In this document: positions 1 through 64,000 of the stretch, one piece after another
Layout: each line of letters opens with the position of its first letter
Position numbering within the stretch: the first letter of the stretch is position 1
Origin: Candidatus Fermentimicrarchaeum limneticum
GTDB lineage: Archaea > Micrarchaeota > Micrarchaeia > Burarchaeales > Fermentimicrarchaeaceae
DNA length: 64,000 nucleotides
Reading direction: 5' to 3'
NCBI GenBank assembly: GCA_013426015.1
Contig: CP058998.1
Span: 445,470-509,469, forward strand
Program-made: the position numbers and the translations under genes
The notes under the pieces: generated by a model
Told to the model about the DNA's origin: nothing
Database searches by the model: none
Seen by the model: the letters and a program-made list of their open reading frames with translations, nothing else

Positions 1-138
1 TGAGGATGGTCTGAGTATGACGACAGCATTCGCGGTTTTCGGTATCATCTCAAATTCATCTTTGGTGCCGGGCCATATGATGCCGCAGCACCCCAAAATC
101 AGCAGAGCCAGCATGAGAAGCAACATTGTTTTTTTCAT
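1..138 (-). CDS. N-terminus of putative lipoprotein (partial, runs off window)
   Basis: Reverse strand reads MKKTMLLLMLALLILGCCGIIWPG..., a hydrophobic signal with LILGC lipobox-like motif; TATA-like TTTTTATA upstream. Confidence 0.6.
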   Translation of the reverse strand, partial: MKKTMLLLMLALLILGCCGIIWPGTKDEFEMIPKTANAVVILRPSS

Positions 139-263
139 GGAGTGGAGATTCTCTTTGCTGATATAAAAACGTATGCTGTTTTGACGCTGCATGACTGTGT
201 GATGCAGGCTTAAATATCAAAAGAGGCATAATCTTTTATACGTTTTTAGAGTTATTAGTCGAT

Positions 264-1223
264 ATGGATTTTACTGCAATACTTGAACTTGCTCCATTTT
301 ATCTGTCTTCACTGGTCTTTCCACTTTTGCTTATTTTGTGGCAAATTGTCGGTAAAAATGAATCAAAAGTTGATTGGATTGTGCGTTTTATTTTTAGTGC
401 TTCATTCATTATCTGGGTTTATTTTTTACTTCCTTGGGCTGGAATCAATTATTATTTAAGATACTTTTTTCCAATAATGTTTTTGATTGCCAGTATTTAT
501 TCTTTTCAAAAAGTATGGATGATTCAATTAAAGACAAAACTTCCAATAAATGCAAAAAAACTTCCTTTATTTAAGAAACTTGGAATCAAAGATTATTTTT
601 ATTATGCTTGTTTACTAATAATGGCAGTTTTGTTTTTGCTTACCGCTATTATCTGCTTTAGAGCGCAGTTCTATCCTGTGGAGGCAGTGCAACTTGAGTT
701 TCCTTTGAAAGGGGGGCAATATTTTTTTGGGGAAGCAGGAAGTAATAGTGCATTAAATAGTCATCATGAATCTAAATCACAGAAATATGCGTATGACATA
801 ATTAAAATAGATTCTCTTGGATTTAGGGGAAAAGGATTTTTTTCAAGTAATTTGTCTGATTATTATATTTTTGATGAAACAGTTTATGCGCCGTGCAGTG
901 GAATTGTTTTTAAGACAAATAATTTTTCAGAGGATATGCCAATTATGCAAAGAAATGAAAAAGAACCTGGCGGGAATCATGTTATTTTGGATTGTTCGGG
1001 GGCGAGAGTTAGTCTTATTCATTTTAAAAAAGGGAGTTTGCTTGTTTTTGAAGGAGAGTTGGTTACAACTGGACAGCCCCTGGGAAAAATAGGCAACTCA
1101 GGAAGAACAACCGAACCGCATCTGCACATTCATGCAGAAAATAGGTTGGGAGAAGGAATTCCAATTGCTTTCAATGGAAAAACTTTTGTAAGAAATGACA
1201 TTTTTAACGCAGAACAAAAATGA
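264..1223 (+). CDS. Membrane-anchored M23 family metallopeptidase
   Basis: N-terminal TM helices; C-terminal APCSG.V, GNHVIL, G..V..GQ.LG.IGNSG.TTEPHLHIH M23 signature. Confidence 0.85.
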   Translation: MDFTAILELAPFYLSSLVFPLLLILWQIVGKNESKVDWIVRFIFSASFIIWVYFLLPWAGINYYLRYFFPIMFLIASIYSFQKVWMIQLKTKLPINAKKLPLFKKLGIKDYFYYACLLIMAVLFLLTAIICFRAQFYPVEAVQLEFPLKGGQYFFGEAGSNSALNSHHESKSQKYAYDIIKIDSLGFRGKGFFSSNLSDYYIFDETVYAPCSGIVFKTNNFSEDMPIMQRNEKEPGGNHVILDCSGARVSLIHFKKGSLLVFEGELVTTGQPLGKIGNSGRTTEPHLHIHAENRLGEGIPIAFNGKTFVRNDIFNAEQK

Positions 1224-1405
1224 TATCATTTGCTTTCTTGCCAAGAAAGAAAGGCGGGTATGGAGTAGGCGGTTATTTTGGAAGTAAAGGACGGGAAGCT
1301 TTTCATAAAGCCAAAGCAATAATTGTTGTTATATTCAATTTTATTTTTGCCCCTAACAAAAGTTTTAAATACTTCAACTCTAAAATTTAATTTATGGAGG
1401 AAAAA

Positions 1406-1570
1406 ATGAAAAAACATGATATTAGCCAATGGCCCATTCCTGCATGCTTATTTATGGGCATCGGAATTGGCTTACTTTTGGTAGATAAATTTCCTATTGC
1501 GATTCCTGCATTTGCACTAATCGGATTCGGACTAGGTATTTTAATCACTTCTTTAATCTCAAGAAAATAG
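1406..1570 (+). CDS. Small 2-TM membrane protein (54 aa, not in ORF track)
   Basis: MKKHDISQWPIPACLFMGIGIGLLL...GFGLGILITSLISRK; GGAGG upstream; in-frame ATG also at 1394. Confidence 0.6.
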   Translation: MKKHDISQWPIPACLFMGIGIGLLLVDKFPIAIPAFALIGFGLGILITSLISRK

Positions 1571-1596
1571 AATGATTCTCAAATTAAAGCGATTAA

Positions 1597-1640
1597 TAGT
1601 CAAATTTTACGTCGTAAAATACGTCTGGCCTCGGACGCTG
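1597..1640 (+). repeat. Double-hairpin dispersed repeat, copy A
   Basis: ATTTTAC-gtc-GTAAAAT followed by CGTCT-ggcctc-GGACG; 35/44 identical to 5777-5820. Confidence 0.7.
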
Positions 1641-1778
1641 TTCAGCAGAACGCGCTCGGCTTGTAGTCTCCGCCGCAGCAGACCCAGTTATTCAGACAGC
1701 ATCGCCACAGTTTAATCCAAAGCTAAAAAATGATTCTAAACTCCGAAAGCAAGGTAAGTGTACTCCATGGCTTTTTTA

Positions 1779-1904
1779 CTAACTCTCAACTCTTATAGGG
1801 CCGACAAGCATTTCTTCAACATCTCTGATGCAACTCCCACAATACACTAAAGACCTGTCTTTCTCAGGGTCAAACAACTTCCCACACGAGGGACATTTGT
1901 TCAT
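1779..1904 (-). CDS. Small Zn-ribbon protein (41 aa)
   Basis: MNKCPSCGKLFDPEKDRSLVYCGSCIRD...; GTGGTGA RBS upstream. Confidence 0.6.
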   Translation of the reverse strand: MNKCPSCGKLFDPEKDRSLVYCGSCIRDVEEMLVGPIRVES

Positions 1905-2040
1905 GTTGTTCACCACAAACAGTAGATATAACTTAGTTATATTTATAGCCGACAGTATACCATGGGTAACTTATTGGCGCAGATTATATCATCTAAAGCC
2001 AAAACAAGCTTAAGTATAACCTCAAACAAATTATTAGTAT

Positions 2041-2291
2041 ATGCCCATAAAGATCCAGAAAAAAGAAGGGAATTTGCGAGGAGATACTACAAAGCATATC
2101 GGGAAAAATATGGAGATAAAGTGAGGGCTTATCCTAGAGAGCATAGAAAGAAAAATATAGAAAAGGCAAGAGCATATGAAAGAGAATGGAGAGGGAGAAA
2201 CGTAGAAAGGGAGAGAGCAAAAGATAGGGAATATTACCAGAAGCATAAAGAAGATATAAGCATAGTGAAAGGGGAAGAGGTGAGCAGATGA
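2041..2291 (+). pseudogene. Frameshifted basic/charged N-terminal part of a virus-type HNH-associated protein
   Basis: ATG CCC -AT AAA GAT CCA GAA would give MPYKDPEKRRE with one extra base; R/K/E/Y-rich helix. Confidence 0.45.
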
Positions 2292-2513
2292 AAATATCTA
2301 CAGACAACGCGATGACACCAATAGAATACCAAAAGAAGAAAGCCGCACACAAGGCAGATGCAGCGAGGAAAAAACAACAGCATAAAGGCGGGGTAAAATG
2401 AGAACTCCGAAAGGTTGTGTCTACAAGGGAAAAAAGAAAAGGAGGGCGAGGTATGAGGCGTTCGTTCTACCTGACGGGACGGTTAGCACTAGGAAAATAA
2501 AAAGGGTGAGCAG

Positions 2514-2681
2514 ATGAAAAAACAGTTTGCAGTTCGGTTTGAGGCAGAGAGTAGCATTAGCTTCTATCGTTGGTTGATAAAGCACAATTTCCCTGAAGGA
2601 TATAATGTTCTATGCTTCAATTGTAATTGTTCTATTGGTGCGCATGGCTATTACCCCCATCAAAAGCCAAAGCAAGGTTGA
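2514..2681 (+). pseudogene. C-terminal fragment of phage-type HNH/Zn endonuclease
   Basis: FYRWLIKHNFPEGYNVLCFNCNCSIGAHGYYPH resembles the C-terminal YRWLIxNNFPxGxQVLCxNCN motif; upstream catalytic part absent. Confidence 0.55.
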
Positions 2682-2760
2682 TGAGTGAGAGTATGGTGGG
2701 AGGCATCTAACAGGTGGTTTTGAGTAAAAAAGGGCTGGAAGGGGCAGAGAAGGTGTTTCA

Positions 2761-3072
2761 GTGACAAAGAAACTCACAATTGACTCAGCGTTCAAGATAG
2801 AGAACATAGTAGCTTCAGCCAATTTGGGAGTGGAGCTTGACCTTTATGTTCTTGCCCAGAAAATCAGGAACATAGAGTATGAGCCAGAGCAGTTTCCAGG
2901 TGCAATACTCAAGCTGAAAGACCCAAAGGCATCTCTTCTGCTCTTCAAGAACGGCAAGGTAATATGCACAGGCTGCAAAAACGAGAGAGAAGTGAAGTAT
3001 GCCTTAGAGCGAGCAATAAAGCTACTGGCTTCCTATGCAAAACCTTTGCCAGTCCCCAAGAAGGAGGGATAG
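2761..3072 (+). CDS. tbp: Single-repeat TATA-binding-protein (TBP) domain protein
   Basis: IENIVASANLGVELDL, EYEPEQFPGAILKLKDPKASLLLFKNGKVICTG = one TBP repeat; in-frame stop at 2725 upstream. Confidence 0.85.
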   Translation: MTKKLTIDSAFKIENIVASANLGVELDLYVLAQKIRNIEYEPEQFPGAILKLKDPKASLLLFKNGKVICTGCKNEREVKYALERAIKLLASYAKPLPVPKKEG

Positions 3073-3203
3073 TTTTCCTAATACTATTCGCCCTAATTTA
3101 AAGGGTTGGTAGGTCGTGGGATTACGCCTTTGTGATTCCACCTCCAACCTACCAAAGCAATCTTAATATACTCGGACACACTATTACTCAAAGGGGTGTT
3201 TTG

Positions 3204-3539
3204 ATGAGAGGAGGTTACATCCTTGAAGGTATCATATACATTATAATCGCTATCGCATTATTTTACGTATCTAAAAATATAGACATTATCTGGTTCCTGC
3301 CGATTAATGCTCTTGGGAGTAACGCTGAAACTGCCGCTTGGATTTTCCAAATGGCGGGTGCTTTAAGTGGTGTTTTAGGATTACTATCATTTCTGTATGG
3401 GCTAATCTCATCACAACCAAAATCAAAAATTGAAATAAAAGTTGAAACAAGAGAATCCGTATATGTCCGTTGCTCAAAATGCAAAACAAAGAATGAGGAA
3501 GACGCAGAGTTTTGCAAGAAATGTGGTAATGAACTCTAA
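3204..3539 (+). CDS. 2-TM membrane protein with C-terminal zinc ribbon
   Basis: Two hydrophobic helices, CSKC...FCKKCG; start moved to ATG 3204 after GGGGTG RBS. Confidence 0.75.
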   Translation: MRGGYILEGIIYIIIAIALFYVSKNIDIIWFLPINALGSNAETAAWIFQMAGALSGVLGLLSFLYGLISSQPKSKIEIKVETRESVYVRCSKCKTKNEEDAEFCKKCGNEL

Positions 3540-3544
3540 ATATC

Positions 3545-3568
3545 AAGCCAAAGCAATCTTAATATACT
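3545..3568 (+). repeat. Junction/promoter motif AAGCCAAAGCAATCTTAATATACT (representative copy)
   Basis: Related copies at 204, 1308, 1996, 2664, 3152, 5757, 8206, 8838, 9680, 12660, 17461 (+) and 16954-16975, 17601-17611 (-). Confidence 0.85.
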
Positions 3569-3588
3569 GAAAAAGGCATAATTTAGGC

Positions 3589-4572
3589 ATGGCAGCATAC
3601 AAGAAAGCCAAGGACACTATAAGAGATAACCTTCAGGATACACCTACAGCCGACCAGTTGAAGGAAGTTTCCGCAGGTGAAAAATATGCCAAACACCTGC
3701 CTTCAAAGGAAGAAATAAAGAAAATTGCGTGGCATATTGAGAAAATCATGAAGGTGAAAGTGAGCGATGCTCTCAGAAACGGGGAGGAAGGCACGAAAGT
3801 CATCCTCGTGCAGGATTTAGAAAAACTCTTAGATGGAAGGGTTAACCAGAGGTTGGAGAGATTTGCGCGGTATCCCCTTGTCGTAGAGCAGTTGAAGCAG
3901 GAAGAGACGAAAGGGTTCGAGCCTGTGAAGCATGCGCCCTCTTATTTTGACCCTTCAGACGGCGCTGTGTACATGATAACGGATAACTTCGAAAAAATCT
4001 ACAAGGAAAAGTGCGAGGAAAAGATGATAGATGCCAATAGCGCTGAGGGCAAAAGATTTAAAAAATTCTTGGAATTCCTCTATTTTGCCCATGAGGAGAT
4101 ACACAAAACAATTGCCGAGAAAAACCCAGCCATTAGAAACAGCAGCTCGGACAGGTGGGCAGAGCTGGCGAAGGTTCTCGAGGAGCACCTTGACGATGAA
4201 AACAAGACTCCGGAAAAGGAGGAGAAGGTTGTCAAATCCATAGAGTCAATCAGGGACAAGTATGACGCCCTAGATACCTGCATGGAGGGTATTGCCCACT
4301 ACGCAGGATACCGGGTCATGTGCAAACTGGGCTACTCCAGCTGGGCCAGTACGGAATTTGGAAACATCAGGAACTACACCGGGACTGAACCCGAGACTCC
4401 TACGTATAAGGAAGTAATGGACGCTTCAAAGGGAATAAAATTCGTGGAAGCAATTCAAAGAAGGATCCATGAAAACCCAATTGCACTCATAATTGAGCAT
4501 CCGCCTACTTCCATGAAGTATATAAATAATCCTGATGAGTACCTGAAAGCCAGGGAGGAAGGGGAGATTTAG
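3589..4572 (+). CDS. Putative zinc metalloprotease (gluzincin-like)
   Basis: FAHEEIH (HExxH) plus downstream MEGIAHYAG third-ligand motif. Confidence 0.6.
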   Translation: MAAYKKAKDTIRDNLQDTPTADQLKEVSAGEKYAKHLPSKEEIKKIAWHIEKIMKVKVSDALRNGEEGTKVILVQDLEKLLDGRVNQRLERFARYPLVVEQLKQEETKGFEPVKHAPSYFDPSDGAVYMITDNFEKIYKEKCEEKMIDANSAEGKRFKKFLEFLYFAHEEIHKTIAEKNPAIRNSSSDRWAELAKVLEEHLDDENKTPEKEEKVVKSIESIRDKYDALDTCMEGIAHYAGYRVMCKLGYSSWASTEFGNIRNYTGTEPETPTYKEVMDASKGIKFVEAIQRRIHENPIALIIEHPPTSMKYINNPDEYLKAREEGEI

Positions 4573-4586
4573 TTTATTCTAAAGCT

Positions 4587-4612
4587 GCGAATGTAACCAT
4601 AGTTACAATCGC
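4587..4612. promoter_or_regulatory. Operator-like palindrome
   Basis: GCGAaTGTAAC-cata-GTTACAaTCGC just upstream of the TTTAAAAA box of the 4668 gene. Confidence 0.35.
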
Positions 4613-4667
4613 TATTCTGTTGCTTGATGGTTTAAAAATAGCAAATGAGCAATAATTAGAGTTTGTT

Positions 4668-5705
4668 ATGGTAGAAGCTACTGCAGAAAAGCCAAGGGAG
4701 GAGTCACCACTGCACAGATTCAGGGATTTGTTCAGAAGGGGTGAGAAGGAGGAAAGACCTTCCGTAGCCTCATTCCTGGAAGCCAGGATGAAGGAAGCTC
4801 CTCAGCACAAGATGCGCTTCGGAATCAATGAATACGCAGGGGAGATGAGGATCAACATAGAGCAGGGGTTCGGTTTTGACAGCAAGCGCGAAACATACGT
4901 GAAGCAGTACCTCAACCTTGTCGGCTCAATTGCGGACATGCTCAAGGATGAGATTACAGGCTATGACAGACTTTCAAAAGAAGGCAAGAAGCAGATGCAG
5001 GAGGACTTCATAGCCGGGATCTGGGGAGTCATATACGGCAATTTGGATGTAAGGTATGGAAATAACAAGCTCGGCTTTCTCTCTGAGTCGCTTGACAGGA
5101 ACCTGTGGGACTGCGACAACTCTTCCACTCTTGTCTTTGATGTTGTAAGGGAGCTGGGCATACCCGTGAAGATGATAGCGGTTCCTGGGCATGTTCTTGT
5201 AGCTACTGAGGATTTCTACTTCGAGACAACGGTGAGGGATCATGCGGCGTATTATCCTATTGAGAAGCTGCACGAGAGATACCCCAGAATACACGCGGAA
5301 ACCTCGGACCGCGAGGTCGTTAACGCGATTGCCTGGGCATCTAAAGGCCTTGCCTGCGCCAGGAAATGGGACGATGACGGCGCCATCTTTGAGTACACCA
5401 TGTCTCTCCAGCGGGATCCGAATAACGCGGATGTATACGTGAACAGGGGGATTGCCCACCAGAGAAAAGGCCAGCTAGGGGAGTCTTACAAGCGAAAAGA
5501 CGAATACAGGAAGGCCATTGACGATTACAGCAAGGCTCTTGAGCTGAACCCTGATCTCATTTCAGTCCATATGGCAAGAGGAGGTCTTTATCTCTCAGAG
5601 AAGAAGTTCTCCAGCGCTCTTGAGGATTTCCTGACTGCTGGCCGGGCTTATGCAAAGAAGTTTTACAACACCGTAAAGGATGCCTGGGCGGATGTTTCCC
5701 GGTGA
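4668..5705 (+). CDS. Transglutaminase-like (Cys-His) domain plus TPR protein
   Basis: WDCDNSS, VPGHV, YFETT; TPR motifs (DPNNADVYVNRG, AIDDYSKALELNP). Confidence 0.7.
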   Translation: MVEATAEKPREESPLHRFRDLFRRGEKEERPSVASFLEARMKEAPQHKMRFGINEYAGEMRINIEQGFGFDSKRETYVKQYLNLVGSIADMLKDEITGYDRLSKEGKKQMQEDFIAGIWGVIYGNLDVRYGNNKLGFLSESLDRNLWDCDNSSTLVFDVVRELGIPVKMIAVPGHVLVATEDFYFETTVRDHAAYYPIEKLHERYPRIHAETSDREVVNAIAWASKGLACARKWDDDGAIFEYTMSLQRDPNNADVYVNRGIAHQRKGQLGESYKRKDEYRKAIDDYSKALELNPDLISVHMARGGLYLSEKKFSSALEDFLTAGRAYAKKFYNTVKDAWADVSR

Positions 5706-5776
5706 CTTTTTTAGTCATGGTTATTTTGATTAAACTTTTCCCAAAAGTTTATTACCAAGCCGAAGCAAGCTTAAAT

Positions 5777-5820
5777 TAGTCCATTTTTACTTCGTAAAAG
5801 TCGTTTTGCCTCAAACGCTG
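5777..5820 (+). repeat. Double-hairpin dispersed repeat, copy B
   Basis: TTTTAC-ttc-GTAAAA and CGTTT-tgcctc-AAACG; directly follows the junction motif at 5757-5776. Confidence 0.7.
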
Positions 5821-5878
5821 ATTCCAAAAAGTTATTCTAGCCGAAAGTATTTTCAATAAAGCCACCGTAACAATTTTC

Positions 5879-7321
5879 ATGAGGTACTGTACAGAATGCG
5901 GGAAAAAGCTTCTCAAACCAAATTTAAAGTACTGCCCTGAATGCGGGGCTGCTCTTTCCAAGGAAACGCCTCCTCCTGTTAGTGCAGAACAGCCACCGGC
6001 TGCGCTTTCAGCCAAAGCTGGAACTGAAAAGCTGGCTGCGGAGGAACCTGCTGCCAGAAGCAGGAAACCGGGATTTCGGCCATTGCGATTTGTTCTTGTT
6101 ATGCTTTTGCTTTTTGGCATAGCGTTCTTAGTTTTGCTTGTGGGTTTACCGATTTTATTTTTCTATCTTAGCGGGGGCTTGCAGGATGGGGGTCAGGATA
6201 GTTGCGCCAATGTGACATGCAGTAACTATTGTAATGGCAATATCCGGTACTATAACGGCTTCTGCGTGGTTGGCCAGTGCCAATATTATCCCGAAGTTTG
6301 CCCCAATGGCTGCAGCAATGACTCGTGCAATTCGCCTAAACCCGTTGAACCTGAATTATCACAAATCTACATCTCCGTGAGTCATGAGAACGAAGATCCG
6401 TATTACGGCAGTTACTGCGACAAGATTAACCCCTATGACCTGAGTGTCCGTGAAGCTGTTTCAGAGGCGATTAAAAAGCATCCTGGGCGTTACAGCGTTG
6501 ACCAGCTTTTTGACATATTCGACTGGGTGAAGGCAAATGTAAGATATCAGAATGTTCCTTTGGGAGGTATTCCTTATCCAGCAGCGGAAACTTTGGTGAC
6601 AAAATCCGGGGATTGCAAGAATCAGGCGGTCTTGGTGACATCTATGATAAGGGCAATAGGAGGTACCGCGAAAGTCGTGGCAGATCCGGGATGCAGTCAC
6701 GCCTATGCAATGGTGTACGCCGGCTCGTCAGAGGCAGAGCTGAGAAATTTGTCACGGGCAATTGCCAGCCATTACGGCTCCAACGCTTCGGTGGATTATT
6801 TTAAGTATAATAACGGTACGGTGAGCTATCTTGTATATAACAACAGCATGTGGATAATCTTCGATACAGCTGCGGGAAATTATCCGGGCACTACACTTAA
6901 GAACTGCTCGGGAAACAGGACGCTCCACATGATTACAAGCTGTTTAGATTGTGTTAATTCATATCCGAATAAGCCCTATACATTCAATGATAAATGTTAC
7001 TCTCAATGCCCTTCGGGGGCGGTTACGGCCAATCAATACGCATGTAAACCCTGTCCGGCAGGTTACCAGAGTTATAATGACCAATGCCTAAAGTGCCCGA
7101 CGGGTCAGATTCTTGGCAACGATGGATTATGCTATCCGACGTGTGGAAACCCCACTACTTATTGTCAATCTGGCTCTCATTGTTATAATAATAAATGTGT
7201 AACATGTCAAGCAGGCTATATTCTGGGTACGGATGGATTATGTTATCAACCGTGTGGAAGTCCTACTACCTATTGTCAATCTGGCTCTTATTGCTCTAAT
7301 GGACGTTGCTACAGGAGCTGA
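5879..7321 (+). CDS. Zn-ribbon/TM/transglutaminase-like surface protein with Cys-rich repeats
   Basis: N-term CTEC..CPEC, TM helix, GDCKNQA/HAY/D triad, C-terminal duplicated ~37-aa Cys-rich repeat (GxDGLCY..CG.PTTYCQSGS.C). Confidence 0.8.
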   Translation: MRYCTECGKKLLKPNLKYCPECGAALSKETPPPVSAEQPPAALSAKAGTEKLAAEEPAARSRKPGFRPLRFVLVMLLLFGIAFLVLLVGLPILFFYLSGGLQDGGQDSCANVTCSNYCNGNIRYYNGFCVVGQCQYYPEVCPNGCSNDSCNSPKPVEPELSQIYISVSHENEDPYYGSYCDKINPYDLSVREAVSEAIKKHPGRYSVDQLFDIFDWVKANVRYQNVPLGGIPYPAAETLVTKSGDCKNQAVLVTSMIRAIGGTAKVVADPGCSHAYAMVYAGSSEAELRNLSRAIASHYGSNASVDYFKYNNGTVSYLVYNNSMWIIFDTAAGNYPGTTLKNCSGNRTLHMITSCLDCVNSYPNKPYTFNDKCYSQCPSGAVTANQYACKPCPAGYQSYNDQCLKCPTGQILGNDGLCYPTCGNPTTYCQSGSHCYNNKCVTCQAGYILGTDGLCYQPCGSPTTYCQSGSYCSNGRCYRS

Positions 7322-7358
7322 TTACGGAAGTAAACCAGATGGAATAGCCAGTTTCTCG

Positions 7359-7398
7359 CAAATTCTAAGTAGTAAAATCGTCATCGCTTCGGACGCTG
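7359..7398 (+). repeat. Double-hairpin dispersed repeat, degenerate copy C
   Basis: 30/40 identical to 1601-1640 (GTAAAAT...TCGGACGCTG). Confidence 0.5.
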
Positions 7399-7480
7399 TA
7401 GACCTTATCGCGTTGATAACCTCAGTAACAGGCTACACACTTTCTACGATTATAATTTAGCTTGTTAGATATTAAACTTT

Positions 7481-7512
7481 GGTGCTCCGACCGCAATCAG
7501 AGGCTTGGACTC
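7481..7512 (-). repeat. tRNA-Glu 3'-end-derived att-like site with conserved inner arm
   Basis: Reverse complement is 27/32 identical to 46536-46567; contains CGGTCGGAGCAC. Confidence 0.75.
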
Positions 7513-7556
7513 AATATATTCCAGTGGTCTATTTTGGGTTCGCTCTATAAGCTATA

Positions 7557-8078
7557 TTATACATCTGCTATACGGTGTAAGCGTTGTAATTGCCAATTAC
7601 GTTCTTTGATGATGCTATTATCTGCGTTGTTAAAATGAGCGGCGACAGCTTTGATAGCATACGCAGGAGCGCCAAAAGCATGAGTGGCAACATGGGGAGT
7701 CGCAGCTGCATGACCGGCAGCACGAGCGGCAAAACATGCTGCATCCTGGCCTGCGCCAAGCGCATCGCGGGCAGCCGCATGGGCCGCAAGTGAGACCTTA
7801 CGCACATCAGCCATTCTAAACACGCCCGTACGTACCCATTCTCGACACGCTTCAATAGCTTTGCGTGGCCTATCATCTTTAGGATACTTCTCTTCGAAAT
7901 ACGGAAGTACATGCTCGGCGCAATCTGCAGCCCAGAGCGCCAATATTTTTTGTTCGGTCTTGAAAGCTTGATGCCCTACAAGCGCTGAAGTTGGCTTGTT
8001 AAGAATCTCTACAACTGACTTGCGCACGTTAGAAACTAATGCAGTTATTTTTGTACTTTTCTGTGTTACACGTTGCAT
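7557..8078 (-). CDS. Imm5-like putative immunity protein
   Basis: LALWAADCAEHVLPYFE..PKDDRPRKAIEA...AARAAGHAAATPHV..HA...ERNWQ. Confidence 0.8.
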   Translation of the reverse strand: MQRVTQKSTKITALVSNVRKSVVEILNKPTSALVGHQAFKTEQKILALWAADCAEHVLPYFEEKYPKDDRPRKAIEACREWVRTGVFRMADVRKVSLAAHAAARDALGAGQDAACFAARAAGHAAATPHVATHAFGAPAYAIKAVAAHFNNADNSIIKERNWQLQRLHRIADV

Positions 8079-8148
8079 GAGTAATTAATAGTGTAACAAG
8101 TTAAATAATGATGTCAGGTGCGATTCCCATCCTCCGACGTGAAAAAAG

Positions 8149-8162
8149 CAGTGCTCCGACCG
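8149..8162 (-). repeat. tRNA-Glu 3'-end copy
   Basis: Reverse complement CGGTCGGAGCACTG is identical to 43357-43370. Confidence 0.7.
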
Positions 8163-8255
8163 AGAAGTTATTTTGTGGTTCAAAAAACCCTCACGCTAAC
8201 TCCTGGAAGCAAGCTTAAAATACCCAAGAATATTAACTACTAACTTGGTGGACTT

Positions 8256-8822
8256 GTGAAGATCGGAAAAACATTTTATGCAGCCGACAGGAAGACATGG
8301 CACTCCTGGCTTGCCAAAAATTACAAAAAGGAGAATGAAATCTGGCTTGTCTATTACAGAAAAGCATCCGGCAAGCCGAGAATTCCCTACAATGATGCGG
8401 TTGAAGAAGCGCTGTCCTTCGGCTGGATAGACAGCATAGTGAAAAACATTGATGATGAGAGGTTCGCGCAGAGGTTCTCCCCAAGACGACCAGGCAGCCA
8501 GCTTTCGCAGATGAATAAGGAGCGCGTCAGAAAGTTGATTAAGCAAGGTAGAATGACACCCACAGGGCTTGCAGCAATTGCGCACACATTCAAAGCGGAT
8601 TCAGAAGAAGATTTTACCATTTCTGAAGATATTCTTGGTGCAATAAAGGAAAACGCAGATGCATGGGTGCATTTCCGAAGATTTCCTGAAAGTTATAAGC
8701 GGATACGTATTGCGTATATCGAAAGCCAGAGACGCCATGGTACGGAAGCATTTAAAAGGAGCCTTCAAAACTTTATCAGAATGACCGCCAGAGGCAAAAG
8801 ATTTGGGTCCGTAAGAGAATAA
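8256..8822 (+). CDS. YdeI/OmpD-associated family protein
   Basis: YNDAVEEALSFGWIDS, RFSPRRPGS.LSQMNKERV..LIKQGRMTP.G. Confidence 0.9.
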   Translation: MKIGKTFYAADRKTWHSWLAKNYKKENEIWLVYYRKASGKPRIPYNDAVEEALSFGWIDSIVKNIDDERFAQRFSPRRPGSQLSQMNKERVRKLIKQGRMTPTGLAAIAHTFKADSEEDFTISEDILGAIKENADAWVHFRRFPESYKRIRIAYIESQRRHGTEAFKRSLQNFIRMTARGKRFGSVRE

Positions 8823-8887
8823 AAGAAGATAATGGTCAAGCCAAAGCAAGCTTAAATATCGGAAAGGCATGGGCTTAGCGACAACGG

Positions 8888-9565
8888 TTACCAAACAAAC
8901 GGAAGCAAGCGATAACGTGTTTTTTGGCAATACGCCGTATACCCCTTCAGCTCGCGCTTGAGGACGTCTTCTTCATTGAAAATGCGGTAAATAATAACTG
9001 GTATCATGAGTAGGAACGGCGGGAGCGCCCAGTACGAGCCGAGCGCGATTGACGTGGCGATGTAGATAAGCAACGAGCCAAGGTACATTGGATGCCGGAT
9101 GAACGCGTACGGCCCTGTCGAAATGACTTTCTGCCCTTTTTCAACCCGAATGGTCCGCCCTGCGTAGCTGTTCTCCCTGAAAACCAGGCAGACGAGGGCA
9201 TAGCCCAAGACGACGATGGCATCTGCGGCAACAACGAACTCAAAGGGAACATTCGACCACCCGAAGCGGCGGTCGAGCCCCGGGATGAGAAATCCGATGA
9301 AGAACACGACGGACGCTATTTTTATGAGCGTCTTCTGCTTCACTTCCTTTTCTCTCGTCTTAAATCTCCGCTCCAAAAACTTCGGGTCGTTTTTCAGGAA
9401 ATACGCGAGAACAAAGGACGCCGGGACAAAAACTATCGCCATGTACACCCACGCCTGCCAGTAGTCCAGCGTGCCTGCCGGAACGAAGAGCATAATGCCT
9501 ACGACAGCAAGCGCGGCTATGAATATCAAGACGACTCGTTTCGTTAATGCAGCCTTATCCATCAT
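8888..9565 (-). CDS. Isoprenylcysteine carboxylmethyltransferase (STE14/PEMT-like) family protein
   Basis: QKVISTGPYAFIRHPMY, EEDVLKRELKGY.AYC...RYRLLPFVW. Confidence 0.9.
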   Translation of the reverse strand: MMDKAALTKRVVLIFIAALAVVGIMLFVPAGTLDYWQAWVYMAIVFVPASFVLAYFLKNDPKFLERRFKTREKEVKQKTLIKIASVVFFIGFLIPGLDRRFGWSNVPFEFVVAADAIVVLGYALVCLVFRENSYAGRTIRVEKGQKVISTGPYAFIRHPMYLGSLLIYIATSIALGSYWALPPFLLMIPVIIYRIFNEEDVLKRELKGYTAYCQKTRYRLLPFVW

Positions 9566-9722
9566 GCAGGATGCGCATTGTGTTTATAAAAACATTGCTG
9601 AGTGACCGGCAGTAAACATTTGGCTCCGAAGCTACAAAGTTCGCCAAAAAAGCAAACGGAGTATAATGCCGATTTAAACATCAAAGCAATCTTAATATAT
9701 CTCCAAACATCAAGTATGACTG

Positions 9723-11159
9723 ATGGTCTCTTTAACATTCTTCGGCGGAGTAAATGAGATAGGCGGAAACAAGATACTCCTTAAGGATAGAAAGACAAAG
9801 ATATGGCTTGACTTCGGGATGAGCTTCTCCACCTCTGCTGAGTTCTACTCTGACTTTCTCGGTCCCAAGAAGTGCAATGGAATCGGGGATTACATCGAAT
9901 TGGGGCTTGTCCCGGACATCAGGGGGCTTTACCGGGAGGACTACCTGAAGAAGATGGGGAGGGGGAAGGAGGAAAGGGAGTTTGACGGGATCCTGCTCTC
10001 CCATGCGCATCTTGACCATAATGGGCACCTGGACTTGGTGAGGCCGGACATACCGCTATACTGCTCGCAAGGCTCAAAATGCATCATGGAGATGGTTGAC
10101 GCAACGAGCGGGGGAGAGTTCCTGAGGGAAAAGGTGAGCTTCTGCTTCGTTCCAAAGAAAAGGGGGGAAGGGTTAAAACGCCTGGACAGCAGGGAGCCAG
10201 AAGGGATTGTTGAGAGGGTTGTCAAAGTCGTTGAAAAGCCGTTTAAAGTCGGAGATTTGGAAGTTACGCCAATGCCTGTGGACCATTCTCTTCCAGGAGC
10301 AATGGCATTCGCAATAGAAACAAGCGAAGGCACTGTTGTTTACTCCGGGGATTTCAGGTTCCACGGGCTTAACGAGAAGAAGACAAGGGAATTCGTTGAA
10401 AAATCTGCTGAATTTGAGCCGGCTGCATTCATCTGCGAAGGAACAAGGATTGACAGCAACAAGACAGAAACCGAGAGGGATGTATACAACACGGTGACGA
10501 AGTTCTGCAAGGACTGTGAAGCTCTCATAATCGCAAACTACCCCCTTCGTGACACTGACAGGATGACGACTTTCCTGAATGCTGCAAAGGACCATGACAG
10601 GAGGCTGGTTGTAAACCTGAAGCAGGCTTTCCTGCTTGATGCATTCGAGAAGGCAGGGCAGGAGGCTCCGAAGCTGGAGGATGTTTCCGTCTACATTCCG
10701 CGCAAGTCCTGGGGCCTGGTGACTGAGGACGTGCATCCTGACCTGGTACACGGGGATTACGAGACCTGGGAGTGCGGGTTTATTGATTCTGACAATTCGA
10801 TAACCTGCGAGGAGCTCAGGAAGAACCAGAGCGAGTATTTGTGGCACTGCGACTTCTTTGAGCTGAAGGAGCTTATTGACGTGAAACCGATGAAGGCAAG
10901 CAAGTACGTGTGGAGCGTTACCGAGCCATTTGACGTGGTGATGGAGCTTGACGAGCAGATAGTGATGAACTGGCTTGCGCATTTCAACATAACCGAGATA
11001 ACCCGGTCGCATGTTTCTGGCCATGCAAACGGGCAGGATCTGAAGGAGACGATTGACGCGATAAGGCCGAAAAAGCTCTTTGCCGTGCATACTGAGCATC
11101 CTGAGATGTTTGAGAATGTGGAAGTGGTGGAGAAGGGGAAGGAGTGCGAGGTTGGGTAG
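9723..11159 (+). CDS. Beta-CASP metallo-beta-lactamase nuclease (RNase J-like)
   Basis: GGVNEIGGN, LSHAHLDH, VDHSLPGA, YSGDFR, HVSGHA, VHTE motifs. Confidence 0.9.
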   Translation: MVSLTFFGGVNEIGGNKILLKDRKTKIWLDFGMSFSTSAEFYSDFLGPKKCNGIGDYIELGLVPDIRGLYREDYLKKMGRGKEEREFDGILLSHAHLDHNGHLDLVRPDIPLYCSQGSKCIMEMVDATSGGEFLREKVSFCFVPKKRGEGLKRLDSREPEGIVERVVKVVEKPFKVGDLEVTPMPVDHSLPGAMAFAIETSEGTVVYSGDFRFHGLNEKKTREFVEKSAEFEPAAFICEGTRIDSNKTETERDVYNTVTKFCKDCEALIIANYPLRDTDRMTTFLNAAKDHDRRLVVNLKQAFLLDAFEKAGQEAPKLEDVSVYIPRKSWGLVTEDVHPDLVHGDYETWECGFIDSDNSITCEELRKNQSEYLWHCDFFELKELIDVKPMKASKYVWSVTEPFDVVMELDEQIVMNWLAHFNITEITRSHVSGHANGQDLKETIDAIRPKKLFAVHTEHPEMFENVEVVEKGKECEVG

Positions 11160-11335
11160 TGGGATATGCTGGTGAAGTAGCGTATGACAAGGCGGGGTTT
11201 GAATAGTACTGGAAGATCCACCTAACCTTATTCTACTTTTTAAAATAATTAAGTGTATCCGAACCTAAGATCAAAAATACCATTAAATCTAAGTCTAGGA
11301 TTATGCGGTACCACTCATTATTGTTACTTAAATTG

Positions 11336-11905
11336 CTAGCTTGTAAAGTATGAGTAGAGGAAAAAACGAATCGTTCCCAATATTGTAGTGAGATTAACTG
11401 TAAACATAAACACGGCAACAATGAATAACCATAGAGCAAAAAATTGAATGAACTTTACCTGGTTTTTGTCTAATTCGAGATAATTACTAAAACCAGCAAG
11501 ATACACAAAAATTAACGGAATAAATAGTGAGATAAGATTGGTCGATGCTTGAATTAAATCATGTGCCATTTCTTGTTTAGAAATAACGTCAGATGAAAGA
11601 GGTAGCGTTACAGTCGCAGGAATATTTGCATTTAGCAGCGCAAAAGTAAAGGTTACCGCTATGCTAGCTAAAGCCACAGAAATAGTTAAGGTTTTAATCC
11701 CATGGTCATAAACATAATTCATAAGGCCTACTCGTTGTTTATCGTTTAATCTTTTGAACAAAAATACGGCAATTAGCGCACAGATAAAAACTTCTACAAT
11801 AAGTATTGGTATTTGGATGATTGGTGTGGAGATCCATATTCCCCAAGCTAATGCAAAAAATATGGATCCTGCAAACAACCGCCAGTATGATACGTCAGAT
11901 GACAT
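11336..11905 (-). CDS. Hypothetical multi-pass membrane protein
   Basis: Several TM helices, AT-rich. Confidence 0.65.
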   Translation of the reverse strand: MSSDVSYWRLFAGSIFFALAWGIWISTPIIQIPILIVEVFICALIAVFLFKRLNDKQRVGLMNYVYDHGIKTLTISVALASIAVTFTFALLNANIPATVTLPLSSDVISKQEMAHDLIQASTNLISLFIPLIFVYLAGFSNYLELDKNQVKFIQFFALWLFIVAVFMFTVNLTTILGTIRFFLYSYFTS

Positions 11906-11915
11906 TAACTGTTAA

Positions 11916-11946
11916 TTGCTGCATCAAAGTTTATAATGGTGAGCAG
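11916..11946 (+). repeat. 31-bp direct repeat copy 1 (bidirectional promoter-like)
   Basis: TTGCTGCATCAAAGTTTATAATGGTGAGCAG, 27/31 with 14354-14384. Confidence 0.7.
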
Positions 11947-11994
11947 ATGCAATATAAAATTGAAAACGATAAGTTCTAGATAGGATGTGTATTA

Positions 11995-12645
11995 ATGCAA
12001 AAAAGAATACGTCCAACTGTAAATAATTATGAAATTGTTAGACCAGGATTCTTGGGTTACAGCAAAGATGGATCTCGCGGCTATCTTTATGATATCCAAA
12101 GTAGAAAGATACTGGAATTCAAAGTTTCTAAAAATAAGGAAGCCATGACCCATCTTAATGAGCTATGGCACTATATCCAGTTAGTCTCACGATCAGACAA
12201 ATATCTTAAAACCTATAGGCTGCTTGAAAAACTAAATGGTAAACCTACATTGAGATGCAGAGCAGTTAGGGTTTCAATGGCTCATTCTAATAGAAAAATA
12301 ACAGAGCATGCACTAGTAAATTATTTAATGTCTAATTTTGGAGAATTAGAAATCTCTTTTAGAAAACGTAGTCAAGTTATTATTTTTTATGAGATACTGG
12401 CAGAACTGATTGAAGCTACTTACGCAGCAATAGCAGCTAATCTTAATAGTGCCGTACCCGTAGGAGAAGTTAAAGCACAAAAAATAATTAGAATACTGGA
12501 TTATATACGTTTAGAATGTGCCAAAGATCATAACTTTCTTTATCACAATTGGAAAGATGTAGAAGAATGCGAGAGGAGAATAAGAAGAATAATCCGAGAT
12601 CAGAGAATTATTTCAGCTGGACAGAGAAGTCTTTCAGACTTTTAG
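11995..12645 (+). CDS. Hypothetical protein
   Basis: 216-aa AT-rich ORF, no recognised motif. Confidence 0.6.
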   Translation: MQKRIRPTVNNYEIVRPGFLGYSKDGSRGYLYDIQSRKILEFKVSKNKEAMTHLNELWHYIQLVSRSDKYLKTYRLLEKLNGKPTLRCRAVRVSMAHSNRKITEHALVNYLMSNFGELEISFRKRSQVIIFYEILAELIEATYAAIAANLNSAVPVGEVKAQKIIRILDYIRLECAKDHNFLYHNWKDVEECERRIRRIIRDQRIISAGQRSLSDF

Positions 12646-12712
12646 AAACTGATCATAGTATCAAAGCAATCTTAATATACGTTAGCATACTAACTACTAA
12701 TGGGGTATCAGC

Positions 12713-13381
12713 ATGGCAATTAGACATACTCTTTTTGACTTATTAAAGTTTTCAAATCCCGAGCTTAATTATGGAGAAGGGGTAAAAAGGCTCAAAAAAC
12801 TTGAGGAGGAACTAGATTCGAAAGATATCATCTTAATTTTCTTTTTCTTTAGAGATGAACTTTATCTTATAAGTAAAGATATGTTTTCCATTGCATCAGC
12901 CAGTATTATAATTACACTTGAGGATCGACTAAAAAAGGAATTACTACTTTTATATGATGAGGGTAAACACCTGACTTCATCGAATGGAAAAGCTACAAGC
13001 CCTAAAGAAATTGAAGAATTTACCTTAAATAAACTGAGACTAGAGCTAGAAAGGCACATATCCAACAGTATGTCTGAACAAATTAAAGAGATGAATAAAT
13101 TAAGAAGAGTCGTAGTGCACACAAATATGGAAAAAGCAGTTGAGCTGAATCTTTCAGGTAGAGCACAAATACCTGATTCGCTAATGACACATGAGAGCAG
13201 GCGAGTTAGTGTAGTTTTTAATCCAGAAATACCGATTAAGATTCTAAAACTCTCACTTAAAGTTCTAAGAGAGCTGGAATCTGAGAATTTAAAAAAACAG
13301 GAACCATTTTTTGATCAAATGCTTGATGATACAATTAAGAGAAGAAACGATTTCAATTCCGGAAAAATTTATGGATACTAA
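12713..13381 (+). CDS. Possible HEPN-like helical protein
   Basis: LEDRLK...MNKLRRVVVH (Rx4H) arrangement; preceded by junction/promoter motif at 12660. Confidence 0.45.
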   Translation: MAIRHTLFDLLKFSNPELNYGEGVKRLKKLEEELDSKDIILIFFFFRDELYLISKDMFSIASASIIITLEDRLKKELLLLYDEGKHLTSSNGKATSPKEIEEFTLNKLRLELERHISNSMSEQIKEMNKLRRVVVHTNMEKAVELNLSGRAQIPDSLMTHESRRVSVVFNPEIPIKILKLSLKVLRELESENLKKQEPFFDQMLDDTIKRRNDFNSGKIYGY

Positions 13382-13680
13382 TTGTTCAAAATTACTTGAT
13401 TAAGATTATCTAGTTGTTTTCTTTTTTTCAATTTTATTAAACATTCTTCAAATTCATTAGCCTCTGCCTGACATTAGAGATTAGTTAGCACTTATAGTTT
13501 GTAAAGATAAACTGAGATACAAAGATTACTTAAGCATTGGGTCACAACTAGAGATTACACACTTCATTTTCGCAGCAATCCCTTTCTTATAGGTGCTTCA
13601 TGTGTACTTCAGCCCTTAATATTTTCATTCAAAATATGCCGGCGGTGCATTACTTCTCATAGTGCCGACTCCCAATTCCC

Positions 13681-14169
13681 TCAAAACCATGGACACATGC
13701 GAGAGTTATTTGGAAGAATGCATAGGTACATCGGAACAGTCAGTACTTCACAGGTTTCGCGCATTCGTCTATAAATCACTACTGCGCGATGATTGCCGTC
13801 CATCAGCGTGTATGGTCCTTGTTTGGATATGGCAATCAAAATACCTATTGGTGCATCGGTTGATACCTGAAAATTTTCTACTTCGGTTGAATCTGCAGCT
13901 GTGGGAACACTTCTATCCGGTGAAATCCTAATCCAAAAAGCGTCATTATTAATGACTCTTATTATGCCTTTCTGTTCAAAGTCATTTTTATCTACCGTCA
14001 CTTCGTAATATTCTCCACCCCGCATCCATTTTATTAGGGGACTTCTACACTCCAGGAAATCCTCAAATTTTGAAGGGTCGTACCCACTGTCAATCATCCT
14101 TCGTTTCTCTGATGGATGCCATTCTCTCAATACTCTTTCTTCATTGACTTGTTCTTGATTAATCTTCAT
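13681..14169 (-). CDS. ParB/Srx-like N-terminal-domain protein
   Basis: YTLMDGNHRAV motif. Confidence 0.55.
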   Translation of the reverse strand: MKINQEQVNEERVLREWHPSEKRRMIDSGYDPSKFEDFLECRSPLIKWMRGGEYYEVTVDKNDFEQKGIIRVINNDAFWIRISPDRSVPTAADSTEVENFQVSTDAPIGILIAISKQGPYTLMDGNHRAVVIYRRMRETCEVLTVPMYLCILPNNSRMCPWF

Positions 14170-14332
14170 GTTGTATCCTACTCTCCAAAAATGCTAGCCC
14201 ACATTTATCACAAATGTACAAACTTAAATCACGGTCTGAATCACCGAGATGTACTGTTTCCGGAACTTGACCTTGATCATTCTTAACTGCTGGAGTACCG
14301 CACCTTGGGCATCTAAATTCATATTTGTTCAT
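14159..14332 (-). CDS. Small Zn-ribbon protein
   Basis: CPRCG...CDKCG; GAGGTGA RBS before ATG 14332. Confidence 0.65.
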   Translation of the reverse strand: MNKYEFRCPRCGTPAVKNDQGQVPETVHLGDSDRDLSLYICDKCGLAFLESRIQHED

Positions 14333-14353
14333 GCTCTCACCTCTTAGAGTAGC

Positions 14354-14384
14354 TTGCTGCATCAAAATTTATAAGGATAAGCAG
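14354..14384 (+). repeat. 31-bp direct repeat copy 2
   Basis: TTGCTGCATCAAAATTTATAAGGATAAGCAG. Confidence 0.7.
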
Positions 14385-14398
14385 CCATAATACAAAGC

Positions 14399-14836
14399 AT
14401 GGAAAAATCAAAGTCTAAAAGTTCAAACAAAAATACTAAGCCAGATGCATATGTGAGTGAACCTTTCGGTCCGGTTACTGTAGACCAGCAAATGGCTATT
14501 ACCGATGCTTTAACGCAAAGAGTTTACGACCGCTTGAAAAAGATGGCAGAAATGAGAAGAGAAATCGCAGCGCTCAATACTGGGATTTACAATGCTGAGA
14601 CATATGAATTAATGGAGAAGGTAGTATTCATAATTGCATTCTTATTTGCTATAGTTATTGTATCTGTTTTATCCTTCCTTCTTTATATTGCACAATATGG
14701 ATATGCAGTAGCGGCTTTAGGCATTGGGATAGTCTACGTTTCATTCATAGTAGTATTCTACTCACGGCAGCGAGTTAGTATGAAAGCAGGAGCAGGGTCA
14801 TGGTTTATGGAACTTAAAAAGGAAGACATTCGCTAG
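14399..14836 (+). CDS. Hypothetical 2-TM membrane protein
   Basis: Coiled N-terminus plus two TM helices. Confidence 0.65.
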   Translation: MEKSKSKSSNKNTKPDAYVSEPFGPVTVDQQMAITDALTQRVYDRLKKMAEMRREIAALNTGIYNAETYELMEKVVFIIAFLFAIVIVSVLSFLLYIAQYGYAVAALGIGIVYVSFIVVFYSRQRVSMKAGAGSWFMELKKEDIR

Positions 14837-14856
14837 TTGTGTATAATATATCCTTA

Positions 14857-15183
14857 GTAAATCCGGTAAACCCGGCCTGCCTGCCGTCAGAGAAGGCAGA
14901 AAAGCAGGAAAAAGGCAGCCAGGCGCCGCCTAGACCGGAAAACCCCGGAGACGCAGGACCGTTCAGGCGTCAAAATCCGCTTCCTTCACAATTCCCCCAT
15001 GAAACCTGCAGAAAAAGCGGATTTACCTCGGAGAGTCTGGAAAAGTAAATCCGCTACTGCTGCCTCTCCGACGATAAGCCGACCGAAAAGCCGAGCGGAT
15101 TTACCGAATTTACCCGACGTGATTTATACACTTGCGAGAAAGAGGGATTTACCGGGTTTTATGGCAATTTACCAGCGATTTAC
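14857..15183. repeat. Cluster of (G)GATTTAC/GTAAATC(C) short repeats
   Basis: About nine copies in both orientations, including perfect 11-bp IR AGCGGATTTAC(15016)...GTAAATCCGCT(15055). Confidence 0.65.
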
Positions 15184-15193
15184 TCTCTTGCTT

Positions 15194-15238
15194 TTGATGT
15201 TTTCACCGGTATGGATTATACCCGAACTGGATATGCAG
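15194..15238 (+). repeat. 45-bp direct repeat copy 1
   Basis: 41/45 identical to 16071-16115. Confidence 0.85.
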
Positions 15239-15277
15239 AAATAGACGAACTGGTCTACAAGCTATACGGAATCACTC
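15238..15277 (+). pseudogene. C-terminal scar of a type II/IIG restriction-modification protein
   Basis: Reads EIDELVYKLYGIT, the typical C-terminus of Eco57I/TaqI-like methyltransferases. Confidence 0.55.
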
Positions 15278-15310
15278 GGCTTTAAAAAACAAAGAATTCA
15301 TAATTGACGC

Positions 15311-15670
15311 ATGGAAATCGCTCATAAGGAGGAGCCTGCAGGAGAGGGAAAGAAGCAGGAGGAGAAGCAGCCTTCCCATGTAAGGAAGCTTCTCGAGAAG
15401 ATGCACCTAAAGGAAATTGGGAAGCCGAAATCCGTAGGGCAGGCTCTTGACTGGATGAAAAGGGATGCGGAAAGCGGGAAGCTGGAAAAGATAGCCGATG
15501 GAAGCATGAGAGAGCATCAGAAGCTCCTGGCGAAGAAATTCAAGAGGCGCGAGGAGTTTTTTATGACGGCAGAGAAATACCCGAAAGGGATGGCAGAAAT
15601 AAAATGCTGGCAAAAGAACTGCAGAAAGAAGGCCAGGATCCGGCGCTCAAAGAGATTCAAGAAAGGCTGA
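15311..15670 (+). CDS. Hypothetical charged protein (3' end possibly degraded)
   Basis: TTTAAAAA box ~30 nt upstream, host-like codon use. Confidence 0.5.
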   Translation: MEIAHKEEPAGEGKKQEEKQPSHVRKLLEKMHLKEIGKPKSVGQALDWMKRDAESGKLEKIADGSMREHQKLLAKKFKRREEFFMTAEKYPKGMAEIKCWQKNCRKKARIRRSKRFKKG

Positions 15671-16070
15671 AAGGCAGCTATAACGAGCAGGTGATTATCG
15701 CTGTTGCAAGGAGATGCCTGAACACCCGCAAGACTTAGATAATTTCGCAAGCAATTGAAGATGAATATGCGGTGAGGAAGGGCATTTCCAGTGTAGAATA
15801 GCATTTAGAATCCGGTGTATCTGGCCAGGAAAAAGCGGAAAATAGCGTATTTGGCCTGCCGGAATCAGTTCACTCATGTCTCTTTCATGCTTCTTGCAAA
15901 AAATCAGGAGGCGGAACCGGTCTATCCCGGTTACTGAGGCAGCTCTTCTGCTGCCAGGCGGAAAAGCCTGAGAGCTTCTGCCTCGCAAGAGGCAAATACG
16001 CTGAAATTGAGGAAAAGAGAGCCGAATACACCGAGTTTTTTAGTGTATTTTATGCTCGAGATGAGTGAAA

Positions 16071-16115
16071 TTGATGTTTTCACCGATATGGGTTATACCC
16101 GGACTGGAAATGCAG
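16071..16115 (+). repeat. 45-bp direct repeat copy 2
   Basis: TTGATGTTTTCACCGATATGGGTTATACCCGGACTGGAAATGCAG. Confidence 0.85.
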
Positions 16116-16148
16116 GATTTATTGCGGATTGTGATGCTGGTTTTGATG

Positions 16149-16180
16149 AGAGGAACCTCGCGGTTCCCTCTACCTTCCCT
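16149..16180. repeat. REP-like hairpin AGAGGAACC-loop-GGTTCCCTCT, copy 1
   Basis: Also at 17569-17593 and 18116-18146; only the loop varies. Confidence 0.85.
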
Positions 16181-16184
16181 GAGA

Positions 16185-16229
16185 TGGACCGGGCGGGATT
16201 CGTATAAGAACCACGTCGATGGTTCTTAT
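16185..16229 (-). repeat. tRNA-Ala 3'-end duplication (18 bp) plus hairpin, att-like copy 1
   Basis: 45 bp identical to 17027-17071; first 18 bp identical to tRNA 17483-17500. Confidence 0.9.
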
Positions 16230-16301
16230 CATCTCCACGTATTCGCACCCCTACCATAAACATCACCTCGTTTTGGTTATAACGAAGCAAAGCAGAGCTT
16301 A

Positions 16302-16934
16302 TCATCGTTTCATAAATAAGAAAAAGAATTCAAATATATGCCGCATTTCGTGAATTAGCTCGTCCGATATTGGACAATCTTCACGTATAAGAATAAGCCA
16401 TTTTTTTCCCTCTTCATCTAATTGTTTTACGAATGCCCTGGCTGATTTATCAAAAGTAATCGATTTTCCATATTCTTCTGTCTCCAAATTGCTAATTTTT
16501 TGCAACTGTTCGCCAATTCTAAAGAAATCATCTTTTGTACAAACAATTGCTTTTATCTTTGGCATTTCGATTAAACCAACATTATACCCCTTATTCTTTA
16601 AATCTGATTTTAGAATTCTCCAAGCCTTTTCGATAGTTGATTTAGAGATAGGGGTAGGTTTTGATGTTAGTTGTATAAGGTTTAGTGGTAGGTTGATGTA
16701 TCCAATCATTTCATCAACATAAGGGGCCAGTATCTCTGGCTTTTCCTTTGAAACGTGCTTCATTACATCGGCGATTGCCCCTTTCTCAACATCAGAACCA
16801 GTTTTCAGAATATCAATCAGCTGCGATGCCAGTTTCTCATCCTTTTTAATGCTGTCTGCCAGAAACTGCACCAATTCCTTTGGCTTTCTTTTGGAGTTCC
16901 TTATCTCCTCACTTAAATTCATCTTCACCACCAA
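16302..16934 (-). CDS. Hypothetical, possibly chimeric (HEAT-like N-term plus HExxH C-term)
   Basis: Helical N-terminal repeat-like region; ELIHEMRH near the C-terminus. Confidence 0.55.
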   Translation of the reverse strand: MVVKMNLSEEIRNSKRKPKELVQFLADSIKKDEKLASQLIDILKTGSDVEKGAIADVMKHVSKEKPEILAPYVDEMIGYINLPLNLIQLTSKPTPISKSTIEKAWRILKSDLKNKGYNVGLIEMPKIKAIVCTKDDFFRIGEQLQKISNLETEEYGKSITFDKSARAFVKQLDEEGKKWLILIREDCPISDELIHEMRHIFEFFFLFMKR

Positions 16935-17026
16935 GAATTAGTTAACATTCGGGAGTATATTAAGATTGCTTTGGTCTTTCCTGATTATATGTAAACAAAA
17001 ACCACTCTCAGACGTAAAGCAAGGAG

Positions 17027-17071
17027 TGGACCGGGCGGGATTCGTATAAGAACCACGTCGATGGTTCTTAT
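17027..17071 (-). repeat. tRNA-Ala 3'-end duplication plus hairpin, att-like copy 2
   Basis: TGGACCGGGCGGGATTCG + T + ATAAGAACCA-cgtcga-TGGTTCTTAT. Confidence 0.9.
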
Positions 17072-17176
17072 GATTTCCTTGGATTCGAACCCCCTTATTC
17101 ATATATACCACCCCAGCATTTGTTTAGGTAAGCAATATTAATATAGTCCTCGATATTAACTACTTTTGGTGGTAAA

Positions 17177-17461
17177 GTGGATAAGAAAAGCAAACCTATA
17201 ACCAAAAAAGATAAAATGAAATTCAATCCCGAACCTGGGTTTATACTGCTGCTGATATTTTTTGTATTTATTGGTATGTTAGTAGAAAAGACAGGCGTAT
17301 CCTTATTCATACCTCTAATTTTTTGGTTATTTGCCCTGATAGTTTACAAACAAGGACGTATATTTGGTATTCACGACAATGAGAAAGCAAGGCGTTGGGC
17401 GGTATATCTCGCCATTGCAGGGGTGTTCTTATTCTTTTGGGAATTTAGAGTTTGTTGTTAA
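17177..17461 (+). CDS. Small 3-TM membrane protein
   Basis: Hydrophobic helices; GGTGG RBS. Confidence 0.6.
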   Translation: MDKKSKPITKKDKMKFNPEPGFILLLIFFVFIGMLVEKTGVSLFIPLIFWLFALIVYKQGRIFGIHDNEKARRWAVYLAIAGVFLFFWEFRVCC

Positions 17462-17482
17462 AGCCAGAGCAATCTTAATAGA

Positions 17483-17567
17483 TGGACCGGGCGGGATTCG
17501 AACCCGCGGCCTCTACCTTTTCCGCGGAAGATGCGAAGGTAGCGATCTACCACTGATCTACCGGCCC
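17483..17567 (-). tRNA. tRNA-Ala(CGC) with 13-nt intron at 37/38 (intron 17519-17531)
   Basis: GGGCCGG/CCGGTCC acceptor with G3:U70, CTACC-TTCGCA-[TCTTCCGCGGAAA]-A-GGTAG, GGTTCGAATCC T-arm. Confidence 0.95.
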
Positions 17568-17568
17568 A

Positions 17569-17593
17569 AGAGGAACCTCTCGGTTCCCTCTAC
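17569..17593. repeat. REP-like hairpin copy 2, abutting the tRNA 5' end
   Basis: AGAGGAACC-tctc-GGTTCCCTCTAC. Confidence 0.85.
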
Positions 17594-17629
17594 ACTCCAA
17601 TGCTTCGGCTTCAAGGTTACATTTATCCA

Positions 17630-18064
17630 TCAAAAATGAATAGAAAAGATTGGGGAAACGACTGTTGTGAACGACAAAATTCCGATTATTCCCCCGGCAA
17701 AAAATGACTTTCCCGCGAATCTCAGTCTGGACCTGATTCCATCGCTGAATCCTAACCTGCTTAGCAGGTATAAGAATACTCCAAGTGGAAGATAGATTAA
17801 TACGTATAGAGTCGGGAGCGACATATAGATTCTAAACGCCCAAGATGTTAAAAAAACACCGCTAGCCATACAGCATACATACGAACCGGTATCATACGGT
17901 GGCGGACAGGAACAATTTGGCGATTCTTCTACGTAGCCCGCTCTGGACAAAAACGCCCAAAGAAAAATTATGATTGGCAGCAGGGCGAGCAGAAAGCCCA
18001 CAATTATCGCATTCCTGTTTTCGTGCTCATCCTTCTTTCTGGCAGCAACGCTCTTCCTGGCCAT
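17630..18064 (-). CDS. Hypothetical membrane protein
   Basis: 3 TM helices with Cys-rich loop; GGTGG RBS. Confidence 0.65.
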   Translation of the reverse strand: MARKSVAARKKDEHENRNAIIVGFLLALLPIIIFLWAFLSRAGYVEESPNCSCPPPYDTGSYVCCMASGVFLTSWAFRIYMSLPTLYVLIYLPLGVFLYLLSRLGFSDGIRSRLRFAGKSFFAGGIIGILSFTTVVSPIFSIHF

Positions 18065-18115
18065 TTTACCACCATCGGATATTGTTTATTTTGGATATTT
18101 AAAGCAAAGCCCAGA

Positions 18116-18146
18116 AGAGGAACCTGCGGTTCCCTCTACCTTCCCT
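18116..18146. repeat. REP-like hairpin copy 3
   Basis: AGAGGAACC-tgc-GGTTCCCTCTACCTTCCCT. Confidence 0.85.
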
Positions 18147-18196
18147 TCTAGGGTATTATTATTAAGTTAAGGCGTTAAATAGCTTTTGGCGGCAGC

Positions 18197-18304
18197 ATGG
18201 GTATTCAAATCAATTTCAAGATGACAACGGAGCAGAAGATTGCTATAATAGCGCTGATTTTCCTTCTGATTATTGCATGGCTCGGCAAGATGAGTCAGGC
18301 CTAG
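18197..18304 (+). CDS. Possible 35-aa single-TM peptide
   Basis: MGIQINFKMTTEQKIAIIALIFLLIIAWLGKMSQA; TTAAATA box upstream. Confidence 0.4.
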   Translation: MGIQINFKMTTEQKIAIIALIFLLIIAWLGKMSQA

Positions 18305-18311
18305 TTTTGGA

Positions 18312-19163
18312 TTACTCGCTCAACAGCAGCCTCAGGTTCACGTCTATTGCTTTGGGCGAATGCGTCAGGCACCCCATTGAGATGAAGTCCACATCGTATT
18401 TGGCGTAATCCTTCACTTTTTCAAGTGTTATCCCGCCAGATACTTCCACGATGACCTTGTCCCTCAGCCCGCTCTCCTTCAGCATTTTCAGTGATTTTTC
18501 AATTTCAGGGAAAGGCATGTTGTCAAACATCACCACATCCGCACCGTACTTGGCAGCCTCCAGCGCATCATTGGCGTTGTTCACCTCAATGCATATCTTC
18601 TTTGTGAAGCTCACGTGCGCCTTTGCTCTTCTGAGGCACTCCTCCACGCTTCCCACAATCCTCAGGTGGTTCCTCTTAATGATAATCTCGTCAGCCAGCG
18701 TCCATCTCTCCGGGTCTCCTCCCCCTATCCCCACGGACTTCTTGTCAAGGTAGCCCAGCACGGTCTTCCTGGTGCAGGTTATCCTCACTTTTGGGTTTAC
18801 CTCTCTTGCAAGCTTCACAGCCTTCTTCGTCATCGTGGCTATGCCGCTCATCCTCTGTATGATGTTCAAAGCAGTTCTTTCTGCTTCAAATAATCTTCTG
18901 CTGTTACCGCTCACTTCGAGCAGCACATCGCCCTCATGCATCTCACTTCCTTCCTTCATTACCTCGTTAACGTGCAGAGTATTGCTCTTCAATAGATGCG
19001 CGGCCTCCTCAACGCCCGCACATATCCCCTCCCCTATTGCAACCATCTCAGCCCTCAGCTCCATGTTCTTTGGGAGAAGAGCTGCAGTCGTGATATCCCT
19101 GAAGCCTATGTCCTCACGCATAATGTCAACAATTATCTCTCTCCATCCCATGGGACCACCCAA
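18312..19163 (-). CDS. nadC: Quinolinate phosphoribosyltransferase
   Basis: EDIG..DITT, AERTALN..QRMSGIAT.T, TRKT, VMFDNM, EVSGGI, ISMG.LTHS. Confidence 0.93.
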   Translation of the reverse strand: MGGPMGWREIIVDIMREDIGFRDITTAALLPKNMELRAEMVAIGEGICAGVEEAAHLLKSNTLHVNEVMKEGSEMHEGDVLLEVSGNSRRLFEAERTALNIIQRMSGIATMTKKAVKLAREVNPKVRITCTRKTVLGYLDKKSVGIGGGDPERWTLADEIIIKRNHLRIVGSVEECLRRAKAHVSFTKKICIEVNNANDALEAAKYGADVVMFDNMPFPEIEKSLKMLKESGLRDKVIVEVSGGITLEKVKDYAKYDVDFISMGCLTHSPKAIDVNLRLLLSE

Positions 19164-19316
19164 TTGTTTACGGGAGGGAGCTATTTAAAATTAGTGCCCT
19201 GCAGCTTCGGTACCGCAGGCGTTGCGCATGAATGACGTTCACTGGAAAGTTACCCCCCTTCCGCCCGTTTAAATACCCCCCCAGACCACTTCATAACCGT
19301 TGAAGAGGTGATTGAG

Positions 19317-19442
19317 ATGAAGATTGACATTGCAAAACTGACCTTGGATGAAGTAGAGGCTCTCGCCGAGAGGCTCAAGGCGAATAATGCTTCCACCGTG
19401 ATAAGCAGGATGGGTGACAGGCTTGTCCTTGACGTAAGCTAG
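19317..19442 (+). CDS. Small hypothetical protein (41 aa, not in ORF track)
   Basis: TTTAAATA box at ~19268, GAGGTGA RBS, MKIDIAKLTLDEVEALAERLK... Confidence 0.6.
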   Translation: MKIDIAKLTLDEVEALAERLKANNASTVISRMGDRLVLDVS

Positions 19443-19555
19443 GCATCAATAGCGGTGGAAAAGGAGGAAATGGCCGGACCTGGCGTTTTGATCGCCTTAT
19501 GGGAGCTGCCGGCTAAGGAAACTCGCTGGCAACTCCCAACCCTTTCTTAAAAAAA

Positions 19556-19849
19556 CTAACCGAACAGAGCTGAGAGTCCTGCCGCAGCCTCCTCCGCTGA
19601 TGGCTTCTTCTCTTCCTTCTTCTCCTCTTTCTTTGCTTCCGGAGCTGCCTGCGCTGGAACAGCTGCAACTGGCATTGCCGCCTGCTTTATTGCATCTTCA
19701 ATGTTGACGCCCTGCAGTGCGGAAACCAGTGCTTTTACTTTTGCCTGGTCAACCTGCATGCCAGACGCCACGACAACCTTTGCGACGTTGTCCTCGCTTA
19801 TCGGCTGCTTCGCAGAATGCAGCAACATTGCCGCATACACATATTCCAT
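19556..19849 (-). CDS. rpl12: 50S ribosomal protein L12 (aP1)
   Basis: [11 protein letters not shown]...[12 protein letters not shown]. Confidence 0.97.
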
Positions 19850-19865
19850 ACTATTACCTCCTGGT

Positions 19866-20711
19866 TCAAGCACCAACCTTTGATTTCAAGGCAGCTGCCT
19901 GTGCATTTGCCTTTGCAAGAATCAAACCAATGACATCCTTCTCATAAATCTCTGCATTGAGCGCCAAACTTCTTGAATCCCTGTGCGCCTTCTGCAGCAG
20001 CAGGATGATGTTCTGCTTCGTCGGATATGCAATGTTGAACGAAAGGTTCAATGCCTCTGAAGCGCATCTCCTCAGGTCTGCAAGAAGCTTTTCCTCGTCA
20101 ACGTCAAGCACATCCTTCCCGTATACGATTCCTCCCTCTGAAGCCGCGAGAATGTTGAACATTACCTCAAAAGGTTCTATGCCGAGCTTCTGCAGCGCCT
20201 TTGCGGCCGCATCCGTTATCTTCTGCCCTGCCTTTGCAACCAAGGAATCGGTTGCAATCACTACTTTGCCTCCCTTTATCTGCGCATTCACACCGCCCTG
20301 CTTAAGCTCAGAAAGGACTGGACCGGGCGGCAGCGAGGTCTCACCTGCAGGTATCACAATCTCATATGGAGCCACCTGCCCCGGCTTTGCAGCAGCCTTT
20401 CCCTTGCTCTGCTTCACGAACTTGTAAAGCTGGAACGGGTTCATGTCGGTCATGACAAGAGCGGTAGGCCCGGTCATTATGTTTGTTAGCTCAGGCTCCT
20501 TTCCTGCCTGCTCAAGAGCCCTCTTTATCAAAGAATTCTTTGCAACGACAAGCTCTGCAGTGCCCCTCAGTTTCTTTCTTATAGCCTGCAGGTGCCTGTC
20601 AGGATAGTTGCGTATGTCAGCAACCGCAATAACCTTGAATTTCTTTATCTTCTCCGCTAGGTTTGAGACGAATTCCTGCTTCTGCTTGAGGATTAACTCA
20701 TTCATTTTCAC
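19866..20711 (-). CDS. rpl10: 50S ribosomal protein L10 (P0)
   Basis: [21 protein letters not shown]. Confidence 0.97.
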
Positions 20712-21340
20712 TCACCAATTCTGTGCGGCTTTCCCATTGTAAGCTTTACATACATGGACTTCATCCTCTGCTCCCCTGTCTTTGCCTTCACTGCATCTAG
20801 AACGGCCTCGATGTTGTCGGCAAGCTCCTCCGCCGGCATGTTCTCCGTTCCCACAAGGCAGTGCACCACAGGCAGGTATTTGCCCTTGCTCTTCACTTTC
20901 ACAACCTTCTTAGCCCTGTCGGCAGCCTCCTCCAGCTTCACCCCAATGAGTGGCTTGGGCAGCTTCCCCCTCGTCCCAAGTGTCTGACCGAGGTTCTTCG
21001 CAACGACAGCCATGAGGTTAGGCTGCGCAAGCAATTCGTAATCGAGAATGCTTTTCAGCTTCGCCTTGTCAGCGGCAAGCTTCGGTATCTCCTCGCTTGT
21101 TATGACAAGCAGTCCTGCCTTCTTTGCATCCATTGCAACCTGTCCGTCTCCAAAAACCGCAACCTTCTGCTCCCTGCCCTTCCCTCTGGGGAGGACTATC
21201 TCGAGGTTGAGCCTGTTATCCTGCTTGTTGAAGTCGATGTCTCTGAAGTTGATTGCAAGCTCAACGCTCTGCGTGAACTTCCTTTTGCCCTTGTCTTCTA
21301 GAGCGCCGTTGAGTGCCTTTAGTATTTTCTCTCTTTCCAT
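20708..21340 (-). CDS. rpl1: 50S ribosomal protein L1
   Basis: RKFTQSVELAINFRDID, LGTRGKLPKP, VKLTMG. Confidence 0.97.
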   Translation of the reverse strand: MEREKILKALNGALEDKGKRKFTQSVELAINFRDIDFNKQDNRLNLEIVLPRGKGREQKVAVFGDGQVAMDAKKAGLLVITSEEIPKLAADKAKLKSILDYELLAQPNLMAVVAKNLGQTLGTRGKLPKPLIGVKLEEAADRAKKVVKVKSKGKYLPVVHCLVGTENMPAEELADNIEAVLDAVKAKTGEQRMKSMYVKLTMGKPHRIGE

Positions 21341-21412
21341 TTTACCCCTCCTGCTACAAGCAGTATAGCGGGAAAATGAGTGGAATTATTATGCCAAGTA
21401 AGGAATATAAAC

Positions 21413-22978
21413 TTATTGCTTCCTCCTTCCTTTAATTTTCTTTAGAAGCATGTAGCCCAGAATCAGGATGATTACTACGGGGATTATGAGGACTGCCAGC
21501 ATGTAGGGAGGCATTTCAGTTATTTTTAGGACTTTTAGCTTCAGAACCCCTTTTGGCGGTAGATAACCTTCCTTGCTTACCGTGAAGTTGAACTCGCCAT
21601 CCTTGTCTGATTTTATGAAATTGCCATTCTCGTCCTTGTCCACGACTCCGTCCTCATCACCGATATAGGTTTTGCCGAATATTGTAATCTGCGGGTAGGG
21701 GACAGGGTTTCCGTCAGTGTCGTTAACCTGGAATGTTATCGGGAGTCCCACCACTACCTCAGCCGGGAAGGAGACTACAAGCCCCTTGGGCTGAGGCTTG
21801 CTCGTGAAGTGCACAACCGCCCTTGTATAGGGCGGCAACTCGATGTTGCCCGCCTTGTCAATACTTCTTGCCTCAAAGGTGTAATCGCCATGTTCCAGGG
21901 AGGAGGTATCCCAGGAGTAGTTCCAGCTGGATGTTCCGGTCACGTTCTGCCAGTCCCCTCCCTCAACCCTGACCTGGACGTATTCTACCCCTGCATCAGC
22001 GTCTGAGCTGCCCTCGATTACGGAGGGAGAGTCGCTGACACTTATTGATTCTGAGGAGAATCCTGTGCGGATGGTTGATATCGCGTACAGCCTTCCGTCA
22101 TATGAGCCTACGTAAAGCAAACCTCCCTTGAGTTTGGGAGTGGATATGACCCAGTTGCCGGTTTCGTACTTCCAGACTATTCTGCCGTTTGTATCAGCCG
22201 CGTATAGGTTGTCATCCGTAGTCCCGAAGTATATTATTCCTGTTTCATTGCTGTAGTAAACCGATGACTGCGCCTCTGTTCCTGTCGAGATGTTCCAGAT
22301 GCGGCTTCCGTCACCTGCAAAAACAGCATAGACGTTGCCGTCCTTGCACGGGAAGTACAGCACATTCTGGGAGGAGATGGCAAAGCCGGATTGTATCTTG
22401 GCGGGGAAGCGCTGCTCCCATAGTTTGGTTCCATTGAAGGCGTTGAATGCGTAAAGCCTTCCCTCATCTGAGCTTATGTACGTAACCCAGTCTGACACGA
22501 GAGGCGATGACGAGAAACCCGTATAGGTTGTGTAGTTCCACAACATCCTTCCATCCGCTGCCTCTGATGCGTAGAGCTTGCCATCCGTCGAGGCGAAGTA
22601 TACGATGTCATATGCAAATGCAGGTGAGGAGAGTATCTTGTCTTTTGTTTTGAAGCTCCATGCAAGAGTGCCGTTGAGCCATAGGGCGTAGAAGCTGTTG
22701 TCGTTGGAGCCGAAGAACACCATGTTCCGCGATACAGCAGGTGAGGACTCTATCCTTCCAACCTTTCCATACTTCCATAATTCCTCTCCATCTGTCGCGT
22801 TTATTGCGTACAGATTGCCGTTCGCGGAACCCGCGAATACGGTGCCATCATAAAGCGCCGGGGATGCAACGATGTAGTCCCCGGTTGTAAAAGACCACTT
22901 TGCAACCCTGTCTTCGGCGGATGTGGGAATTGCTGAAAGCGTCATGCATAGCAGGAGCAAAACTATTCTGAATTTCAT
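21413..22978 (-). CDS. Secreted PQQ-like (BamB-type) beta-propeller protein with Ig-like domain and C-terminal TM anchor
   Basis: Signal peptide, repeated SSP....GS.DG.LYA...G...W units, WNYSWDT..L..G.Y Ig motif, TM + KKIKGRRKQ. Confidence 0.9.
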   Translation of the reverse strand: MKFRIVLLLLCMTLSAIPTSAEDRVAKWSFTTGDYIVASPALYDGTVFAGSANGNLYAINATDGEELWKYGKVGRIESSPAVSRNMVFFGSNDNSFYALWLNGTLAWSFKTKDKILSSPAFAYDIVYFASTDGKLYASEAADGRMLWNYTTYTGFSSSPLVSDWVTYISSDEGRLYAFNAFNGTKLWEQRFPAKIQSGFAISSQNVLYFPCKDGNVYAVFAGDGSRIWNISTGTEAQSSVYYSNETGIIYFGTTDDNLYAADTNGRIVWKYETGNWVISTPKLKGGLLYVGSYDGRLYAISTIRTGFSSESISVSDSPSVIEGSSDADAGVEYVQVRVEGGDWQNVTGTSSWNYSWDTSSLEHGDYTFEARSIDKAGNIELPPYTRAVVHFTSKPQPKGLVVSFPAEVVVGLPITFQVNDTDGNPVPYPQITIFGKTYIGDEDGVVDKDENGNFIKSDKDGEFNFTVSKEGYLPPKGVLKLKVLKITEMPPYMLAVLIIPVVIILILGYMLLKKIKGRRKQ

Positions 22979-23050
22979 CCATCCACCGATTAATTATGGG
23001 TGTATTTAATATAAACGTATAAGGCGTCTGCGATTAAAATTAGAAATAAA

Positions 23051-23533
23051 TTAAGAGAGCAGCTTGTCGTGCTTCCCCTCATTCACTTCCTTGATTACTT
23101 CCTTGGCGCTCTTTCCCTCGCAGGTCACCCCCATGCTCACGCACGTGCCGAGCACCTCGTTCACTGCCTTCTTAATCCCTTTTGCGAGGCTGACCGATTC
23201 CTTCATTTTTGCAACCTTGACGACCTGCTGCATTGTCAAATTTCCAATCACCTCTCCCTTTGCCTTCGCCCCTTTCTCAACGCCAATTTCCTTCTTTATG
23301 AGCGCGCTGCTGGGCGGCGTGCCCACCTCTATCTCAAACTGCTTCGTTTCCTTGTCCACTATGACCTTCACGGGCATCTTCAGCCCCTCAAAGCTCTTCG
23401 TTTTTTCATTTATTGCTGCCACTATCTGCCCTATGTTCACGCCAAGCGGTCCCAGAGCAGGACCAAGAGGCGCCCCCAGGGTGGCTTTACCCCCATCAAC
23501 AAGCGCTTGCACTGTTACTTTCAACTTCAACAC
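23051..23533 (-). CDS. rpl11: 50S ribosomal protein L11
   Basis: GGKAT..APLGPALGPLGVN, GTCVSMGV. Confidence 0.97.
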   Translation of the reverse strand: MLKLKVTVQALVDGGKATLGAPLGPALGPLGVNIGQIVAAINEKTKSFEGLKMPVKVIVDKETKQFEIEVGTPPSSALIKKEIGVEKGAKAKGEVIGNLTMQQVVKVAKMKESVSLAKGIKKAVNEVLGTCVSMGVTCEGKSAKEVIKEVNEGKHDKLLS

Positions 23534-23534
23534 C

Positions 23535-23996
23535 TCACTCTGCCTTCTTGTATATCTTCACAATATTGATTTTTATCGTTACAGGAATCGGAACTGCAAC
23601 CTCGAGAAGTTCGACAGTAACCTCGTCCTTCGATTCGTCTATCTTTATTATCTTCGCCTTCTCCCCCTTGAACGGCCCGCTTACCAGCTCAACCACATCT
23701 CCCTTGGCTATCTGCAGCTTTGTCGTCCTAGTCTCAATGAGGGGCGCTATCTCCTCTATCCCCATGCTCTTGGACAGCACGCCCTTTATGTGCGGTATCT
23801 TCATGGCAGCCTGCCTTGCGACAACTTCGTCCTCAGCCTCGAGTATGAGGTAGCCTCTCATGTCCTCAAGCAGCGCGATTGCATAGATGGGAAGCCTGTC
23901 CTTTGTTATCTTGTTTTTCAGCACATCGGTGACGACCTTCTCCTGCCCCGCTGTGACCCTGTAGACGAATATCAAAACCACACCTCTATTTCTCAA
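23535..23996 (-). CDS. spt5: Transcription elongation factor Spt5/NusG
   Basis: VTAGQE, RGY..LEA, KOW GDVVELVSGPFKGEKA. Confidence 0.95.
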   Translation of the reverse strand: MRNRGVVLIFVYRVTAGQEKVVTDVLKNKITKDRLPIYAIALLEDMRGYLILEAEDEVVARQAAMKIPHIKGVLSKSMGIEEIAPLIETRTTKLQIAKGDVVELVSGPFKGEKAKIIKIDESKDEVTVELLEVAVPIPVTIKINIVKIYKKAE

Positions 23997-24177
23997 GAAA
24001 ACCGAATATGATCGTTATGGCGTAACCAAGCACGCCTATTGCCACCATGCCCAGGGCGGTCACCCTGATGGTGGTGTAGAACTCATCCTGCGTTGGCCTG
24101 TAGCAGACCCTGAGCACTCTGAGCGCTTTCTGGATGAACTCGTTTACATCGTATCCAAGTATCTTCATTTCTGGCAC
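23986..24177 (-). CDS. secE: Protein translocase SecE/Sec61-gamma
   Basis: RVLRVC.RPT.DEF....VTALG...IGVLGY; position between ftsZ and spt5. Confidence 0.93.
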   Translation of the reverse strand: MPEMKILGYDVNEFIQKALRVLRVCYRPTQDEFYTTIRVTALGMVAIGVLGYAITIIFGFLEK

Positions 24178-25239
24178 CTATATTATTGAATCAAGATCGA
24201 TATCAGGCGGCTCCGGCTTTACCTCAACCTTCTCGTAGTTGGGAAGCTTTGCGCCTGCTATGACAACAAGCACCTTCATCACGGCCTTGCTCAGGTCGGG
24301 TTCTACCCTCGCGCCCCAGATGATGTGGGAGTTGGGATGTATCCTCTTTGACAACTCCTCGACAACGAGCTCGGCCTCCCGCAGCGTCATGTCCGCCCCT
24401 CCCGTCACATTGACCAGCGCCTTATTTGCCTCTGAGATGTCGGTGTCAAGCAGCGGGCTGCTCAGCGCATTCTCGACCGCAGTTATGGCTCGCTCGTCAG
24501 GCTTGACGTTGGCATTGGATTCGCCAAACCCTATCACTGCGCAGCCGGCGTCCTTCAGGATGGTTCTCAAGTCGGCAAAATCGAGGTTGACCAATCCAAC
24601 CTTTGTGATAAGCTCAGTTATCCCCTTCACCGAGCTTGAAAGAACCTCATCAGCAACCTTGAAGGCGGTGTTGAGCGGCAGGTCGGGTACTATCGCAAGC
24701 AGCTTGTCGTTCGGTATGACTATCACGGTGTCAACCTGCCTCTTGAGCTTGTTCAATCCCTCCAGTGCGTTCTGCCTCCTGACCCTGCCCTCCGAGATGA
24801 ATGGAAGAGTGACGACAGAAATTGTGAGAGCACCGAGGTTCTTTGCCTCCTCTGCAATTATGTGCGCGCTGCCCGTGCCAGTGCCCCCTCCTAGCCCGCA
24901 GGTGACGAAAACCATCTGTGAATTGGCGAGAAGCTTTCCAATCTCCTCCTTGCTCTCCTTCGCAGCCTCCTCCCCAACGGTAGGGTTGCTGCCCGCCCCC
25001 AGTCCTTTCGTGGTGTTCTTGCCAAGGAGAAGTTTCCTGTCAGCCTTAGTTTTCACAAGATGATGCGCGTCCGTGTTCATTGCTACGGTACTCACTCCTT
25101 CTATCCCAATCTCGAATATCCTGTTGAGAGTGTTGCAGCCTGCGCCACCGCTTCCAACCACGCATATCTTGGGCGCAGCGCTCTCTATGAACTTCAGCAG
25201 CTCCTCGTCATCCTTCGACAGAAATGATTGTTCAATCAA
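24178..25239 (-). CDS. ftsZ: Cell division protein FtsZ
   Basis: GGAGCN, GLGAGSNP, GLGGGTGTG, NLDFAD. Confidence 0.98.
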   Translation of the reverse strand: MIEQSFLSKDDEELLKFIESAAPKICVVGSGGAGCNTLNRIFEIGIEGVSTVAMNTDAHHLVKTKADRKLLLGKNTTKGLGAGSNPTVGEEAAKESKEEIGKLLANSQMVFVTCGLGGGTGTGSAHIIAEEAKNLGALTISVVTLPFISEGRVRRQNALEGLNKLKRQVDTVIVIPNDKLLAIVPDLPLNTAFKVADEVLSSSVKGITELITKVGLVNLDFADLRTILKDAGCAVIGFGESNANVKPDERAITAVENALSSPLLDTDISEANKALVNVTGGADMTLREAELVVEELSKRIHPNSHIIWGARVEPDLSKAVMKVLVVIAGAKLPNYEKVEVKPEPPDIDLDSII

Positions 25240-25549
25240 AGTATCCCCTCTTTGGATTATATGTGTTTTTATAATCTGTAAAGCTTTATATCCTTTCGGT
25301 TTTCACCTGTACAGATATGCTCAACCCAGGTTCATTGTTTTCAGGTCCATCTCTCAGCTGCCTTCTGCGACAGGAACCCGCGCATTGCGGCCTCTTCGGA
25401 TTCCACCGTGAATGAGGTGGAAAGCTCGCTTCTACCGTTCCACTCTTTCCCCTCTCTCCTCATCGTAACTTCAGAGCAAAGAGCTTCACTGTCTGCTTCC
25501 CTGCGTGTTTCTATCATCAATATTCTTTTAAGTCCCGAGATTTAATAAT

Positions 25550-25768
25550 GTGGGTATGAAAAACGAGAGCATCAAGGCATGCCCCAGATGCGGCAGCGTC
25601 AGATTAAGGGCGCTCTCACTTCGGGAGGGCGGGATACCCGGCATTTCAGAAGTTTCGGGGCTGTTCTACTGCAATGACTGCGGGAAGCACGTGGTTCCGG
25701 TGATTTTTCAGAACATGAACGAGTACAGGAAATTCCTGAAGGGGCTGGGAGGCAAAACCCATATTTAA
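25550..25768 (+). CDS. Small Zn-finger protein
   Basis: CPRCGS...YCNDCG. Confidence 0.7.
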   Translation: MGMKNESIKACPRCGSVRLRALSLREGGIPGISEVSGLFYCNDCGKHVVPVIFQNMNEYRKFLKGLGGKTHI

Positions 25769-25806
25769 ATAATGCTGGATGATAATTCATATGCGATGGT
25801 GGTAGT

Positions 25807-26727
25807 TTGCAGAGGGAAGTCGAGAAGATAAGGAAAGATATAAAGAGGCTCAGGATACAGGGAGCCAGGAATGTTGCAAAGGAAGCGGTTCGGGCAATGG
25901 GCATAATCGCCCGCAAGTCAAAAGCCAAGAGCAGGGAGGAGCTGGTGAACGAGTTGCTGGTTGCAGCGGACGAGCTGGCTTCCGCCAGGCCGACAGAGCC
26001 GATGCTCAGGAATGCGCTCAGGGCGTTGTTTGCAGAAGTCAGGAATAGCACCGGCGGAGTTGAGGAACTGAGGAAGCTTGTCGAAAGAGAGGAGATGGAG
26101 TACTTCAAGAGGATGAGGGAGAACGAGGAGAGAATGGAGGAATACGGCGCAAGGGAGCTTTCCGGAAGTTCAACAGTTCTGACTCACTGCCACAGCAGCT
26201 CTGTGGTTTCGATACTTAAGAGGGTAGACGAGCTGGGCAACGGAATTTCGGTGATATGCACTGAGACCAGGCCTAAGCTGCAGGGCCTCATAACTGCGAA
26301 GCAGCTGAGCAGCGCAGGTGTGAAGGTGACTCTGATAGTGGATTCTGCGGTAAGCCACTTCATCAAGGATGTTGACGCCGTGCTTGTCGGAGCGGATGCG
26401 ATAACCAGCAGGGGCGACCTGGTAAACAAGATAGGCACCGCAGGCATCGCAGTGATAGCACACGAGAACGGAGTGAGCATGTATTCTGCAGCAGAAACGT
26501 TCAAGTTTGACCCTTTGACTCTGTGGGGAGGGATTGAAAAGATAGAGGAGAGGAAGCCGGAAGAGGTAACAAACCCCAAGAAACTGAAGGGGGTTGAGAT
26601 AAGGAATCCGGCCTTTGACGTGACTCCCGCGAGGTATCTGACTGCGTACATAACCGAGATGGGCGTCATACCGCCACAGAGCCTGCTGAATGTAATGTTA
26701 AAGGGAGGTATTGAGAAACTTTACTAG
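25807..26727 (+). CDS. Ribose-1,5-bisphosphate isomerase (eIF2B-like family)
   Basis: IQGA, ARPTEPMLRN, LTHCHSS, ETRP..QG, VGADAI, NKIGT, NPAFDVTP; adjacent to AMP phosphorylase. Confidence 0.9.
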   Translation: MQREVEKIRKDIKRLRIQGARNVAKEAVRAMGIIARKSKAKSREELVNELLVAADELASARPTEPMLRNALRALFAEVRNSTGGVEELRKLVEREEMEYFKRMRENEERMEEYGARELSGSSTVLTHCHSSSVVSILKRVDELGNGISVICTETRPKLQGLITAKQLSSAGVKVTLIVDSAVSHFIKDVDAVLVGADAITSRGDLVNKIGTAGIAVIAHENGVSMYSAAETFKFDPLTLWGGIEKIEERKPEEVTNPKKLKGVEIRNPAFDVTPARYLTAYITEMGVIPPQSLLNVMLKGGIEKLY

Positions 26728-26735
26728 GTGGTTCT

Positions 26736-28256
26736 ATGGTTGAAAAAGGCTACATGCTAAGGGCCAGAATATTCGACATTGAAACAGGGAAGAACATTGT
26801 TGTGCTGAACGAGAGCGAGGCACAGGATATGGACATGTTCATAGGTGACAGGGTCATGCTGAAGATCGGGGACAGAAAATGCACCGCGATTGTGGATGTC
26901 AGCGACACGCTTGTCAAGAGAGGCGAGGTTGTGCTTTTCTCCGACACCTCCTTGGGAATAGGCACGAAGCACGGAGATATGATCGAGATCACCCCCACAA
27001 GCAACCCGGCTTCGATTGAGATAATAAAGAAGAAGATGGACGGCGGTGATTTGTGGGAGGGTGAGATAAAGACTGTCATTAACGAGATTATGGAGAACAA
27101 GCTCAGCGAGACGGAGCTGGCTTCCTTTGTCAGCGCGCTGTACATCCGAGGGCTGAGCAATGATGAAACTATTTACCTGACAAACGCGATTGTCGGTTCC
27201 GGAAGCACTCTTGATCTGGGGGTGCATCCCGTGGTGGACAAGCATTGCTCGGGCGGAGTTGCGGGGAACAGGACGACGATGATTCTGGCTCCGATAATAG
27301 CTGCGGCGGAATTGTACATACCGAAGACGTCTGCAAGGTCAATCACCTCACCTGCCGGAACAGCCGACACAATGGAGGTGCTGGCCCCGGTCACTTTCAA
27401 GCTTGATGAGATGGAGGAGATCGTGCTCAAAACCCACGGATGCATTGTGTGGGGAGGCGCAATGGACCTGGCCGCAGCTGACGACAAGCTGATAAGGATA
27501 AGGAATTCGATGAGGCTGGACCCGAAGGGCGTCCTGCTGGCCAGCATACTCGCGAAGAAGAAGTCCGTGGGAGCGGAATACGTGGTGATAGACATACCAG
27601 TCGGAAGAGGAGCGAAGGTGGAGGACAGCAGGGTTGCCAAGGGGCTTGCCAAGGATTTCCTCGAGATTGGCGAGAAGCTGGGGATGAAGATAGAATGCTA
27701 CATAACCGTTGGGAACGGTCCGATAGGAAATGGGATGGGCCCGGCTCTTGAGGCAAGGGACGTCCTGAAAGTTCTGCAGGGGGAGGGCCCTTACGACCTT
27801 ACCGAGAAGTCCCTGCTGCTTGCAGGTGCTCTTCTTGAGCTGTGCGGCAAGGTTGAGAAGGGGAGAGGTTACGCAGTCGCAAGCGATATCCTGAAGTCTG
27901 GAAAGGCCCTGGAGAAGATGAGGGAGATAATAGGCGCGCAGGGGGGCAATCCCAAAGTCAGGGTGGAGGACATACCGATAGGCAGTTACAAGTCAGAGGT
28001 CAAGGCGCAGAAGGAGGGCAGGATACACCACGTTGACAACAGGATGATATCAAGAATCGCAAGGGCTGCGGGCGCGCCGAAGAACAAGGGGGCAGGAGTG
28101 CTGATGCACGTGAAGCAGGGTGACAAGGTGAAGGTCGGTGACGTTCTGTTTGATATAATCGCTGAGAGCGAAACGAAGCTGAGCATGGCGCTTGAGGTTG
28201 CAGGCCAGCTTGAGGCAGTGGAGATGGAGAAGGTCATACTGAGCAAGATGGAGTGA
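26736..28256 (+). CDS. AMP phosphorylase
   Basis: DKHCSGGVAGNRTT, PKTSARSITSPAGTAD.MEVLA, WGGA..LAAADD; N-terminal extra domain. Confidence 0.93.
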   Translation: MVEKGYMLRARIFDIETGKNIVVLNESEAQDMDMFIGDRVMLKIGDRKCTAIVDVSDTLVKRGEVVLFSDTSLGIGTKHGDMIEITPTSNPASIEIIKKKMDGGDLWEGEIKTVINEIMENKLSETELASFVSALYIRGLSNDETIYLTNAIVGSGSTLDLGVHPVVDKHCSGGVAGNRTTMILAPIIAAAELYIPKTSARSITSPAGTADTMEVLAPVTFKLDEMEEIVLKTHGCIVWGGAMDLAAADDKLIRIRNSMRLDPKGVLLASILAKKKSVGAEYVVIDIPVGRGAKVEDSRVAKGLAKDFLEIGEKLGMKIECYITVGNGPIGNGMGPALEARDVLKVLQGEGPYDLTEKSLLLAGALLELCGKVEKGRGYAVASDILKSGKALEKMREIIGAQGGNPKVRVEDIPIGSYKSEVKAQKEGRIHHVDNRMISRIARAAGAPKNKGAGVLMHVKQGDKVKVGDVLFDIIAESETKLSMALEVAGQLEAVEMEKVILSKME

Positions 28257-28260
28257 TTGG

Positions 28261-29202
28261 ATGAGGAAGCCTCTTGGAAGGAAAGTAGTTGACATGAAGC
28301 TGAAGGAGAACATGGGAGCTGCCGAGCTTGTGGAGGAGATGAGGAATGCTGGGGGATTCACAGCCCGCCATCTTGCGGTTGGAGCAGGCATCCTCGAGGA
28401 CATGCTAGGCGACAAAGAGTGCACAAACTTCCTTTCTTTCCCTGCGTGCATTGTTGCAACCGGTCTGAGGGGCGTTCTTGCGCAGTTTGTGAAGGAGTTT
28501 GACGTAGTAATCACAACAGGAGGCACATTCGACCATGATCTGGCAAGGGCGTGGGGAGGCAGATACTTCCACGGCAGCTTTGAGCTTGATGACGAAATGC
28601 TGCACCGGATGGGTTTGAACAGGCTTGGGAATGTGCTTATCCCAAATTCAAGCTACGGGGTGCTGCTGGAGAGAAAGATGCTCCCGATATTAAAGGAACT
28701 TTCAAAAGAGAAGGAGGAGTGGAGCAGCAGGGAGCTTGCACACGAGTTTGGCAGGAGGGTTGAGGATGAGAATTCAATCCTGTACCAGGCCGCGAAGCAC
28801 AAAATCCCTATATACTGCCCTGGCATACTGGATGCCGCTTTTGGGACAAACCTTGTTATTTTCTCACAGGACAACAAGTTCAAGCTCAATCTGATGAAGG
28901 ATGAGAAGGAGTTGAGCGACATCGTCTTTGACAGCAGGAGGAGAGGTGCTTTAATGATTGGTGGAGGAATTTCAAAGCACCACACAATCTGGTGGAACCA
29001 GTTCAAGGGCGGGCTGGATTATGCGGTGTACATAACCACCGCAACAGCCTATGACGGCAGTTTGAGCGGTGCAAGGCTGAGGGAGGCAATATCGTGGGGA
29101 AAGGTTAAGGAGAAGGCGAAGCAGGTCACAATAGACGGGGATGCAACTGTGATACTTCCTTTAATGCTTGCTGCTTTGAGAAAGAGAAAATATAAAAATT
29201 AG
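28261..29202 (+). CDS. dys: Deoxyhypusine synthase
   Basis: GGFTA, IGGGISKHH, DGSLSGA..REAISWGK, GDATV.LPL. Confidence 0.95.
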   Translation: MRKPLGRKVVDMKLKENMGAAELVEEMRNAGGFTARHLAVGAGILEDMLGDKECTNFLSFPACIVATGLRGVLAQFVKEFDVVITTGGTFDHDLARAWGGRYFHGSFELDDEMLHRMGLNRLGNVLIPNSSYGVLLERKMLPILKELSKEKEEWSSRELAHEFGRRVEDENSILYQAAKHKIPIYCPGILDAAFGTNLVIFSQDNKFKLNLMKDEKELSDIVFDSRRRGALMIGGGISKHHTIWWNQFKGGLDYAVYITTATAYDGSLSGARLREAISWGKVKEKAKQVTIDGDATVILPLMLAALRKRKYKN

Positions 29203-29233
29203 TAAGTCTAATAAAAAAGGGAGAGGTGAAGAG

Positions 29234-29527
29234 ATGAAAATTTCAGAGCTCAAACCAGGAACAGGCAATGCTACCATAGAACTTGCAGAGGTAACTGCGA
29301 TTGAAGAGCCGCGCGACGTGCTGACAAGGTTCGGCAAGAAGACGAGGGTTGCAAATGCAACCATAAAGGATGAGAGCGGAGAGATAACTCTTTCTCTTTG
29401 GGGCGACGACATAAACAGGATAGCCATAGGGGACAAGATAAAGATAGAGAACGGCTGGGTTTCGGAGTTCAGGGGCTCCCCGCAGATATCCGCAGGGAAG
29501 TACGGCAAGATAACAAAGGTGGAGTGA
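29234..29527 (+). CDS. ssb: Single OB-fold ssDNA-binding protein
   Basis: KISELKPG, VANATIKDESGEI.LSLW, IENG.V.EFRG..Q. Confidence 0.88.
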   Translation: MKISELKPGTGNATIELAEVTAIEEPRDVLTRFGKKTRVANATIKDESGEITLSLWGDDINRIAIGDKIKIENGWVSEFRGSPQISAGKYGKITKVE

Positions 29528-29598
29528 GCCCAGCAAAGCATTAAATATCACAAGGCGGATTAAAAGTAGCTGTACAAAAGCCACTAGGTGAGGGAAGC

Positions 29599-31380
29599 AT
29601 GGCAAGAAAGAAGCTGATATCCGCCGAGCTCATAACCACGTATGCATGGGTGATATGGCTCGTGCTGATGCTGCTCGCGGTTCTCTATTACTTTGGGTTC
29701 TTTGTTACCACACCCAACAATTACCGGGAATGCGTACCGGAGACCGACGGATGGCAGGTCACGTACAGCACTCTGTGCGAAAATATGACAATCATAATGA
29801 ACGGTAATCTGACCATTACAAGCGGTGGCTCACTCATACTGAGGAATACGACCCTGATAATGAACGGCAGCAAAGACGGCCAGCTTGCCATAGAGGTCCG
29901 CCCTAGGGGGGAGATGAGAGTGCTTGACAACGACAACAACAGTACAACAACCTGGGACAGAAGCAGAGTAATGAACGGGGACAACGCGTCGGCAAACTTC
30001 ATTTTCTTCGTGCACGCGGATTCGAAGTTTGAGATGAGGAATTCCGAGCTGTCAAACGCGGGCTACCGATTGTATGATACAACCAAAGGTCTGAACATAG
30101 CTGGCAATGGTGCCATCATAAGCGGGAATGTAATCAAGGGGAACGTTTACGGCCTGATAATAAGCGGAGCTGAAATAAAGGTTATCAACAACACGATATC
30201 AGACAGCCTTTACGGCATATACGTGGGGAGCTCGGCGTCCAGCATCCGCATTGAGTCCAATTCAATCCTGAAAAATAATGTGGGGGTGTACCTGGCCCCC
30301 CGTTCCTCCCGTGTGGAGATTGTTGGGAATATGATAGCCGAGAACCACGGCACGGGCGTATTCCTGGAAGATTCCGCGAACAACTCGATTATAAGGAACA
30401 CTGATGTCAGGAACGACAGGGGGGTGTACCTGAATAACTCTGCATCCAACCTGATAGAGGGCAACACCATCTCCGGGAACAGCAATGGCATTGTTGTAGA
30501 GTCATCGGGGTACAATACGATAAGGACAAACGACATTACATCAAATTCGCTGTACGGCCTACTCCTTGCATCGTCAAACAACAACACGGTGGCAACCAAC
30601 AGCATACGCGACTGCTTCCAGTGCATCACGCTGCAGATGTCAAACGGAAACAGGTTCTTGGACAACTCGATTGCTGACGGCAAGAATGCGATGAGCTTCT
30701 TCTACTCGAACTTCAATGATATAAAGGGGAACAACGTGACGAAGAATCTGCAGAGCATTGTTCTGCAGAACTCTGAAAGCAACTCAGTATCGAAGAACAA
30801 ACTGGTCGAGAACAGCAACGGCATCGGGCTTATGAACTCAACCTCAAACTATGTGGGTTCAAACAGTGTTTCAAAAAGCAGCTATGGGGTATGGCTTTAC
30901 TCATCACATCTCAACTCCGTTGTGGATAATGACCTGACTCAGAATGTTCAGGGGCTGTGGTTCCACTTCGCTTATAAAAACAATGCAACTGATAACACGA
31001 TGAAAGGGAATAACGTCAGCATTGTCCTGAGCTCTTCGGTAGGCAATAATATCTATCTCAACTCCATGGAGGGGGGCACCCAGTACGGGATAGATATCTA
31101 CAATTCTTCCTCAAACAAGATTTGGGAGAACAGGATTGCTTCGAATGGTGGTGGAGTGCGAACAAGCATCTCGATTTCAAACGAGTTCAAAAAGAATGAT
31201 ATTGAGAACAACGGGAATGACGGGGTTTATTTCGAATCATCAACAGACATCTTCACTGCAAACACTGTGAAGGGGCACGCGCAGTACGGTGTTTACTGCT
31301 ATAACTCCAATCCAACGTTCGCAGGCAATTTTATATTGAACAACGGCAACAACTGCGACGGCTGCGCGGGTTGCAACTAG
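29599..31380 (+). CDS. Right-handed beta-helix (NosD/CASH-like) surface protein
   Basis: Many N.I..N...N..GI.L..S repeats; N-terminal TM resembling a degenerate class III signal. Confidence 0.85.
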   Translation: MARKKLISAELITTYAWVIWLVLMLLAVLYYFGFFVTTPNNYRECVPETDGWQVTYSTLCENMTIIMNGNLTITSGGSLILRNTTLIMNGSKDGQLAIEVRPRGEMRVLDNDNNSTTTWDRSRVMNGDNASANFIFFVHADSKFEMRNSELSNAGYRLYDTTKGLNIAGNGAIISGNVIKGNVYGLIISGAEIKVINNTISDSLYGIYVGSSASSIRIESNSILKNNVGVYLAPRSSRVEIVGNMIAENHGTGVFLEDSANNSIIRNTDVRNDRGVYLNNSASNLIEGNTISGNSNGIVVESSGYNTIRTNDITSNSLYGLLLASSNNNTVATNSIRDCFQCITLQMSNGNRFLDNSIADGKNAMSFFYSNFNDIKGNNVTKNLQSIVLQNSESNSVSKNKLVENSNGIGLMNSTSNYVGSNSVSKSSYGVWLYSSHLNSVVDNDLTQNVQGLWFHFAYKNNATDNTMKGNNVSIVLSSSVGNNIYLNSMEGGTQYGIDIYNSSSNKIWENRIASNGGGVRTSISISNEFKKNDIENNGNDGVYFESSTDIFTANTVKGHAQYGVYCYNSNPTFAGNFILNNGNNCDGCAGCN

Positions 31381-31383
31381 GGT

Positions 31384-31908
31384 TCACCAAGGGACGCTCT
31401 TGAGACCAATCCTGTTTGCTATTATGTTGCTTGCGACATGCAGCAGGTAAGTCAGCACGAGCAGCAGGATTATCACTTCTGTTGTGATCAAGCCTTCCGG
31501 CACGTATTGGTAGGAAAAGAGCAGCGCAAAAACCAGGAAGGAAAGCTGGTCGAGTATGAGCGAGGGATGACCTCTCTTCATCCTCATCCTTCTCTTTATG
31601 AAGCTGCCTGCGAGGTCCCCCAGCATTGTCCCAAGGGATAACACAAAACCCAGAGGCAGGTAATTCAGGTAACAGACCGAAGCAGGAAGCAGCACAAGGG
31701 AGCACATCTGCCATTCCACAATTCCGGTGATGCTGCCGAAAGAGAGTCCCGCGAGAAGGCCTTTCCAGGTTTTCCCGTCTCCGAGTATCCTCTCACCATC
31801 CACGAATTTTTTCCTGAGGTCGACCGGCAGCCCGCCTCCGAAGACTACGGGAGTTGCATTGGCGACGTATGCGGGAAGGATGAACAGGAGTATGGGAGCC
31901 AGATCCAT
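31384..31908 (-). CDS. carS: CDP-archaeol synthase
   Basis: LPAYVANATPV.FGGG.P.D, LGDGKTW.G, GDLAGSFIKRR, LDQL.F, GLK.VPW. Confidence 0.93.
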   Translation of the reverse strand: MDLAPILLFILPAYVANATPVVFGGGLPVDLRKKFVDGERILGDGKTWKGLLAGLSFGSITGIVEWQMCSLVLLPASVCYLNYLPLGFVLSLGTMLGDLAGSFIKRRMRMKRGHPSLILDQLSFLVFALLFSYQYVPEGLITTEVIILLLVLTYLLHVASNIIANRIGLKSVPW

Positions 31909-31952
31909 TCACACCACAATATTTATAAGTTGAGAAAGGTATTTATTAGAAT

Positions 31953-32879
31953 ATGAAGACGAATGAAGTCATTCTTCTGGTTGGGCTGGTTGCCATCGGG
32001 GCAATGATGCTTTTTGCCGCAGTGCTCGTTGCATATTCAATTTACGTTCTTGCATACCCCCAGGACTGCGTTGGGGTGATTGAAGTCCACGGCGTGATAG
32101 GCACGGAGAGTTCCAGCGGAGGGCTTTTCGGCACTCCTACAGTAGGCTCGACCGATATTGTGAGGCAGATTGAAGAAGCCCAGAGCAGGAGCGAAGTCAA
32201 GGCAGTGGTTTTTGAGGTCAACTCCCCTGGAGGCTCCGTCGTGGCGAGCAAGGAGGTATACGAGGCAACCAGGGAGCTGAAGAAGCCGAAGGTATCCTAC
32301 TTCAGGGAGGTCGCTGCTTCAGGCGGCTATTACATATCCGCGGGTTCTGATTACATAGTTTCCGAGCCAGACGCTTTGACTGGAAGCATAGGGGTTGTTT
32401 CAGTATTTGAGGACATGAGCGGGCTGTTCAACAAGTTGGGGATAAACTACACGATATTCAAGTCCGGAGAGCTGAAGGATATGGGGGACCCAAGCAGACC
32501 GCCCACAGAGAAGGAGAAGCAGATCATGCAGTCGATAATTGATGAAATCTTCCAGGAGTTCAAGAAGGTTGTTGAGGAGGGAAGGGGGGATAGGCTTAAC
32601 AAGCAGAAGTTTGAGGAAGTGCTTGATGCAAGGGTGCTGACTGGCAGGCAGGCGATGGGTGTGGGGCTTGTTGATGAGCTTGGCAACAGGGACGAAGCAT
32701 TGAAGGTTGCTGGAAGGCTTGCAAACATGAGCTTCACAAAGGAGCCGCCGGTGTGCAGGATGAGCAGCAGCAACCCGTTTGACCAGATAATCAGCGAGAT
32801 GGCAGACGGGATTGCCTATAGCATCAGAAGTCTGGTCAACATAGAGGCAGGCAGAAGAGTTGGAGTCAGCTACACCTGA
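31953..32879 (+). CDS. sppA: Signal peptide peptidase SppA (S49)
   Basis: VNSPGGSV, AASGGYYI, TGSIGV, KSG.LKD. Confidence 0.93.
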   Translation: MKTNEVILLVGLVAIGAMMLFAAVLVAYSIYVLAYPQDCVGVIEVHGVIGTESSSGGLFGTPTVGSTDIVRQIEEAQSRSEVKAVVFEVNSPGGSVVASKEVYEATRELKKPKVSYFREVAASGGYYISAGSDYIVSEPDALTGSIGVVSVFEDMSGLFNKLGINYTIFKSGELKDMGDPSRPPTEKEKQIMQSIIDEIFQEFKKVVEEGRGDRLNKQKFEEVLDARVLTGRQAMGVGLVDELGNRDEALKVAGRLANMSFTKEPPVCRMSSSNPFDQIISEMADGIAYSIRSLVNIEAGRRVGVSYT

Positions 32880-32884
32880 GCTAT

Positions 32885-34081
32885 TTATTCATACCTGAGA
32901 GCTTCAACAGGCAGCAGCTTGGCTGCCCGCCTTGCCGGGAAGAAGCCAGCGACTACGCCGACTGTCAGGGAGAACAGCAGGCCGAAGGTGGCAAGCTCCG
33001 GGCTTATGTCAGTTGGGACGCCGAAGTAGTTGAGCACCAGGGTTGTCATGGCTGCAAGGAGAAGCCCCAGAGCACCGCCAACCAGGCCTATAATGCCTGC
33101 TTCGATTAGGAACACCTCAAGCACCATGTTATCCGTGGCTCCTATTGCCTTGAGCACTCCTATCTCCCTTGTCCTTTCTATGACAGACATGAACATTGTG
33201 TTGGCGATGCCTATCCCCCCAACTAGGAGTGCTATCCCAGCTATGCCAGAAAGGAAGAGTTCTAATGTGCCGGTTATAAGGTTAACTCTCTCTGCTATAA
33301 AAGAGGGAGTCATCACTGTAAAATCCTCATTATCCTCACCTACGTGATGCAGCTGTCTCATCTTGATTGTTAGCTGCTCACCAACTTTATCGGTATCATA
33401 TCCTTCCGCTACCAATACCCCGATCTCATCAACTTGATTGGGAAATCTCTGGTTTCCCAAAAACTCCCTTGCATCATCGAGCGGCATAGCGACCATGCTG
33501 CCGGTAGTGGCGGCGAGTCCAGTGCTTTTCTTCGTTATGCCAACAACTCGGAAAGTCGTGTTTCCGATTTTTATTAACTGGTTAAGTCGGACTTTCTCTT
33601 TAAATAAATCATTTGCCAAGTTATAACCTATAACTGCCACGTGTCTTTCATTCTCCTTGAATGGCCGGCCTTCACCAATCTCTATAAGCGAGGTGAATAA
33701 GAAAACATTTGGAGTCCAACCACCTCCCATTGCATTTGCAGTCTCATCCTTGTACTGGACTGGCAGCCTCATAATCTGGAGCTCGTACATGATATCCTGA
33801 ACTCCTGGGATTGCTCTTAAAGCATTTCCATCCTGCGTGGTCAGCTTGCCGGTAGTGCCCCCAAATATGCTCTGTCTCAGGCTCCCAGGACTTATGGTTA
33901 TCCAGTTCCCCCCGAGCATCCCAAGCTGGTCCATTATGAAGGCATTAACTCCCTGAGCAACCGATATGAGGGTGACTATTGCGGCTATGCCTATGACTAT
34001 GCCCAGGATGGTGAGGTAGCTCCTCAGCTTCCTGTTGCTGAGGTTCTTTATCGAGTAATCCAGCAGGTCTAGGTGTTGCAT
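32885..34081 (-). CDS. MacB/FtsX-type ABC permease
   Basis: RS.LTILGIVIGI, LLVGGIGIANTM..SV.ERTREIG..KAIGA, PA.RAAKL.P.EALRYE. Confidence 0.93.
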   Translation of the reverse strand: MQHLDLLDYSIKNLSNRKLRSYLTILGIVIGIAAIVTLISVAQGVNAFIMDQLGMLGGNWITISPGSLRQSIFGGTTGKLTTQDGNALRAIPGVQDIMYELQIMRLPVQYKDETANAMGGGWTPNVFLFTSLIEIGEGRPFKENERHVAVIGYNLANDLFKEKVRLNQLIKIGNTTFRVVGITKKSTGLAATTGSMVAMPLDDAREFLGNQRFPNQVDEIGVLVAEGYDTDKVGEQLTIKMRQLHHVGEDNEDFTVMTPSFIAERVNLITGTLELFLSGIAGIALLVGGIGIANTMFMSVIERTREIGVLKAIGATDNMVLEVFLIEAGIIGLVGGALGLLLAAMTTLVLNYFGVPTDISPELATFGLLFSLTVGVVAGFFPARRAAKLLPVEALRYE

Positions 34082-35599
34082 CTACTTCGCCTTCTTCTTG
34101 AAGTACCTCCTGTACACGAAGTATCCAACTGCCCCCACCACAACAACTATCATGAATATTGAGGCGAGGCCCATGCCCGCTGGTGTCTGCGTCAGGGCTG
34201 CAATGTCTGATGACACGATTTCCAGCATCACGTCCTGTGTTATGTTGTATTCGGTGTTATAAGCATCCTTGCAACGCATGGAAACGTGGAGAGGGTACGT
34301 GCCTGGCTTTAGATCACTCTTGGAATAGGTTGTATATTGCACGCTTGTGTAATCATCTACATTCAGGCTGCCGATGTAGCTTTTTGGGGAGTCCAGTATC
34401 TCAAAATATTCGCTTGTTACTGACACCTCAAGCGCTCTCACGTTTATGTTGCCGGTGTTTGAGAACTGCATCGAAAGCGAATACTTCCCTCCTGGAGATA
34501 TGGGTGCGGGGCTTGTATTCGGGGTTATGGATATCTCGGGGGTACCTCCTACCTCCACACCGACTTGCTTCTGTATTGCGGTCTGCGTCTCTCCGTTTAC
34601 GTTCAGGTAGTTGATTGTTATTGTCAGCGGATAGTAGCCGGCAGGCGCGCTGCCGCTCACACCAATTTCAAACTCCATCTGTTTCTTGGAATCCGGCTGG
34701 ATGAGCTCGGCGTATCTCTCTGACTGGCCCAGTGAAGTGAAGTATGCGGATGTGGAGGAAACCGTAACCTTTGCCGAGTAGGCGTTGCTGTTGCCGTTGT
34801 TGGTTAGGTTAACAAAAAGCTTTGTCTTTTCACCTGGTTCTATGACGCTCTTCTCTGACCTTGCGTCAACAAGGAAGTCAACAGAGCTCTTGACTACATT
34901 GACCGGCGTTATGGTTATTGACGTGTACTGCTCAGCTCCAAGCGGATCTCGGTATGCCACAGCAAGTGGGATGGACTGCACCCCTGATGAAACCGAAGCA
35001 CTTGCAACGATTGGAAGTTTGAAAGACACGTTCTGCCCAGTTGCCAACTCATTTAGTGAGACTTGGGAGATCTGGTCAAAGAAGAAAAATGTGGAATTCA
35101 CTGTCAGCACCACTTTTGATATGCTGCCTCCCTCATTCTTTATCTGCCCGTCGACAGTGAAGCTCTCTCCTGGAGTTATCGGCTTGAGAAGGGTGAATGA
35201 GAAACGGAATATTGGTGGATTGGTTACACTTATCGGTATTGAAAATGTCTTCGTGTAGGAACTGCCTCCCTCTGTCCAGAATGCGTCCAGCTTGAGGTTG
35301 TATATTCCTGGTGTGACACTGTCCTTTATTAGGAAAGGTATTGTGATGACTGTCGAGCCTAGGCTGCCCAGATCACCAAGCTGAACCCTGCTTGAAGTGA
35401 ACGTGAACTGCTCCCCGCCCTGGTATATCACAACGCCGCTGAGGCTTGATGTTGACGGATTGTAGACCGTGATTGAGGCGGAGCCCGTCACACCGGGCTT
35501 CAGCGTGGTCGGCAGAACAGAGTATGCAGTTATCTGCACGTCTGCGGATGCCACTGCAACAAGCGCTAACAGCGCAAGAAACAACGCTTCCTTTCTCAT
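34082..35599 (-). CDS. COG1361-type S-layer-domain surface protein
   Basis: Signal peptide, repeated Ig-like units (PG.Y.L.....Y), C-terminal TM; between ABC ATPase and permease. Confidence 0.8.
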   Translation of the reverse strand: MRKEALFLALLALVAVASADVQITAYSVLPTTLKPGVTGSASITVYNPSTSSLSGVVIYQGGEQFTFTSSRVQLGDLGSLGSTVITIPFLIKDSVTPGIYNLKLDAFWTEGGSSYTKTFSIPISVTNPPIFRFSFTLLKPITPGESFTVDGQIKNEGGSISKVVLTVNSTFFFFDQISQVSLNELATGQNVSFKLPIVASASVSSGVQSIPLAVAYRDPLGAEQYTSITITPVNVVKSSVDFLVDARSEKSVIEPGEKTKLFVNLTNNGNSNAYSAKVTVSSTSAYFTSLGQSERYAELIQPDSKKQMEFEIGVSGSAPAGYYPLTITINYLNVNGETQTAIQKQVGVEVGGTPEISITPNTSPAPISPGGKYSLSMQFSNTGNINVRALEVSVTSEYFEILDSPKSYIGSLNVDDYTSVQYTTYSKSDLKPGTYPLHVSMRCKDAYNTEYNITQDVMLEIVSSDIAALTQTPAGMGLASIFMIVVVVGAVGYFVYRRYFKKKAK

Positions 35600-36282
35600 T
35601 TGACCACCTCGGTTTTTTCAATAAGCCCATCTTTAATATAAACTATCTTCTTAGCATGTCTCGCGATATTTATATCGTGGCTGACTATTACTATCGTATA
35701 ACCTTTCTTATTGAGTTTCATCAGGAGCTTTATTATCTCCTCCCCTGATTTTGAATCCAGATTACCGGTCGGCTCATCAGTGAAAACTATGCGTGGGTCG
35801 TTTGCCAAGGCTCTTGCTATCGCAACCCGCTGCCTCTCCCCTCCGCTGAGCTCTGATGGTTTATGCTCTGCCCTCTCCCCCAGCCCGACAAGCTCCAGCA
35901 ACTCGGCCGACCTCTTTCTCCTATCCTCTGGGGGGAGTCCGTTGAAAATCATGGGCAGCTCAACGTTCTCTACCGCGCTTATCGTGGGGATGAGGAAGAA
36001 GAACTGGAAAACGAACCCTATTTTCTTGCTCCTCACCTCTGCAAGCTCGTTGTCTGTCATGGTTGAGACATCAGTTCCATCTATGTACAGCCTGCCGCTC
36101 GTTGGCTTGTCAAGGCAGCCCATTATGTGAAGGAGCGTGCTCTTGCCGCTCCCTGAAGGGCCCATTATGGAGAGGGAGTCCCCTCTCTTTACAGTGAGGT
36201 CAATGCCTCTAAGCACCTCCAGTTCAACATTGCCCAAGAGGTATTTTTTCTTGAGATTCTCTACCTTTATCACATCATCCAT
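35596..36282 (-). CDS. ABC ATPase (LolD/MacB-type)
   Basis: GPSGSGKST, LSGGERQRVAIARAL, DEPTGNLD. Confidence 0.95.
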   Translation of the reverse strand: MDDVIKVENLKKKYLLGNVELEVLRGIDLTVKRGDSLSIMGPSGSGKSTLLHIMGCLDKPTSGRLYIDGTDVSTMTDNELAEVRSKKIGFVFQFFFLIPTISAVENVELPMIFNGLPPEDRRKRSAELLELVGLGERAEHKPSELSGGERQRVAIARALANDPRIVFTDEPTGNLDSKSGEEIIKLLMKLNKKGYTIVIVSHDINIARHAKKIVYIKDGLIEKTEVVK

Positions 36283-36283
36283 G

Positions 36284-37036
36284 TTACTCCCTCTGCGAGA
36301 ACAGAAATGCACCGGTCAGTATACATACAACGCAGAATCCCGCAAGCACTGTGAAATCCAGCCAGAGCGGCATTCCAGGAGCGTTTGTGAGAGTGACCCT
36401 GAGCCCGTCAACTCCATATGTTAATGGGTCCAAAAATGTTATAAACTGCCATGCCCCGAGGTTCTCGAGCGGGAACAGAGCGCCTGATAGAAGGAAGAGG
36501 GGCATGATGAGAAAGTTGGTGATGAGCTGGAATCCGTGCATATCCTCCATTTTTGATGCTATCGCTATGCCCAACGCTACAAATGAGGCTGATATGAGGA
36601 ACATGAATAGCAGAGCAGCCGGAAGGCCATAAAGATTAAGATGCACACCAACCAGCAGTGAGACGCCCAAGAACAGGATTGCCTGAATTGTGGAAGTTGT
36701 CATTCCCCCCAGGGTTATGCCGAGCATTATCGAAGTTCTTGAGATTGGTGCGACCATTATCTCTTTTAGGAAGCCGAACTCCCTGTCCATAAGCACTCTT
36801 ATTCCGCTGAATATTGATGAGAAGAGAAGCACCATGCCTATTATGCCGGGCGTGAGGAGATCCATGTAATTGCCTCCACCGCTTTGGGCCTGATAGGCTG
36901 GTCCGAATCCGCTGCCCAGTATGAGCAGGAAGAAGAATGGCATTCCCAGCGTGCCGATAACCCTGCTCTTGGCTCTGAAGAAGCGTATGACCTCCCTTTT
37001 CCAGAGGATGTAGATTCCGCTTATTTGTTTGTTCAT
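36284..37036 (-). CDS. ABC-2 type permease
   Basis: DREFGFLKEIMVAPISR, LSGALFP, PLTYGVD.LR. Confidence 0.92.
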   Translation of the reverse strand: MNKQISGIYILWKREVIRFFRAKSRVIGTLGMPFFFLLILGSGFGPAYQAQSGGGNYMDLLTPGIIGMVLLFSSIFSGIRVLMDREFGFLKEIMVAPISRTSIMLGITLGGMTTSTIQAILFLGVSLLVGVHLNLYGLPAALLFMFLISASFVALGIAIASKMEDMHGFQLITNFLIMPLFLLSGALFPLENLGAWQFITFLDPLTYGVDGLRVTLTNAPGMPLWLDFTVLAGFCVVCILTGAFLFSQRE

Positions 37037-37041
37037 ACAAC

Positions 37042-38025
37042 CTACCTATTCCTACTCCTTATCCTTGTCCTGAACCTGTCAAGCACTCCAGCTTTCTCCT
37101 CTCTAATGCTCTTGCCCGTGAGCTGCAGGAAGACGTCTTCAAGCGTTGGATGGCGGAGTGAGATTGAATGAATTTCAAGTTTGTTCTTCTGCGCAATGTC
37201 GAATATGATGGGTATGACATGCTCAGCATCCTCGGCGGATATGTTCATCTCGCCGTTCATGTTTTTTATCTTCTTTATGTTTTTTATTTTTTTCAGGTGC
37301 GGCAGCAAGCCCGGGTCTGCCTCAAGCGAGATTATATCGCCACCGATGGAGTGCTTCAGTTTTTCAGGTGTGTCAAGCGCAATAATCTTCCCATGGTCTA
37401 TTACGGCTACCCTCTCGCAGAGAGAATCTGCCTCCTCCATGTAATGAGTTGTGAGAACTACTGTTACCTTCTCAGATTTGTTCATTTCTATTATATGGTC
37501 CCATATATTCCTTCTTGTCTGCGGATCCAAACCAAGAGTTGGTTCATCCAAGAAAAGCACCTTCGGGTGATGTATCAAACCTCTTGCAATCTCCAGCCTC
37601 CTCTTCATACCACCCGAGAATTTCTTAACCTGCATGTTAATTTTTTCGGATAAGTCAACAAGTTCGATAACCTCCTTTATCCTTTGCTTCCTCTCATCAG
37701 CAGGCATTCCGTAAATCATCCCGTGAAAGTCCAGATTCTCGTATGCAGTGAGCTCGTCGTCAAGGCTGGGGTCCTGGAACACTATTCCTATGGAGTTCCT
37801 AACCTCATCCTGCTGGGTGTCCACGTCAAACCCATTCACCTCTGCTGTTCCGGATGTTGGTTTTAGGATTGTGGATAGCATTGAGAGTGTCGTTGTCTTC
37901 CCAGCTCCATTCGGACCCAGAAGCCCGAACAGCTCTCCCTCTTTAATCTGCAAATTTACGGAGTCAACTGCTGTGAAGCCATTGAATTTTCTAGTCAGTT
38001 TGTTGGTTTCAATCACATTTGTCAT
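37042..38025 (-). CDS. DrrA-type ABC ATPase
   Basis: GPNGAGKTT, FSGGMKRRLEIARGL, DEPTLGLD; start at ATG 38025. Confidence 0.93.
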   Translation of the reverse strand: MTNVIETNKLTRKFNGFTAVDSVNLQIKEGELFGLLGPNGAGKTTTLSMLSTILKPTSGTAEVNGFDVDTQQDEVRNSIGIVFQDPSLDDELTAYENLDFHGMIYGMPADERKQRIKEVIELVDLSEKINMQVKKFSGGMKRRLEIARGLIHHPKVLFLDEPTLGLDPQTRRNIWDHIIEMNKSEKVTVVLTTHYMEEADSLCERVAVIDHGKIIALDTPEKLKHSIGGDIISLEADPGLLPHLKKIKNIKKIKNMNGEMNISAEDAEHVIPIIFDIAQKNKLEIHSISLRHPTLEDVFLQLTGKSIREEKAGVLDRFRTRIRSRNR

Positions 38026-38032
38026 CGAATCA

Positions 38033-38506
38033 CTATTCCACGAGTTTTTCAAAGAGACTGCATATCTTGAGAAATGCCTCCTTCCTTTTCTTCTCCGGAA
38101 GTTTGAGGAATTTCTCCCTGAGCCTGTTGAATTTCTCAAATTCTTCAATAAGCCCCTTTATTTCAATATCATCAAAGTTGTATATTATCTTTATTACGAG
38201 CGGTAGGAATACAGTGGACATGTCCCCCTTCTGCATCATTCTCTCCCTGCCTTCTGCGAGATGTTTCATCCCACGGGCAGTAATCAGATAGGTTATCTCC
38301 CTTCTCCCCTCACCCGCCGAGAGCTCAGATTTAACCAGCCCATCCATCTCCATTTTCCTCAGGAGCGGGTATATTGCTCCGGGACTCGGTTTCCACTTCG
38401 CCGATGTGAGTTCAGCTATTCTTTCGGTTATCATTTTGCCGGAAACTGGCTTCTCCGCCTCGCAGAGTACGAAAAGCTTCAGCAAGTCTTTTGCAAATAT
38501 TTTCAT
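38033..38506 (-). CDS. PadR-family transcriptional regulator
   Basis: WKPSPGAIYPLL.KME.DGLV, Y.IT.RG. Confidence 0.9.
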   Translation of the reverse strand: MKIFAKDLLKLFVLCEAEKPVSGKMITERIAELTSAKWKPSPGAIYPLLRKMEMDGLVKSELSAGEGRREITYLITARGMKHLAEGRERMMQKGDMSTVFLPLVIKIIYNFDDIEIKGLIEEFEKFNRLREKFLKLPEKKRKEAFLKICSLFEKLVE

Positions 38507-38575
38507 ATCTGATTTGATATATAACTGAAAAGATATATAAAGAGTGCAGTTTCTTTTAGGCTACGTGATTGCTTC

Positions 38576-38628
38576 GTGACATGCTCCCACCCCTAAAGGA
38601 TGTGGGGTTTCTCGCTCGCTTCTGCTAA
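38576..38628 (-). mobile_element. 53-bp IS200/IS605-type minimal element (single hairpin), copy 1
   Basis: Reverse: TTAGCAGAAGCGAGCGAGAAACCCCACATCCTTTAGGGGTGGGAGCATGTCAC; near-identical copy at 60089-60141. Confidence 0.75.
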
Positions 38629-38684
38629 CCTGCCAAAGGCTGTTTGATGATAATTTAATATATGGGGATTTCCAAAAATAAGTT

Positions 38685-39251
38685 ATGAAGAAGGGCAAAG
38701 AGGTATCTCTGAAGGACAGGCTAGGGCTTTTTCTAAGCAACTATAAGGAGCTTCATGAGGCTGCAGTCACGCATCAGCACGAGGGAGTGGGCAGGACGGC
38801 AGTAGACATCATTGCAGGAAGCAGGATGCTTTCGGAATGGGATAAGAGCCAGTACTTCGGTGACACTGCCATATTCTCCCCCCACCTGTCGGTTGCGGAG
38901 AACGCTTGGAGCAGGATAGAGGAGGGCAGCGCCCCGGAGCTGAGCAAGCTCGACAGGGCGAAGTTCATTGCGAGCTTCTCAAAGCACGAGCCAGTTGCAA
39001 TTGACGCGCTGGACTTCATAGAGAGGAGCGACATCCATGAGGAGGACAAGGTCAAGAATGCAATGTATATAGGAGCGCATACGGCTTACCTGTCAATTGC
39101 AAAGAGGACGCTTAACCTAATAATTAGAAGCAGGCTGAGGGGCGATGAGAAGTTGAGATACGTAAGAGAGCTCGCCCAGGCATCAAAGCACAGGGATATT
39201 AGAAGCAAAGCAACTAAGTGGCTTGACGATTTCAAGGTTGTGCGGGGCTGA
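38685..39251 (+). CDS. Hypothetical protein
   Basis: 188-aa ORF with host-like codon use and TATA box upstream. Confidence 0.7.
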   Translation: MKKGKEVSLKDRLGLFLSNYKELHEAAVTHQHEGVGRTAVDIIAGSRMLSEWDKSQYFGDTAIFSPHLSVAENAWSRIEEGSAPELSKLDRAKFIASFSKHEPVAIDALDFIERSDIHEEDKVKNAMYIGAHTAYLSIAKRTLNLIIRSRLRGDEKLRYVRELAQASKHRDIRSKATKWLDDFKVVRG

Positions 39252-39252
39252 T

Positions 39253-41898
39253 CTACTCCTTGAATGAGACTTTCCCCTTAGTTCTACCTCTGGCAAAAGT
39301 CTTGCTGCCTCCCCCCGCACCGCCGAATTTAGAATACAGTTCTGAAAGTAGTTTGTCCGCCTCCCTTTCCGAACCTTCAAGTGTCGCAGCAACCACGTCA
39401 TTGTTCTGGTTGGCAAGCACTGCTACTACCTCCTCCTCCGCAACGTGCAGAGCAATCTTCTCCAGGAGCTTAGCATCAACGTCCAGAACCTTCCTGACAA
39501 TTCCATTCTTCGCCTCTGCAACCAGTTTACTGGCCTCCAGCTCCGCTATCCTCTCCTCCAGTTCCTCTACCTTCTTCCCCCTCTCCTTCCACTCGGTGAA
39601 GAATCTGTCCTCCGTAGATGCAAGCTGCTCTGGCGAAACCTTCAGCTTCTCAGAAGCAGTCCTCAGCATATCATCCTCCTTCTGCACGTATTTCAAGGCT
39701 TCCTCGCCTGCAACAAACTCAATCCTGCTGACCCCGTCCTGGATTCTCTCCTCTTTTATTATCTTTATCATCCCTACCTTGCCAGTGCTGGGCAGATGCA
39801 AGCCAGCGCACGCCTCTGCATCAACCCCCCCCTCAACCTCGACTATCCGTATTACCCTCTCAGGACATGCGCCTCCCTGGTATATGCTGAACCCGTACTT
39901 CCTCTCTGCCTCTCCCCTCTCCATGTTCATTATATTTATCTTCCTGTCTTCGAGCACGATCCTGTTCGCGACAGACTCTATGCGCCGTATCTGCTCAAGC
40001 GAGAGCTTCTCGTAATGCGTTATGTCCAGATGCGCCCTCTCCTTCTCCTTCTTTGCCCCTGCCTGCCAGATGTGGCTTCCAAGGACGTTCCTGCATGCGT
40101 AATTCAGTATGTGCGTAGCACTGTGGTGCCTCATGAGGGCTTTCCTCGTCTCGCCATCAACATGGAGGTAGACCCTCTGCCCTTCGTTGAACTCCGGCTT
40201 CTCGAGAACGTGGAACACGACTCCCGCAACCTTCTGCACATCCAAAACTTTCACTCCGTTGATTGTTCCCAGGTCTGCAGCCTGCCCTCCACCCTCAGGG
40301 TAGAAGATTGTTGCATCCAGGACAACGGCGCCGTTCCTCACCGCGACTACCGTTGAGTCCAGTTCCAGCTTTTCTGCATCCTCGTAGTAAACCGCCCTTG
40401 TCTCCGGCAAGCCGGTTGCATCAAAACGGGACTTTTCCTCCTTCTCAGCAATGTGGTTCCTGGTGAGCGCATCGTAGAAATCCGCCGGAATCTTCACTTC
40501 AACCTTCTCCTCCCTCGCAACCTTGTGGATAAGTTCTGGAGTTATCCCCTGCGATTCATATAGCTTCGCCAACTGGTCTGATGAGAAGCTGCTGCCCTTC
40601 TCAAGTATGTCAGCAACAATCCTCCTTGACTTCTTTATTGTCAAGCCGTACCTGCCCTCCTCAGCATCTATGATTTTCTGCATGTGCGGGAGGTTCTCAA
40701 GCAGCTCAGGGAAGAGCGGCTTCAGCTCTCTGCAGTTCAGCTCGATTATGTCATTTATCCTGAACGGGAAGTTGAACTCCTCTATGAAGCTCAGCGCCCT
40801 CCTCAGCACAACCCTGAGGTTGTACCCCCCTCCTGTGTTGCTCGGAAGCGCACCATCCGTTATCGCATAGGCCAGTGTTCGTGCATGATCGCAGATCGCG
40901 TATATCGCCTCAAGCGGCGCTATCTTGGATTCCAGCTGCTCGGCAGTTACTCCAAGTGACTTTGCAATGTCCATCCTCACCTTGTCGATATCAGTTGCAA
41001 CATCCATGTCCAGCGAACCGCTCATCTTGGAGTACTTCAGGAACAGCTCCGGGTCATGTTCAATGCCAGCCTCCCTCTTCATCTTTTCCACAATCGGACC
41101 GAAGACGGCATCGTAGCTGGTGGGAGTGCCCTGCGTTATCCATGTGAATCTCTCAAGCCCCGCACCCATGTCGATTACTTTCTCATCCATCTCCCTGTAG
41201 CTGTTAATGTCACCTAGGAACTGGGTGAAGACTGCGTTGCCCAGTTCCAGCCCTCTCACATAGTATTCAAGCGAAAAGCCGAATGCGCCGTAGCCTATCC
41301 ATGCATCCTCTACGAAGACTATCTCCTCCTTTGGAATCCCGAAAACGCTGTTCAAAAGCTCGAAGTCAAGCTCGATGCACCGGTCCTTCCAGTAGCCCTT
41401 CTCGTTGGCAAGCGCGTGCTGTCCAATCATGACAAAGGAGCTGTAGTGCCTGCCTGTTATCCCTATGTTGGGTATGTCCGAGAACCTCAGGCAGACCTGC
41501 GGGACGATGAGGGGGTTGGCCGGCAGCTCGAAGGCAACCATCCCTTTATCTATCCTCTGGAAGTCTATTATTGATGCCACTGTGAAGAACAGGTCGGGCC
41601 TCCAGCGGGACACGACAGGGTATCTCCTAACCGAAGTGTGTCCTTTTGAAACGAAAAACTTGTCAATCTCCTTCCATGTGTCGGCATAGCTGAACCTCTT
41701 CTTTGTAGGAGGGTCGCCTATGAACCCATAGCTCTGGCACGTGACTTCGGGGCAAGTCATGCTGTCAGTGAGAGTCCAGAAGAATTTGCCGCATTTCTGG
41801 CACTTCTTCCTAGAGTAGCCCTCCTTCTTGAAAAGCTCCACTTTCCAGTACTTTTCATGGTCTTTCTGGAACTTCTGTATGAGTTCTTTCTTTCCCAT
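39253..41898 (-). CDS. alaS: Alanine--tRNA ligase (archaeal type)
   Basis: N-term CQKCG.FFWT, RYPVV.RWR.DL, ASI.DFQ, ELGNAVF, DMGAGLER, HSATH, CAGLH, GGG. Confidence 0.97.
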   Translation of the reverse strand: MGKKELIQKFQKDHEKYWKVELFKKEGYSRKKCQKCGKFFWTLTDSMTCPEVTCQSYGFIGDPPTKKRFSYADTWKEIDKFFVSKGHTSVRRYPVVSRWRPDLFFTVASIIDFQRIDKGMVAFELPANPLIVPQVCLRFSDIPNIGITGRHYSSFVMIGQHALANEKGYWKDRCIELDFELLNSVFGIPKEEIVFVEDAWIGYGAFGFSLEYYVRGLELGNAVFTQFLGDINSYREMDEKVIDMGAGLERFTWITQGTPTSYDAVFGPIVEKMKREAGIEHDPELFLKYSKMSGSLDMDVATDIDKVRMDIAKSLGVTAEQLESKIAPLEAIYAICDHARTLAYAITDGALPSNTGGGYNLRVVLRRALSFIEEFNFPFRINDIIELNCRELKPLFPELLENLPHMQKIIDAEEGRYGLTIKKSRRIVADILEKGSSFSSDQLAKLYESQGITPELIHKVAREEKVEVKIPADFYDALTRNHIAEKEEKSRFDATGLPETRAVYYEDAEKLELDSTVVAVRNGAVVLDATIFYPEGGGQAADLGTINGVKVLDVQKVAGVVFHVLEKPEFNEGQRVYLHVDGETRKALMRHHSATHILNYACRNVLGSHIWQAGAKKEKERAHLDITHYEKLSLEQIRRIESVANRIVLEDRKINIMNMERGEAERKYGFSIYQGGACPERVIRIVEVEGGVDAEACAGLHLPSTGKVGMIKIIKEERIQDGVSRIEFVAGEEALKYVQKEDDMLRTASEKLKVSPEQLASTEDRFFTEWKERGKKVEELEERIAELEASKLVAEAKNGIVRKVLDVDAKLLEKIALHVAEEEVVAVLANQNNDVVAATLEGSEREADKLLSELYSKFGGAGGGSKTFARGRTKGKVSFKE

Positions 41899-41945
41899 GA
41901 CAACCAGAAGGATTTGTGAAACGGTATATTAAAGCTTTTTTGGTC

Positions 41946-42584
41946 TCATCTCTTCTTCTCCTTCTGGTATTCAACGTAGGAGTAGGTGATGATGTAGACC
42001 ATGACAACAATGACCGGGATGAGTATGAAGAATGCAGCGTAGGACGGGAGGAATATGCCGAGCAGTGAGATTACGGCTGTCGCCTTCAGCAGCACTCCTC
42101 CGCGTTTATGCGTCTTGCTCCAAACTCTATCACTGCTTAGCGTCCACGGGGTCTGTATGCCGATGAACCAGTTTCTTTTTGCATTCTCAGTCAGAACACC
42201 TGCGCAATAGAGGAGTATTCCGAAAGCAGGGGCGAGAAGCTGCACCATGTTGAATTCCAACCCGAAGTTCCAGATGAGGGTCAGGAGGTATATGTAAAGC
42301 AGGAACAGAGAAAAGACGACTATGAACATATCGTAGTAGTCCCTGAACTTCTCAATGTTTGATTTGAGCGGGTCTATGACGGGTATGATGATGAAAAACA
42401 CTGAAAGCAGCGCTAGGAGGATCGGCATGAGGAAGGTCCCCCAGAATTTGGGCATGTAGCCGTCGACCTCGCCCGCCATGTTCCAGTGGGACGCGACCTT
42501 TTCGGGCATGCGTGGGTAGAGGTAAGCACCGATGATGAAGGAGACCAGGATTATTGCGACTACGGCCGCTTCGCTTTTTCTCAT
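41946..42584 (-). CDS. DUF1648/SdpI family membrane protein
   Basis: P..VASHWN..GEVDGY, KRNWFIGI.TPWTLS.DRVW.KTH. Confidence 0.9.
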   Translation of the reverse strand: MRKSEAAVVAIILVSFIIGAYLYPRMPEKVASHWNMAGEVDGYMPKFWGTFLMPILLALLSVFFIIIPVIDPLKSNIEKFRDYYDMFIVVFSLFLLYIYLLTLIWNFGLEFNMVQLLAPAFGILLYCAGVLTENAKRNWFIGIQTPWTLSSDRVWSKTHKRGGVLLKATAVISLLGIFLPSYAAFFILIPVIVVMVYIITYSYVEYQKEKKR

Positions 42585-42627
42585 GTATACACCATTCCCT
42601 TGCGATGTTTAAAAATATTCTGGTTCG

Positions 42628-43107
42628 TCAGAGTATTTTCTCCATTGGGGCGACGACGAACCCCCCACCAACCCTCTGCTCAACATCCCCGGCGTAGTGA
42701 TAGCCCCTGTTTCTCAGAAAATCGCGGGCGTTTGGGGTGAGGGGCAGTATGCTCGAGCTCTTAACTCCAAGTTCTTTGAGTCTCTTTTCGCTCTCCTCCA
42801 GCAACGCCCCTCCAATACCCTGTTTTCTGTACCTGAAAGACACTGCTATCAGAAGCTCCGCATTCTCGTGATCTTCTAGGAGAGCAACAGCACCTCCGAT
42901 TACCTTTTTTGTCTCCTTATCAACTGCTATGAGTTCAACGCAGGGTTTTCTGCAAGGTTCTTTCTCAACGGTTTTCATGCCTGCTTCTGTGTAGACTCTT
43001 GAGAGTTGATTCCTCTCCTTCTCGCTCTCAAGTGCCTTTATAACGAATTTTGCTTCTGCAAGCTCATCCTTCCTAACACTTTTCAGAGCCATAGTCAGTT
43101 TGCTCAT
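42628..43107 (-). CDS. GNAT family acetyltransferase
   Basis: AV...YRKQGIG.ALL, A..F....GY. Confidence 0.75.
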   Translation of the reverse strand: MSKLTMALKSVRKDELAEAKFVIKALESEKERNQLSRVYTEAGMKTVEKEPCRKPCVELIAVDKETKKVIGGAVALLEDHENAELLIAVSFRYRKQGIGGALLEESEKRLKELGVKSSSILPLTPNARDFLRNRGYHYAGDVEQRVGGGFVVAPMEKIL

Positions 43108-43174
43108 TCAGAGTATATATGGGACAGGGTTGCGATTAGTAGGATTTATAAGTATTTTTCTGCTAAAGTAATGG

Positions 43175-43246
43175 GGGCCCGTAGTCGAGTGGTAAGACGT
43201 CAGTCTCACACACTGAAGATCCCCGGTTCGATCCCGGGCGGGCCCA
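43175..43246 (+). tRNA. tRNA-Val(CAC)
   Basis: GGGCCCG/CGGGCCC-A acceptor, TCAGT-CT-CAC-AC-ACTGA, GGTTCGATCCC. Confidence 0.95.
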
Positions 43247-43292
43247 CTCGGATAAGCATTTTAAAGCTTTGATTGGATAATAGACAACCTGA

Positions 43293-43367
43293 GCTCCGAT
43301 CATCTAGTCCGGTTAAGGATTCAGGCTTCTCGAGCCTGCAACCCGGGTTCGAATCCCGGTCGGAGCA
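43293..43367 (+). tRNA. tRNA-Glu(CTC)
   Basis: GCTCCGA/TCGGAGC-A acceptor, CAGGC-TT-CTC-GA-GCCTG, GGTTCGAATCC. Confidence 0.95.
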
Positions 43368-43556
43368 CTGAGCCATAGGCTCAGGTTGCCACCTGTCCAA
43401 GCGATTTTTCCTTGTTCCCGAGGGTGGTTCTGAGTGGCAAGGTTTAAATAGACTGCTACGACTCTTCGTCCGCTAGGGGAGCAACACTTGACCTGACCTC
43501 AGATCAGACGGCTGCCCGTTGACCCTTTCCATGTGCCACAGTGTAGCTATTGGCGT

Positions 43557-45497
43557 TTATAAGCTCTGCTGCACTCTATCCCCAAGGAGTTTTGTTGAAG
43601 CCACAATGCCAAGCACCGCCCAAAACAATAATCCGAAAGTGTTGAGCCCCGCCCTAATTACTTCGGTTTGGCTGTACAAAAGGAGGCTTTCAAGCAGCTT
43701 TATTCCTTGCGTTAATGGAAGCAGCGTGCTGAACGCCTGTATTTCGGAGACCATTAGCTCTCGCGGGAAGAAGATTCCTGAGAGGAACAGCAACGGCAAG
43801 CAGATTACGAGTGAGGAGAGCATTGCGGTGTTCTCGCTTTCCGCAAAGATTGCAATAATCATTCCGATGGACGCGAAGGATAGCGACATTAAGCCAGCGA
43901 CAAGAATTGATTGCGGCAGGTTATACCAGTTGATTGCCAAGCCAAAAGCTAGGGAACCCACAAGATAGACCAGTATCACCTGGAAGATTGCGACAAGCAT
44001 GGTCAAAGCCACCTTTGAAAGCACGAGCTCGATTGGATTCACTGGGGACATCATTGTCCTCTTCAAAGTGCCGCTGGACCTCTCTTTAAGCAGGATGATG
44101 GCTGAAAAAAGTACTGTGACGAACATCAAAATGACTCCCACTAGGGCGGGAAATATGCTTTCAATCCTGCGAATGCCAGAAAGGCGCTTTACCTCCTCAA
44201 AAAGGATTGGCGTCACGATGCTATCCGGCCCCCTGGACGTGAGCGTGTCAAGCACATCCTTGGCTGAGAGGGTGCTCGTTTTCAAGCCAGAAATCCCTTC
44301 CGAAAGGGATGCGACAATGCCGCCCATTGAATCCATATCTTCCGTGCTCGCCTGCTTGAGTTCCTCCAGTTGCAATACCGCGTTCTCCATAGAAGCAATT
44401 GACGCCTCTAATTCGTTAAGCTCGTAGACTGAATCAAGGTGGGTGCTCGTGTTGACCACCCCTTCCCGGATTATTGCGAGCCTGATTCTCGTTGCATTGC
44501 TTTCATTTGCAAGCTGGTCGACAAACACCGCCTGTTCAGCCATACTGTTTGACAGCTCGCCAAGCGATTCATTCACGGTGATTAAGTCCTTGCAGAGGAG
44601 CACCCAGCGCTGGACTGGGGCTTCGGTCACGTTCTCAAAAGCCGCTGCATCCGGGCAGAACGCATCATTATACATTTGGGTCAAGTCGCTGGAAGTGCGG
44701 GAAATGTTTGAGCGCACCGAGAGAATGCCCGTGGAAATGTTCGTTGCGGTATCGTAGATGGCGCTCATCCTGGCATCAAGATAATCAATGTCTGAGACGG
44801 AATTGTTCATTTCGCTCTTCAGCGAGTCAATGCCCTCTTGAAGCGATGAAAGGCTGCCTTTCGAAGAGTTGATCGAAGCCCTAAAGGAGGCAGTATCTAT
44901 CGCTGCGATGCGGTCCCGGGTCTCTTTAAGGCTGTCCTGGATTTGAGCGGTTTCAGCGCTTGCATTGTCCAGGCTATTTGAAAGGTTCTCTAGCCCCGCA
45001 CTCATATTTTCGAGAGTGGACCAGGTTGCGCCAATGAAACGCGCGCTGACCTCCTTTGAAGCGCCGTAGGCTATGCCGCGCGCAACAGACCCGACAAGGC
45101 CAGCAACTTCCGGCCTTGCGTTGTCAGTCATCACGGTTAGCTTTCCCTGCGAGCCATTTGCAATGTTATTTGAGAAGCCATCATAGATGACAATGACTGC
45201 AAGGACATTCCCATTGCCAAGCTCCCCATCAGCTTGTGCAAGGCAGCCTTGGTCGCTTGAAACATTTGCGTTGAAGACTTTTGACATCTCTTGCGCGACC
45301 ACTGTCGCCTCTGGGCCGGAATCCATCTGGCAGATGGCCACCGGAATGCGCTTCATAGAAGTCTCCTGGGAGCTATCCGTGAAAACTAATCCTGCAAGGA
45401 TTGTTATCACAACCGGGGCAAGGAGTATGAGTGAAAGCGTTTTCCTGTCGCGGGAGATTTCAATCAGGTCTTTAAAGAGGAGCCAAAGGAGCCTCAT
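43557..45497 (-). CDS. ABC-2 permease with long extracellular coiled-coil (YhgE/Pip-like)
   Basis: N-term TM, long heptad S/N/L-rich region, C-term ERSSGTL.R...SP, FLSGIFFP.E. Confidence 0.85.
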   Translation of the reverse strand: MRLLWLLFKDLIEISRDRKTLSLILLAPVVITILAGLVFTDSSQETSMKRIPVAICQMDSGPEATVVAQEMSKVFNANVSSDQGCLAQADGELGNGNVLAVIVIYDGFSNNIANGSQGKLTVMTDNARPEVAGLVGSVARGIAYGASKEVSARFIGATWSTLENMSAGLENLSNSLDNASAETAQIQDSLKETRDRIAAIDTASFRASINSSKGSLSSLQEGIDSLKSEMNNSVSDIDYLDARMSAIYDTATNISTGILSVRSNISRTSSDLTQMYNDAFCPDAAAFENVTEAPVQRWVLLCKDLITVNESLGELSNSMAEQAVFVDQLANESNATRIRLAIIREGVVNTSTHLDSVYELNELEASIASMENAVLQLEELKQASTEDMDSMGGIVASLSEGISGLKTSTLSAKDVLDTLTSRGPDSIVTPILFEEVKRLSGIRRIESIFPALVGVILMFVTVLFSAIILLKERSSGTLKRTMMSPVNPIELVLSKVALTMLVAIFQVILVYLVGSLAFGLAINWYNLPQSILVAGLMSLSFASIGMIIAIFAESENTAMLSSLVICLPLLFLSGIFFPRELMVSEIQAFSTLLPLTQGIKLLESLLLYSQTEVIRAGLNTFGLLFWAVLGIVASTKLLGDRVQQSL

Positions 45498-46384
45498 CGC
45501 TTCACCTCTGCCATTTTCATAAAGAGGTCTTCAAGGGTGGGATTGTTCACGTTTATCCGCGCAATTTTTTCACCAAAAACCTTTGATGCGAGCGGAATGA
45601 CTCGCTCGGGCTCGTTGCATTCAATCGTGATTGTCGTGCCGGACTGCAGCACCTTGTCCTCCGGATGAATGGAGAGGCGTTTCAATTCCGCGCTTGTTGG
45701 CACCTTGTTGAGCTCAACCGTAACCACTGAATGCAACGTCTTGCGCTTCAAGCGTAACGGGGTATCCACGTCAACCAGCCTGCCGCTGTCGAGAATTGCT
45801 ATGCGGTCGCACAAGTACTCCGCCTCATCCATATAATGGGTGGTCAAAAGAATCGTGATTCCCTCCTTTTGCACATCTTTGATTGTCTTCCACAGCGCCC
45901 GCCTCGCAATTGGGTCTAGGCCAGAGGTAGGCTCGTCGAGAATCAAGAGCTTCGGGTTGTAAACCATCGAGCAAGCCAAGTTCAGCCTGCGCCTCATCCC
46001 ACCAGAGAGATCCCTAGCCCTCGCCTCCGCCTTCCCGTCAAGGCCAAGAACTGAAAGTAAGTGCGCTGCAACGATGACCGGATTCTTGATGCCATAAAGG
46101 CGGGCGAAGTGAACAACATTCTCAAGGCAAGTGAGGTCCGCGTACACCGCGTTCTCCTGGGGCGCCAACCCGATTAGCGACCGATCCTTCTTCCCGAACA
46201 CGGACACGACGCCCGAAGTGGGCTTTGAAATAAGGCTGATTATGTTTATGAGCGTGCTCTTTCCCGCGCCGTTATGACCCAAGAGGCCGAAAATCTCACC
46301 CTCCCCAATCGAAAAGGATACGCCATCAAGCGCAGTGAAACTACCGAACCGCTTAACCACATTTTCAACGATTACAGCGTCCAC
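45494..46384 (-). CDS. ABC ATPase
   Basis: GHNGAGKST, LSGGMRRRL, DEPTSGLD. Confidence 0.93.
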   Translation of the reverse strand: MDAVIVENVVKRFGSFTALDGVSFSIGEGEIFGLLGHNGAGKSTLINIISLISKPTSGVVSVFGKKDRSLIGLAPQENAVYADLTCLENVVHFARLYGIKNPVIVAAHLLSVLGLDGKAEARARDLSGGMRRRLNLACSMVYNPKLLILDEPTSGLDPIARRALWKTIKDVQKEGITILLTTHYMDEAEYLCDRIAILDSGRLVDVDTPLRLKRKTLHSVVTVELNKVPTSAELKRLSIHPEDKVLQSGTTITIECNEPERVIPLASKVFGEKIARINVNNPTLEDLFMKMAEVKR

Positions 46385-46625
46385 GATGGTATTACACGCA
46401 CATAGAATAAATAGGTTAAGTAAAAGGGCATTCCACGCCGCAGAAGTATTTCTAAGGCTAGGAGTTTAGGAAGAAAAAGTGCAGGGGGAGCAAGCCCTGC
46501 CCTGGACTCCGTGCAGACCTTTTTCGGACTGCTCTGAGCCTAATCCTCTGGTTGCGGTCGGAGCACTTCCGGAGATTTGAACTGGAAATTAATTATTTAA
46601 AGAATGCTCGCAATATTGAACCTAG

Positions 46626-47882
46626 ATGGTTAAACTAAAGAGAACTCTTGGATTGTTTGATATAGTCGCACTTTCTATAGGAGCTACAATAGGGGCAGGC
46701 ATATTCGTAATAACTGGAACGGTTTCGCAGATAGCAGGACCTTCTCTTGTTATTTCAGTAATAATAGCAGGTATAATAGCAGCTTTAACTGGTGTGAGCG
46801 TATCACAGTTGGTGAAAGCATTCCCGAAAGAAGGAGGCGAGTATGAGTATGGTCAAAAAACCCTTTCTCCATTCCTCGCTTTTCTTTCAGGATGGATGTG
46901 GACTTTAAATAAAATTGTTACTGATAGCGTGATAGCACTAGGATTTGCAACGTATACTGTGCTCTTTCTTCCTTTCCAAATTCAAATAATCGCAGCTGCA
47001 ATAATCGTGGCTGTTACTGCGATAAATTATTTTGGCGTGCGCCTTACAGCGACTTTGACATCTCTCTTCGTAGTTATTAAAATTTGTATCCTACTCTTCT
47101 TTGTGCTCCTTGGAATTTTCTACATAAAACCAAGCAACTTCGCTCCATTCTCTCCTCACGGCATAGCTGGAATTCTCCAAGCTGCAGCAATAATGTTTTT
47201 TGCATATGTTGGCTTTATCAGACCGATATATGTCGTAGAAGAGATCAAGCAGCCAAAGAAAAATGTGCCTCGAGGTATATTCTTGGGTCTAGCCATCTCA
47301 GCAGTAATATATTTCCTTGTAACATTTGTTGCTACTGGTCTCATTGGTTCAGATGCTCTGGGCTCCACAAATTCGCCTCTGGCCTCAGCAATTTCAGTAA
47401 CTAGCTTTCCCCCAGCAGTTGATATAATTGTATTCGGTGCCATAATCGCGACATTTTCTGTCCTTTTAGGTGATGTATTGGGTTTGTCGAGGATGATATT
47501 CGCCATGGGGAGGAGAGGCGATTATCCAAAATGGTTTGCGGAGATAGAAGAGTCCAGCCAAACTCCAAGACGAGCAATACTTTTTGCAGGTTTGTTGATT
47601 GGAATCCCAACTTTGATTTTTGATTTGAGGAGCTTGGCTCAGGTTGCAAGCTTTTTGATACTAGTTTATTTTGCTTTTGTGAATTTGTCTGCAATAAAAC
47701 TTAAAAAAACTTTAAGCGGGTCATCAATAATCTCAGCAATCGGTATTGTAGGCGTATTGGGCTTGGCTTTCTCTCTGCCATTTTTCAGTATCCTCATAGG
47801 CGCTTTACTGATTCTCATTGGAGCAATTTATTATTTAGTAAAGAAAAGCTGCTCTGCAAACCCTAGGGCATATCTAAAATAA
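46626..47882 (+). CDS. APC family amino acid permease
   Basis: LKRTLGL, GATIGAGIF, P.EGG.Y, FFAYVGF, EE...PK.NVPR. Confidence 0.92.
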   Translation: MVKLKRTLGLFDIVALSIGATIGAGIFVITGTVSQIAGPSLVISVIIAGIIAALTGVSVSQLVKAFPKEGGEYEYGQKTLSPFLAFLSGWMWTLNKIVTDSVIALGFATYTVLFLPFQIQIIAAAIIVAVTAINYFGVRLTATLTSLFVVIKICILLFFVLLGIFYIKPSNFAPFSPHGIAGILQAAAIMFFAYVGFIRPIYVVEEIKQPKKNVPRGIFLGLAISAVIYFLVTFVATGLIGSDALGSTNSPLASAISVTSFPPAVDIIVFGAIIATFSVLLGDVLGLSRMIFAMGRRGDYPKWFAEIEESSQTPRRAILFAGLLIGIPTLIFDLRSLAQVASFLILVYFAFVNLSAIKLKKTLSGSSIISAIGIVGVLGLAFSLPFFSILIGALLILIGAIYYLVKKSCSANPRAYLK

Positions 47883-47961
47883 TTGGGTTGTTTTATGTAT
47901 CCAAAACTCCTATGAAATCACCCGGATAGTTTTATATATTTGTGTATTTAAATATATCAAT

Positions 47962-48243
47962 ATGAAAAACGAGGTTAAAATTCTCAAGGCTCTGGCGGAT
48001 GAAACAAGAATAAAAATAATCCAATGCTTGTTAGAGGGAGAGAAATGTGCATGTTCGATAGTGCCAAACGTTAATAGAGCCCAACCTACTGTTTCTCAGC
48101 ATCTTAGAATTTTGGAGGAGGCAGGAGTATTGGAATCAAGAAGAGTTGGCACCAATATCTGGTATAAAATAAAGAGTAAAAAAGCAAAACAGATCATGGA
48201 AATTCTGGATATCACAAAAATCAAAAGTAAGACGAAGTGTTAG
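47962..48243 (+). CDS. arsR: ArsR/SmtB regulator
   Basis: KALADETRIKI, EKCAC, QPTVSQHL..L..AG. Confidence 0.9.
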   Translation: MKNEVKILKALADETRIKIIQCLLEGEKCACSIVPNVNRAQPTVSQHLRILEEAGVLESRRVGTNIWYKIKSKKAKQIMEILDITKIKSKTKC

Positions 48244-48244
48244 T

Positions 48245-49624
48245 ATGGAAGAAGCTCTTGGAACATTTGAAAAATATCTCTACATTTGGGTAGTCCTATG
48301 CATGATTTTAGGTTTAATTCTGTCGCAAGTGTTCCCAGCATTCAGTATCATACTTAATGGTTGGCAGATATACGGGATCTCGATTCCTATAGGCATATGT
48401 TTGTTTTTGATGATGTACCCTGCTCTGTTGAATTTACAATTCGAGGAATTGAAAAAATTGTTAAAGAATCCTAAGCCGATTGTATTAACACTGATCTCAA
48501 ATTGGATTGTTGCTCCGATTGTTGCTGCACTTTTGGCATACATGTTCTTGAATGGACACGAACAGCTCATTGTTTCCGTCATACTACTTGGCTCTAGTCC
48601 CTGTACGGCTATGGTTTTAGTATGGGGCGCATTAGCAAAAGGCAACCAAGAGCAAAATGTAATTGTCACGAGTTTGAATACTTTGACGATTATGTTTCTT
48701 TACGCCCCTGTTGTTTCTATATTGACGGGTATTCAGAATATTCAAATCGATAGAGCTGCTCTCCTGATTTCAGTTTTTGTTTTCATAGGGATACCGCTGG
48801 TCTTAGGATATTTTTCAAAAAGGATAATCACACGGAAAAAAGGGGAGAAATGGTTCCTTGAAGTCTACAGACCTGCAGTTGGAAAAATTGCCATATTCGC
48901 ACTATTGGTCACGTTGATTGTATTATTCTCTCTTAATGGAAAAGTGCTCATCGGACACCCCGAGGAAATGGTTTTGGTTTCAATTCCTTTGTTGGTAGGT
49001 TTTGCTATAGTGGTCGGATATAATTTGATTGTTACGAAAATGGCTGGCCTCAAGTATAGGGAGGCAATAACAAGTGTAATTGTAGGTTCATCCAGTCATT
49101 TTGAAATCGCAATTGCAACGGCAGTAAGTATGTTCGGACTTAATTCTCAAGCCGCTTTGGGAACAACCATGGGCTTGTTTTGGGAAGTTCCAGTCATGCT
49201 TAGTCTCGTTTATCTAGGCAGCAAACTTAAAGCGATGAATTTTTGGACTAAGGACGAGGTTTACCTCGTTAATAAACTGGTGTCTTTTATGACAATGGCA
49301 CAAAAAGAAGTCCCCGTGATTCACGTGGAGGAATGGGAAGATTTCAAAAAAGCATTGGTAGAAACCCAACCGGACTGTATTTTCTGTGCACAGCAATCCG
49401 CCCCCCACTCAGAAAAACCTCTGACTCTCGGATTGATGTTCGCCAGCAAGAATGCACAGCATGCATTCCTTGACCTTGCCATTGATGATTCTTTTAAGAA
49501 AACTAAAATCCCAACATTCGTAAATAAATTTGGGGCAGTATGCCTTGATGAGGATAATCTCAAAAATTTCATTTGCTGCGAGCTGGGAAGGGAGGATATC
49601 GAGATACGCTCATACGAAGTATAA
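48245..49624 (+). CDS. acr3: Acr3 arsenite efflux permease with extra C-terminal domain
   Basis: FEKYL..WV, MMYP, NWIVAP, PCTAMVLVW, S.HFE.AIA.A, EVPVML. Confidence 0.92.
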   Translation: MEEALGTFEKYLYIWVVLCMILGLILSQVFPAFSIILNGWQIYGISIPIGICLFLMMYPALLNLQFEELKKLLKNPKPIVLTLISNWIVAPIVAALLAYMFLNGHEQLIVSVILLGSSPCTAMVLVWGALAKGNQEQNVIVTSLNTLTIMFLYAPVVSILTGIQNIQIDRAALLISVFVFIGIPLVLGYFSKRIITRKKGEKWFLEVYRPAVGKIAIFALLVTLIVLFSLNGKVLIGHPEEMVLVSIPLLVGFAIVVGYNLIVTKMAGLKYREAITSVIVGSSSHFEIAIATAVSMFGLNSQAALGTTMGLFWEVPVMLSLVYLGSKLKAMNFWTKDEVYLVNKLVSFMTMAQKEVPVIHVEEWEDFKKALVETQPDCIFCAQQSAPHSEKPLTLGLMFASKNAQHAFLDLAIDDSFKKTKIPTFVNKFGAVCLDEDNLKNFICCELGREDIEIRSYEV

Positions 49625-49652
49625 ATCGGAGTTCTCGACGTGAGGTGAGCTT

Positions 49653-49892
49653 ATGGAGATAAAGATTTTCGGGCCTGGTTGCGCCAAATGCGTCTTAACA
49701 GAAAAAGTTGTCAGGGAGGCTTTGGGCGAACTGGGAATCAAGGCAGATATCGAGAAAGTGAGCGATATAAACACCATGGTGGAGTCCGGCGTGATGATGA
49801 CGCCTGCAGTTGCAGTTGACGGCGCGGTCATCTTCCAAGGCAGAGTACCGAAGAAAGACGAGGTTGTTGCAGCTCTGAAGAAAAAAAGATGA
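49653..49892 (+). CDS. Small redox-active disulfide (thioredoxin-like) protein
   Basis: MEIKIFGPGCAKC, GVM.TPA..VDG. Confidence 0.9.
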   Translation: MEIKIFGPGCAKCVLTEKVVREALGELGIKADIEKVSDINTMVESGVMMTPAVAVDGAVIFQGRVPKKDEVVAALKKKR

Positions 49893-49896
49893 GAGA

Positions 49897-50832
49897 ATGT
49901 GGGATGTCCTTTCAAGCATGTTTAACGGAGGAGTAGCCCTGCTGATAGAGTACATAACGCAGCACACTCTGACCTGCCTAATCCCGGCATTCTTCGCTGC
50001 GGGTTTGATAAATACGGCTGTGCCGAAAAGCTGGATAATGAAAATATTGGGCGGGACGAATAAGGTTCTCGCATATGTTCTTGCGTCTGCTTCAGGAATG
50101 TTCTTCTCAGTCTGCTCATGCACGGTAATTCCGTTCTTTGCAGGGGTTTACAAGAGAGGCGCAGGGCTCGGGCCTGCAATTGCGCTGCTCTACTCGTGGC
50201 CTGCCATAAACCTAGCTGCATTTGCACTGACTGGGAGCGTTTTCGGTGCGAAGATGGCGATTCTGAGGGCGGTTTTCGCAATTCTTATCGCATTTATAAC
50301 TGGAAATGTAATTGAGTTCTTCTTCAAGGATGATAGGAAGGAGCCTTCAAAAAAACTGAAAGCATCAACTGTTGGGATGGATGCCTCTGAAAAGAAGAGG
50401 AGCAAAAAGGAGCTTTTCAAGGATTGGATGAAGGCAACGTGGGACTTCTTCCTTATGATATTTCCATACTTGCTTGTGGGTGTCTTTCTGGCAGGTGCCA
50501 TAAGGGTTATCCTGCCAAGAGATCTAGTTTCGAAATATGTTGGAGGAGACAGTTTGTGGTCGTGTTTTTTCATCTCATTCATGGGGGCTTTCTCTTACTT
50601 CTCGTCTCTAACAGAAGTGCCGATTACACAGACGCTTGTTTCGCTTGGGATGGGGAGAGGAGCCGCGCTGAGTGAATTCCTAGCGGACCCTGCATTGAGC
50701 TTGCCCAGTGCAATGGCAGTTGCAAAAATAATAGGCTGGAAGAGAACTGCAGTATACCTGAGCTTGGTTGTGATATTCTCAACTTTCATAGGCTGGCTTA
50801 TGGGTGCTGAGATGCTTGGCTGGGTTTATTGA
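49897..50832 (+). CDS. DUF318/ArsP-type permease
   Basis: H.LTCLIPAFF.AG, VCSCTVIP.FAG.YKRGAGLGPA, TEVPI, PALSLPS. Confidence 0.9.
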   Translation: MWDVLSSMFNGGVALLIEYITQHTLTCLIPAFFAAGLINTAVPKSWIMKILGGTNKVLAYVLASASGMFFSVCSCTVIPFFAGVYKRGAGLGPAIALLYSWPAINLAAFALTGSVFGAKMAILRAVFAILIAFITGNVIEFFFKDDRKEPSKKLKASTVGMDASEKKRSKKELFKDWMKATWDFFLMIFPYLLVGVFLAGAIRVILPRDLVSKYVGGDSLWSCFFISFMGAFSYFSSLTEVPITQTLVSLGMGRGAALSEFLADPALSLPSAMAVAKIIGWKRTAVYLSLVVIFSTFIGWLMGAEMLGWVY

Positions 50833-50858
50833 AAGGATTATTTTCCTAGGACCGAGCC

Positions 50859-51071
50859 TCAAGCCTGCTTTTGCCTCAGGACAAGTCTCTCAGCCTCCCC
50901 CCTGAACCCACCCAACTCCATCCTCTCACCACGCTTTACGAAACCCGAACTCCTTATGGATACCCCAGACAGTATGTCCGGCATCATATCCTTGAGGCCA
51001 AATCCTATGAGGGCGAAGATGAAAATTTGCTTGCATATGCCTGCAGCACGCTCTTGAATTTTTTCTTCCAA
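50859..51071 (-). pseudogene. Fragment of MscS-like gene
   Basis: FGLKDMMPDILSGVSIRSSGFVKRGER resembles FGIKDMIADIFAGIFIRSSGFIKLGER of 52588-53451. Confidence 0.7.
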
Positions 51072-51156
51072 CCATCCCCAAAATAATTGCTCGGCCTAAA
51101 ATAGTTGTATCCGCAGTTGCCTACATGGAAGGGAAGCATATTATTAATTGATAAAT

Positions 51157-52530
51157 TTATAAATAATTAAGCAGCTCGGACATGTCCTTTTTGTTTATGA
51201 CAACTGTGGCGGCTTCCCTCACTTCTTGAGAGGCGTTGAAAGCAACAGCCATTCCAACCGCCTTCATTGCATGGGCATCGCTCAAATCATCCCCAACAAG
51301 GATGCAGTTCCTGAGAGGAACGTTGAGAATTTTGGAGAGGAATCTGACTCCTTCCAATTTGCATACCGAATAACCGCAGTTCTCCTCGCATGTGAAATTT
51401 GGCGTCTTAAGTCTCCCTGTTATTTCGTCGTTGATTGTCTCAAGCTTGTTTGCCACAATGTAATCTGCACCTATCCTGCAGCCAACCACCTCACACACCT
51501 GTTCATAGCTGTTGCTCAGAATCGCTATTCTGTAACCCCTTCTCTTGAACTCGCTAACCACTCTCTTCACCCCCCTGTTGAGAGGAATGCCCGATGCAAT
51601 CCTAACCAGCTCTGACTTCTTCATCCCCTTCAGCAGCCTTGCAATCTTTCTGCTCGCCTCGTCTTCGCATATTTTCCCTCTCTTAACCTCTCTGTTGATT
51701 TTTGAAATCTCCCTCCCCAACTTCTTGGTTTTTGCAAGCTCCGTTATGAATCTCCCATCCAGAAGAGTCCCATCCATATCAAATATCACCATTCTTGACT
51801 CTTCTCCATTACCCGCAGCATGTAGCCTACCAAAAGCACTTTTCAGCATATGACTGAAGTTCCTCAAGAACCACCACTTGCGCTTTACTCCGTGACGTAT
51901 TATCACCTGCGCAACTTCTCTTGACATGGTCACCAAATCGCCGGTCGACCTCATCTTGTGCTCCTTATACCCCAGGTTGACCTCCTGTATTCTTGCTTTG
52001 AGCAGGAAAGCATTGATGAGTATCCCAATGTCTATCCCCCACCCTTCCTCAAACTCCATCCTGAGAAAAAGCTCTCTATTGCCAGCTATCTCGCCACTCA
52101 ACGGCTGCCTGAGCTGTAGCTCCGGGAAGAATATCGCCAGCAAAGGTTTCGCAGTTATCTCCGTGACCCTTCCCGCCTTCCTCGCATAATATCCTTTCAC
52201 AAAATCGGCTTCACCAACAAGTATAGGCTCAATAAGCTTCTCTATAAAACCAGTTTTAAAATTCGTGATGTCAGCATCAGTGAACACCAGCACATCACCG
52301 CTGGAATTCACCACACCGTCCCACATCGCAATGCCTTTCCCTGGGAATTTCTTCCTGCTCTGAGTTATAACTCTCGCACCGGCTTCCCGGGCTCTTTTGA
52401 CAGTTTTGTCCCTCGAGCCTCCATCAACTACCAGAACCTCGCTCACAAGCTCGCATTTTTTTGCCTCCCTGATTACCCTCCCTATGTTTTTCTCCTCGTT
52501 TAACGCGGGTATTACGATGCTCACCTTCAC
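51157..52530 (-). CDS. Glucosyl-3-phosphoglycerate synthase-like GT fused to HAD (SerB-like) phosphatase
   Basis: IPALNEE, GKG.AMW, DAD, GRVTE.TAKPLL, QPLSGE; then FDMDGTL, SNS, VGDDLSD. Confidence 0.8.
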   Translation of the reverse strand: MKVSIVIPALNEEKNIGRVIREAKKCELVSEVLVVDGGSRDKTVKRAREAGARVITQSRKKFPGKGIAMWDGVVNSSGDVLVFTDADITNFKTGFIEKLIEPILVGEADFVKGYYARKAGRVTEITAKPLLAIFFPELQLRQPLSGEIAGNRELFLRMEFEEGWGIDIGILINAFLLKARIQEVNLGYKEHKMRSTGDLVTMSREVAQVIIRHGVKRKWWFLRNFSHMLKSAFGRLHAAGNGEESRMVIFDMDGTLLDGRFITELAKTKKLGREISKINREVKRGKICEDEASRKIARLLKGMKKSELVRIASGIPLNRGVKRVVSEFKRRGYRIAILSNSYEQVCEVVGCRIGADYIVANKLETINDEITGRLKTPNFTCEENCGYSVCKLEGVRFLSKILNVPLRNCILVGDDLSDAHAMKAVGMAVAFNASQEVREAATVVINKKDMSELLNYL

Positions 52531-52587
52531 ATGCTCACCAGTGGATACTTATTTATAAGGGGAGTATAAAATAGATTTGGTGGGTAT

Positions 52588-53451
52588 ATGACGGATGGAA
52601 TCGCTATTAACATAAACAGCATCTTGGCGGGCATCATTGAATTTTCAATACTCTTTGGGAAAATAATACTGCTTGCCATTATCGGCTGGCTATTCGGAAT
52701 TCTTGCTGAAAAGACTGTGAAGGAGATGCTGAAGCATGCAATAAGCCTGACAAGGAGAAAGGGGAGGAGTATAGAGTATTCAACTGTAGAAACGACTGTT
52801 GAGTTTAGTGTTGCTGAGATAATTGCTAGGTTGATAAAATACGCGATATACCTGGGCGTGATAATCGTCATATCCGATATTGCTAATATAACAATAATTC
52901 GGGATATGCTGCTCATAATATGGAACTACCTGCCCAACATCATTGCTGCGTTGCTGGTGCTTGTGCTTGGGGCAATGGTCGCCCAGCTGGCTGGCGGCAT
53001 AGTGAAGCTCTCCGCCAAAACATCTGGCTTGGACGACCTTTTCAAGGAAGTGAGCAGCACCTTCCTGCCATCCTCGCTCATATCGCTGTTTTTCAAATAT
53101 TTCATATACCTTGTTTCCATCACAATAGCATTGACTCAGCTGGGGTTTCAGACGCTTCTGCTGTCAGCAATGGTGGGAATTTTCGCATCGGTTGTGACAA
53201 TATTCGTATTCCTCGTCCTCTTCTTCGGAATCAAGGATATGATAGCGGATATTTTCGCAGGAATTTTCATAAGAAGCTCCGGTTTTATCAAGCTTGGCGA
53301 GAGGGTGAGAATTGATGATGCGCAGGGAAGAGTCACAAAGGTGGGGTTGGTGACGACAACCATAAAGAACGGCAGGCGCACAGCAAAAGTGCAGAATTCG
53401 AAAGTTATAAAGGGAGTGAGAATAACGGGGATGCTCAGTAGAGCAGCTTAA
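52588..53451 (+). CDS. MscS-like mechanosensitive channel (TM_helix repeats)
   Basis: YLPNIIAALLVLVLG, KD.IAD.FAG, G.V.KVGLVTT.I. Confidence 0.8.
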   Translation: MTDGIAININSILAGIIEFSILFGKIILLAIIGWLFGILAEKTVKEMLKHAISLTRRKGRSIEYSTVETTVEFSVAEIIARLIKYAIYLGVIIVISDIANITIIRDMLLIIWNYLPNIIAALLVLVLGAMVAQLAGGIVKLSAKTSGLDDLFKEVSSTFLPSSLISLFFKYFIYLVSITIALTQLGFQTLLLSAMVGIFASVVTIFVFLVLFFGIKDMIADIFAGIFIRSSGFIKLGERVRIDDAQGRVTKVGLVTTTIKNGRRTAKVQNSKVIKGVRITGMLSRAA

Positions 53452-55207
53452 CCACTTTCATATCAAGAAACTTTTTTATAAGCTTGCTGTTGTCTATTCT
53501 TCTCCCCCTTATGTTTTTCCTGTAGTTAGAATTCCCTATCGCGATTGCATTGACAAGCCTTTTCGCCATTGCATTCAAGCTGTATTTCTCCTCAACCACA
53601 CGTTTGTTGTAGTTTATTAGACCAATATTTTTCGACTTGATCAGCTTGGCTGTTTGCTTTATTTTAGGGTTGAGTCCAAGGAATTCTGAAAAAATCTTCT
53701 CATCATTCCTGATTTTTAGAAAGACTTCCTCCTGCATCTCCAAGCTCAGATCTGAAAAATCTATGCAGATTCTGTCTTTTTTCTTTAAGAATTTCTTCTT
53801 TCTCAGCTCTCTCTCAATTTTCTTCAGAGAGGATATTCCCAGCCCATACGCTTTCCGTAGATCATTTATTTTTTTGAAGTATTCTCTTACAATCCTCCTG
53901 GCACCTCCAGAAACCCATTTCACATCAATAGCAATTCTTGTGTAAAGATGATCGAGTCTCATCCCGTTGGCTTCAAAACTGTCACATACGTAGGGAATCT
54001 TCCGCCCAACAACAAGCTTGTTCGCAAGCAATCCTTCCACGTACATGAACCCGAAGCCTTCGAGTACAGATGTTGTGATTATTGCATCGCTTATGTGGAG
54101 AAGGTCTACAAGATTGAAAGCTTCCACCCTCTCCCCTCTCCTCACTCTCGAGTAATCTTTTGAAATGAGCTCCTCCCCAACTCCTATAACAACTGGCAGA
54201 GAGTTCTCTTTGATGAATTCCTTGAGTTTCTTGCTGTAGAGAATATGGTTGGGTGAGTCAGCGTCCAGGGTTATCACCAGCCCGTACTGGTCACCGTTGA
54301 TTCTGTTGAATACTTCCAGGAGAAGGATTGATTCCAGATTGTTTTTTCTGAGCATTATCCTCAAGGGGCTGAGCAGAATCTTTCTGCTTCCATCGAATTC
54401 ATACCCATTACTCTGCGCGTACTCCTCAATCCTCTCAACCAACTGTTTTTTGAATTTCTCTCGTTTAGTTATAGGAACTGAGGAGAAGAACTCGACGTTT
54501 ACTGAGTTGGGAATTAGATAGACCCTTTTGGGAGAGATTCCTAGCTCAAGTACATTCTCATAATCACTTGAGTTTAGAACAAGATAGAAGACGTTTCTTT
54601 CGTTTGGATACATGATGAAGGAAGCGAACTCCTTATCCTCCCTCCCTGTGCAGTGCTGCAAAGCGTATAACCTGTCGGGCCTTGAATTCTCTGCAAAATC
54701 ATGTATATGGTATAATATCCAAACCGGGTATTTCCTCTCGCAGCTCTCCTGCGTGAACAGTTTCACCGCTGCGCTCGCAACAGCGTTCTTGCCCAGCGAG
54801 AAATTGTGGATGTGGAGGACCAGTGGATTAGAGGGGGAATACTTCTCCACTTGCAGCACCTGAAGAAGCTTATCCTTAAGTCTGTTCGCTTGCTCCAGGA
54901 ATATCTCCCTATTCGGAAAAATCCTGTCGCTGTACCCCAGTTCCGGAAAGTCGATATAGGAAATGCCAATGTTCTTCCCCCCAGAGTCTTTCAGATGCCT
55001 GCGTGTATCCAGGTGGTCGGCCCCCAAACCCGCAATTATGCCAATGTTCAGCGAGTCGAAGTTTCCATATGCCGCCAGCGCCTCAACAGAGTTCTCTATA
55101 ACAGTTCTCACGCCACCCTTCTTCAGGTGGTAGTGCATCTCAATCAGGTTAACTTCACGAAGTTTCCTTTCAAAAGTTGATGACAGCAGCTTATCTTCTA
55201 CTTTCAT
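53435..55207 (-). CDS. GT4-like glycosyltransferase
   Basis: HYHL..GGV.TVI.N, H.HN.SLGKN, HIHDFAE..RP, RKN..E..LL, TTSV.EGFG..Y.E. Confidence 0.8.
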   Translation of the reverse strand: MKVEDKLLSSTFERKLREVNLIEMHYHLKKGGVRTVIENSVEALAAYGNFDSLNIGIIAGLGADHLDTRRHLKDSGGKNIGISYIDFPELGYSDRIFPNREIFLEQANRLKDKLLQVLQVEKYSPSNPLVLHIHNFSLGKNAVASAAVKLFTQESCERKYPVWILYHIHDFAENSRPDRLYALQHCTGREDKEFASFIMYPNERNVFYLVLNSSDYENVLELGISPKRVYLIPNSVNVEFFSSVPITKREKFKKQLVERIEEYAQSNGYEFDGSRKILLSPLRIMLRKNNLESILLLEVFNRINGDQYGLVITLDADSPNHILYSKKLKEFIKENSLPVVIGVGEELISKDYSRVRRGERVEAFNLVDLLHISDAIITTSVLEGFGFMYVEGLLANKLVVGRKIPYVCDSFEANGMRLDHLYTRIAIDVKWVSGGARRIVREYFKKINDLRKAYGLGISSLKKIERELRKKKFLKKKDRICIDFSDLSLEMQEEVFLKIRNDEKIFSEFLGLNPKIKQTAKLIKSKNIGLINYNKRVVEEKYSLNAMAKRLVNAIAIGNSNYRKNIRGRRIDNSKLIKKFLDMKVVKLLY

Positions 55208-56379
55208 CGCATCACTGGTTCGAGTTTTTCTATCAATCTTTCCCGCTTCCCAAAGAATATTCTGGCCTGCTCGAGGATTTGCTGCTCGGCTTCAAGGCTG
55301 CTCATGCTTTCAGTTTCTTTTACGAACGAGTAATTCCTCGCGCTCCAGAGTGGTATGAGCGCGTTCATCCAATCCCCTTCTCCTGTGGAATGCGCGATAA
55401 AATCAAAAACGATATCGCACCACAGCTCCGCATCTACCTCCGGCTCTTCCATACCGTGTATCAGGGAGAAGGTTCTCGCATCAAGGATGCTCTTCCACCT
55501 GCCAGCCATCTCCCGCCTTCCTTTCAGAAAGTCCTCCCTCATTCTTTCCACATCAACTTCAAAAGCCTGCGGCTCGACATCCCCTCTGGAGCCAACCATC
55601 TCCACCTCCCCGACTTCTTTCAGTTTGAACCATTCTCCCTTGCTGCTGGCAATTATCCCAAAAAACGTTTTGACTACCTGGCTGAACATTGGCTTGAGGT
55701 CTGTTGGGTTCCGGGGGTCGTGTATTTTCTCGCCAAGGAAAACCTGCTTTACCTTGAAATTTCCCAATACTGCGTTGGAGGTCATGAAAATGTCAATTCC
55801 GAATCTTGCGATATCGTTTTCCCACGAGGTTCTCCCAAGCCAGAACTCCACCATTGCCCTGTTGAATGCAAAATCCCCCCCTATGGGCTGCCGTATGTTT
55901 CTGCACAGCACTCCGTATATGAGGGGGAAGCAGATGTTATTCGTTATTGTCCCATCATACTTATACCGGAAGTAGTTGGGGACTGTGAAGTCCGCGCCCA
56001 CCTCTATTGGTTTTATCATGAGCCTCACCCACTCCGGCGTTATGCTCCGTAGATCGCTGTCGAAAACTGCGATGAACTCCGAATTTTTTTCTATGCTCAG
56101 TTCGAATATCTCCTTGAGGGCGGACCCCTTGCCGGATATGGGGTTTTTGTAATGGACGAACAGCTTCTCGGTTTTGGTTTCCGTCCCCTCAAACACCTCC
56201 ATAGTCCCATCGTTGCTCCTGGCATCGGAGTCAACTATCAGCGCCCTGCGATTGGGAAAATGCTTCCTGAGCCCGGCGTCAATCTGTTTAACCACGAAGG
56301 AGATCGTTTTTGAGTTGTTGTAGGTGGGGATTCCAACAACAATGTCGAATTTGTCCATGATAATTTCACGTAATAACAT
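55204..56379 (-). CDS. Glucosylglycerate synthase (Ggs)-like glycosyltransferase
   Basis: DIVVGIP.YNN..TI, GKGSAL, DSDLRSITPEW, RYKYDGTITN, IRQPIGGDF, FGIDIFMT. Confidence 0.8.
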   Translation of the reverse strand: MLLREIIMDKFDIVVGIPTYNNSKTISFVVKQIDAGLRKHFPNRRALIVDSDARSNDGTMEVFEGTETKTEKLFVHYKNPISGKGSALKEIFELSIEKNSEFIAVFDSDLRSITPEWVRLMIKPIEVGADFTVPNYFRYKYDGTITNNICFPLIYGVLCRNIRQPIGGDFAFNRAMVEFWLGRTSWENDIARFGIDIFMTSNAVLGNFKVKQVFLGEKIHDPRNPTDLKPMFSQVVKTFFGIIASSKGEWFKLKEVGEVEMVGSRGDVEPQAFEVDVERMREDFLKGRREMAGRWKSILDARTFSLIHGMEEPEVDAELWCDIVFDFIAHSTGEGDWMNALIPLWSARNYSFVKETESMSSLEAEQQILEQARIFFGKRERLIEKLEPVMR

Positions 56380-56443
56380 TATTTAATGTTTTTATTGGCT
56401 TGAGCACATTGAGAACTGGTTTTTTATTCGGGTTAGTACTCAC

Positions 56444-57382
56444 CTATTTCATTTGAATCTGCAGGCCGAACTCTACGAGCAGGAAGATGAGATAGACCAT
56501 CAGAAAGACCATTCCCTCCTTCTGGTTCAGCTTCTTTCTAGTTTCAATGAAGTACCAGAAGAGAATGTTGGTTATTATCAGGAATATCACCAGGCTTGAA
56601 ACAACCGTTATGTTGAATGTCGTTTGCGAGAGCAGGCCAGTAACTCCTAAAACAAGAGTGAGATTCGTCATACAGCTTCCTATCGCATCGCCAAGCGCAA
56701 GCTTTATGTTGCCCTTTCTTACAGCAGCCGTATCTATAGCAAGCTCAGGTAGTGACGTACCCAGTGCAATTATCGTTGCTCCGATGAAAGATTTACTCAG
56801 AGAAAACACATCTGCAATTCTGACTGCGGAATCAACTGTGAACCTTGCGCTTACCAGCACCCCTACAATCCCTGCAACGAAGTAGAGGAACGCCTGCAAC
56901 GCATTCTTTTTGGAAACTTCCTCGCTTATGCCAAGGTTTACATCCTTCTTGAAAAGGTAGTAGGTATAACCCGCGAATACTGAAAGCAGTATAAGCCCTT
57001 CCACCCATCCGAATTCAGTTCTGAGCAGGAGTATCAGCGGGATCATTGAGGTTATGAAAAGCAGGCGGATGAGCTCCAGCATTTCGTCCTTCTTTATTCG
57101 TATCGTTCGAATCATCGCGCACGCGCCGATGACAATCAGGATGTTCGCTATGTTTGAACCTATCACGTTGCCGATTGAGATTGAGCTCTGGCCACCGGAT
57201 GCGGATACCAACGCAACGGCAAGTTCCGGCAGAGAAGTTGAGACCGAAAGAAGCACGAAGCCGATTGTCATTTCGCCGATTCCGAAAAATTTTGCAAGTT
57301 TTAATACGTTGTCAACCACTAGATGAGCGCATTTTGCTAGGACCAATACCGACGCGAAAAGTATAATTGAGTCTGTAATCAA
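56444..57382 (-). CDS. Ca2+/Na+ antiporter (CaCA, YrbG-like)
   Basis: Two alpha repeats STSLPEL...GNVIGSNIAN / GTSLPEL...GDAIGS. Confidence 0.92.
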   Translation of the reverse strand: MITDSIILFASVLVLAKCAHLVVDNVLKLAKFFGIGEMTIGFVLLSVSTSLPELAVALVSASGGQSSISIGNVIGSNIANILIVIGACAMIRTIRIKKDEMLELIRLLFITSMIPLILLLRTEFGWVEGLILLSVFAGYTYYLFKKDVNLGISEEVSKKNALQAFLYFVAGIVGVLVSARFTVDSAVRIADVFSLSKSFIGATIIALGTSLPELAIDTAAVRKGNIKLALGDAIGSCMTNLTLVLGVTGLLSQTTFNITVVSSLVIFLIITNILFWYFIETRKKLNQKEGMVFLMVYLIFLLVEFGLQIQMK

Positions 57383-57519
57383 GCCTTACACCTATTTATT
57401 CATTTCATTCTATTTCAATCCTTAATTCGAAAGTTAATTTTATATAAGTATGCGCAACAATAGCATTGATGCAAGTAAGAGATTTTGTGAAACGGGTCGA
57501 TCCGGAGGATAGGGAAAAA

Positions 57520-57655
57520 GTCTATGATATGCTTAGTCTGGGTTCGCACCCAAACTTCGATTTCTTTCTGATGGTCCTGCTTCATCAATAATCGCAACTT
57601 TTGGCTTGATAACAAACAGCACAGCTGGTATAGTGGGAGCAATGCTTGAGGCCAT
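57520..57655 (+). pseudogene. DUF389 (TIGR00341-like) membrane protein fragment
   Basis: NFDFFLMVL / SSIIATFGLITNSTAGIVGAML with a frameshift; truncated; boundaries approximate. Confidence 0.55.
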
Positions 57656-57670
57656 TGTTCTCTCTTCTGG

Positions 57671-58189
57671 CTAGAACTGCTGTGGTATGACCAGCCTGAT
57701 TATGCTCTCCCTTATCTTCTCATTCTTCAAATTGCCGTTCTCGTCAAAATCATCATCAACCGAAAAAACAGGCCTTGGGTTGCTGAGGATGTTGAAGTAG
57801 TTCGTCAATGCGACAAGATGTCCTCTCACCTGCTGGTGGGTGCCTGGGTTGTTGGATTTTACTATGAACCCCGCAACTCTGCCCTCAAGAGCCTTGTAGT
57901 TTACAAACTCAAACAGGTTCTTTATGCCGGAGCTGAGCAGGGCATCGTATACCGGCGAGCCGATAATGAAAACATCTGCGTTCTCCATCATCTTTACCGT
58001 ATTCATCGTTTCATCGCTATATTTTTCCTCAAATCCTCTGAAGGGATCAATGTCTTTTTTTCCCAGATCTATGTATTCGACATCTCCATACTTTCCTTTC
58101 GCATATTCAAAGGCAATGTCCGTGAGCTTCCTCGTAAGCGAGTCCTTCCTCCTGCTGCCGCAGATTATTAGGATCTTCATAAAAGTCAC
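57671..58189 (-). CDS. NADPH-dependent FMN reductase
   Basis: [20 protein letters not shown].......KN. Confidence 0.85.
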
Positions 58190-58788
58190 CTCTCCATCCT
58201 CCTGCTCACTTCATCCCAGTTCACTATGTTCCAGAAAGCCTCGATGAACTTTGCCCTGTCGTTTTTGTAGTCAATGTAGTAGGCATGCTCAAACACGTCA
58301 AGCACCATGAGGATTTTGAATGCCGGGTATACCTCCATGTTGTGCTTCTCTATCTGCATTATCAGCGGCCTCTGAATCTGCTCTGAGAAGCTCAGCGCTG
58401 CCCAGCCGGAACCTTCCACGCTTGCTGCAGCCTGCGAGAACTCCTTCTTGAAGCGCTCAAAGCTCCCGAACTCCTTGTTTATCGAATCAGCCAGTGCTCC
58501 GCCAAACTTTCCTCCCTTTCCCGCAGGCGCGAGGTTGCCCCAGAAAAGCGAGTGAAGCACATGCCCGCCTATGTTGAATGAGAGCTCCTTGAGGGTTGAC
58601 TTCACGTCAATGTCAGCGCCCTCCTTTCTCGCCTTATCGAGCTTCTTGAATATTGCATTCGCCCCGTTGACATATGCCTGGTGGTGCTTCTGGTGGTGTA
58701 TCCTCAGCTGTTCCTCGGAGATGTACGGGACCATGTCCTTGTAATCATAGTTCAGTTTCGGTAGAGAGTACAGTTTAGGATTCTCCAT
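58186..58788 (-). CDS. sod: Fe/Mn superoxide dismutase
   Basis: [33 protein letters not shown]. Confidence 0.96.
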
Positions 58789-59141
58789 AACTTCACCTCT
58801 GGCATATGATTGTTCTAAGTTTTATTTAAACCTTCATATTAAAGCAGTAAACCTGTTATAGCGCAGTATAGTTACTTGGTATTTTTAATGATTATTAATA
58901 ACGTGAAAAAATGGTAAATTTTTTCATTTATCATATAAGGGGTTGGGGGGATAAAATGGAAGCTTTGCGGCCGAAAATTCCCCTCGGAACCGAAAAGTAT
59001 TTATATAAGTTATTGCACATGATTTTAAAAGGCTATGCTCTTTTCCCGAGATGAACAAAGAGCTTAGAAAACCTAATCTGAATGTATTGTTTTGCATGAT
59101 TGGAAAGGGCAAGCTTTGCCCATCTAAACAGAGGTGTATGT

Positions 59142-60047
59142 ATGGATGAAAAATGCCCAGAATGTGGGAGCAAAAGGCTGACAAGGGACTACGAGAGGGG
59201 AGAGCTCGTATGCGCTGACTGCGGGCTTATAGTGGCCGAGAACATTGTGGATTCCGGTCCTGAGTGGAGGGCTTTTGACGCCGAGCAGAGGGAGAAGAGG
59301 GCAAGAGGAGGCGCGCCTATCAAGTACATGAGGCCCAACAAAGGATTGGTGACGGAAATTGACCAGTACAATAGGGATATAAGAGGCGCAAAAATTCCCT
59401 CAAAGAAGCAGGCCCAGCTTTACAGAATGAGGAAGTGGCACAAGAGGGCGAGCATTGCTTCCTCGATGGAGAGGAACCTTGCAATTGCACTCAGCGAGCT
59501 GGACAGGATAGCTTCCTATCTAGGTCTGCCTGAAAGCATAAGGGAATCATCGGCTCTGCTTTACAGGAAGTGCATTGAGAAGGGACTTATAAGAGGAAGG
59601 CTGATTGAGAGCGTGGTATCCGCTGTGCTTTATGCAGTATGCAGGAGCTACGGCATACCAAGAACGCTGGACGAGATTTCCGAGATCTCTGGGGTGGAGA
59701 AGAAGGAGATTGGCCGAACCTACAGGTTCATAACGCACGAGCTGGATCTGAAAGTTCCTCTGACAGATCCGACGCACTACGTGCCCAGATTCACTGCGGC
59801 TCTGAGGCTTTCAGGGCAGGTTCAGGAGAAGGCGATAAACCTGCTCAAGAAGGCAATTCAGAAAGGCTTGATTTCCGGAAGGGGCCCAACCGGAGTTGCG
59901 GCTGCGGCCGTCTACATCGCAAGCGCAATGGTCGGGGAGAGGAGGACCCAGAAGGAAGTTGCCGATGTTGCCGGAGTGACCGAGGTAACGATAAGGAACA
60001 GGTACAGGGAGCTGAAGAAGGAACTTGACCTGAAAATAGCGCTCTGA
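59142..60047 (+). CDS. tfb: Transcription initiation factor IIB
   Basis: CPECG...[44 protein letters not shown]; GAGGTG RBS. Confidence 0.97.
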
Positions 60048-60088
60048 GGGGCGCTATTCCCCTTTTATTTTTTATTTAATATTTCTTG

Positions 60089-60141
60089 GTGACATGCTCC
60101 CACCTCTGAAGAGCGTGGGGTTTCTCGCTCGCTTCTGCTAA
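60089..60141 (-). mobile_element. 53-bp IS200/IS605-type minimal element, copy 2
   Basis: GTGACATGCTCCCAC-ctctgaagagc-GTGGGGTTTCTCGCTCGCTTCTGCTAA; differs from copy 1 only inside the hairpin. Confidence 0.75.
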
Positions 60142-60189
60142 TTTGTCTTACGCCACAGTACAGACAGTATCTATACATTTTTATAGTTC

Positions 60190-61287
60190 ATGAAAGATAA
60201 GAGTCGTATGGCTTTGAGGAAACTCAAAACGCTTGTTGGAAGAGAGTTCCTCGTAATCGGGAGAAGCGCGCTGATGCTCCTTCTCATAGTTATACTTCCA
60301 GTCACATTCAGCATGATATTCGCCAGCTTCAAGCAGGTGATCCCGAACAGCACCCCCGCATCCTTGATTGCGGCAAGCCCCGAGGTTACCGAGAGCGAGA
60401 TGAACTCGACATTCAAGCTGCTCTCCCGCTTCTGCTCGCCTTCAATAGATTCACGTGAGGATGCATTCAGGAAGCTCAGCAGGGAGGAGGTTTATTTCAT
60501 CGTCTCGGTTCCTTCTGGCGTGTGGAGCGGCGAGGGGAACGTGCGGGTCTTTGTCGACAATTCTCTCTCCCCGGTTGCGGAAATGTCGGACTATGTTGCG
60601 GAGATACTGAAGTACGAGCTGGGCGAGGCGTATAGGAGGGACTACCTCAGCTTCCCTCCTCCGAATATACTTGTTGAGAAGATCGGCAAGCCGATCTCGC
60701 CTATAGAATACTTCGCTCCCGGCGTGGTGATGGTGCTTCTCGCGATTGCCGGGATTCTTGTCATTCCCTTCAATACGGTGAAAGATCACAATCTTATGAC
60801 AAGGCTGCTTTCCTCAGCCAGCCCGTGGGAGTTCATCGGAAGCAAGCTGCTTTTCTCGCTCCTGCTTGCGTCTTTGCAGATAGCAATCTTCTTCATAGCA
60901 CAAAGCATCCTCAGACTTCCGGTTATGAGCGTCAACCTCCTCTCGGCAATTACCTTAATCCTGGCGTCTTTCGCACTTACTTCAACAGGTTTGCTCATTG
61001 CGTTTGCTTTCAAACTTTCAAATTTATCTAGATATGTCTGTTCGCTGCTGTTCGGGGCGGTAGCCACCTTCTCCGGCATATTCTACCCGCCTGGTTTCCT
61101 GCCCTCCTACCTGCAGCCAATCCCGAAGATCCTTCCAACGTATTATGCGATGGTTCTGGTCAGGGGCTTTGGGATGAAGGGACTGGAGGCTGGAATCTTC
61201 GTAGACTATTTTGCAATCATGGTAGTTTGGCTGGTTATCTCGCTTGCCCTGCTGTATTATTTCATAAGGAGGTTCAGGGATGGCTGA
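60190..61287 (+). CDS. ABC-2 type permease
   Basis: EYFAPG, FSGIFYP..FLP..LQ, LPTYYA. Confidence 0.85.
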   Translation: MKDKSRMALRKLKTLVGREFLVIGRSALMLLLIVILPVTFSMIFASFKQVIPNSTPASLIAASPEVTESEMNSTFKLLSRFCSPSIDSREDAFRKLSREEVYFIVSVPSGVWSGEGNVRVFVDNSLSPVAEMSDYVAEILKYELGEAYRRDYLSFPPPNILVEKIGKPISPIEYFAPGVVMVLLAIAGILVIPFNTVKDHNLMTRLLSSASPWEFIGSKLLFSLLLASLQIAIFFIAQSILRLPVMSVNLLSAITLILASFALTSTGLLIAFAFKLSNLSRYVCSLLFGAVATFSGIFYPPGFLPSYLQPIPKILPTYYAMVLVRGFGMKGLEAGIFVDYFAIMVVWLVISLALLYYFIRRFRDG

Positions 61288-61954
61288 TGCGATTGTTGTT
61301 GAGAGGCTGAGCAGGCACTTCGGCAGCAAAGCTGCGCTCGCAGAAGTTTCGCTGAGGATATCCAAGGGATGCGTATTCTGCATAGCCGGCCCAAACGGAA
61401 GCGGCAAGACGACGCTGCTGAATATAATTGCGGGAGTTCTTGCCCCAAGCAGCGGCAGGTGCGAAGTTATGAAAGGCTTGAAAGTGGGGTACGCGTACCA
61501 GCACCCCAAGCTGAGTGATGAGCTAACAGTCGGCGAGAACATCTCATTCTTCTCACAGCTCAACGAAGGCGAGGAGGAATGGGGCAGGAGGATGGTTGAA
61601 GCAATGGGACTGGGTGAACTGATGGACGAGAATGCAGATGAGCTCTCCTCAGGGACAAGGAAGAGGCTGGAGGTTGCCGTGGCCCTTCTGCACAATCCAG
61701 ACGTGGTGCTTCTGGACGAGCCTACCACCGGTCTTGACGTTGAGTCGAAGGAGGGAATCCTCCAGCTGATAAAGTTGTTCAGGAAGAACGGAAAGACCGT
61801 TGTGATCGCAACCCACCAGCTCGATGATTTCTCAGGAGTATGCGACGAGCTTGTCATACTGGACAAGGGGAGAGTTGCAGTTGAGAAGGGGGTTAAGGGA
61901 TTTGATGGTGAGAAGCTTTTGCGCGTCTACTCAAGTGCAGTGAGCAAAGATTAA
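61280..61954 (+). CDS. ABC ATPase
   Basis: GPNGSGKTT, LSSG...RL, LDEPTTGLD. Confidence 0.92.
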   Translation: MADAIVVERLSRHFGSKAALAEVSLRISKGCVFCIAGPNGSGKTTLLNIIAGVLAPSSGRCEVMKGLKVGYAYQHPKLSDELTVGENISFFSQLNEGEEEWGRRMVEAMGLGELMDENADELSSGTRKRLEVAVALLHNPDVVLLDEPTTGLDVESKEGILQLIKLFRKNGKTVVIATHQLDDFSGVCDELVILDKGRVAVEKGVKGFDGEKLLRVYSSAVSKD

Positions 61955-61980
61955 AAACAGTGCCGAGCAATATCATCTGC

Positions 61981-62508
61981 ATGAGAGGCTTATTCGTGGG
62001 GAGATTCCAGCCCTTCCACAACGGCCACATGAAGGCGGTGGAGTGGATACTGGGCAGATGCGACGAGCTTGTCATAGCTGTGGGAAGCACCCAGCGCTCG
62101 TTCAACAGGATGGAGGTATTCACCGCAGGGGAGAGGATTGAGATGATGAGGAGGGCGTTGAAGGCAAGAAAGCTTGACGGAAGGTGCATCATAATCCCCG
62201 TCTCTGATATAAACAACAACGCGCTGTGGGTGAGCCACGTGAATTCGCTCTGCCCGGAGTTTGACGTTGTTTTTTCAAACAACCCGCTTGTCAAACTGCT
62301 GTTCTCCGAGGTGGGAAAGAAGGTTGTCGAGGTCCCTCTATTCGACAGGAAGAGCTGCGACGGAAGCCACATAAGGAAGCTGATGCTCTCTGGAGCGAAG
62401 TGGAAGGAACTTGTACCCAAGGAAGTTGCAGAATTCATAATTCAAAAGAGAGGGATTGAGAGGCTGAGGAGTATTTCGAAAGAAGACAAATATGGGGTGG
62501 TAGCTTGA
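61981..62508 (+). CDS. nadM: Nicotinamide-nucleotide adenylyltransferase (archaeal NMNAT)
   Basis: MRGLFVGRFQPFHNGH, FTAGERIEM, NNALWVSHV, SNNPLV..LF. Confidence 0.93.
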   Translation: MRGLFVGRFQPFHNGHMKAVEWILGRCDELVIAVGSTQRSFNRMEVFTAGERIEMMRRALKARKLDGRCIIIPVSDINNNALWVSHVNSLCPEFDVVFSNNPLVKLLFSEVGKKVVEVPLFDRKSCDGSHIRKLMLSGAKWKELVPKEVAEFIIQKRGIERLRSISKEDKYGVVA

Positions 62509-63734
62509 GAATTGCATACTTTGTATGGGAGTACCCGCCCAGGCTGATTGGCGGGCTGGGGACATACGCTGCTGAGATAACGAAGAAGTTTGACGAGATG
62601 GGGCATGAGCTTGTAGTCTTCACGATGAACGACGGGGAGAAGCTTCCCAGAAGGGAGCAGTGGAACAACACAACGGTACACAGGCCGCTGCTTGCTGATG
62701 CAACCCCTGTGCTGCCGACTTTCGTGGATGATGAGATAAAGAGGTGGGGGGAGGGCCTGAAGTTCTTCTCTGATATACTCACGTACAACTTCCTCTCAGC
62801 AAACAAGTTTTCAAACGAGGTTGCCAGGAAGGAGAATTTTGATATAATAATCTGCCATGACTGGCTTTCCGCAATCTCCGGAGTGATTGCCAAGAACAGC
62901 ACCAAGAAGCCGCTGGTATTCCACGTGCACTCGACCGAATTCGGCAGGAGCGGCGGGGGAGGCTCCCAGACGATAAGGGATCTGGAGTACTCAACTGCAA
63001 ACTACGCAGACAGGATAATAACAGTCAGCTCAGCCATGAGGGAGGAGCTTTACAAGCTGCACTTCCCGGCGGACAGGATAAGGGTGTGCTGGAACGGAGT
63101 GGACGAGAAGAAGTACGACATCTCCAGATTCAGCAAGCAGCAGATTGATGATCACAGGAAGAAGCGGGGTGTAAAGGAAAATGAAAAACCGATTCTGTTC
63201 ACGGGCAGGCTGACGTGGGTGAAAGGGGTGAACACGCTTGTCAACGCAATGCCGGAGATACTCAGGTCATGCCCGGAGGCAAGGCTGGTCATTCTGGGGA
63301 GGGGGGAGATGGCTGACGAGCTTAAGGTCCTTGCGAGGCAGTTAAACATAACGGACAAGATAATCATGATTGACGAGTGGGTTGACGAGGAGGAGAGAAT
63401 CCTGCTTTACGCCAGCAGCTACATGGTATGCGCCCCATCCAGATACGAGCCATTCGGCATAGTTTCGCTTGAGGGCATGAGCATGAAGAAGCCGGTGCTT
63501 GTCGGGAGAGGTGGTCTCAGGGAGGCTGTTGTTGACGGAGAGACTGGCTTCTACTGCGAGCCTGACGATGCGCACGACCTTGCAATGAAGGCACTGAAAA
63601 TATTGAACGACCCCGATCTGGCCAGAAAGCTTGGAGAAAACGGCAGAGACAGGGTGCTGAAGAACTTCACGTGGGACAAGATTGCAAGTGATACGATACA
63701 GATATACCAGAACGTGATTGACAAAAAAGGTTGA
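62505..63734 (+). CDS. GT4 glycosyltransferase (glycogen-synthase-like)
   Basis: WEYPP...GGLG, HDW, HVHSTE.GR, GRL...KG, PSRYEPFGIV.LE.M. Confidence 0.9.
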   Translation: MRIAYFVWEYPPRLIGGLGTYAAEITKKFDEMGHELVVFTMNDGEKLPRREQWNNTTVHRPLLADATPVLPTFVDDEIKRWGEGLKFFSDILTYNFLSANKFSNEVARKENFDIIICHDWLSAISGVIAKNSTKKPLVFHVHSTEFGRSGGGGSQTIRDLEYSTANYADRIITVSSAMREELYKLHFPADRIRVCWNGVDEKKYDISRFSKQQIDDHRKKRGVKENEKPILFTGRLTWVKGVNTLVNAMPEILRSCPEARLVILGRGEMADELKVLARQLNITDKIIMIDEWVDEEERILLYASSYMVCAPSRYEPFGIVSLEGMSMKKPVLVGRGGLREAVVDGETGFYCEPDDAHDLAMKALKILNDPDLARKLGENGRDRVLKNFTWDKIASDTIQIYQNVIDKKG

Positions 63735-63755
63735 GCTGCAGCATGCCGGCGTAGT

Positions 63756-64000
63756 ATGAGTGATCCCATGGAGAGGGCGGAGGTATTCGGAAATGTCAAA
63801 ATGGCGATGGGTGTCGCTGGAATTTTCCTCAGCGCGCTAGGGATTGTCTGCGCTCTTGCATGTTACCTCGTCGTCTCGCCATTAATCGACAGGGCTGGCG
63901 CGAATGCGGTTGTTGCTCTGGACCACGCATCCTCGGCAGTTGAGGGCGTGTCAGACTCCTTCGATGCGGCATCAGCCAGCTTTACATCGATGGCAGAGAC
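63756..64000 (+). CDS. Hypothetical membrane protein (partial)
   Basis: Open to the window end: MSDPMERAEVFG...TM helix...S/A-rich helix. Confidence 0.55.
   Translation, partial: MSDPMERAEVFGNVKMAMGVAGIFLSALGIVCALACYLVVSPLIDRAGANAVVALDHASSAVEGVSDSFDAASASFTSMAE

Follow-up and report, generated by a model that had tools for sequence, protein, structure and literature searches.

A promoter-like repeat is the joint of single-gene modules exchanged between species in an archaeal accessory island

Archaeal integrative elements that target tRNA genes adjoin such a gene and carry direct repeats of a stretch of it at both ends. In T4-type phages, promoter-early stem-loop regulatory cassettes (PeSL) are short conserved promoter repeats that separate small dispensable genes of hyperplastic regions (PMC2839356, PMC4122927). 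These repeats bound insertions, deletions and replacements between relatives, and recombination between them has been put forward as a way to reshuffle modules and pass genes on (PMC2839356, PMC4122927). Integron arrays, archaeal ones (PMC9668308) included, carry co-oriented, unrelated single accessory genes of varied composition, with one conserved site per gene, boundaries within the site and cargo common across taxa. Near-identical promoters before non-homologous genes are described as reused or 'mobile' prokaryotic promoters (PMC3575422).

The locus described here resembles PeSL regions, integron arrays and mobile promoters in the traits just listed and, like the tRNA-targeting elements, its island abuts a tRNA and has direct repeats of the tRNA 3' end at both ends. 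It differs from PeSL in that its repeats belong to a cellular archaeal chromosome and integrated elements instead of a phage, that they carry an archaeal BRE/TATA promoter where PeSL have a sigma-70 one, and that they are known from assembled contigs alone, not as mini-circles. Unlike integrons, the array has no IntI beside it and no attC hairpin. Its promoter-bearing site is 5', unlike in integrons, where most cassettes lack a promoter and the site is 3'; instead of expression from Pc, each module has a TATA-bearing motif of its own, 21-34 nt ahead of the start codon. The locus departs from mobile promoters in forming clustered arrays in one genus, with a nucleotide-precise match to module exchange points, and from tRNA-targeting elements in its tiny segments, the lack of its own integrase and inner boundaries that are mostly the promoter motif.

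The motif is 22 nt long, with the consensus AAGCCAAAGCAA(T/G)CTTAA(A/T)ATA, and consists of a variable AAGCC head, an invariant 8-nt core, CAAAGCAA, and a BRE/TATA part, (T/G)CTTAA(A/T)ATA. The initial annotation had reported a recurrent motif at module boundaries, and this proved real: a regex scan of the window, that is, the whole stretch of 64,000 nt, gave 9 matches at up to 3 mismatches against an expectation of 0.46, and 0 of 100 shuffled sequences had 9 or more. All nine (1996, 2664, 3149, 3545, 5757, 8838, 9678, 16960 on the minus strand, and 17461) lie in the first 18 kb. A PWM scan added two copies, at 8201 and 12658.

Direct reading also recovered the half-motifs at 208, 1308 and 17601 that had been listed before, the breaks lying near positions 12/13. 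Only the right half is present at 204..217 (+), with GCTTAAATAT at 208-217; a class-B leader remnant follows, 5' of a membrane M23 peptidase module (264..1223, +; Pfam PF01551). Homology blocks begin nearby, at 208 and 221, and contigs from other samples break at this half-motif, their pieces beginning at 204 or 208. Two congeners have the M23 module in differing contexts, one at 100% and the other at 96% identity. Left halves alone stand at 1308..1319 (+; AAGCCAAAGCAA) and 17601..17611 (-; AAGCCGAAGCA); window positions 1261-1319 match a full copy in one congener over its left half and upstream flank.

The copy at 1996..2017 (+; 25.3 bits; regex and PWM) has a degenerate TATA part. That at 2664..2685 (+; regex and PWM) has its TATA part deleted, keeps AAGCCAAAGCAAGGTT and has intact homologues in three other genomes (L018, L026, L031). 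It heads a module for a single-domain TBP paralogue of mobile type (2761..3072, +; PF00352, 1.8e-29), of which 5/5 congeners hold 92-95% identical copies, one contig having two. The copy at 3149..3170 (+), 33 nt before the ATG (3204) of a Zn-ribbon membrane protein, shares 21 identical nt, CCAAAGCAATCTTAATATACT, with the perfect copy at 3545..3566 (+; 36.2 bits), as a direct reading confirmed. The latter has a class-B leader and an ATG 22 nt downstream. Next come a HExxH protein module (3589..4572, +), of a family restricted to Micrarchaeota relatives, and a TPR protein module (4668..5705, +; Pfam), within a block (4631-5751) that is 85% identical in a congener and ends at the next motif, 5757..5778 (+; 30.5 bits; regex and PWM). 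This motif precedes a conserved class-C leader; a module for a Zn-ribbon and transglutaminase-like protein (5879..7321, +; Pfam) matches a 91% block in a congener, and an Imm5-like immunity module (7557..8078, -; PF21805, 5e-41) is 95-98% identical in two congeners.

A weak copy (8201..8222, +; 12.1 bits), its right part intact, lies 33 nt before the YdeI/OmdA gene (8256..8822, +; Pfam), and homology blocks begin within it at 8207 and 8215. The copy at 8838..8859 (+) faces the 3' end of the ICMT gene on the opposite strand, a reversed ICMT/PEMT methyltransferase module (8888..9565, -; Pfam). At 9678..9699 (+) the motif stands 23 nt before the ATG of a beta-CASP / RNase J-like hydrolase module (9723..11159, +; Pfam), a pairing kept in two congeners. 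Further copies lie at 12658..12679 (+), 33 nt before an ATG (12713), and at 16956..16977 (-), 21-24 nt before the start of a 210-aa gene. The closeness of the previous stop codon was confirmed at 3539/3545, 8822/8838 and 12645/12658; in these three cases the spacers of 5-15 nt, in contrast to integrons, leave no room for an attC. Unrelated module functions, as first proposed, were borne out by Pfam for M23, Imm5-like, OmdA/YdeI and ICMT/PEMT but not for the HEPN-like assignment, whose candidate ORFs had no family match. The modules do differ in composition, GC ranging from 0.33 to 0.51 among 1-kb bins of the array.

The right border of the island is an intron-containing tRNA (17483..17567, -; Rfam RF00005, 61.8 bits). 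Its G3:U70 pair, CGC anticodon and 13-nt intron, read by eye, identify it as tRNA-Ala, in agreement with the initial annotation; the Lys or Leu identity given by ARAGORN was rejected on this reading. The motif at 17461..17482 (+) abuts the tRNA 3' end and points into the tRNA. This junction is conserved in one congener and is duplicated 20 kb leftward, at G000:C1:442872, with a 17-nt tRNA fragment. An 18-mer from the tRNA 3' end, TGGACCGGGCGGGATTCG, recurs at a module boundary (16185..16202, +) and at 17027..17044 (+). Its five copies (G000:C1:442894, 443461, 461654, 462496 and 462952) place direct repeats of 17-18 nt at both island ends (442894, 462952) and three copies between them. Contig joints in other samples run from 16149 to 17480 and from 16113 to 17482. 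The 18-mer is a second repeat that also bounds single-gene modules.

Homology edges were compared in pairs among 204 motif copies. In 64/73 right-homologous pairs, homology ended 0-3 nt to the left of the motif, and in 25/34 left-homologous pairs it ended 0-3 nt to the right. Sensitive local alignment found no similarity on the other side of the motif in 54/55 right-homologous and 24/25 left-homologous pairs. Likewise, downstream families of 8, 7, 7 and 7 members had 8, 5, 7 and 7 distinct upstream contexts. Within the motif, variants at positions 1-4 go with the left flank and those at 19-22 with the right one, and the crossover zone is narrow, at positions 5-12. The YdeI 3' end with its motif (8838) continues into three unrelated modules in three genomes. 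Furthermore, single modules with unlike flanks occur in contigs from 4 other studies, and where the short side of a contig joint measures 22-29 nt, it is the motif itself and nothing more. Among the unique ends of blocks of at least 84% identity, an unbiased count put only 8/22 within the motif ±6 nt, in zones amounting to 2.4% of the sequence; many block 3' ends fall at the stop codon, not at the motif. Between species, identity is 84-100% for island modules and only 67-80% for core DNA of the same genomes, a span of exchange that sets the locus apart from PeSL. The alignment of related genomes thus places breakpoints of gain, loss and replacement 0-3 nt from the motif, half-motifs marking breaks within it. 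Together the results show that the motif is the joint of single-gene modules swapped between species.

The geometry of the motif is that of an archaeal promoter, in which an A/T-rich 8-mer below a purine-rich stretch points at a gene and is spaced for a TSS at the start codon or slightly ahead of it. An ORF of at least 50 aa lies within 120 nt of 40 of the 90 genus copies, and the other 50 have none. In 29 of the 40 scorable copies the start codon lies 21-39 nt past the TATA part, most often at 21-25 or 31-34, compared with 2/90 copies in the opposite-orientation control. The TATA part agrees with 8-mers enriched genome-wide; the left half is not conserved in 178 TATA-anchored non-island upstream regions, the ordinary promoters of the genome. 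As suggested in the initial annotation, the motif looks like an archaeal BRE/TATA promoter; it is distinct from the generic promoter of the genome, and from geometry alone we infer that it may be active in transcription. Conservation of the left half is far above that of usual BRE regions, which hints at a specific binding protein. About 5 of 20 island copies point at the tRNA or at a gene in reverse orientation, and therefore cannot serve a sense gene.

The genome-wide PWM scan confined the motif to accessory and mobile regions. Two accessory islands, 441-463 kb and 551-566 kb, make up ~3% of the 1.2 Mb genome and hold 20 of its 25 strong copies (at least 20 bits). Strong copies elsewhere are degenerate or in plasmid-like regions, three of them among integrases, Prim-Pol/MCM, a TraG/VirB4-like ATPase and ParE. 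The host replicon is an archaeal chromosome with ribosomal and tRNA genes, not a T4-type phage, and the viral collection searched gave 1 match, the chance level. The motif is specific to one Micrarchaeota genus, occurring in 5/5 congeners (8-20 copies each) and 0/4 sister genera. Core promoters lack the left half and breakpoints do coincide with the motif, and on both counts the idea of cassette accumulation therefore survives; as a whole, that interpretation is partly supported.

Pfam found no recombinase among the island ORF families, and neither integrase nor attC was found within 1-18200, in keeping with the first reading. PF00589 matches occur only at 341-415 kb, 621 kb and 632 kb, with none at 441-463 or 551-566 kb; those at 341-415 kb comprise two match kinds in three copies each, within a tandem repeat of 26 kb. 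In total the genome has five tyrosine-recombinase loci and a fragment of one resolvase. A tblastn search with these five recombinases as queries, which a novel enzyme would escape, found a homologue at 1/139 motif-flanking loci (544 kb). The motif shows neither dyad symmetry nor a hairpin and is unpaired in the centroid structures of the 8 junction strands folded. Six folding z-scores fell between +0.15 and +1.86; the others, -1.78 and -2.81, both came from flanking hairpins. A hairpin lies directly upstream of the motif at 3/6 folded junctions (3115-3141, 5731-5751, 12627-12641) and is absent at the other three; unlike in PeSL, a terminator stem-loop may be no constant part.

We give slightly better than even credence to a mobilome promoter cassette that also supplies the portable homology through which modules are exchanged. 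A dedicated site-specific cassette system, an integron-like platform with a promoter-embedded site, would have a recombinase from elsewhere or from a helper element recognise the left half and exchange strands in CAAAGCAA. Breakpoint precision of 0-3 nt, half-motif breaks near 12/13, a left half conserved beyond promoter needs and copies without a sense gene agree with such a system, and a fixed cleavage point would also fit the confinement of crossovers to positions 5-12; the five recombinase loci and the resolvase fragment are at hand, and plasmid-like elements with copies could supply an enzyme in trans. We consider it unlikely nonetheless, given a motif without dyad symmetry or hairpin, islands without a recombinase, the single locus of 139 with a homologue of the genome's recombinases, and an unrelated repeat that bounds modules too. 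Moreover, the invariant core is the longest identical run, so homologous crossovers would fall there anyway. The recombination site first proposed thus stands as to the breakpoints, but dedicated integron-like machinery is not supported.

Serial integrase-mediated insertion of small elements into the tRNA-Ala 3' end, with the motif as their promoter type, is somewhat more doubtful still. It would account for the five 18-mers found on either side of the island and of its last two modules, the ~3.6 kb found in a congener between the flanks that hold ~22 kb here, the absence of 16150-17480 from contigs of other samples, and motif copies in integrase-bearing elements elsewhere. However, no integrase lies in or beside the island, the closest ones being at 393 kb and 621 kb, segments of 456-842 bp between repeats are too small for autonomous elements, inner boundaries are mostly motifs and not tRNA fragments, the second island has no flanking tRNA, and the direct repeats are imperfect beyond a 17-nt core. 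That the motif plays no part in recombination and is an ordinary strong promoter or a regulon signal, with breakpoints forced into short promoter-bearing spacers, is already disfavoured and seems very improbable. Homology is lost at both motif edges and not scattered over the spacers, one upstream gene and motif lead into three unrelated modules, the TATA variant goes with the downstream module and the head with the upstream one, half-motifs occur, intact copies face reversed genes and the tRNA, and core promoters lack the motif; this outweighs, in our view, the promoter-like spacing and orientation, promoter-gene pairs conserved across species (the beta-CASP gene in three genomes), the single TFB with a simple BRE/TATA layout, and the many 3' block ends at stop codons rather than motifs.

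Homologous exchange between repeats accounts for the data and needs no special enzyme. The second repeat, the lack of an array-linked recombinase and of a motif hairpin support general recombination, and we infer that exchange may proceed by general short-homology recombination, as in PeSL of T4-type phages, with no dedicated enzyme, though a shared stretch of 22 nt, of which 8 nt form the invariant core, is short for recombination of the RadA type. On the promoter-cassette reading, a genus-specific cassette would head the single-gene modules of accessory islands and plasmid-like elements, and because the same ~22 nt stand on every module, the copies would also serve as portable homology. Recombination in the invariant core could then join any upstream to any downstream module, and the segment from copy to copy may be deleted, inserted, replaced, or moved into the array of another species.

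The 22-nt promoter-like repeat that punctuates the single-gene modules of the window's first ~18 kb (hereafter the motif; positions 1-22 comprise an AAGCC head, an invariant core and a BRE/TATA part) was searched for as AAGCC(A/G)AAGCAA(T/G)CTTAA with ≤3 mismatches. The window holds nine matches against 0.46 expected, all nine in its first 18 kb, and none of 100 shuffles reached this count. Two weaker copies, at 8201 and 12658, were recovered with a position weight matrix (PWM) built from the 24 matches found genome-wide, and direct reading adds a right half at 208-217 and left halves at 1308-1319 and, on the minus strand, at 17601-17611; all sites listed in the initial annotation are thus real. 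In the entire source genome (1.204 Mb, two contigs, 48.5% GC), of which the window covers 445470-509469 of the main contig (G000:C1), 25 strong copies reach ≥20 bits. Twelve lie in an accessory gene island at 441.1-463.0 kb (island 1), which ends at the window's tRNA, and eight in a second one at 551.1-566.3 kb (island 2). Of the other five, one shares its region with two tyrosine recombinases, a Prim-Pol/MCM protein and a resolvase fragment, two adjoin a TraG/VirB4-like ATPase and a ParE toxin, and the remaining two (196561 and 793396) are degenerate. Searching the islands for virus and plasmid hallmarks (PHROGs, NCBIfam) returned generic matches only, M23/endolysin-like and metal hydrolase.

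The motif was rejected as a general tRNA neighbor, since it abuts one of the genome's 43 tRNAs, the one in the window, whose ARAGORN end overlaps the motif by 2 nt and therefore carries a negative PWM value in the tRNA table. This tRNA (17483-17567) is the sole Rfam match in window 1-20000. ARAGORN gave it two names, Lys(ctt) and Leu(caa), in separate runs; read by eye, it is the tRNA-Ala of the initial annotation, with G3:U70, anticodon CGC and a 13-nt intron. A hairpin repeat, GAGGAACC(n3-5)GGTTCCCTC followed by TAC, occurs at 16150-16170, 17570-17590 and 18117-18136, one copy directly upstream of this tRNA's 5' end. Elsewhere on the main contig, 3.00 tandem copies of a 25,989-bp unit occupy G000:C1:340990-418990 (20 mismatches in a 52 kb self-comparison); the unit carries a tyrosine recombinase and a tRNA call whose intron is 117 nt long. 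The 25.5-kb second contig has two segments of 1.4-1.6 kb in common with this unit at 94-97% identity. The tandem may be an integrated element, or it may be an assembly artefact arising from an episome.

We compared the motif with sequences upstream of 1244 genes called by a simple codon-usage caller. The 8-mers enriched there are generic TATA boxes (TTTAAATA, TTTATAAA, TTAATATA). Upstream of the TATA box, 178 TATA-anchored non-island regions display only a weak A bias; from the 19 island regions CCAAAGCAATCTTAATATAC emerges. The core TBP gene is preceded by a generic TATA box without the motif. Since its left part is missing from the 178 non-island regions, the motif differs from the genome's ordinary promoter, and the alternative weighed in the initial annotation, a plain strong promoter used genome-wide, does not apply. 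A specialised TFB for motif promoters was rejected, as the genome has a single TFB gene. From the spacing of start codons we infer that the motif acts as a promoter. An ORF of ≥50 aa with a positive coding score and a start ≤120 nt away follows 40 of 90 copies in the genus, and in 29 of these 40 scorable copies the start codon lies 21-39 nt past the last base of the TATA part, with modes at 21-25 nt (n=18) and 31-34 nt (n=10). The opposite-orientation control gave 2 of 90 copies with a start in this range. Of the 50 copies without such an ORF, some precede short ORFs or conserved non-coding leaders, some point at reversed genes and others are in cut loci. Archaeal TATA boxes are centred near -26/-27, so the shorter mode would correspond to leaderless mRNAs and the longer to leaders of ~8-11 nt, which carry GGTGG/GGTGA-like Shine-Dalgarno sequences.

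Several leader and module types recur downstream of motif copies. The class-C leader (window 5779-5830, 1597-1650, 7361-7444 and many other loci) has a palindrome, TTTTACGTCGTAAAA, at the expected transcription start followed by GCCTCGGACGCTGT, recurs in no fewer than 12 contexts in different genomes, has no match in Rfam and might function as an operator or as a small RNA. Class D is a module of ~180 nt between two motif copies (for instance G000:C1:564290-564465, positions 18290-18465 of locus L002), with seven copies in five upstream contexts. On the strand opposite to the motif it holds a 37-aa, very basic ORF with its own generic TATA 22 nt before the ATG and, by eye, a stop overlapping the TATA part of the motif. 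The class-B protein (window 3589-4572) has an invariant HExxH (H168, E169, H172), and its only relatives are ~10 proteins on Micrarchaeota-like contigs; on these grounds we rejected it as a candidate recombinase. Its promoter and leader, GCTTAAATATyGRAAARGGCATAATTTAGGCATG, are kept even in copies whose coding sequences share 72% identity. A palindrome, GTAACCATAGTTAC, precedes a degenerate motif variant at window 4596-4650; the palindrome's intact form, TAACCATGGTTACAAAGCAATCTTAA, recurs at three congener loci and one metagenome locus.

The motif is a joint between shuffled modules. We extended homology outward from 204 non-redundant copies taken from the source genome, genus loci and the genome-collection, viral and metagenome scans. 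Among 73 pairs homologous downstream (≥40 nt), homology ends 0-3 nt upstream of the motif in 64 and at 11-39 nt in three, and six are homologous on both sides. Likewise, 25 of 34 upstream-homologous pairs lose homology 0-3 nt past the motif. Smith-Waterman comparison of 300 nt on the non-homologous side, with 400 random pairs as null, detected similarity in just one usable pair of 55 and one of 25, respectively. Breakpoints of gene gain and loss coincide with the motif, the check that the initial annotation had proposed. Downstream families of 8, 7, 7, 7, 5 and 5 members occur behind 8, 5, 7, 7, 5 and 5 different upstream contexts; the same holds for upstream families. For example, the YdeI 3' end plus 15 nt and the motif leads in the window into a class-B remnant and an ICMT gene in reverse orientation; one congener has another motif and a gene at this place, and a third genome the class-C leader. 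In an unbiased count of block boundaries from BLAST of the array against congeners (≥84% identity, ≥100 nt, contig ends dropped), 8 of 22 unique boundaries fell inside the motif ±6 nt, a zone amounting to 2.4% of the sequence (binomial 3e-8). The remaining 14 are off the motif, many 3' ends stopping at a stop codon.

Positional identity within the motif narrows the point of exchange. In left-homologous pairs, positions 1-4 are identical in 88-100% against a background of 57-82%, and identity does not rise above background at 13-14 and 19-22. Right-homologous pairs reach 89-100% at positions 19-22 against 49-67%, with positions 1-3 close to background. This pattern places the exchange within the invariant core, positions 5-12 (CAAAGCAA); half-motifs break at about position 12/13.

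In a BLAST of window 1-18200 against the five same-genus genomes, the array genes matched one by one, spread over different contigs and in varying order. Identity to congeners is 100% and 96% for the M23 module, 95-98% for the Imm5-like, 92-95% for the TBP, 91% and 84% for the beta-CASP, 91% for the transglutaminase, 86-87% for the YdeI and 85% for the TPR module, whereas the adjoining 19.7 kb of core genes are 67-80% identical over long blocks, except for two short pieces of 83-84% and a 130-bp piece of 88%. With identities above that of the core, the modules have recently passed between species. Contigs of four other sediment studies contain single modules with unlike flanks (204/208-1226/1236, 2664-3053, 3695-4585 and 9690-11157), and two of these contigs join 16113/16149 straight to the tRNA, so the last two modules are missing. 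Contigs of four runs give little or no coverage of 12.1-15.8 kb. The contig joints 232->8838, 232->17461, 234->3545 and 1650->3543 were rejected as circles or deletions, as their short side of 22-29 nt is a self-match of the motif. Window 11200-14400 is AT-rich (GC 0.33-0.37), has four ORFs without a family match and almost no match among the five congeners; it looks like recently acquired foreign DNA within the array.

An 18-mer of the motif, with one mismatch allowed, is present in 5/5 same-genus genomes at 8-20 copies each, in 0/4 other genera of the family, and in 1/31 more distant relatives with a single match; the reversed pattern gave 0 in every genome scanned. The exact 19-mer has 44 loci in ~186,000 species' genomes: 20 in five Micrarchaeota MAGs, two in Methanomethylovorans MAGs, and 22 singletons in unrelated bacteria, about chance level. 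A further 63 loci came from metagenomes, many of them holding 2-6 copies in 5 kb. On two Methanomethylovorans contigs and one metagenome contig (L039, L041 and L083) the exact 19-mer stands ahead of a conserved local gene. Neither these loci nor the single viral-contig match has other similarity to the source genome; we treated the Methanomethylovorans and viral matches as coincidental, and the 19-mer in the three contigs is most likely a coincidental promoter.

How the modules are exchanged can be weighed from the same loci. The initial annotation proposed an integron-like cassette-accumulation system; shuffling at the motif stands, and the integron nature does not, as IntI and attC were searched for and not found, and, unlike an integron site, the motif lies 5' and carries a promoter. 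It lacks dyad symmetry and stays unpaired when junctions are folded as single strands, no recombinase was found encoded in the islands, and one of 139 motif-flanking loci (544 kb) holds a homologue of the genome's tyrosine recombinases. In addition, a second, unrelated repeat bounds single-gene modules, namely the 18-nt tRNA-Ala 3' end, with five copies at G000:C1:442894, 443461, 461654, 462496 and 462952; it coincides with indels in other samples. The same flanks enclose ~3.6 kb in one congener and ~22 kb in the source genome. Together these observations lead us to favour general repeat-mediated recombination, in which promoter copies would serve as portable homology.

A dedicated enzyme acting at the motif would account for the narrow crossover zone, the unusual conservation of the left half and the intact copies that face reversed genes or the tRNA (8838 and 17461; in island 2, G000:C1:551062, 558717 and 564465), yet we judge it unlikely. 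Candidate binders of the left half (AAGCCAAAGCAA) are a wHTH protein at G000:C1:441192-441665, the mobile and core single-domain TBPs together with TFB, and the tyrosine recombinases at 621 and 632 kb. We are similarly doubtful of a DPANN platform, integrase-less or with an unknown recombinase, in which single-gene cassettes would be captured, reordered and traded among Micrarchaeota species at a promoter-embedded site with crossover core CAAAGCAA, and whose own mobile single-domain TBP may read the cassette promoters. General recombination, the reading we favour, resembles what is proposed for the promoter-early stem-loop (PeSL) cassettes of T4-type phages (PMC2839356, PMC4122927). The motif works alike without being a PeSL, as it sits on a cellular archaeal chromosome, with an archaeal promoter and no constant stem-loop. 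Reused promoters (PMC3575422) fit loosely; the array organisation and nucleotide-precise exchange are added here.

The source genome encodes three TBPs, each a single TBP domain of 100-106 aa (window 2761-3072; G000:C1:1045410-1045655 and 893905-894144), and no two-domain TBP was found in it. Besides the core gene there are two genes of a mobile type, of which the window's array holds one; members of this type sit in motif arrays, share 92-95% identity between species and occur twice in one congener contig. A match was obtained in 29 of 30 relatives searched (order and class). In 28 of them all frames are single-domain, 27 with full frames of 100-145 aa and one with a cut match of 51 aa; the exception has a two-domain frame of 192 aa. 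PMC3597702 describes monopartite TBPs that coexist with full-length TBPs. A lineage whose sole TBP is a presumed homodimer would bear on TBP evolution.

It is poorly understood how DPANN archaea, host-dependent organisms with tiny genomes, gain and turn over their accessory genes. We found no description of such a system in archaea in the open-access literature. Here, one 22-nt promoter-like sequence would equip acquired genes for expression and marks the points at which they are swapped. Among the cargo are proteases, immunity proteins, surface proteins and a TBP paralogue, and modules move between species far faster than the core diverges. This offers a concrete, testable mechanism of gene flux for uncultured symbiotic archaea, and would extend to cellular archaeal chromosomes the principle of T4-type phages that regulatory cassettes are recombination modules.

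Follow-up and report, generated by a model that had tools for sequence, protein, structure and literature searches.

Integrase-free cassettes behind tRNA-Ala(CGC) of a micrarchaeal genome carry ends common to cassettes at other small-RNA genes

Behind the tRNA-Ala(CGC) gene of Candidatus Fermentimicrarchaeum limneticum the 3' end of the tRNA is found again twice within little more than a kilobase, which raises the question of how the two short units so delimited came to be stacked there. With moderate confidence, we propose that integrase-free cassettes entered the tRNA-Ala 3' end successively by site-specific recombination, through a tyrosine integrase supplied by another element. Arrays of this kind show in what form single genes are exchanged by an archaeon whose 1-Mb genome encodes few mobile-element enzymes: as standard-ended packets, stacked behind small-RNA genes and present at different sites in related species. 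The window, the whole stretch of 64,000 nucleotides analysed here, corresponds to C1:445470-509469 of the archaeal genome G000 (1.20 Mb, 97% complete, two contigs). It was compared with five congeneric genomes, G001 to G005 (G001 and G005 are each 91% complete), and with one metagenome contig, L194.

The tRNA-Ala(CGC) array

The features of the array, in window positions, are as follows.

17483..17567, minus strand: tRNA-Ala(CGC) gene (Rfam, 61.8 bits; identity by anticodon and G3:U70 pair)
17483-17500, minus strand: duplicated core, the last 17-18 nt of tRNA-Ala (positions 56/57-73)
17464..17480, plus strand: left end of unit 1, a promoter-like motif abutting the tRNA 3' end and pointing at it
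17177..17461, plus strand: cargo of unit 1, a 94-aa hydrophobic orphan ORF
17045..17102, minus strand: right-end module of unit 1, with Shine-Dalgarno (SD)-like run and ATG (17102-17100), second T-arm (17093-17080), linker and hairpin (17071-17046)
17027..17044, minus strand: core copy separating unit 1 from unit 2 (sequence repeat and shuffle test)
17006..17018, minus strand: candidate degenerate left-end palindrome of unit 2, a weak match proposed from its likeness to contexts in the genus
16956..16974, minus strand: promoter-like motif upstream of the unit-2 ORF
16302..16922, minus strand: cargo of unit 2, a 206-aa fusion ORF (homologue searches)
16203..16257, minus strand: right-end module of unit 2, with start codon (16257-16255), second T-arm (16251-16239) and hairpin (16229-16204)
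16185..16202, minus strand: distal core copy (sequence repeat and shuffle test)
16149..16178, also 17569-17592 and about 18116-18144: REP-like hairpin repeat

A sequence-only reading of this DNA had reported that the last 18 nt of tRNA-Ala recur at 17027 and 16185, and the repeat was borne out: with up to 2 mismatches allowed, the 18-mer matches at three places (16185, 17027 and 17483) where 0.00 matches are expected, and three matches were not reached in any of 100 shuffles. The copies set off unit 1 and unit 2, with periods of 456 bp and 842 bp, in tandem behind the tRNA gene. Read depth and joints were checked on short-read contigs of the probable source run, in which rare variants are lost; depth is 106-114x across both units and 240x on the 45-nt repeat at their right ends, so the duplication is no assembly artefact. 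The G+C content is about 36% in both units versus 49% genome-wide. The array also exceeds what that reading had described, as it extends past the window to two more Ala cores at C1:443461 and C1:442894, 2-2.6 kb to the left. The tRNA gene contains a 13-nt intron after position 37 (about 17519-17531), and its ARAGORN labels, Lys or Leu, were overruled by the CGC anticodon and the G3:U70 pair. Other G000 tRNA genes, with T-loop insertions, were missed or mislabelled by the same program at C1:296.9 kb, 759.3 kb and 778.1 kb.

The cargo of the two units differs, as had been claimed, though the expectation of one small gene per unit fails for unit 2, whose ORF fuses two broken genes. Its first ~80 aa match a helical-repeat family of ~171 aa (up to 73%) and residues ~89-201 (~115 aa) match an unrelated family of 135-180 aa, and none of the 84 other matches spans both halves. 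The ORF is chimeric and unit 2 has therefore lost internal DNA; judged by its sequence, it is the internal deletion and fusion product of a larger unit. For the 94-aa protein of unit 1, the search for relatives returned only the protein itself among 8 candidates, the best feature score (0.89) being a lead and no convincing relative; weak tblastn matches lie at two other places in G000. Neither unit holds recombination or transfer genes by Pfam on both ORFs, integrase tblastn and HMM, or homologue searches, which upholds their description as integrase-free.

Comparison across genomes, suggested by the same reading as a check, showed that the locus is not invariant. Measured from the tRNA, the nearest downstream gene that the genomes share lies 2.3-22.5 kb away in six genomes (22.5 kb in G000, 20.0 in G002, 7.2 in G001, 5.7 in L194, 3.7 in G004 and 2.3 in G003), while the G005 contig stops just past tRNA-Ala. 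The tRNA gene itself is intact, and congeners lack the G000 units or have other ones in their place. The DNA immediately after the tRNA in G003 and G004 is that found past the C1:442894 core in G000, 20 kb away (90-92% over 185 bp to C1:442726-442910), a clear empty site for the whole island. In G002 it is joined to the sequence after the 16185 core, with 5 nt and then, past an indel of the REP-like repeat, an 18-nt identical block, a short homology that suggests an empty site for both units. The L194 locus holds a different cassette of 530 bp with the same hairpin module; from exactly the core onward this cassette is 96% identical over 504 bp to one in the tRNA-Thr array of G001, and the flanking genes that L194 and G001 share are 73-84% identical, a contrast that points to movement of the cassette as a unit.

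Among smaller observations at the locus, the REP-like repeat is absent from the G002 place matching 16149-16178. Directly before the 5' end of tRNA-Ala, G000 and G004 have a copy, and G002, G003 and G005 have none. In some right modules, variants of this repeat take the place of the hairpin. A 45-nt direct repeat (91%) at window positions 15194-15238 and 16071-16115 resembles what we take to be the C-terminal end of a relic restriction-modification gene. Inside the island, a short ORF at 2761-3072 looks by eye like a TATA-binding protein and has a homologue in the G002 island.

Cassette ends at other tRNA genes and at a guide-RNA gene

The right ends of the two units are identical over 45 of 45 bases, although the cargo behind each is unrelated, and agree at 91% over 67 nt. 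Direct comparison thus confirmed the earlier statement that each core is fused to the same hairpin with a perfect 10-bp stem (16204-16229 and 17046-17071); even with 5 mismatches allowed, the 1.2-Mb genome has no further copy. The degenerate second T-arm noted in each unit was likewise found, exactly 37 nt from the core. A second T-arm, exactly 37 nt and tRNA positions 57-73 follow one another four times in G000: in both units and, with unrelated spacers, at C1:442894 (Ala) and behind tRNA-Arg(GCG). The tRNA-Arg unit, of ~0.57 kb, is missing from G004.

Beyond G000, the hairpin module is joined to an Ala(CGC) end in L194, to a tRNA-Asn end in G004, and to an Ala(GGC)-type end in G001. The Asn unit measures 1.0 kb (it lies on two overlapping contigs and was counted once), and its site is empty in G000; the G001 copy lies within a tRNA-Thr(GGT) array whose site is also empty in G000. 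One module thus adjoins three different tRNA ends, with identity beginning at position 56/57 each time, and end modules common to different tRNAs make a natural case of target switching. Across loci the 9-bp arms of the hairpin are invariant while the 5-8-nt spacer varies, and therefore the hairpin fits a putative protein-binding inverted repeat. Whole-module RNA folding gave no significant z-score, with the exception of one module.

The exact 37-nt pattern occurs in none of 40 relatives. A relaxed form matched in 4 of the 40, and the G002, G007 and G035 cases are real tRNA genes. A GTDB-wide scan, run with no control, yielded 83 T-arm, 37-nt and core stretches, of which the 80 fetched were by eye nearly all real tRNAs with a chance downstream heptamer. 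Two viral matches to the hairpin have a non-tRNA context and were taken as chance, and two other end patterns had no match in the viral scans.

At the left ends two elements recur. The first is the promoter-like motif, which had been read as a junction motif of the units. A copy is indeed present in each, but it is not unit-specific: G000 contains 17 copies (up to 3 mismatches), which concentrate in variable regions and for the most part precede a start codon by 20-35 nt, and seven lie in the window against 0.09 expected. The motif is found in 5 of 5 congeners and in 0 of 35 other relatives. It also repeatedly abuts cores, and occupies the same position behind tRNA-Ala in G003, G004 and G005. 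This dispersed, genus-specific motif is probably a promoter. The second element is a 15-bp palindrome, 7-8 nt past the ends of tRNA-Asn, tRNA-Pro, tRNA-Thr (three anticodons) and tRNA-Glu and past a guide-RNA core. By a count made by eye, it follows 10 tRNA-type and 16 guide-RNA-type cores among 39 distinct contexts. Beyond the genus, the left-end pattern matched in 1 of 396 genomes, with no tRNA nearby, and the control gave 2 matches. A palindrome-like site outside any cassette, at G000 C1:253290 upstream of two ftsZ-like genes, is conserved in G004 and G005 and is a possible host binding site for a protein that reads the left end.

The guide-RNA core corresponds to the 3' end of the gene at C1:564161-564233. 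C, D', C' and D boxes and a terminal stem can be read from its sequence, by which it qualifies as a box C/D guide-RNA gene; the Rfam sR14 match, at 21 bits, is below the cut-off of 38. Over 10 nt the D' guide is complementary to 23S rRNA at C1:775366, and the D guide has no rRNA match. We presume the D' target to be the U2552 site of the A-loop. The core has 34 matches in 6 genomes compared with 7 for a reversed control, the highest number being in G001 (11), with one match each in G004 and G005, so that array size is uneven. These cores partition arrays of one- or two-gene units. In G001 the guide-RNA gene is followed by cores spaced 715, 789 and 1706 bp apart, similar arrays are present in G002 and G003, and the cargo common to the arrays stands in different order and at different loci between genomes. 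Two such places lie in the Ala island.

5785..7444, minus strand: guide-RNA-type cassette, with palindrome (5785-5799), 480-aa ORF (5879-7321, plus strand), core (7387-7399) and right-end motif (to 7444)
1605..1641, minus strand: guide-RNA-type junction, with core (1629-1641) and palindrome (1605-1619)

The 1.6-kb cassette at 5785-7444 corresponds to the one that opens the guide-RNA array of G003 and to the third one in that of G001; core to core, it is 91% identical to the G003 cassette over 1328 bp and 78% over the first 236 bp.

Source of the recombinase and competing explanations

Matches to PF00589, the tyrosine integrase family, number 8 in G000 (5 over the cut-off) and 3-4 each in G002 to G004, and none was found in G001 or G005. 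The closest G000 matches are ~45 kb or more from the Ala island, and none is inside it. A search for the hairpin beside integrase genes, which the sequence-only reading had suggested as a check, was negative: at no locus examined does an integrase adjoin the left palindrome, the hairpin module of the Ala type or the ends of guide-RNA type. No autonomous element was found that could be the parent of the Ala hairpin or guide-RNA ends, and in six genomes the Ala arrays have none adjacent to them.

Integrase and integrase-free forms do meet elsewhere in the genus. At tRNA-Glu(CTC) of G002 and G004 lies an element of ~4 kb whose ~403-aa tyrosine integrase is encoded beside the tRNA. Integrase-free units of 1-2.7 kb come after it, and several of them have the right end of the integrase element; both forms of one end type therefore exist in the genus. 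At one tRNA-Glu junction of G002 that right end is joined to a palindrome left end, and tRNA-Leu(CAG) offers a similar picture, an integrase-bearing element and cassettes with common ends.

Following the proposed route, a cassette would excise as a small circle whose joint would comprise right module, core and left end; the circle would reinsert at the tRNA or at an older core, displacing older units outward. The hairpin, the second T-arm at its fixed distance and the left palindrome would act as protein-binding arms. The units were likely born by internal deletion of larger elements and would stay mobile while both ends survive, and the same process may operate at several tRNA genes and the box C/D guide-RNA gene of the genus. 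In favour of this route are the empty or differently filled sites of relatives, the cassettes that recur at different loci with homology beginning at the core, and the presence of an enzyme of the expected kind at tRNA-Glu(CTC). Contigs of the probable source run contained no joint that skips or circularises either unit and no empty site; rare variants drop out of such contigs. A joint in run X4 that goes back 1581 at the ends of the 480-aa cassette was rejected as a circle, since it rests on 32 nt and fits any standard junction. At tRNA-Ala(GGC), the G003 tRNA has A59 and its distal copy C59, as in the cassette-free G000 and G004 genes, a difference that in this one informative case favours reciprocal exchange over target duplication; the distal copy in G005 is of CGC type and misfits a single clean event. 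Against the proposal stand the lack of an integrase beside the Ala or guide-RNA ends and the lack of a PF00589 match in G005 and in G001, where guide-RNA cores are most numerous. Moreover, the cores joined to one right module (Ala-CGC, Ala-GGC type and Asn) are not all alike: of the 7 bases after position 56, up to 3 differ, so classical tyrosine recombination would need a target switch. Being short and well bounded, the sites lend themselves to in vitro tests of the mechanism with integrases of the genus.

A wider form of this proposal, an integron-like exchange distributed over the genus, in which a trans-acting recombinase uses the 3' ends of many small-RNA genes, a box C/D guide RNA among them, as interchangeable docks and one-gene cassettes hop between sites and species and gain new target ends, we regard as tentative. 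We hold it rather unlikely that the units are immobile scars, the decayed remains of large integrase elements since excised or deleted, and that they pass between genomes only by homologous recombination or in cis with a neighbour. The supports for scars are the fused pair of broken genes in unit 2, the 7 of 11 right modules examined that open with a ribosome-binding-like (SD-like) run and an in-frame ATG, like stumps of deleted genes, and tRNA-Pro(CGG), where G000 has a 6.8-kb integrase element (C1:626.7-633.5 kb) and G004 a 1.1-kb unit with a similar right end; moreover, the part of PMC7563491 available to us defines CIMEs as such decayed elements. Yet, when 267 kb of island DNA was searched with a profile of 11 integrases, no catalytic fragment came to light; the signals there were confined to the C-terminal end of the integrases, the best falling on a cysteine-pair motif of a cargo ORF. 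Also against scars are the identical right ends behind unrelated cargo, the cassettes that are almost the same in sequence and exactly bounded yet sit at different target genes, and the varying cargo order of the guide-RNA arrays. The possibility raised by the sequence-only reading, that the units are deletion relics of integrase-bearing elements, is borne out by half: unit 2 is a deletion and fusion product, but no integrase remnant was found in the islands.

Improbable in our view is a transposase-like or Cas1-like enzyme making staggered cuts ~17 nt apart, by which the apparent att copy would be a target-site duplication and one pair of ends could use any small-RNA gene end. The abutment of one hairpin module to three tRNA ends, with identity from position 56/57, and the fixed place of the left palindrome after cores of both types fit such a scheme. 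The enzymes searched for do not: Cas1 is absent from G000, Y1 transposases from 5 genomes and large serine recombinases (PF07508) from 29 genomes of this order, DDE families lying outside the search, and the only resolvase in 6 genomes is truncated, with no intact copy. The unit ends also lack terminal inverted repeats, the guide-RNA right ends keep a degenerate target homology that reaches past the duplicated part, and the A59/C59 case points to exchange.

We give just as little credence to the right module being what is left of the N-terminal part of a 'suicidal' integrase gene of SSV type, which is split at its own att site, or the 3' half of a donor's tRNA with a T-loop intron: the in-frame starts with SD-like runs, the frame kept by the 37-nt spacer in three unrelated spacer types and a G035 tRNA with a T-loop insertion, the same outline and a first 16 nt common to the C1:442894 module would suit one or the other, but the modules of G001 and G004 break the frame, the loci read have no long ORF that runs on in frame past the tRNA or cores, longer proteins beginning with the stump were not found (a weak test), and the module RNA folds have no common bulge-helix-bulge.

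Relation to known systems and further elements of the genus

Taken by themselves, the two units are ordinary accretion products, and the best class for the successive insertion proposed here is tandem accretion of the CIME or additive-island type, by integrases acting from elsewhere. As the accessible part of PMC7563491 describes them, the CIMEs and microCIMEs of streptococci are integrase-free, att-bounded units stacked at one target, 1.2-13 kb with cargo and 130-220 bp without. The likeness to our units lies in the flanking att-like direct repeats of a target 3' end, the absence of recombination and transfer genes, and the empty sites in relatives. They differ in that, by the same partial account, streptococcal CIMEs lie beside ICEs or IMEs and always farthest from the target (PMC7563491), whereas small units in G000 touch it; the Ala and guide-RNA arrays examined also have no autonomous element or conjugation system, and their ends are common to several target genes.

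The ssrA islands of Dehalococcoides, according to the portion of PMC3146451 at hand, are tandem with RNA-gene 3' ends between them and inserted in mid-T-loop, and a conserved motif immediately precedes the repeat; of 31 islands, 15 lack an integration module and 16 have one with a serine integrase. In contrast to our arrays, these excerpts describe a single target, larger islands and a serine integrase, whose family (PF07508) has no match in the 29 genomes of the order of G000. Repeated tRNA 3' ends also mark variable islands in Methylophilaceae (PMC10872708) and the tycheposon islands of Prochlorococcus (10.1101/2020.12.28.424599); in the sections of these two sources that we could use, additive islands start at 330 bp and newcomers push older elements inward, the targets are tRNAs alone and no conserved non-tRNA end modules are described for small units, which sets them apart. 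Preference for tRNA 3' ends, tandem site use and integrase loss are given in the available text of PMC8371274 for archaeal tyrosine integrases of class II (intact) and class I (split, SSV-type), and tandem use and integrase loss in that of PMC6563490 for thaumarchaeal elements. The targets named in the former are tRNA, protein-coding and intergenic, and the term 'sRNA' does not occur in that text. The present modules differ from the SSV type in a short N-terminal ORF with no C-terminal integrase fragment after the tRNA, and from casposons in the lack of Cas1 in G000 and of an end-to-end inverted repeat at the units.

Integrons comprise IntI, an attI/Pc platform and attC sites, with arrays of mostly one-gene cassettes. 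Mostly one-gene cassettes of variable content and order are common to both systems, but 'integron-like array', the term of the sequence-only reading, does not apply in the strict sense. IntI, attI/Pc and, judged by inspection, attC are absent; no integrase stands beside the arrays; boundaries are duplicated RNA-gene ends at many targets instead of one platform; and cassettes of the genus carry their own promoter-like motif and face either way.

Integrase-free units stacked at RNA-gene ends have thus been described before, and what is particular here are the ends shared across tRNAs and the guide-RNA target. The literature searched, mostly open access and exclusive of supplementary element tables, contained no box C/D guide-RNA gene as integration target and no guide RNA with a provirus or attB. 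No paper on an integrase, tRNA or genomic-island system of Micrarchaeota was found in it either, subscription journals lying largely outside.

Several larger elements were seen in passing. Besides its integrase, the tRNA-Pro(CGG) element of G000 encodes a 989-aa ORF, which by eye resembles a primase-helicase, and a serine recombinase that is truncated; a palindrome-like site overlaps the start of the recombinase. At C1:341001-418977 a provirus-like element of 25,989 bp with an integrase is repeated in tandem, its three copies being exact. A short repeat similar to the anticodon arm of tRNA-Leu(CAA) bounds it, and it is associated with three different tRNA 3' ends stacked head to tail; the triplication could be an assembly effect or mark a multi-att element. 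The second contig, C2 (25.5 kb), has a 300-bp terminal repeat, as expected of a circle, is partly 94-97% identical to the tandem element and has no PF00589 match. Lastly, tRNA-Ala(GGC) is followed in G005 (L151:2893-5190) and G003 (L153:3349-5643) by a 2.3-kb att-flanked unit with a single gene, whose 725-aa product resembles by eye a membrane proton pyrophosphatase.
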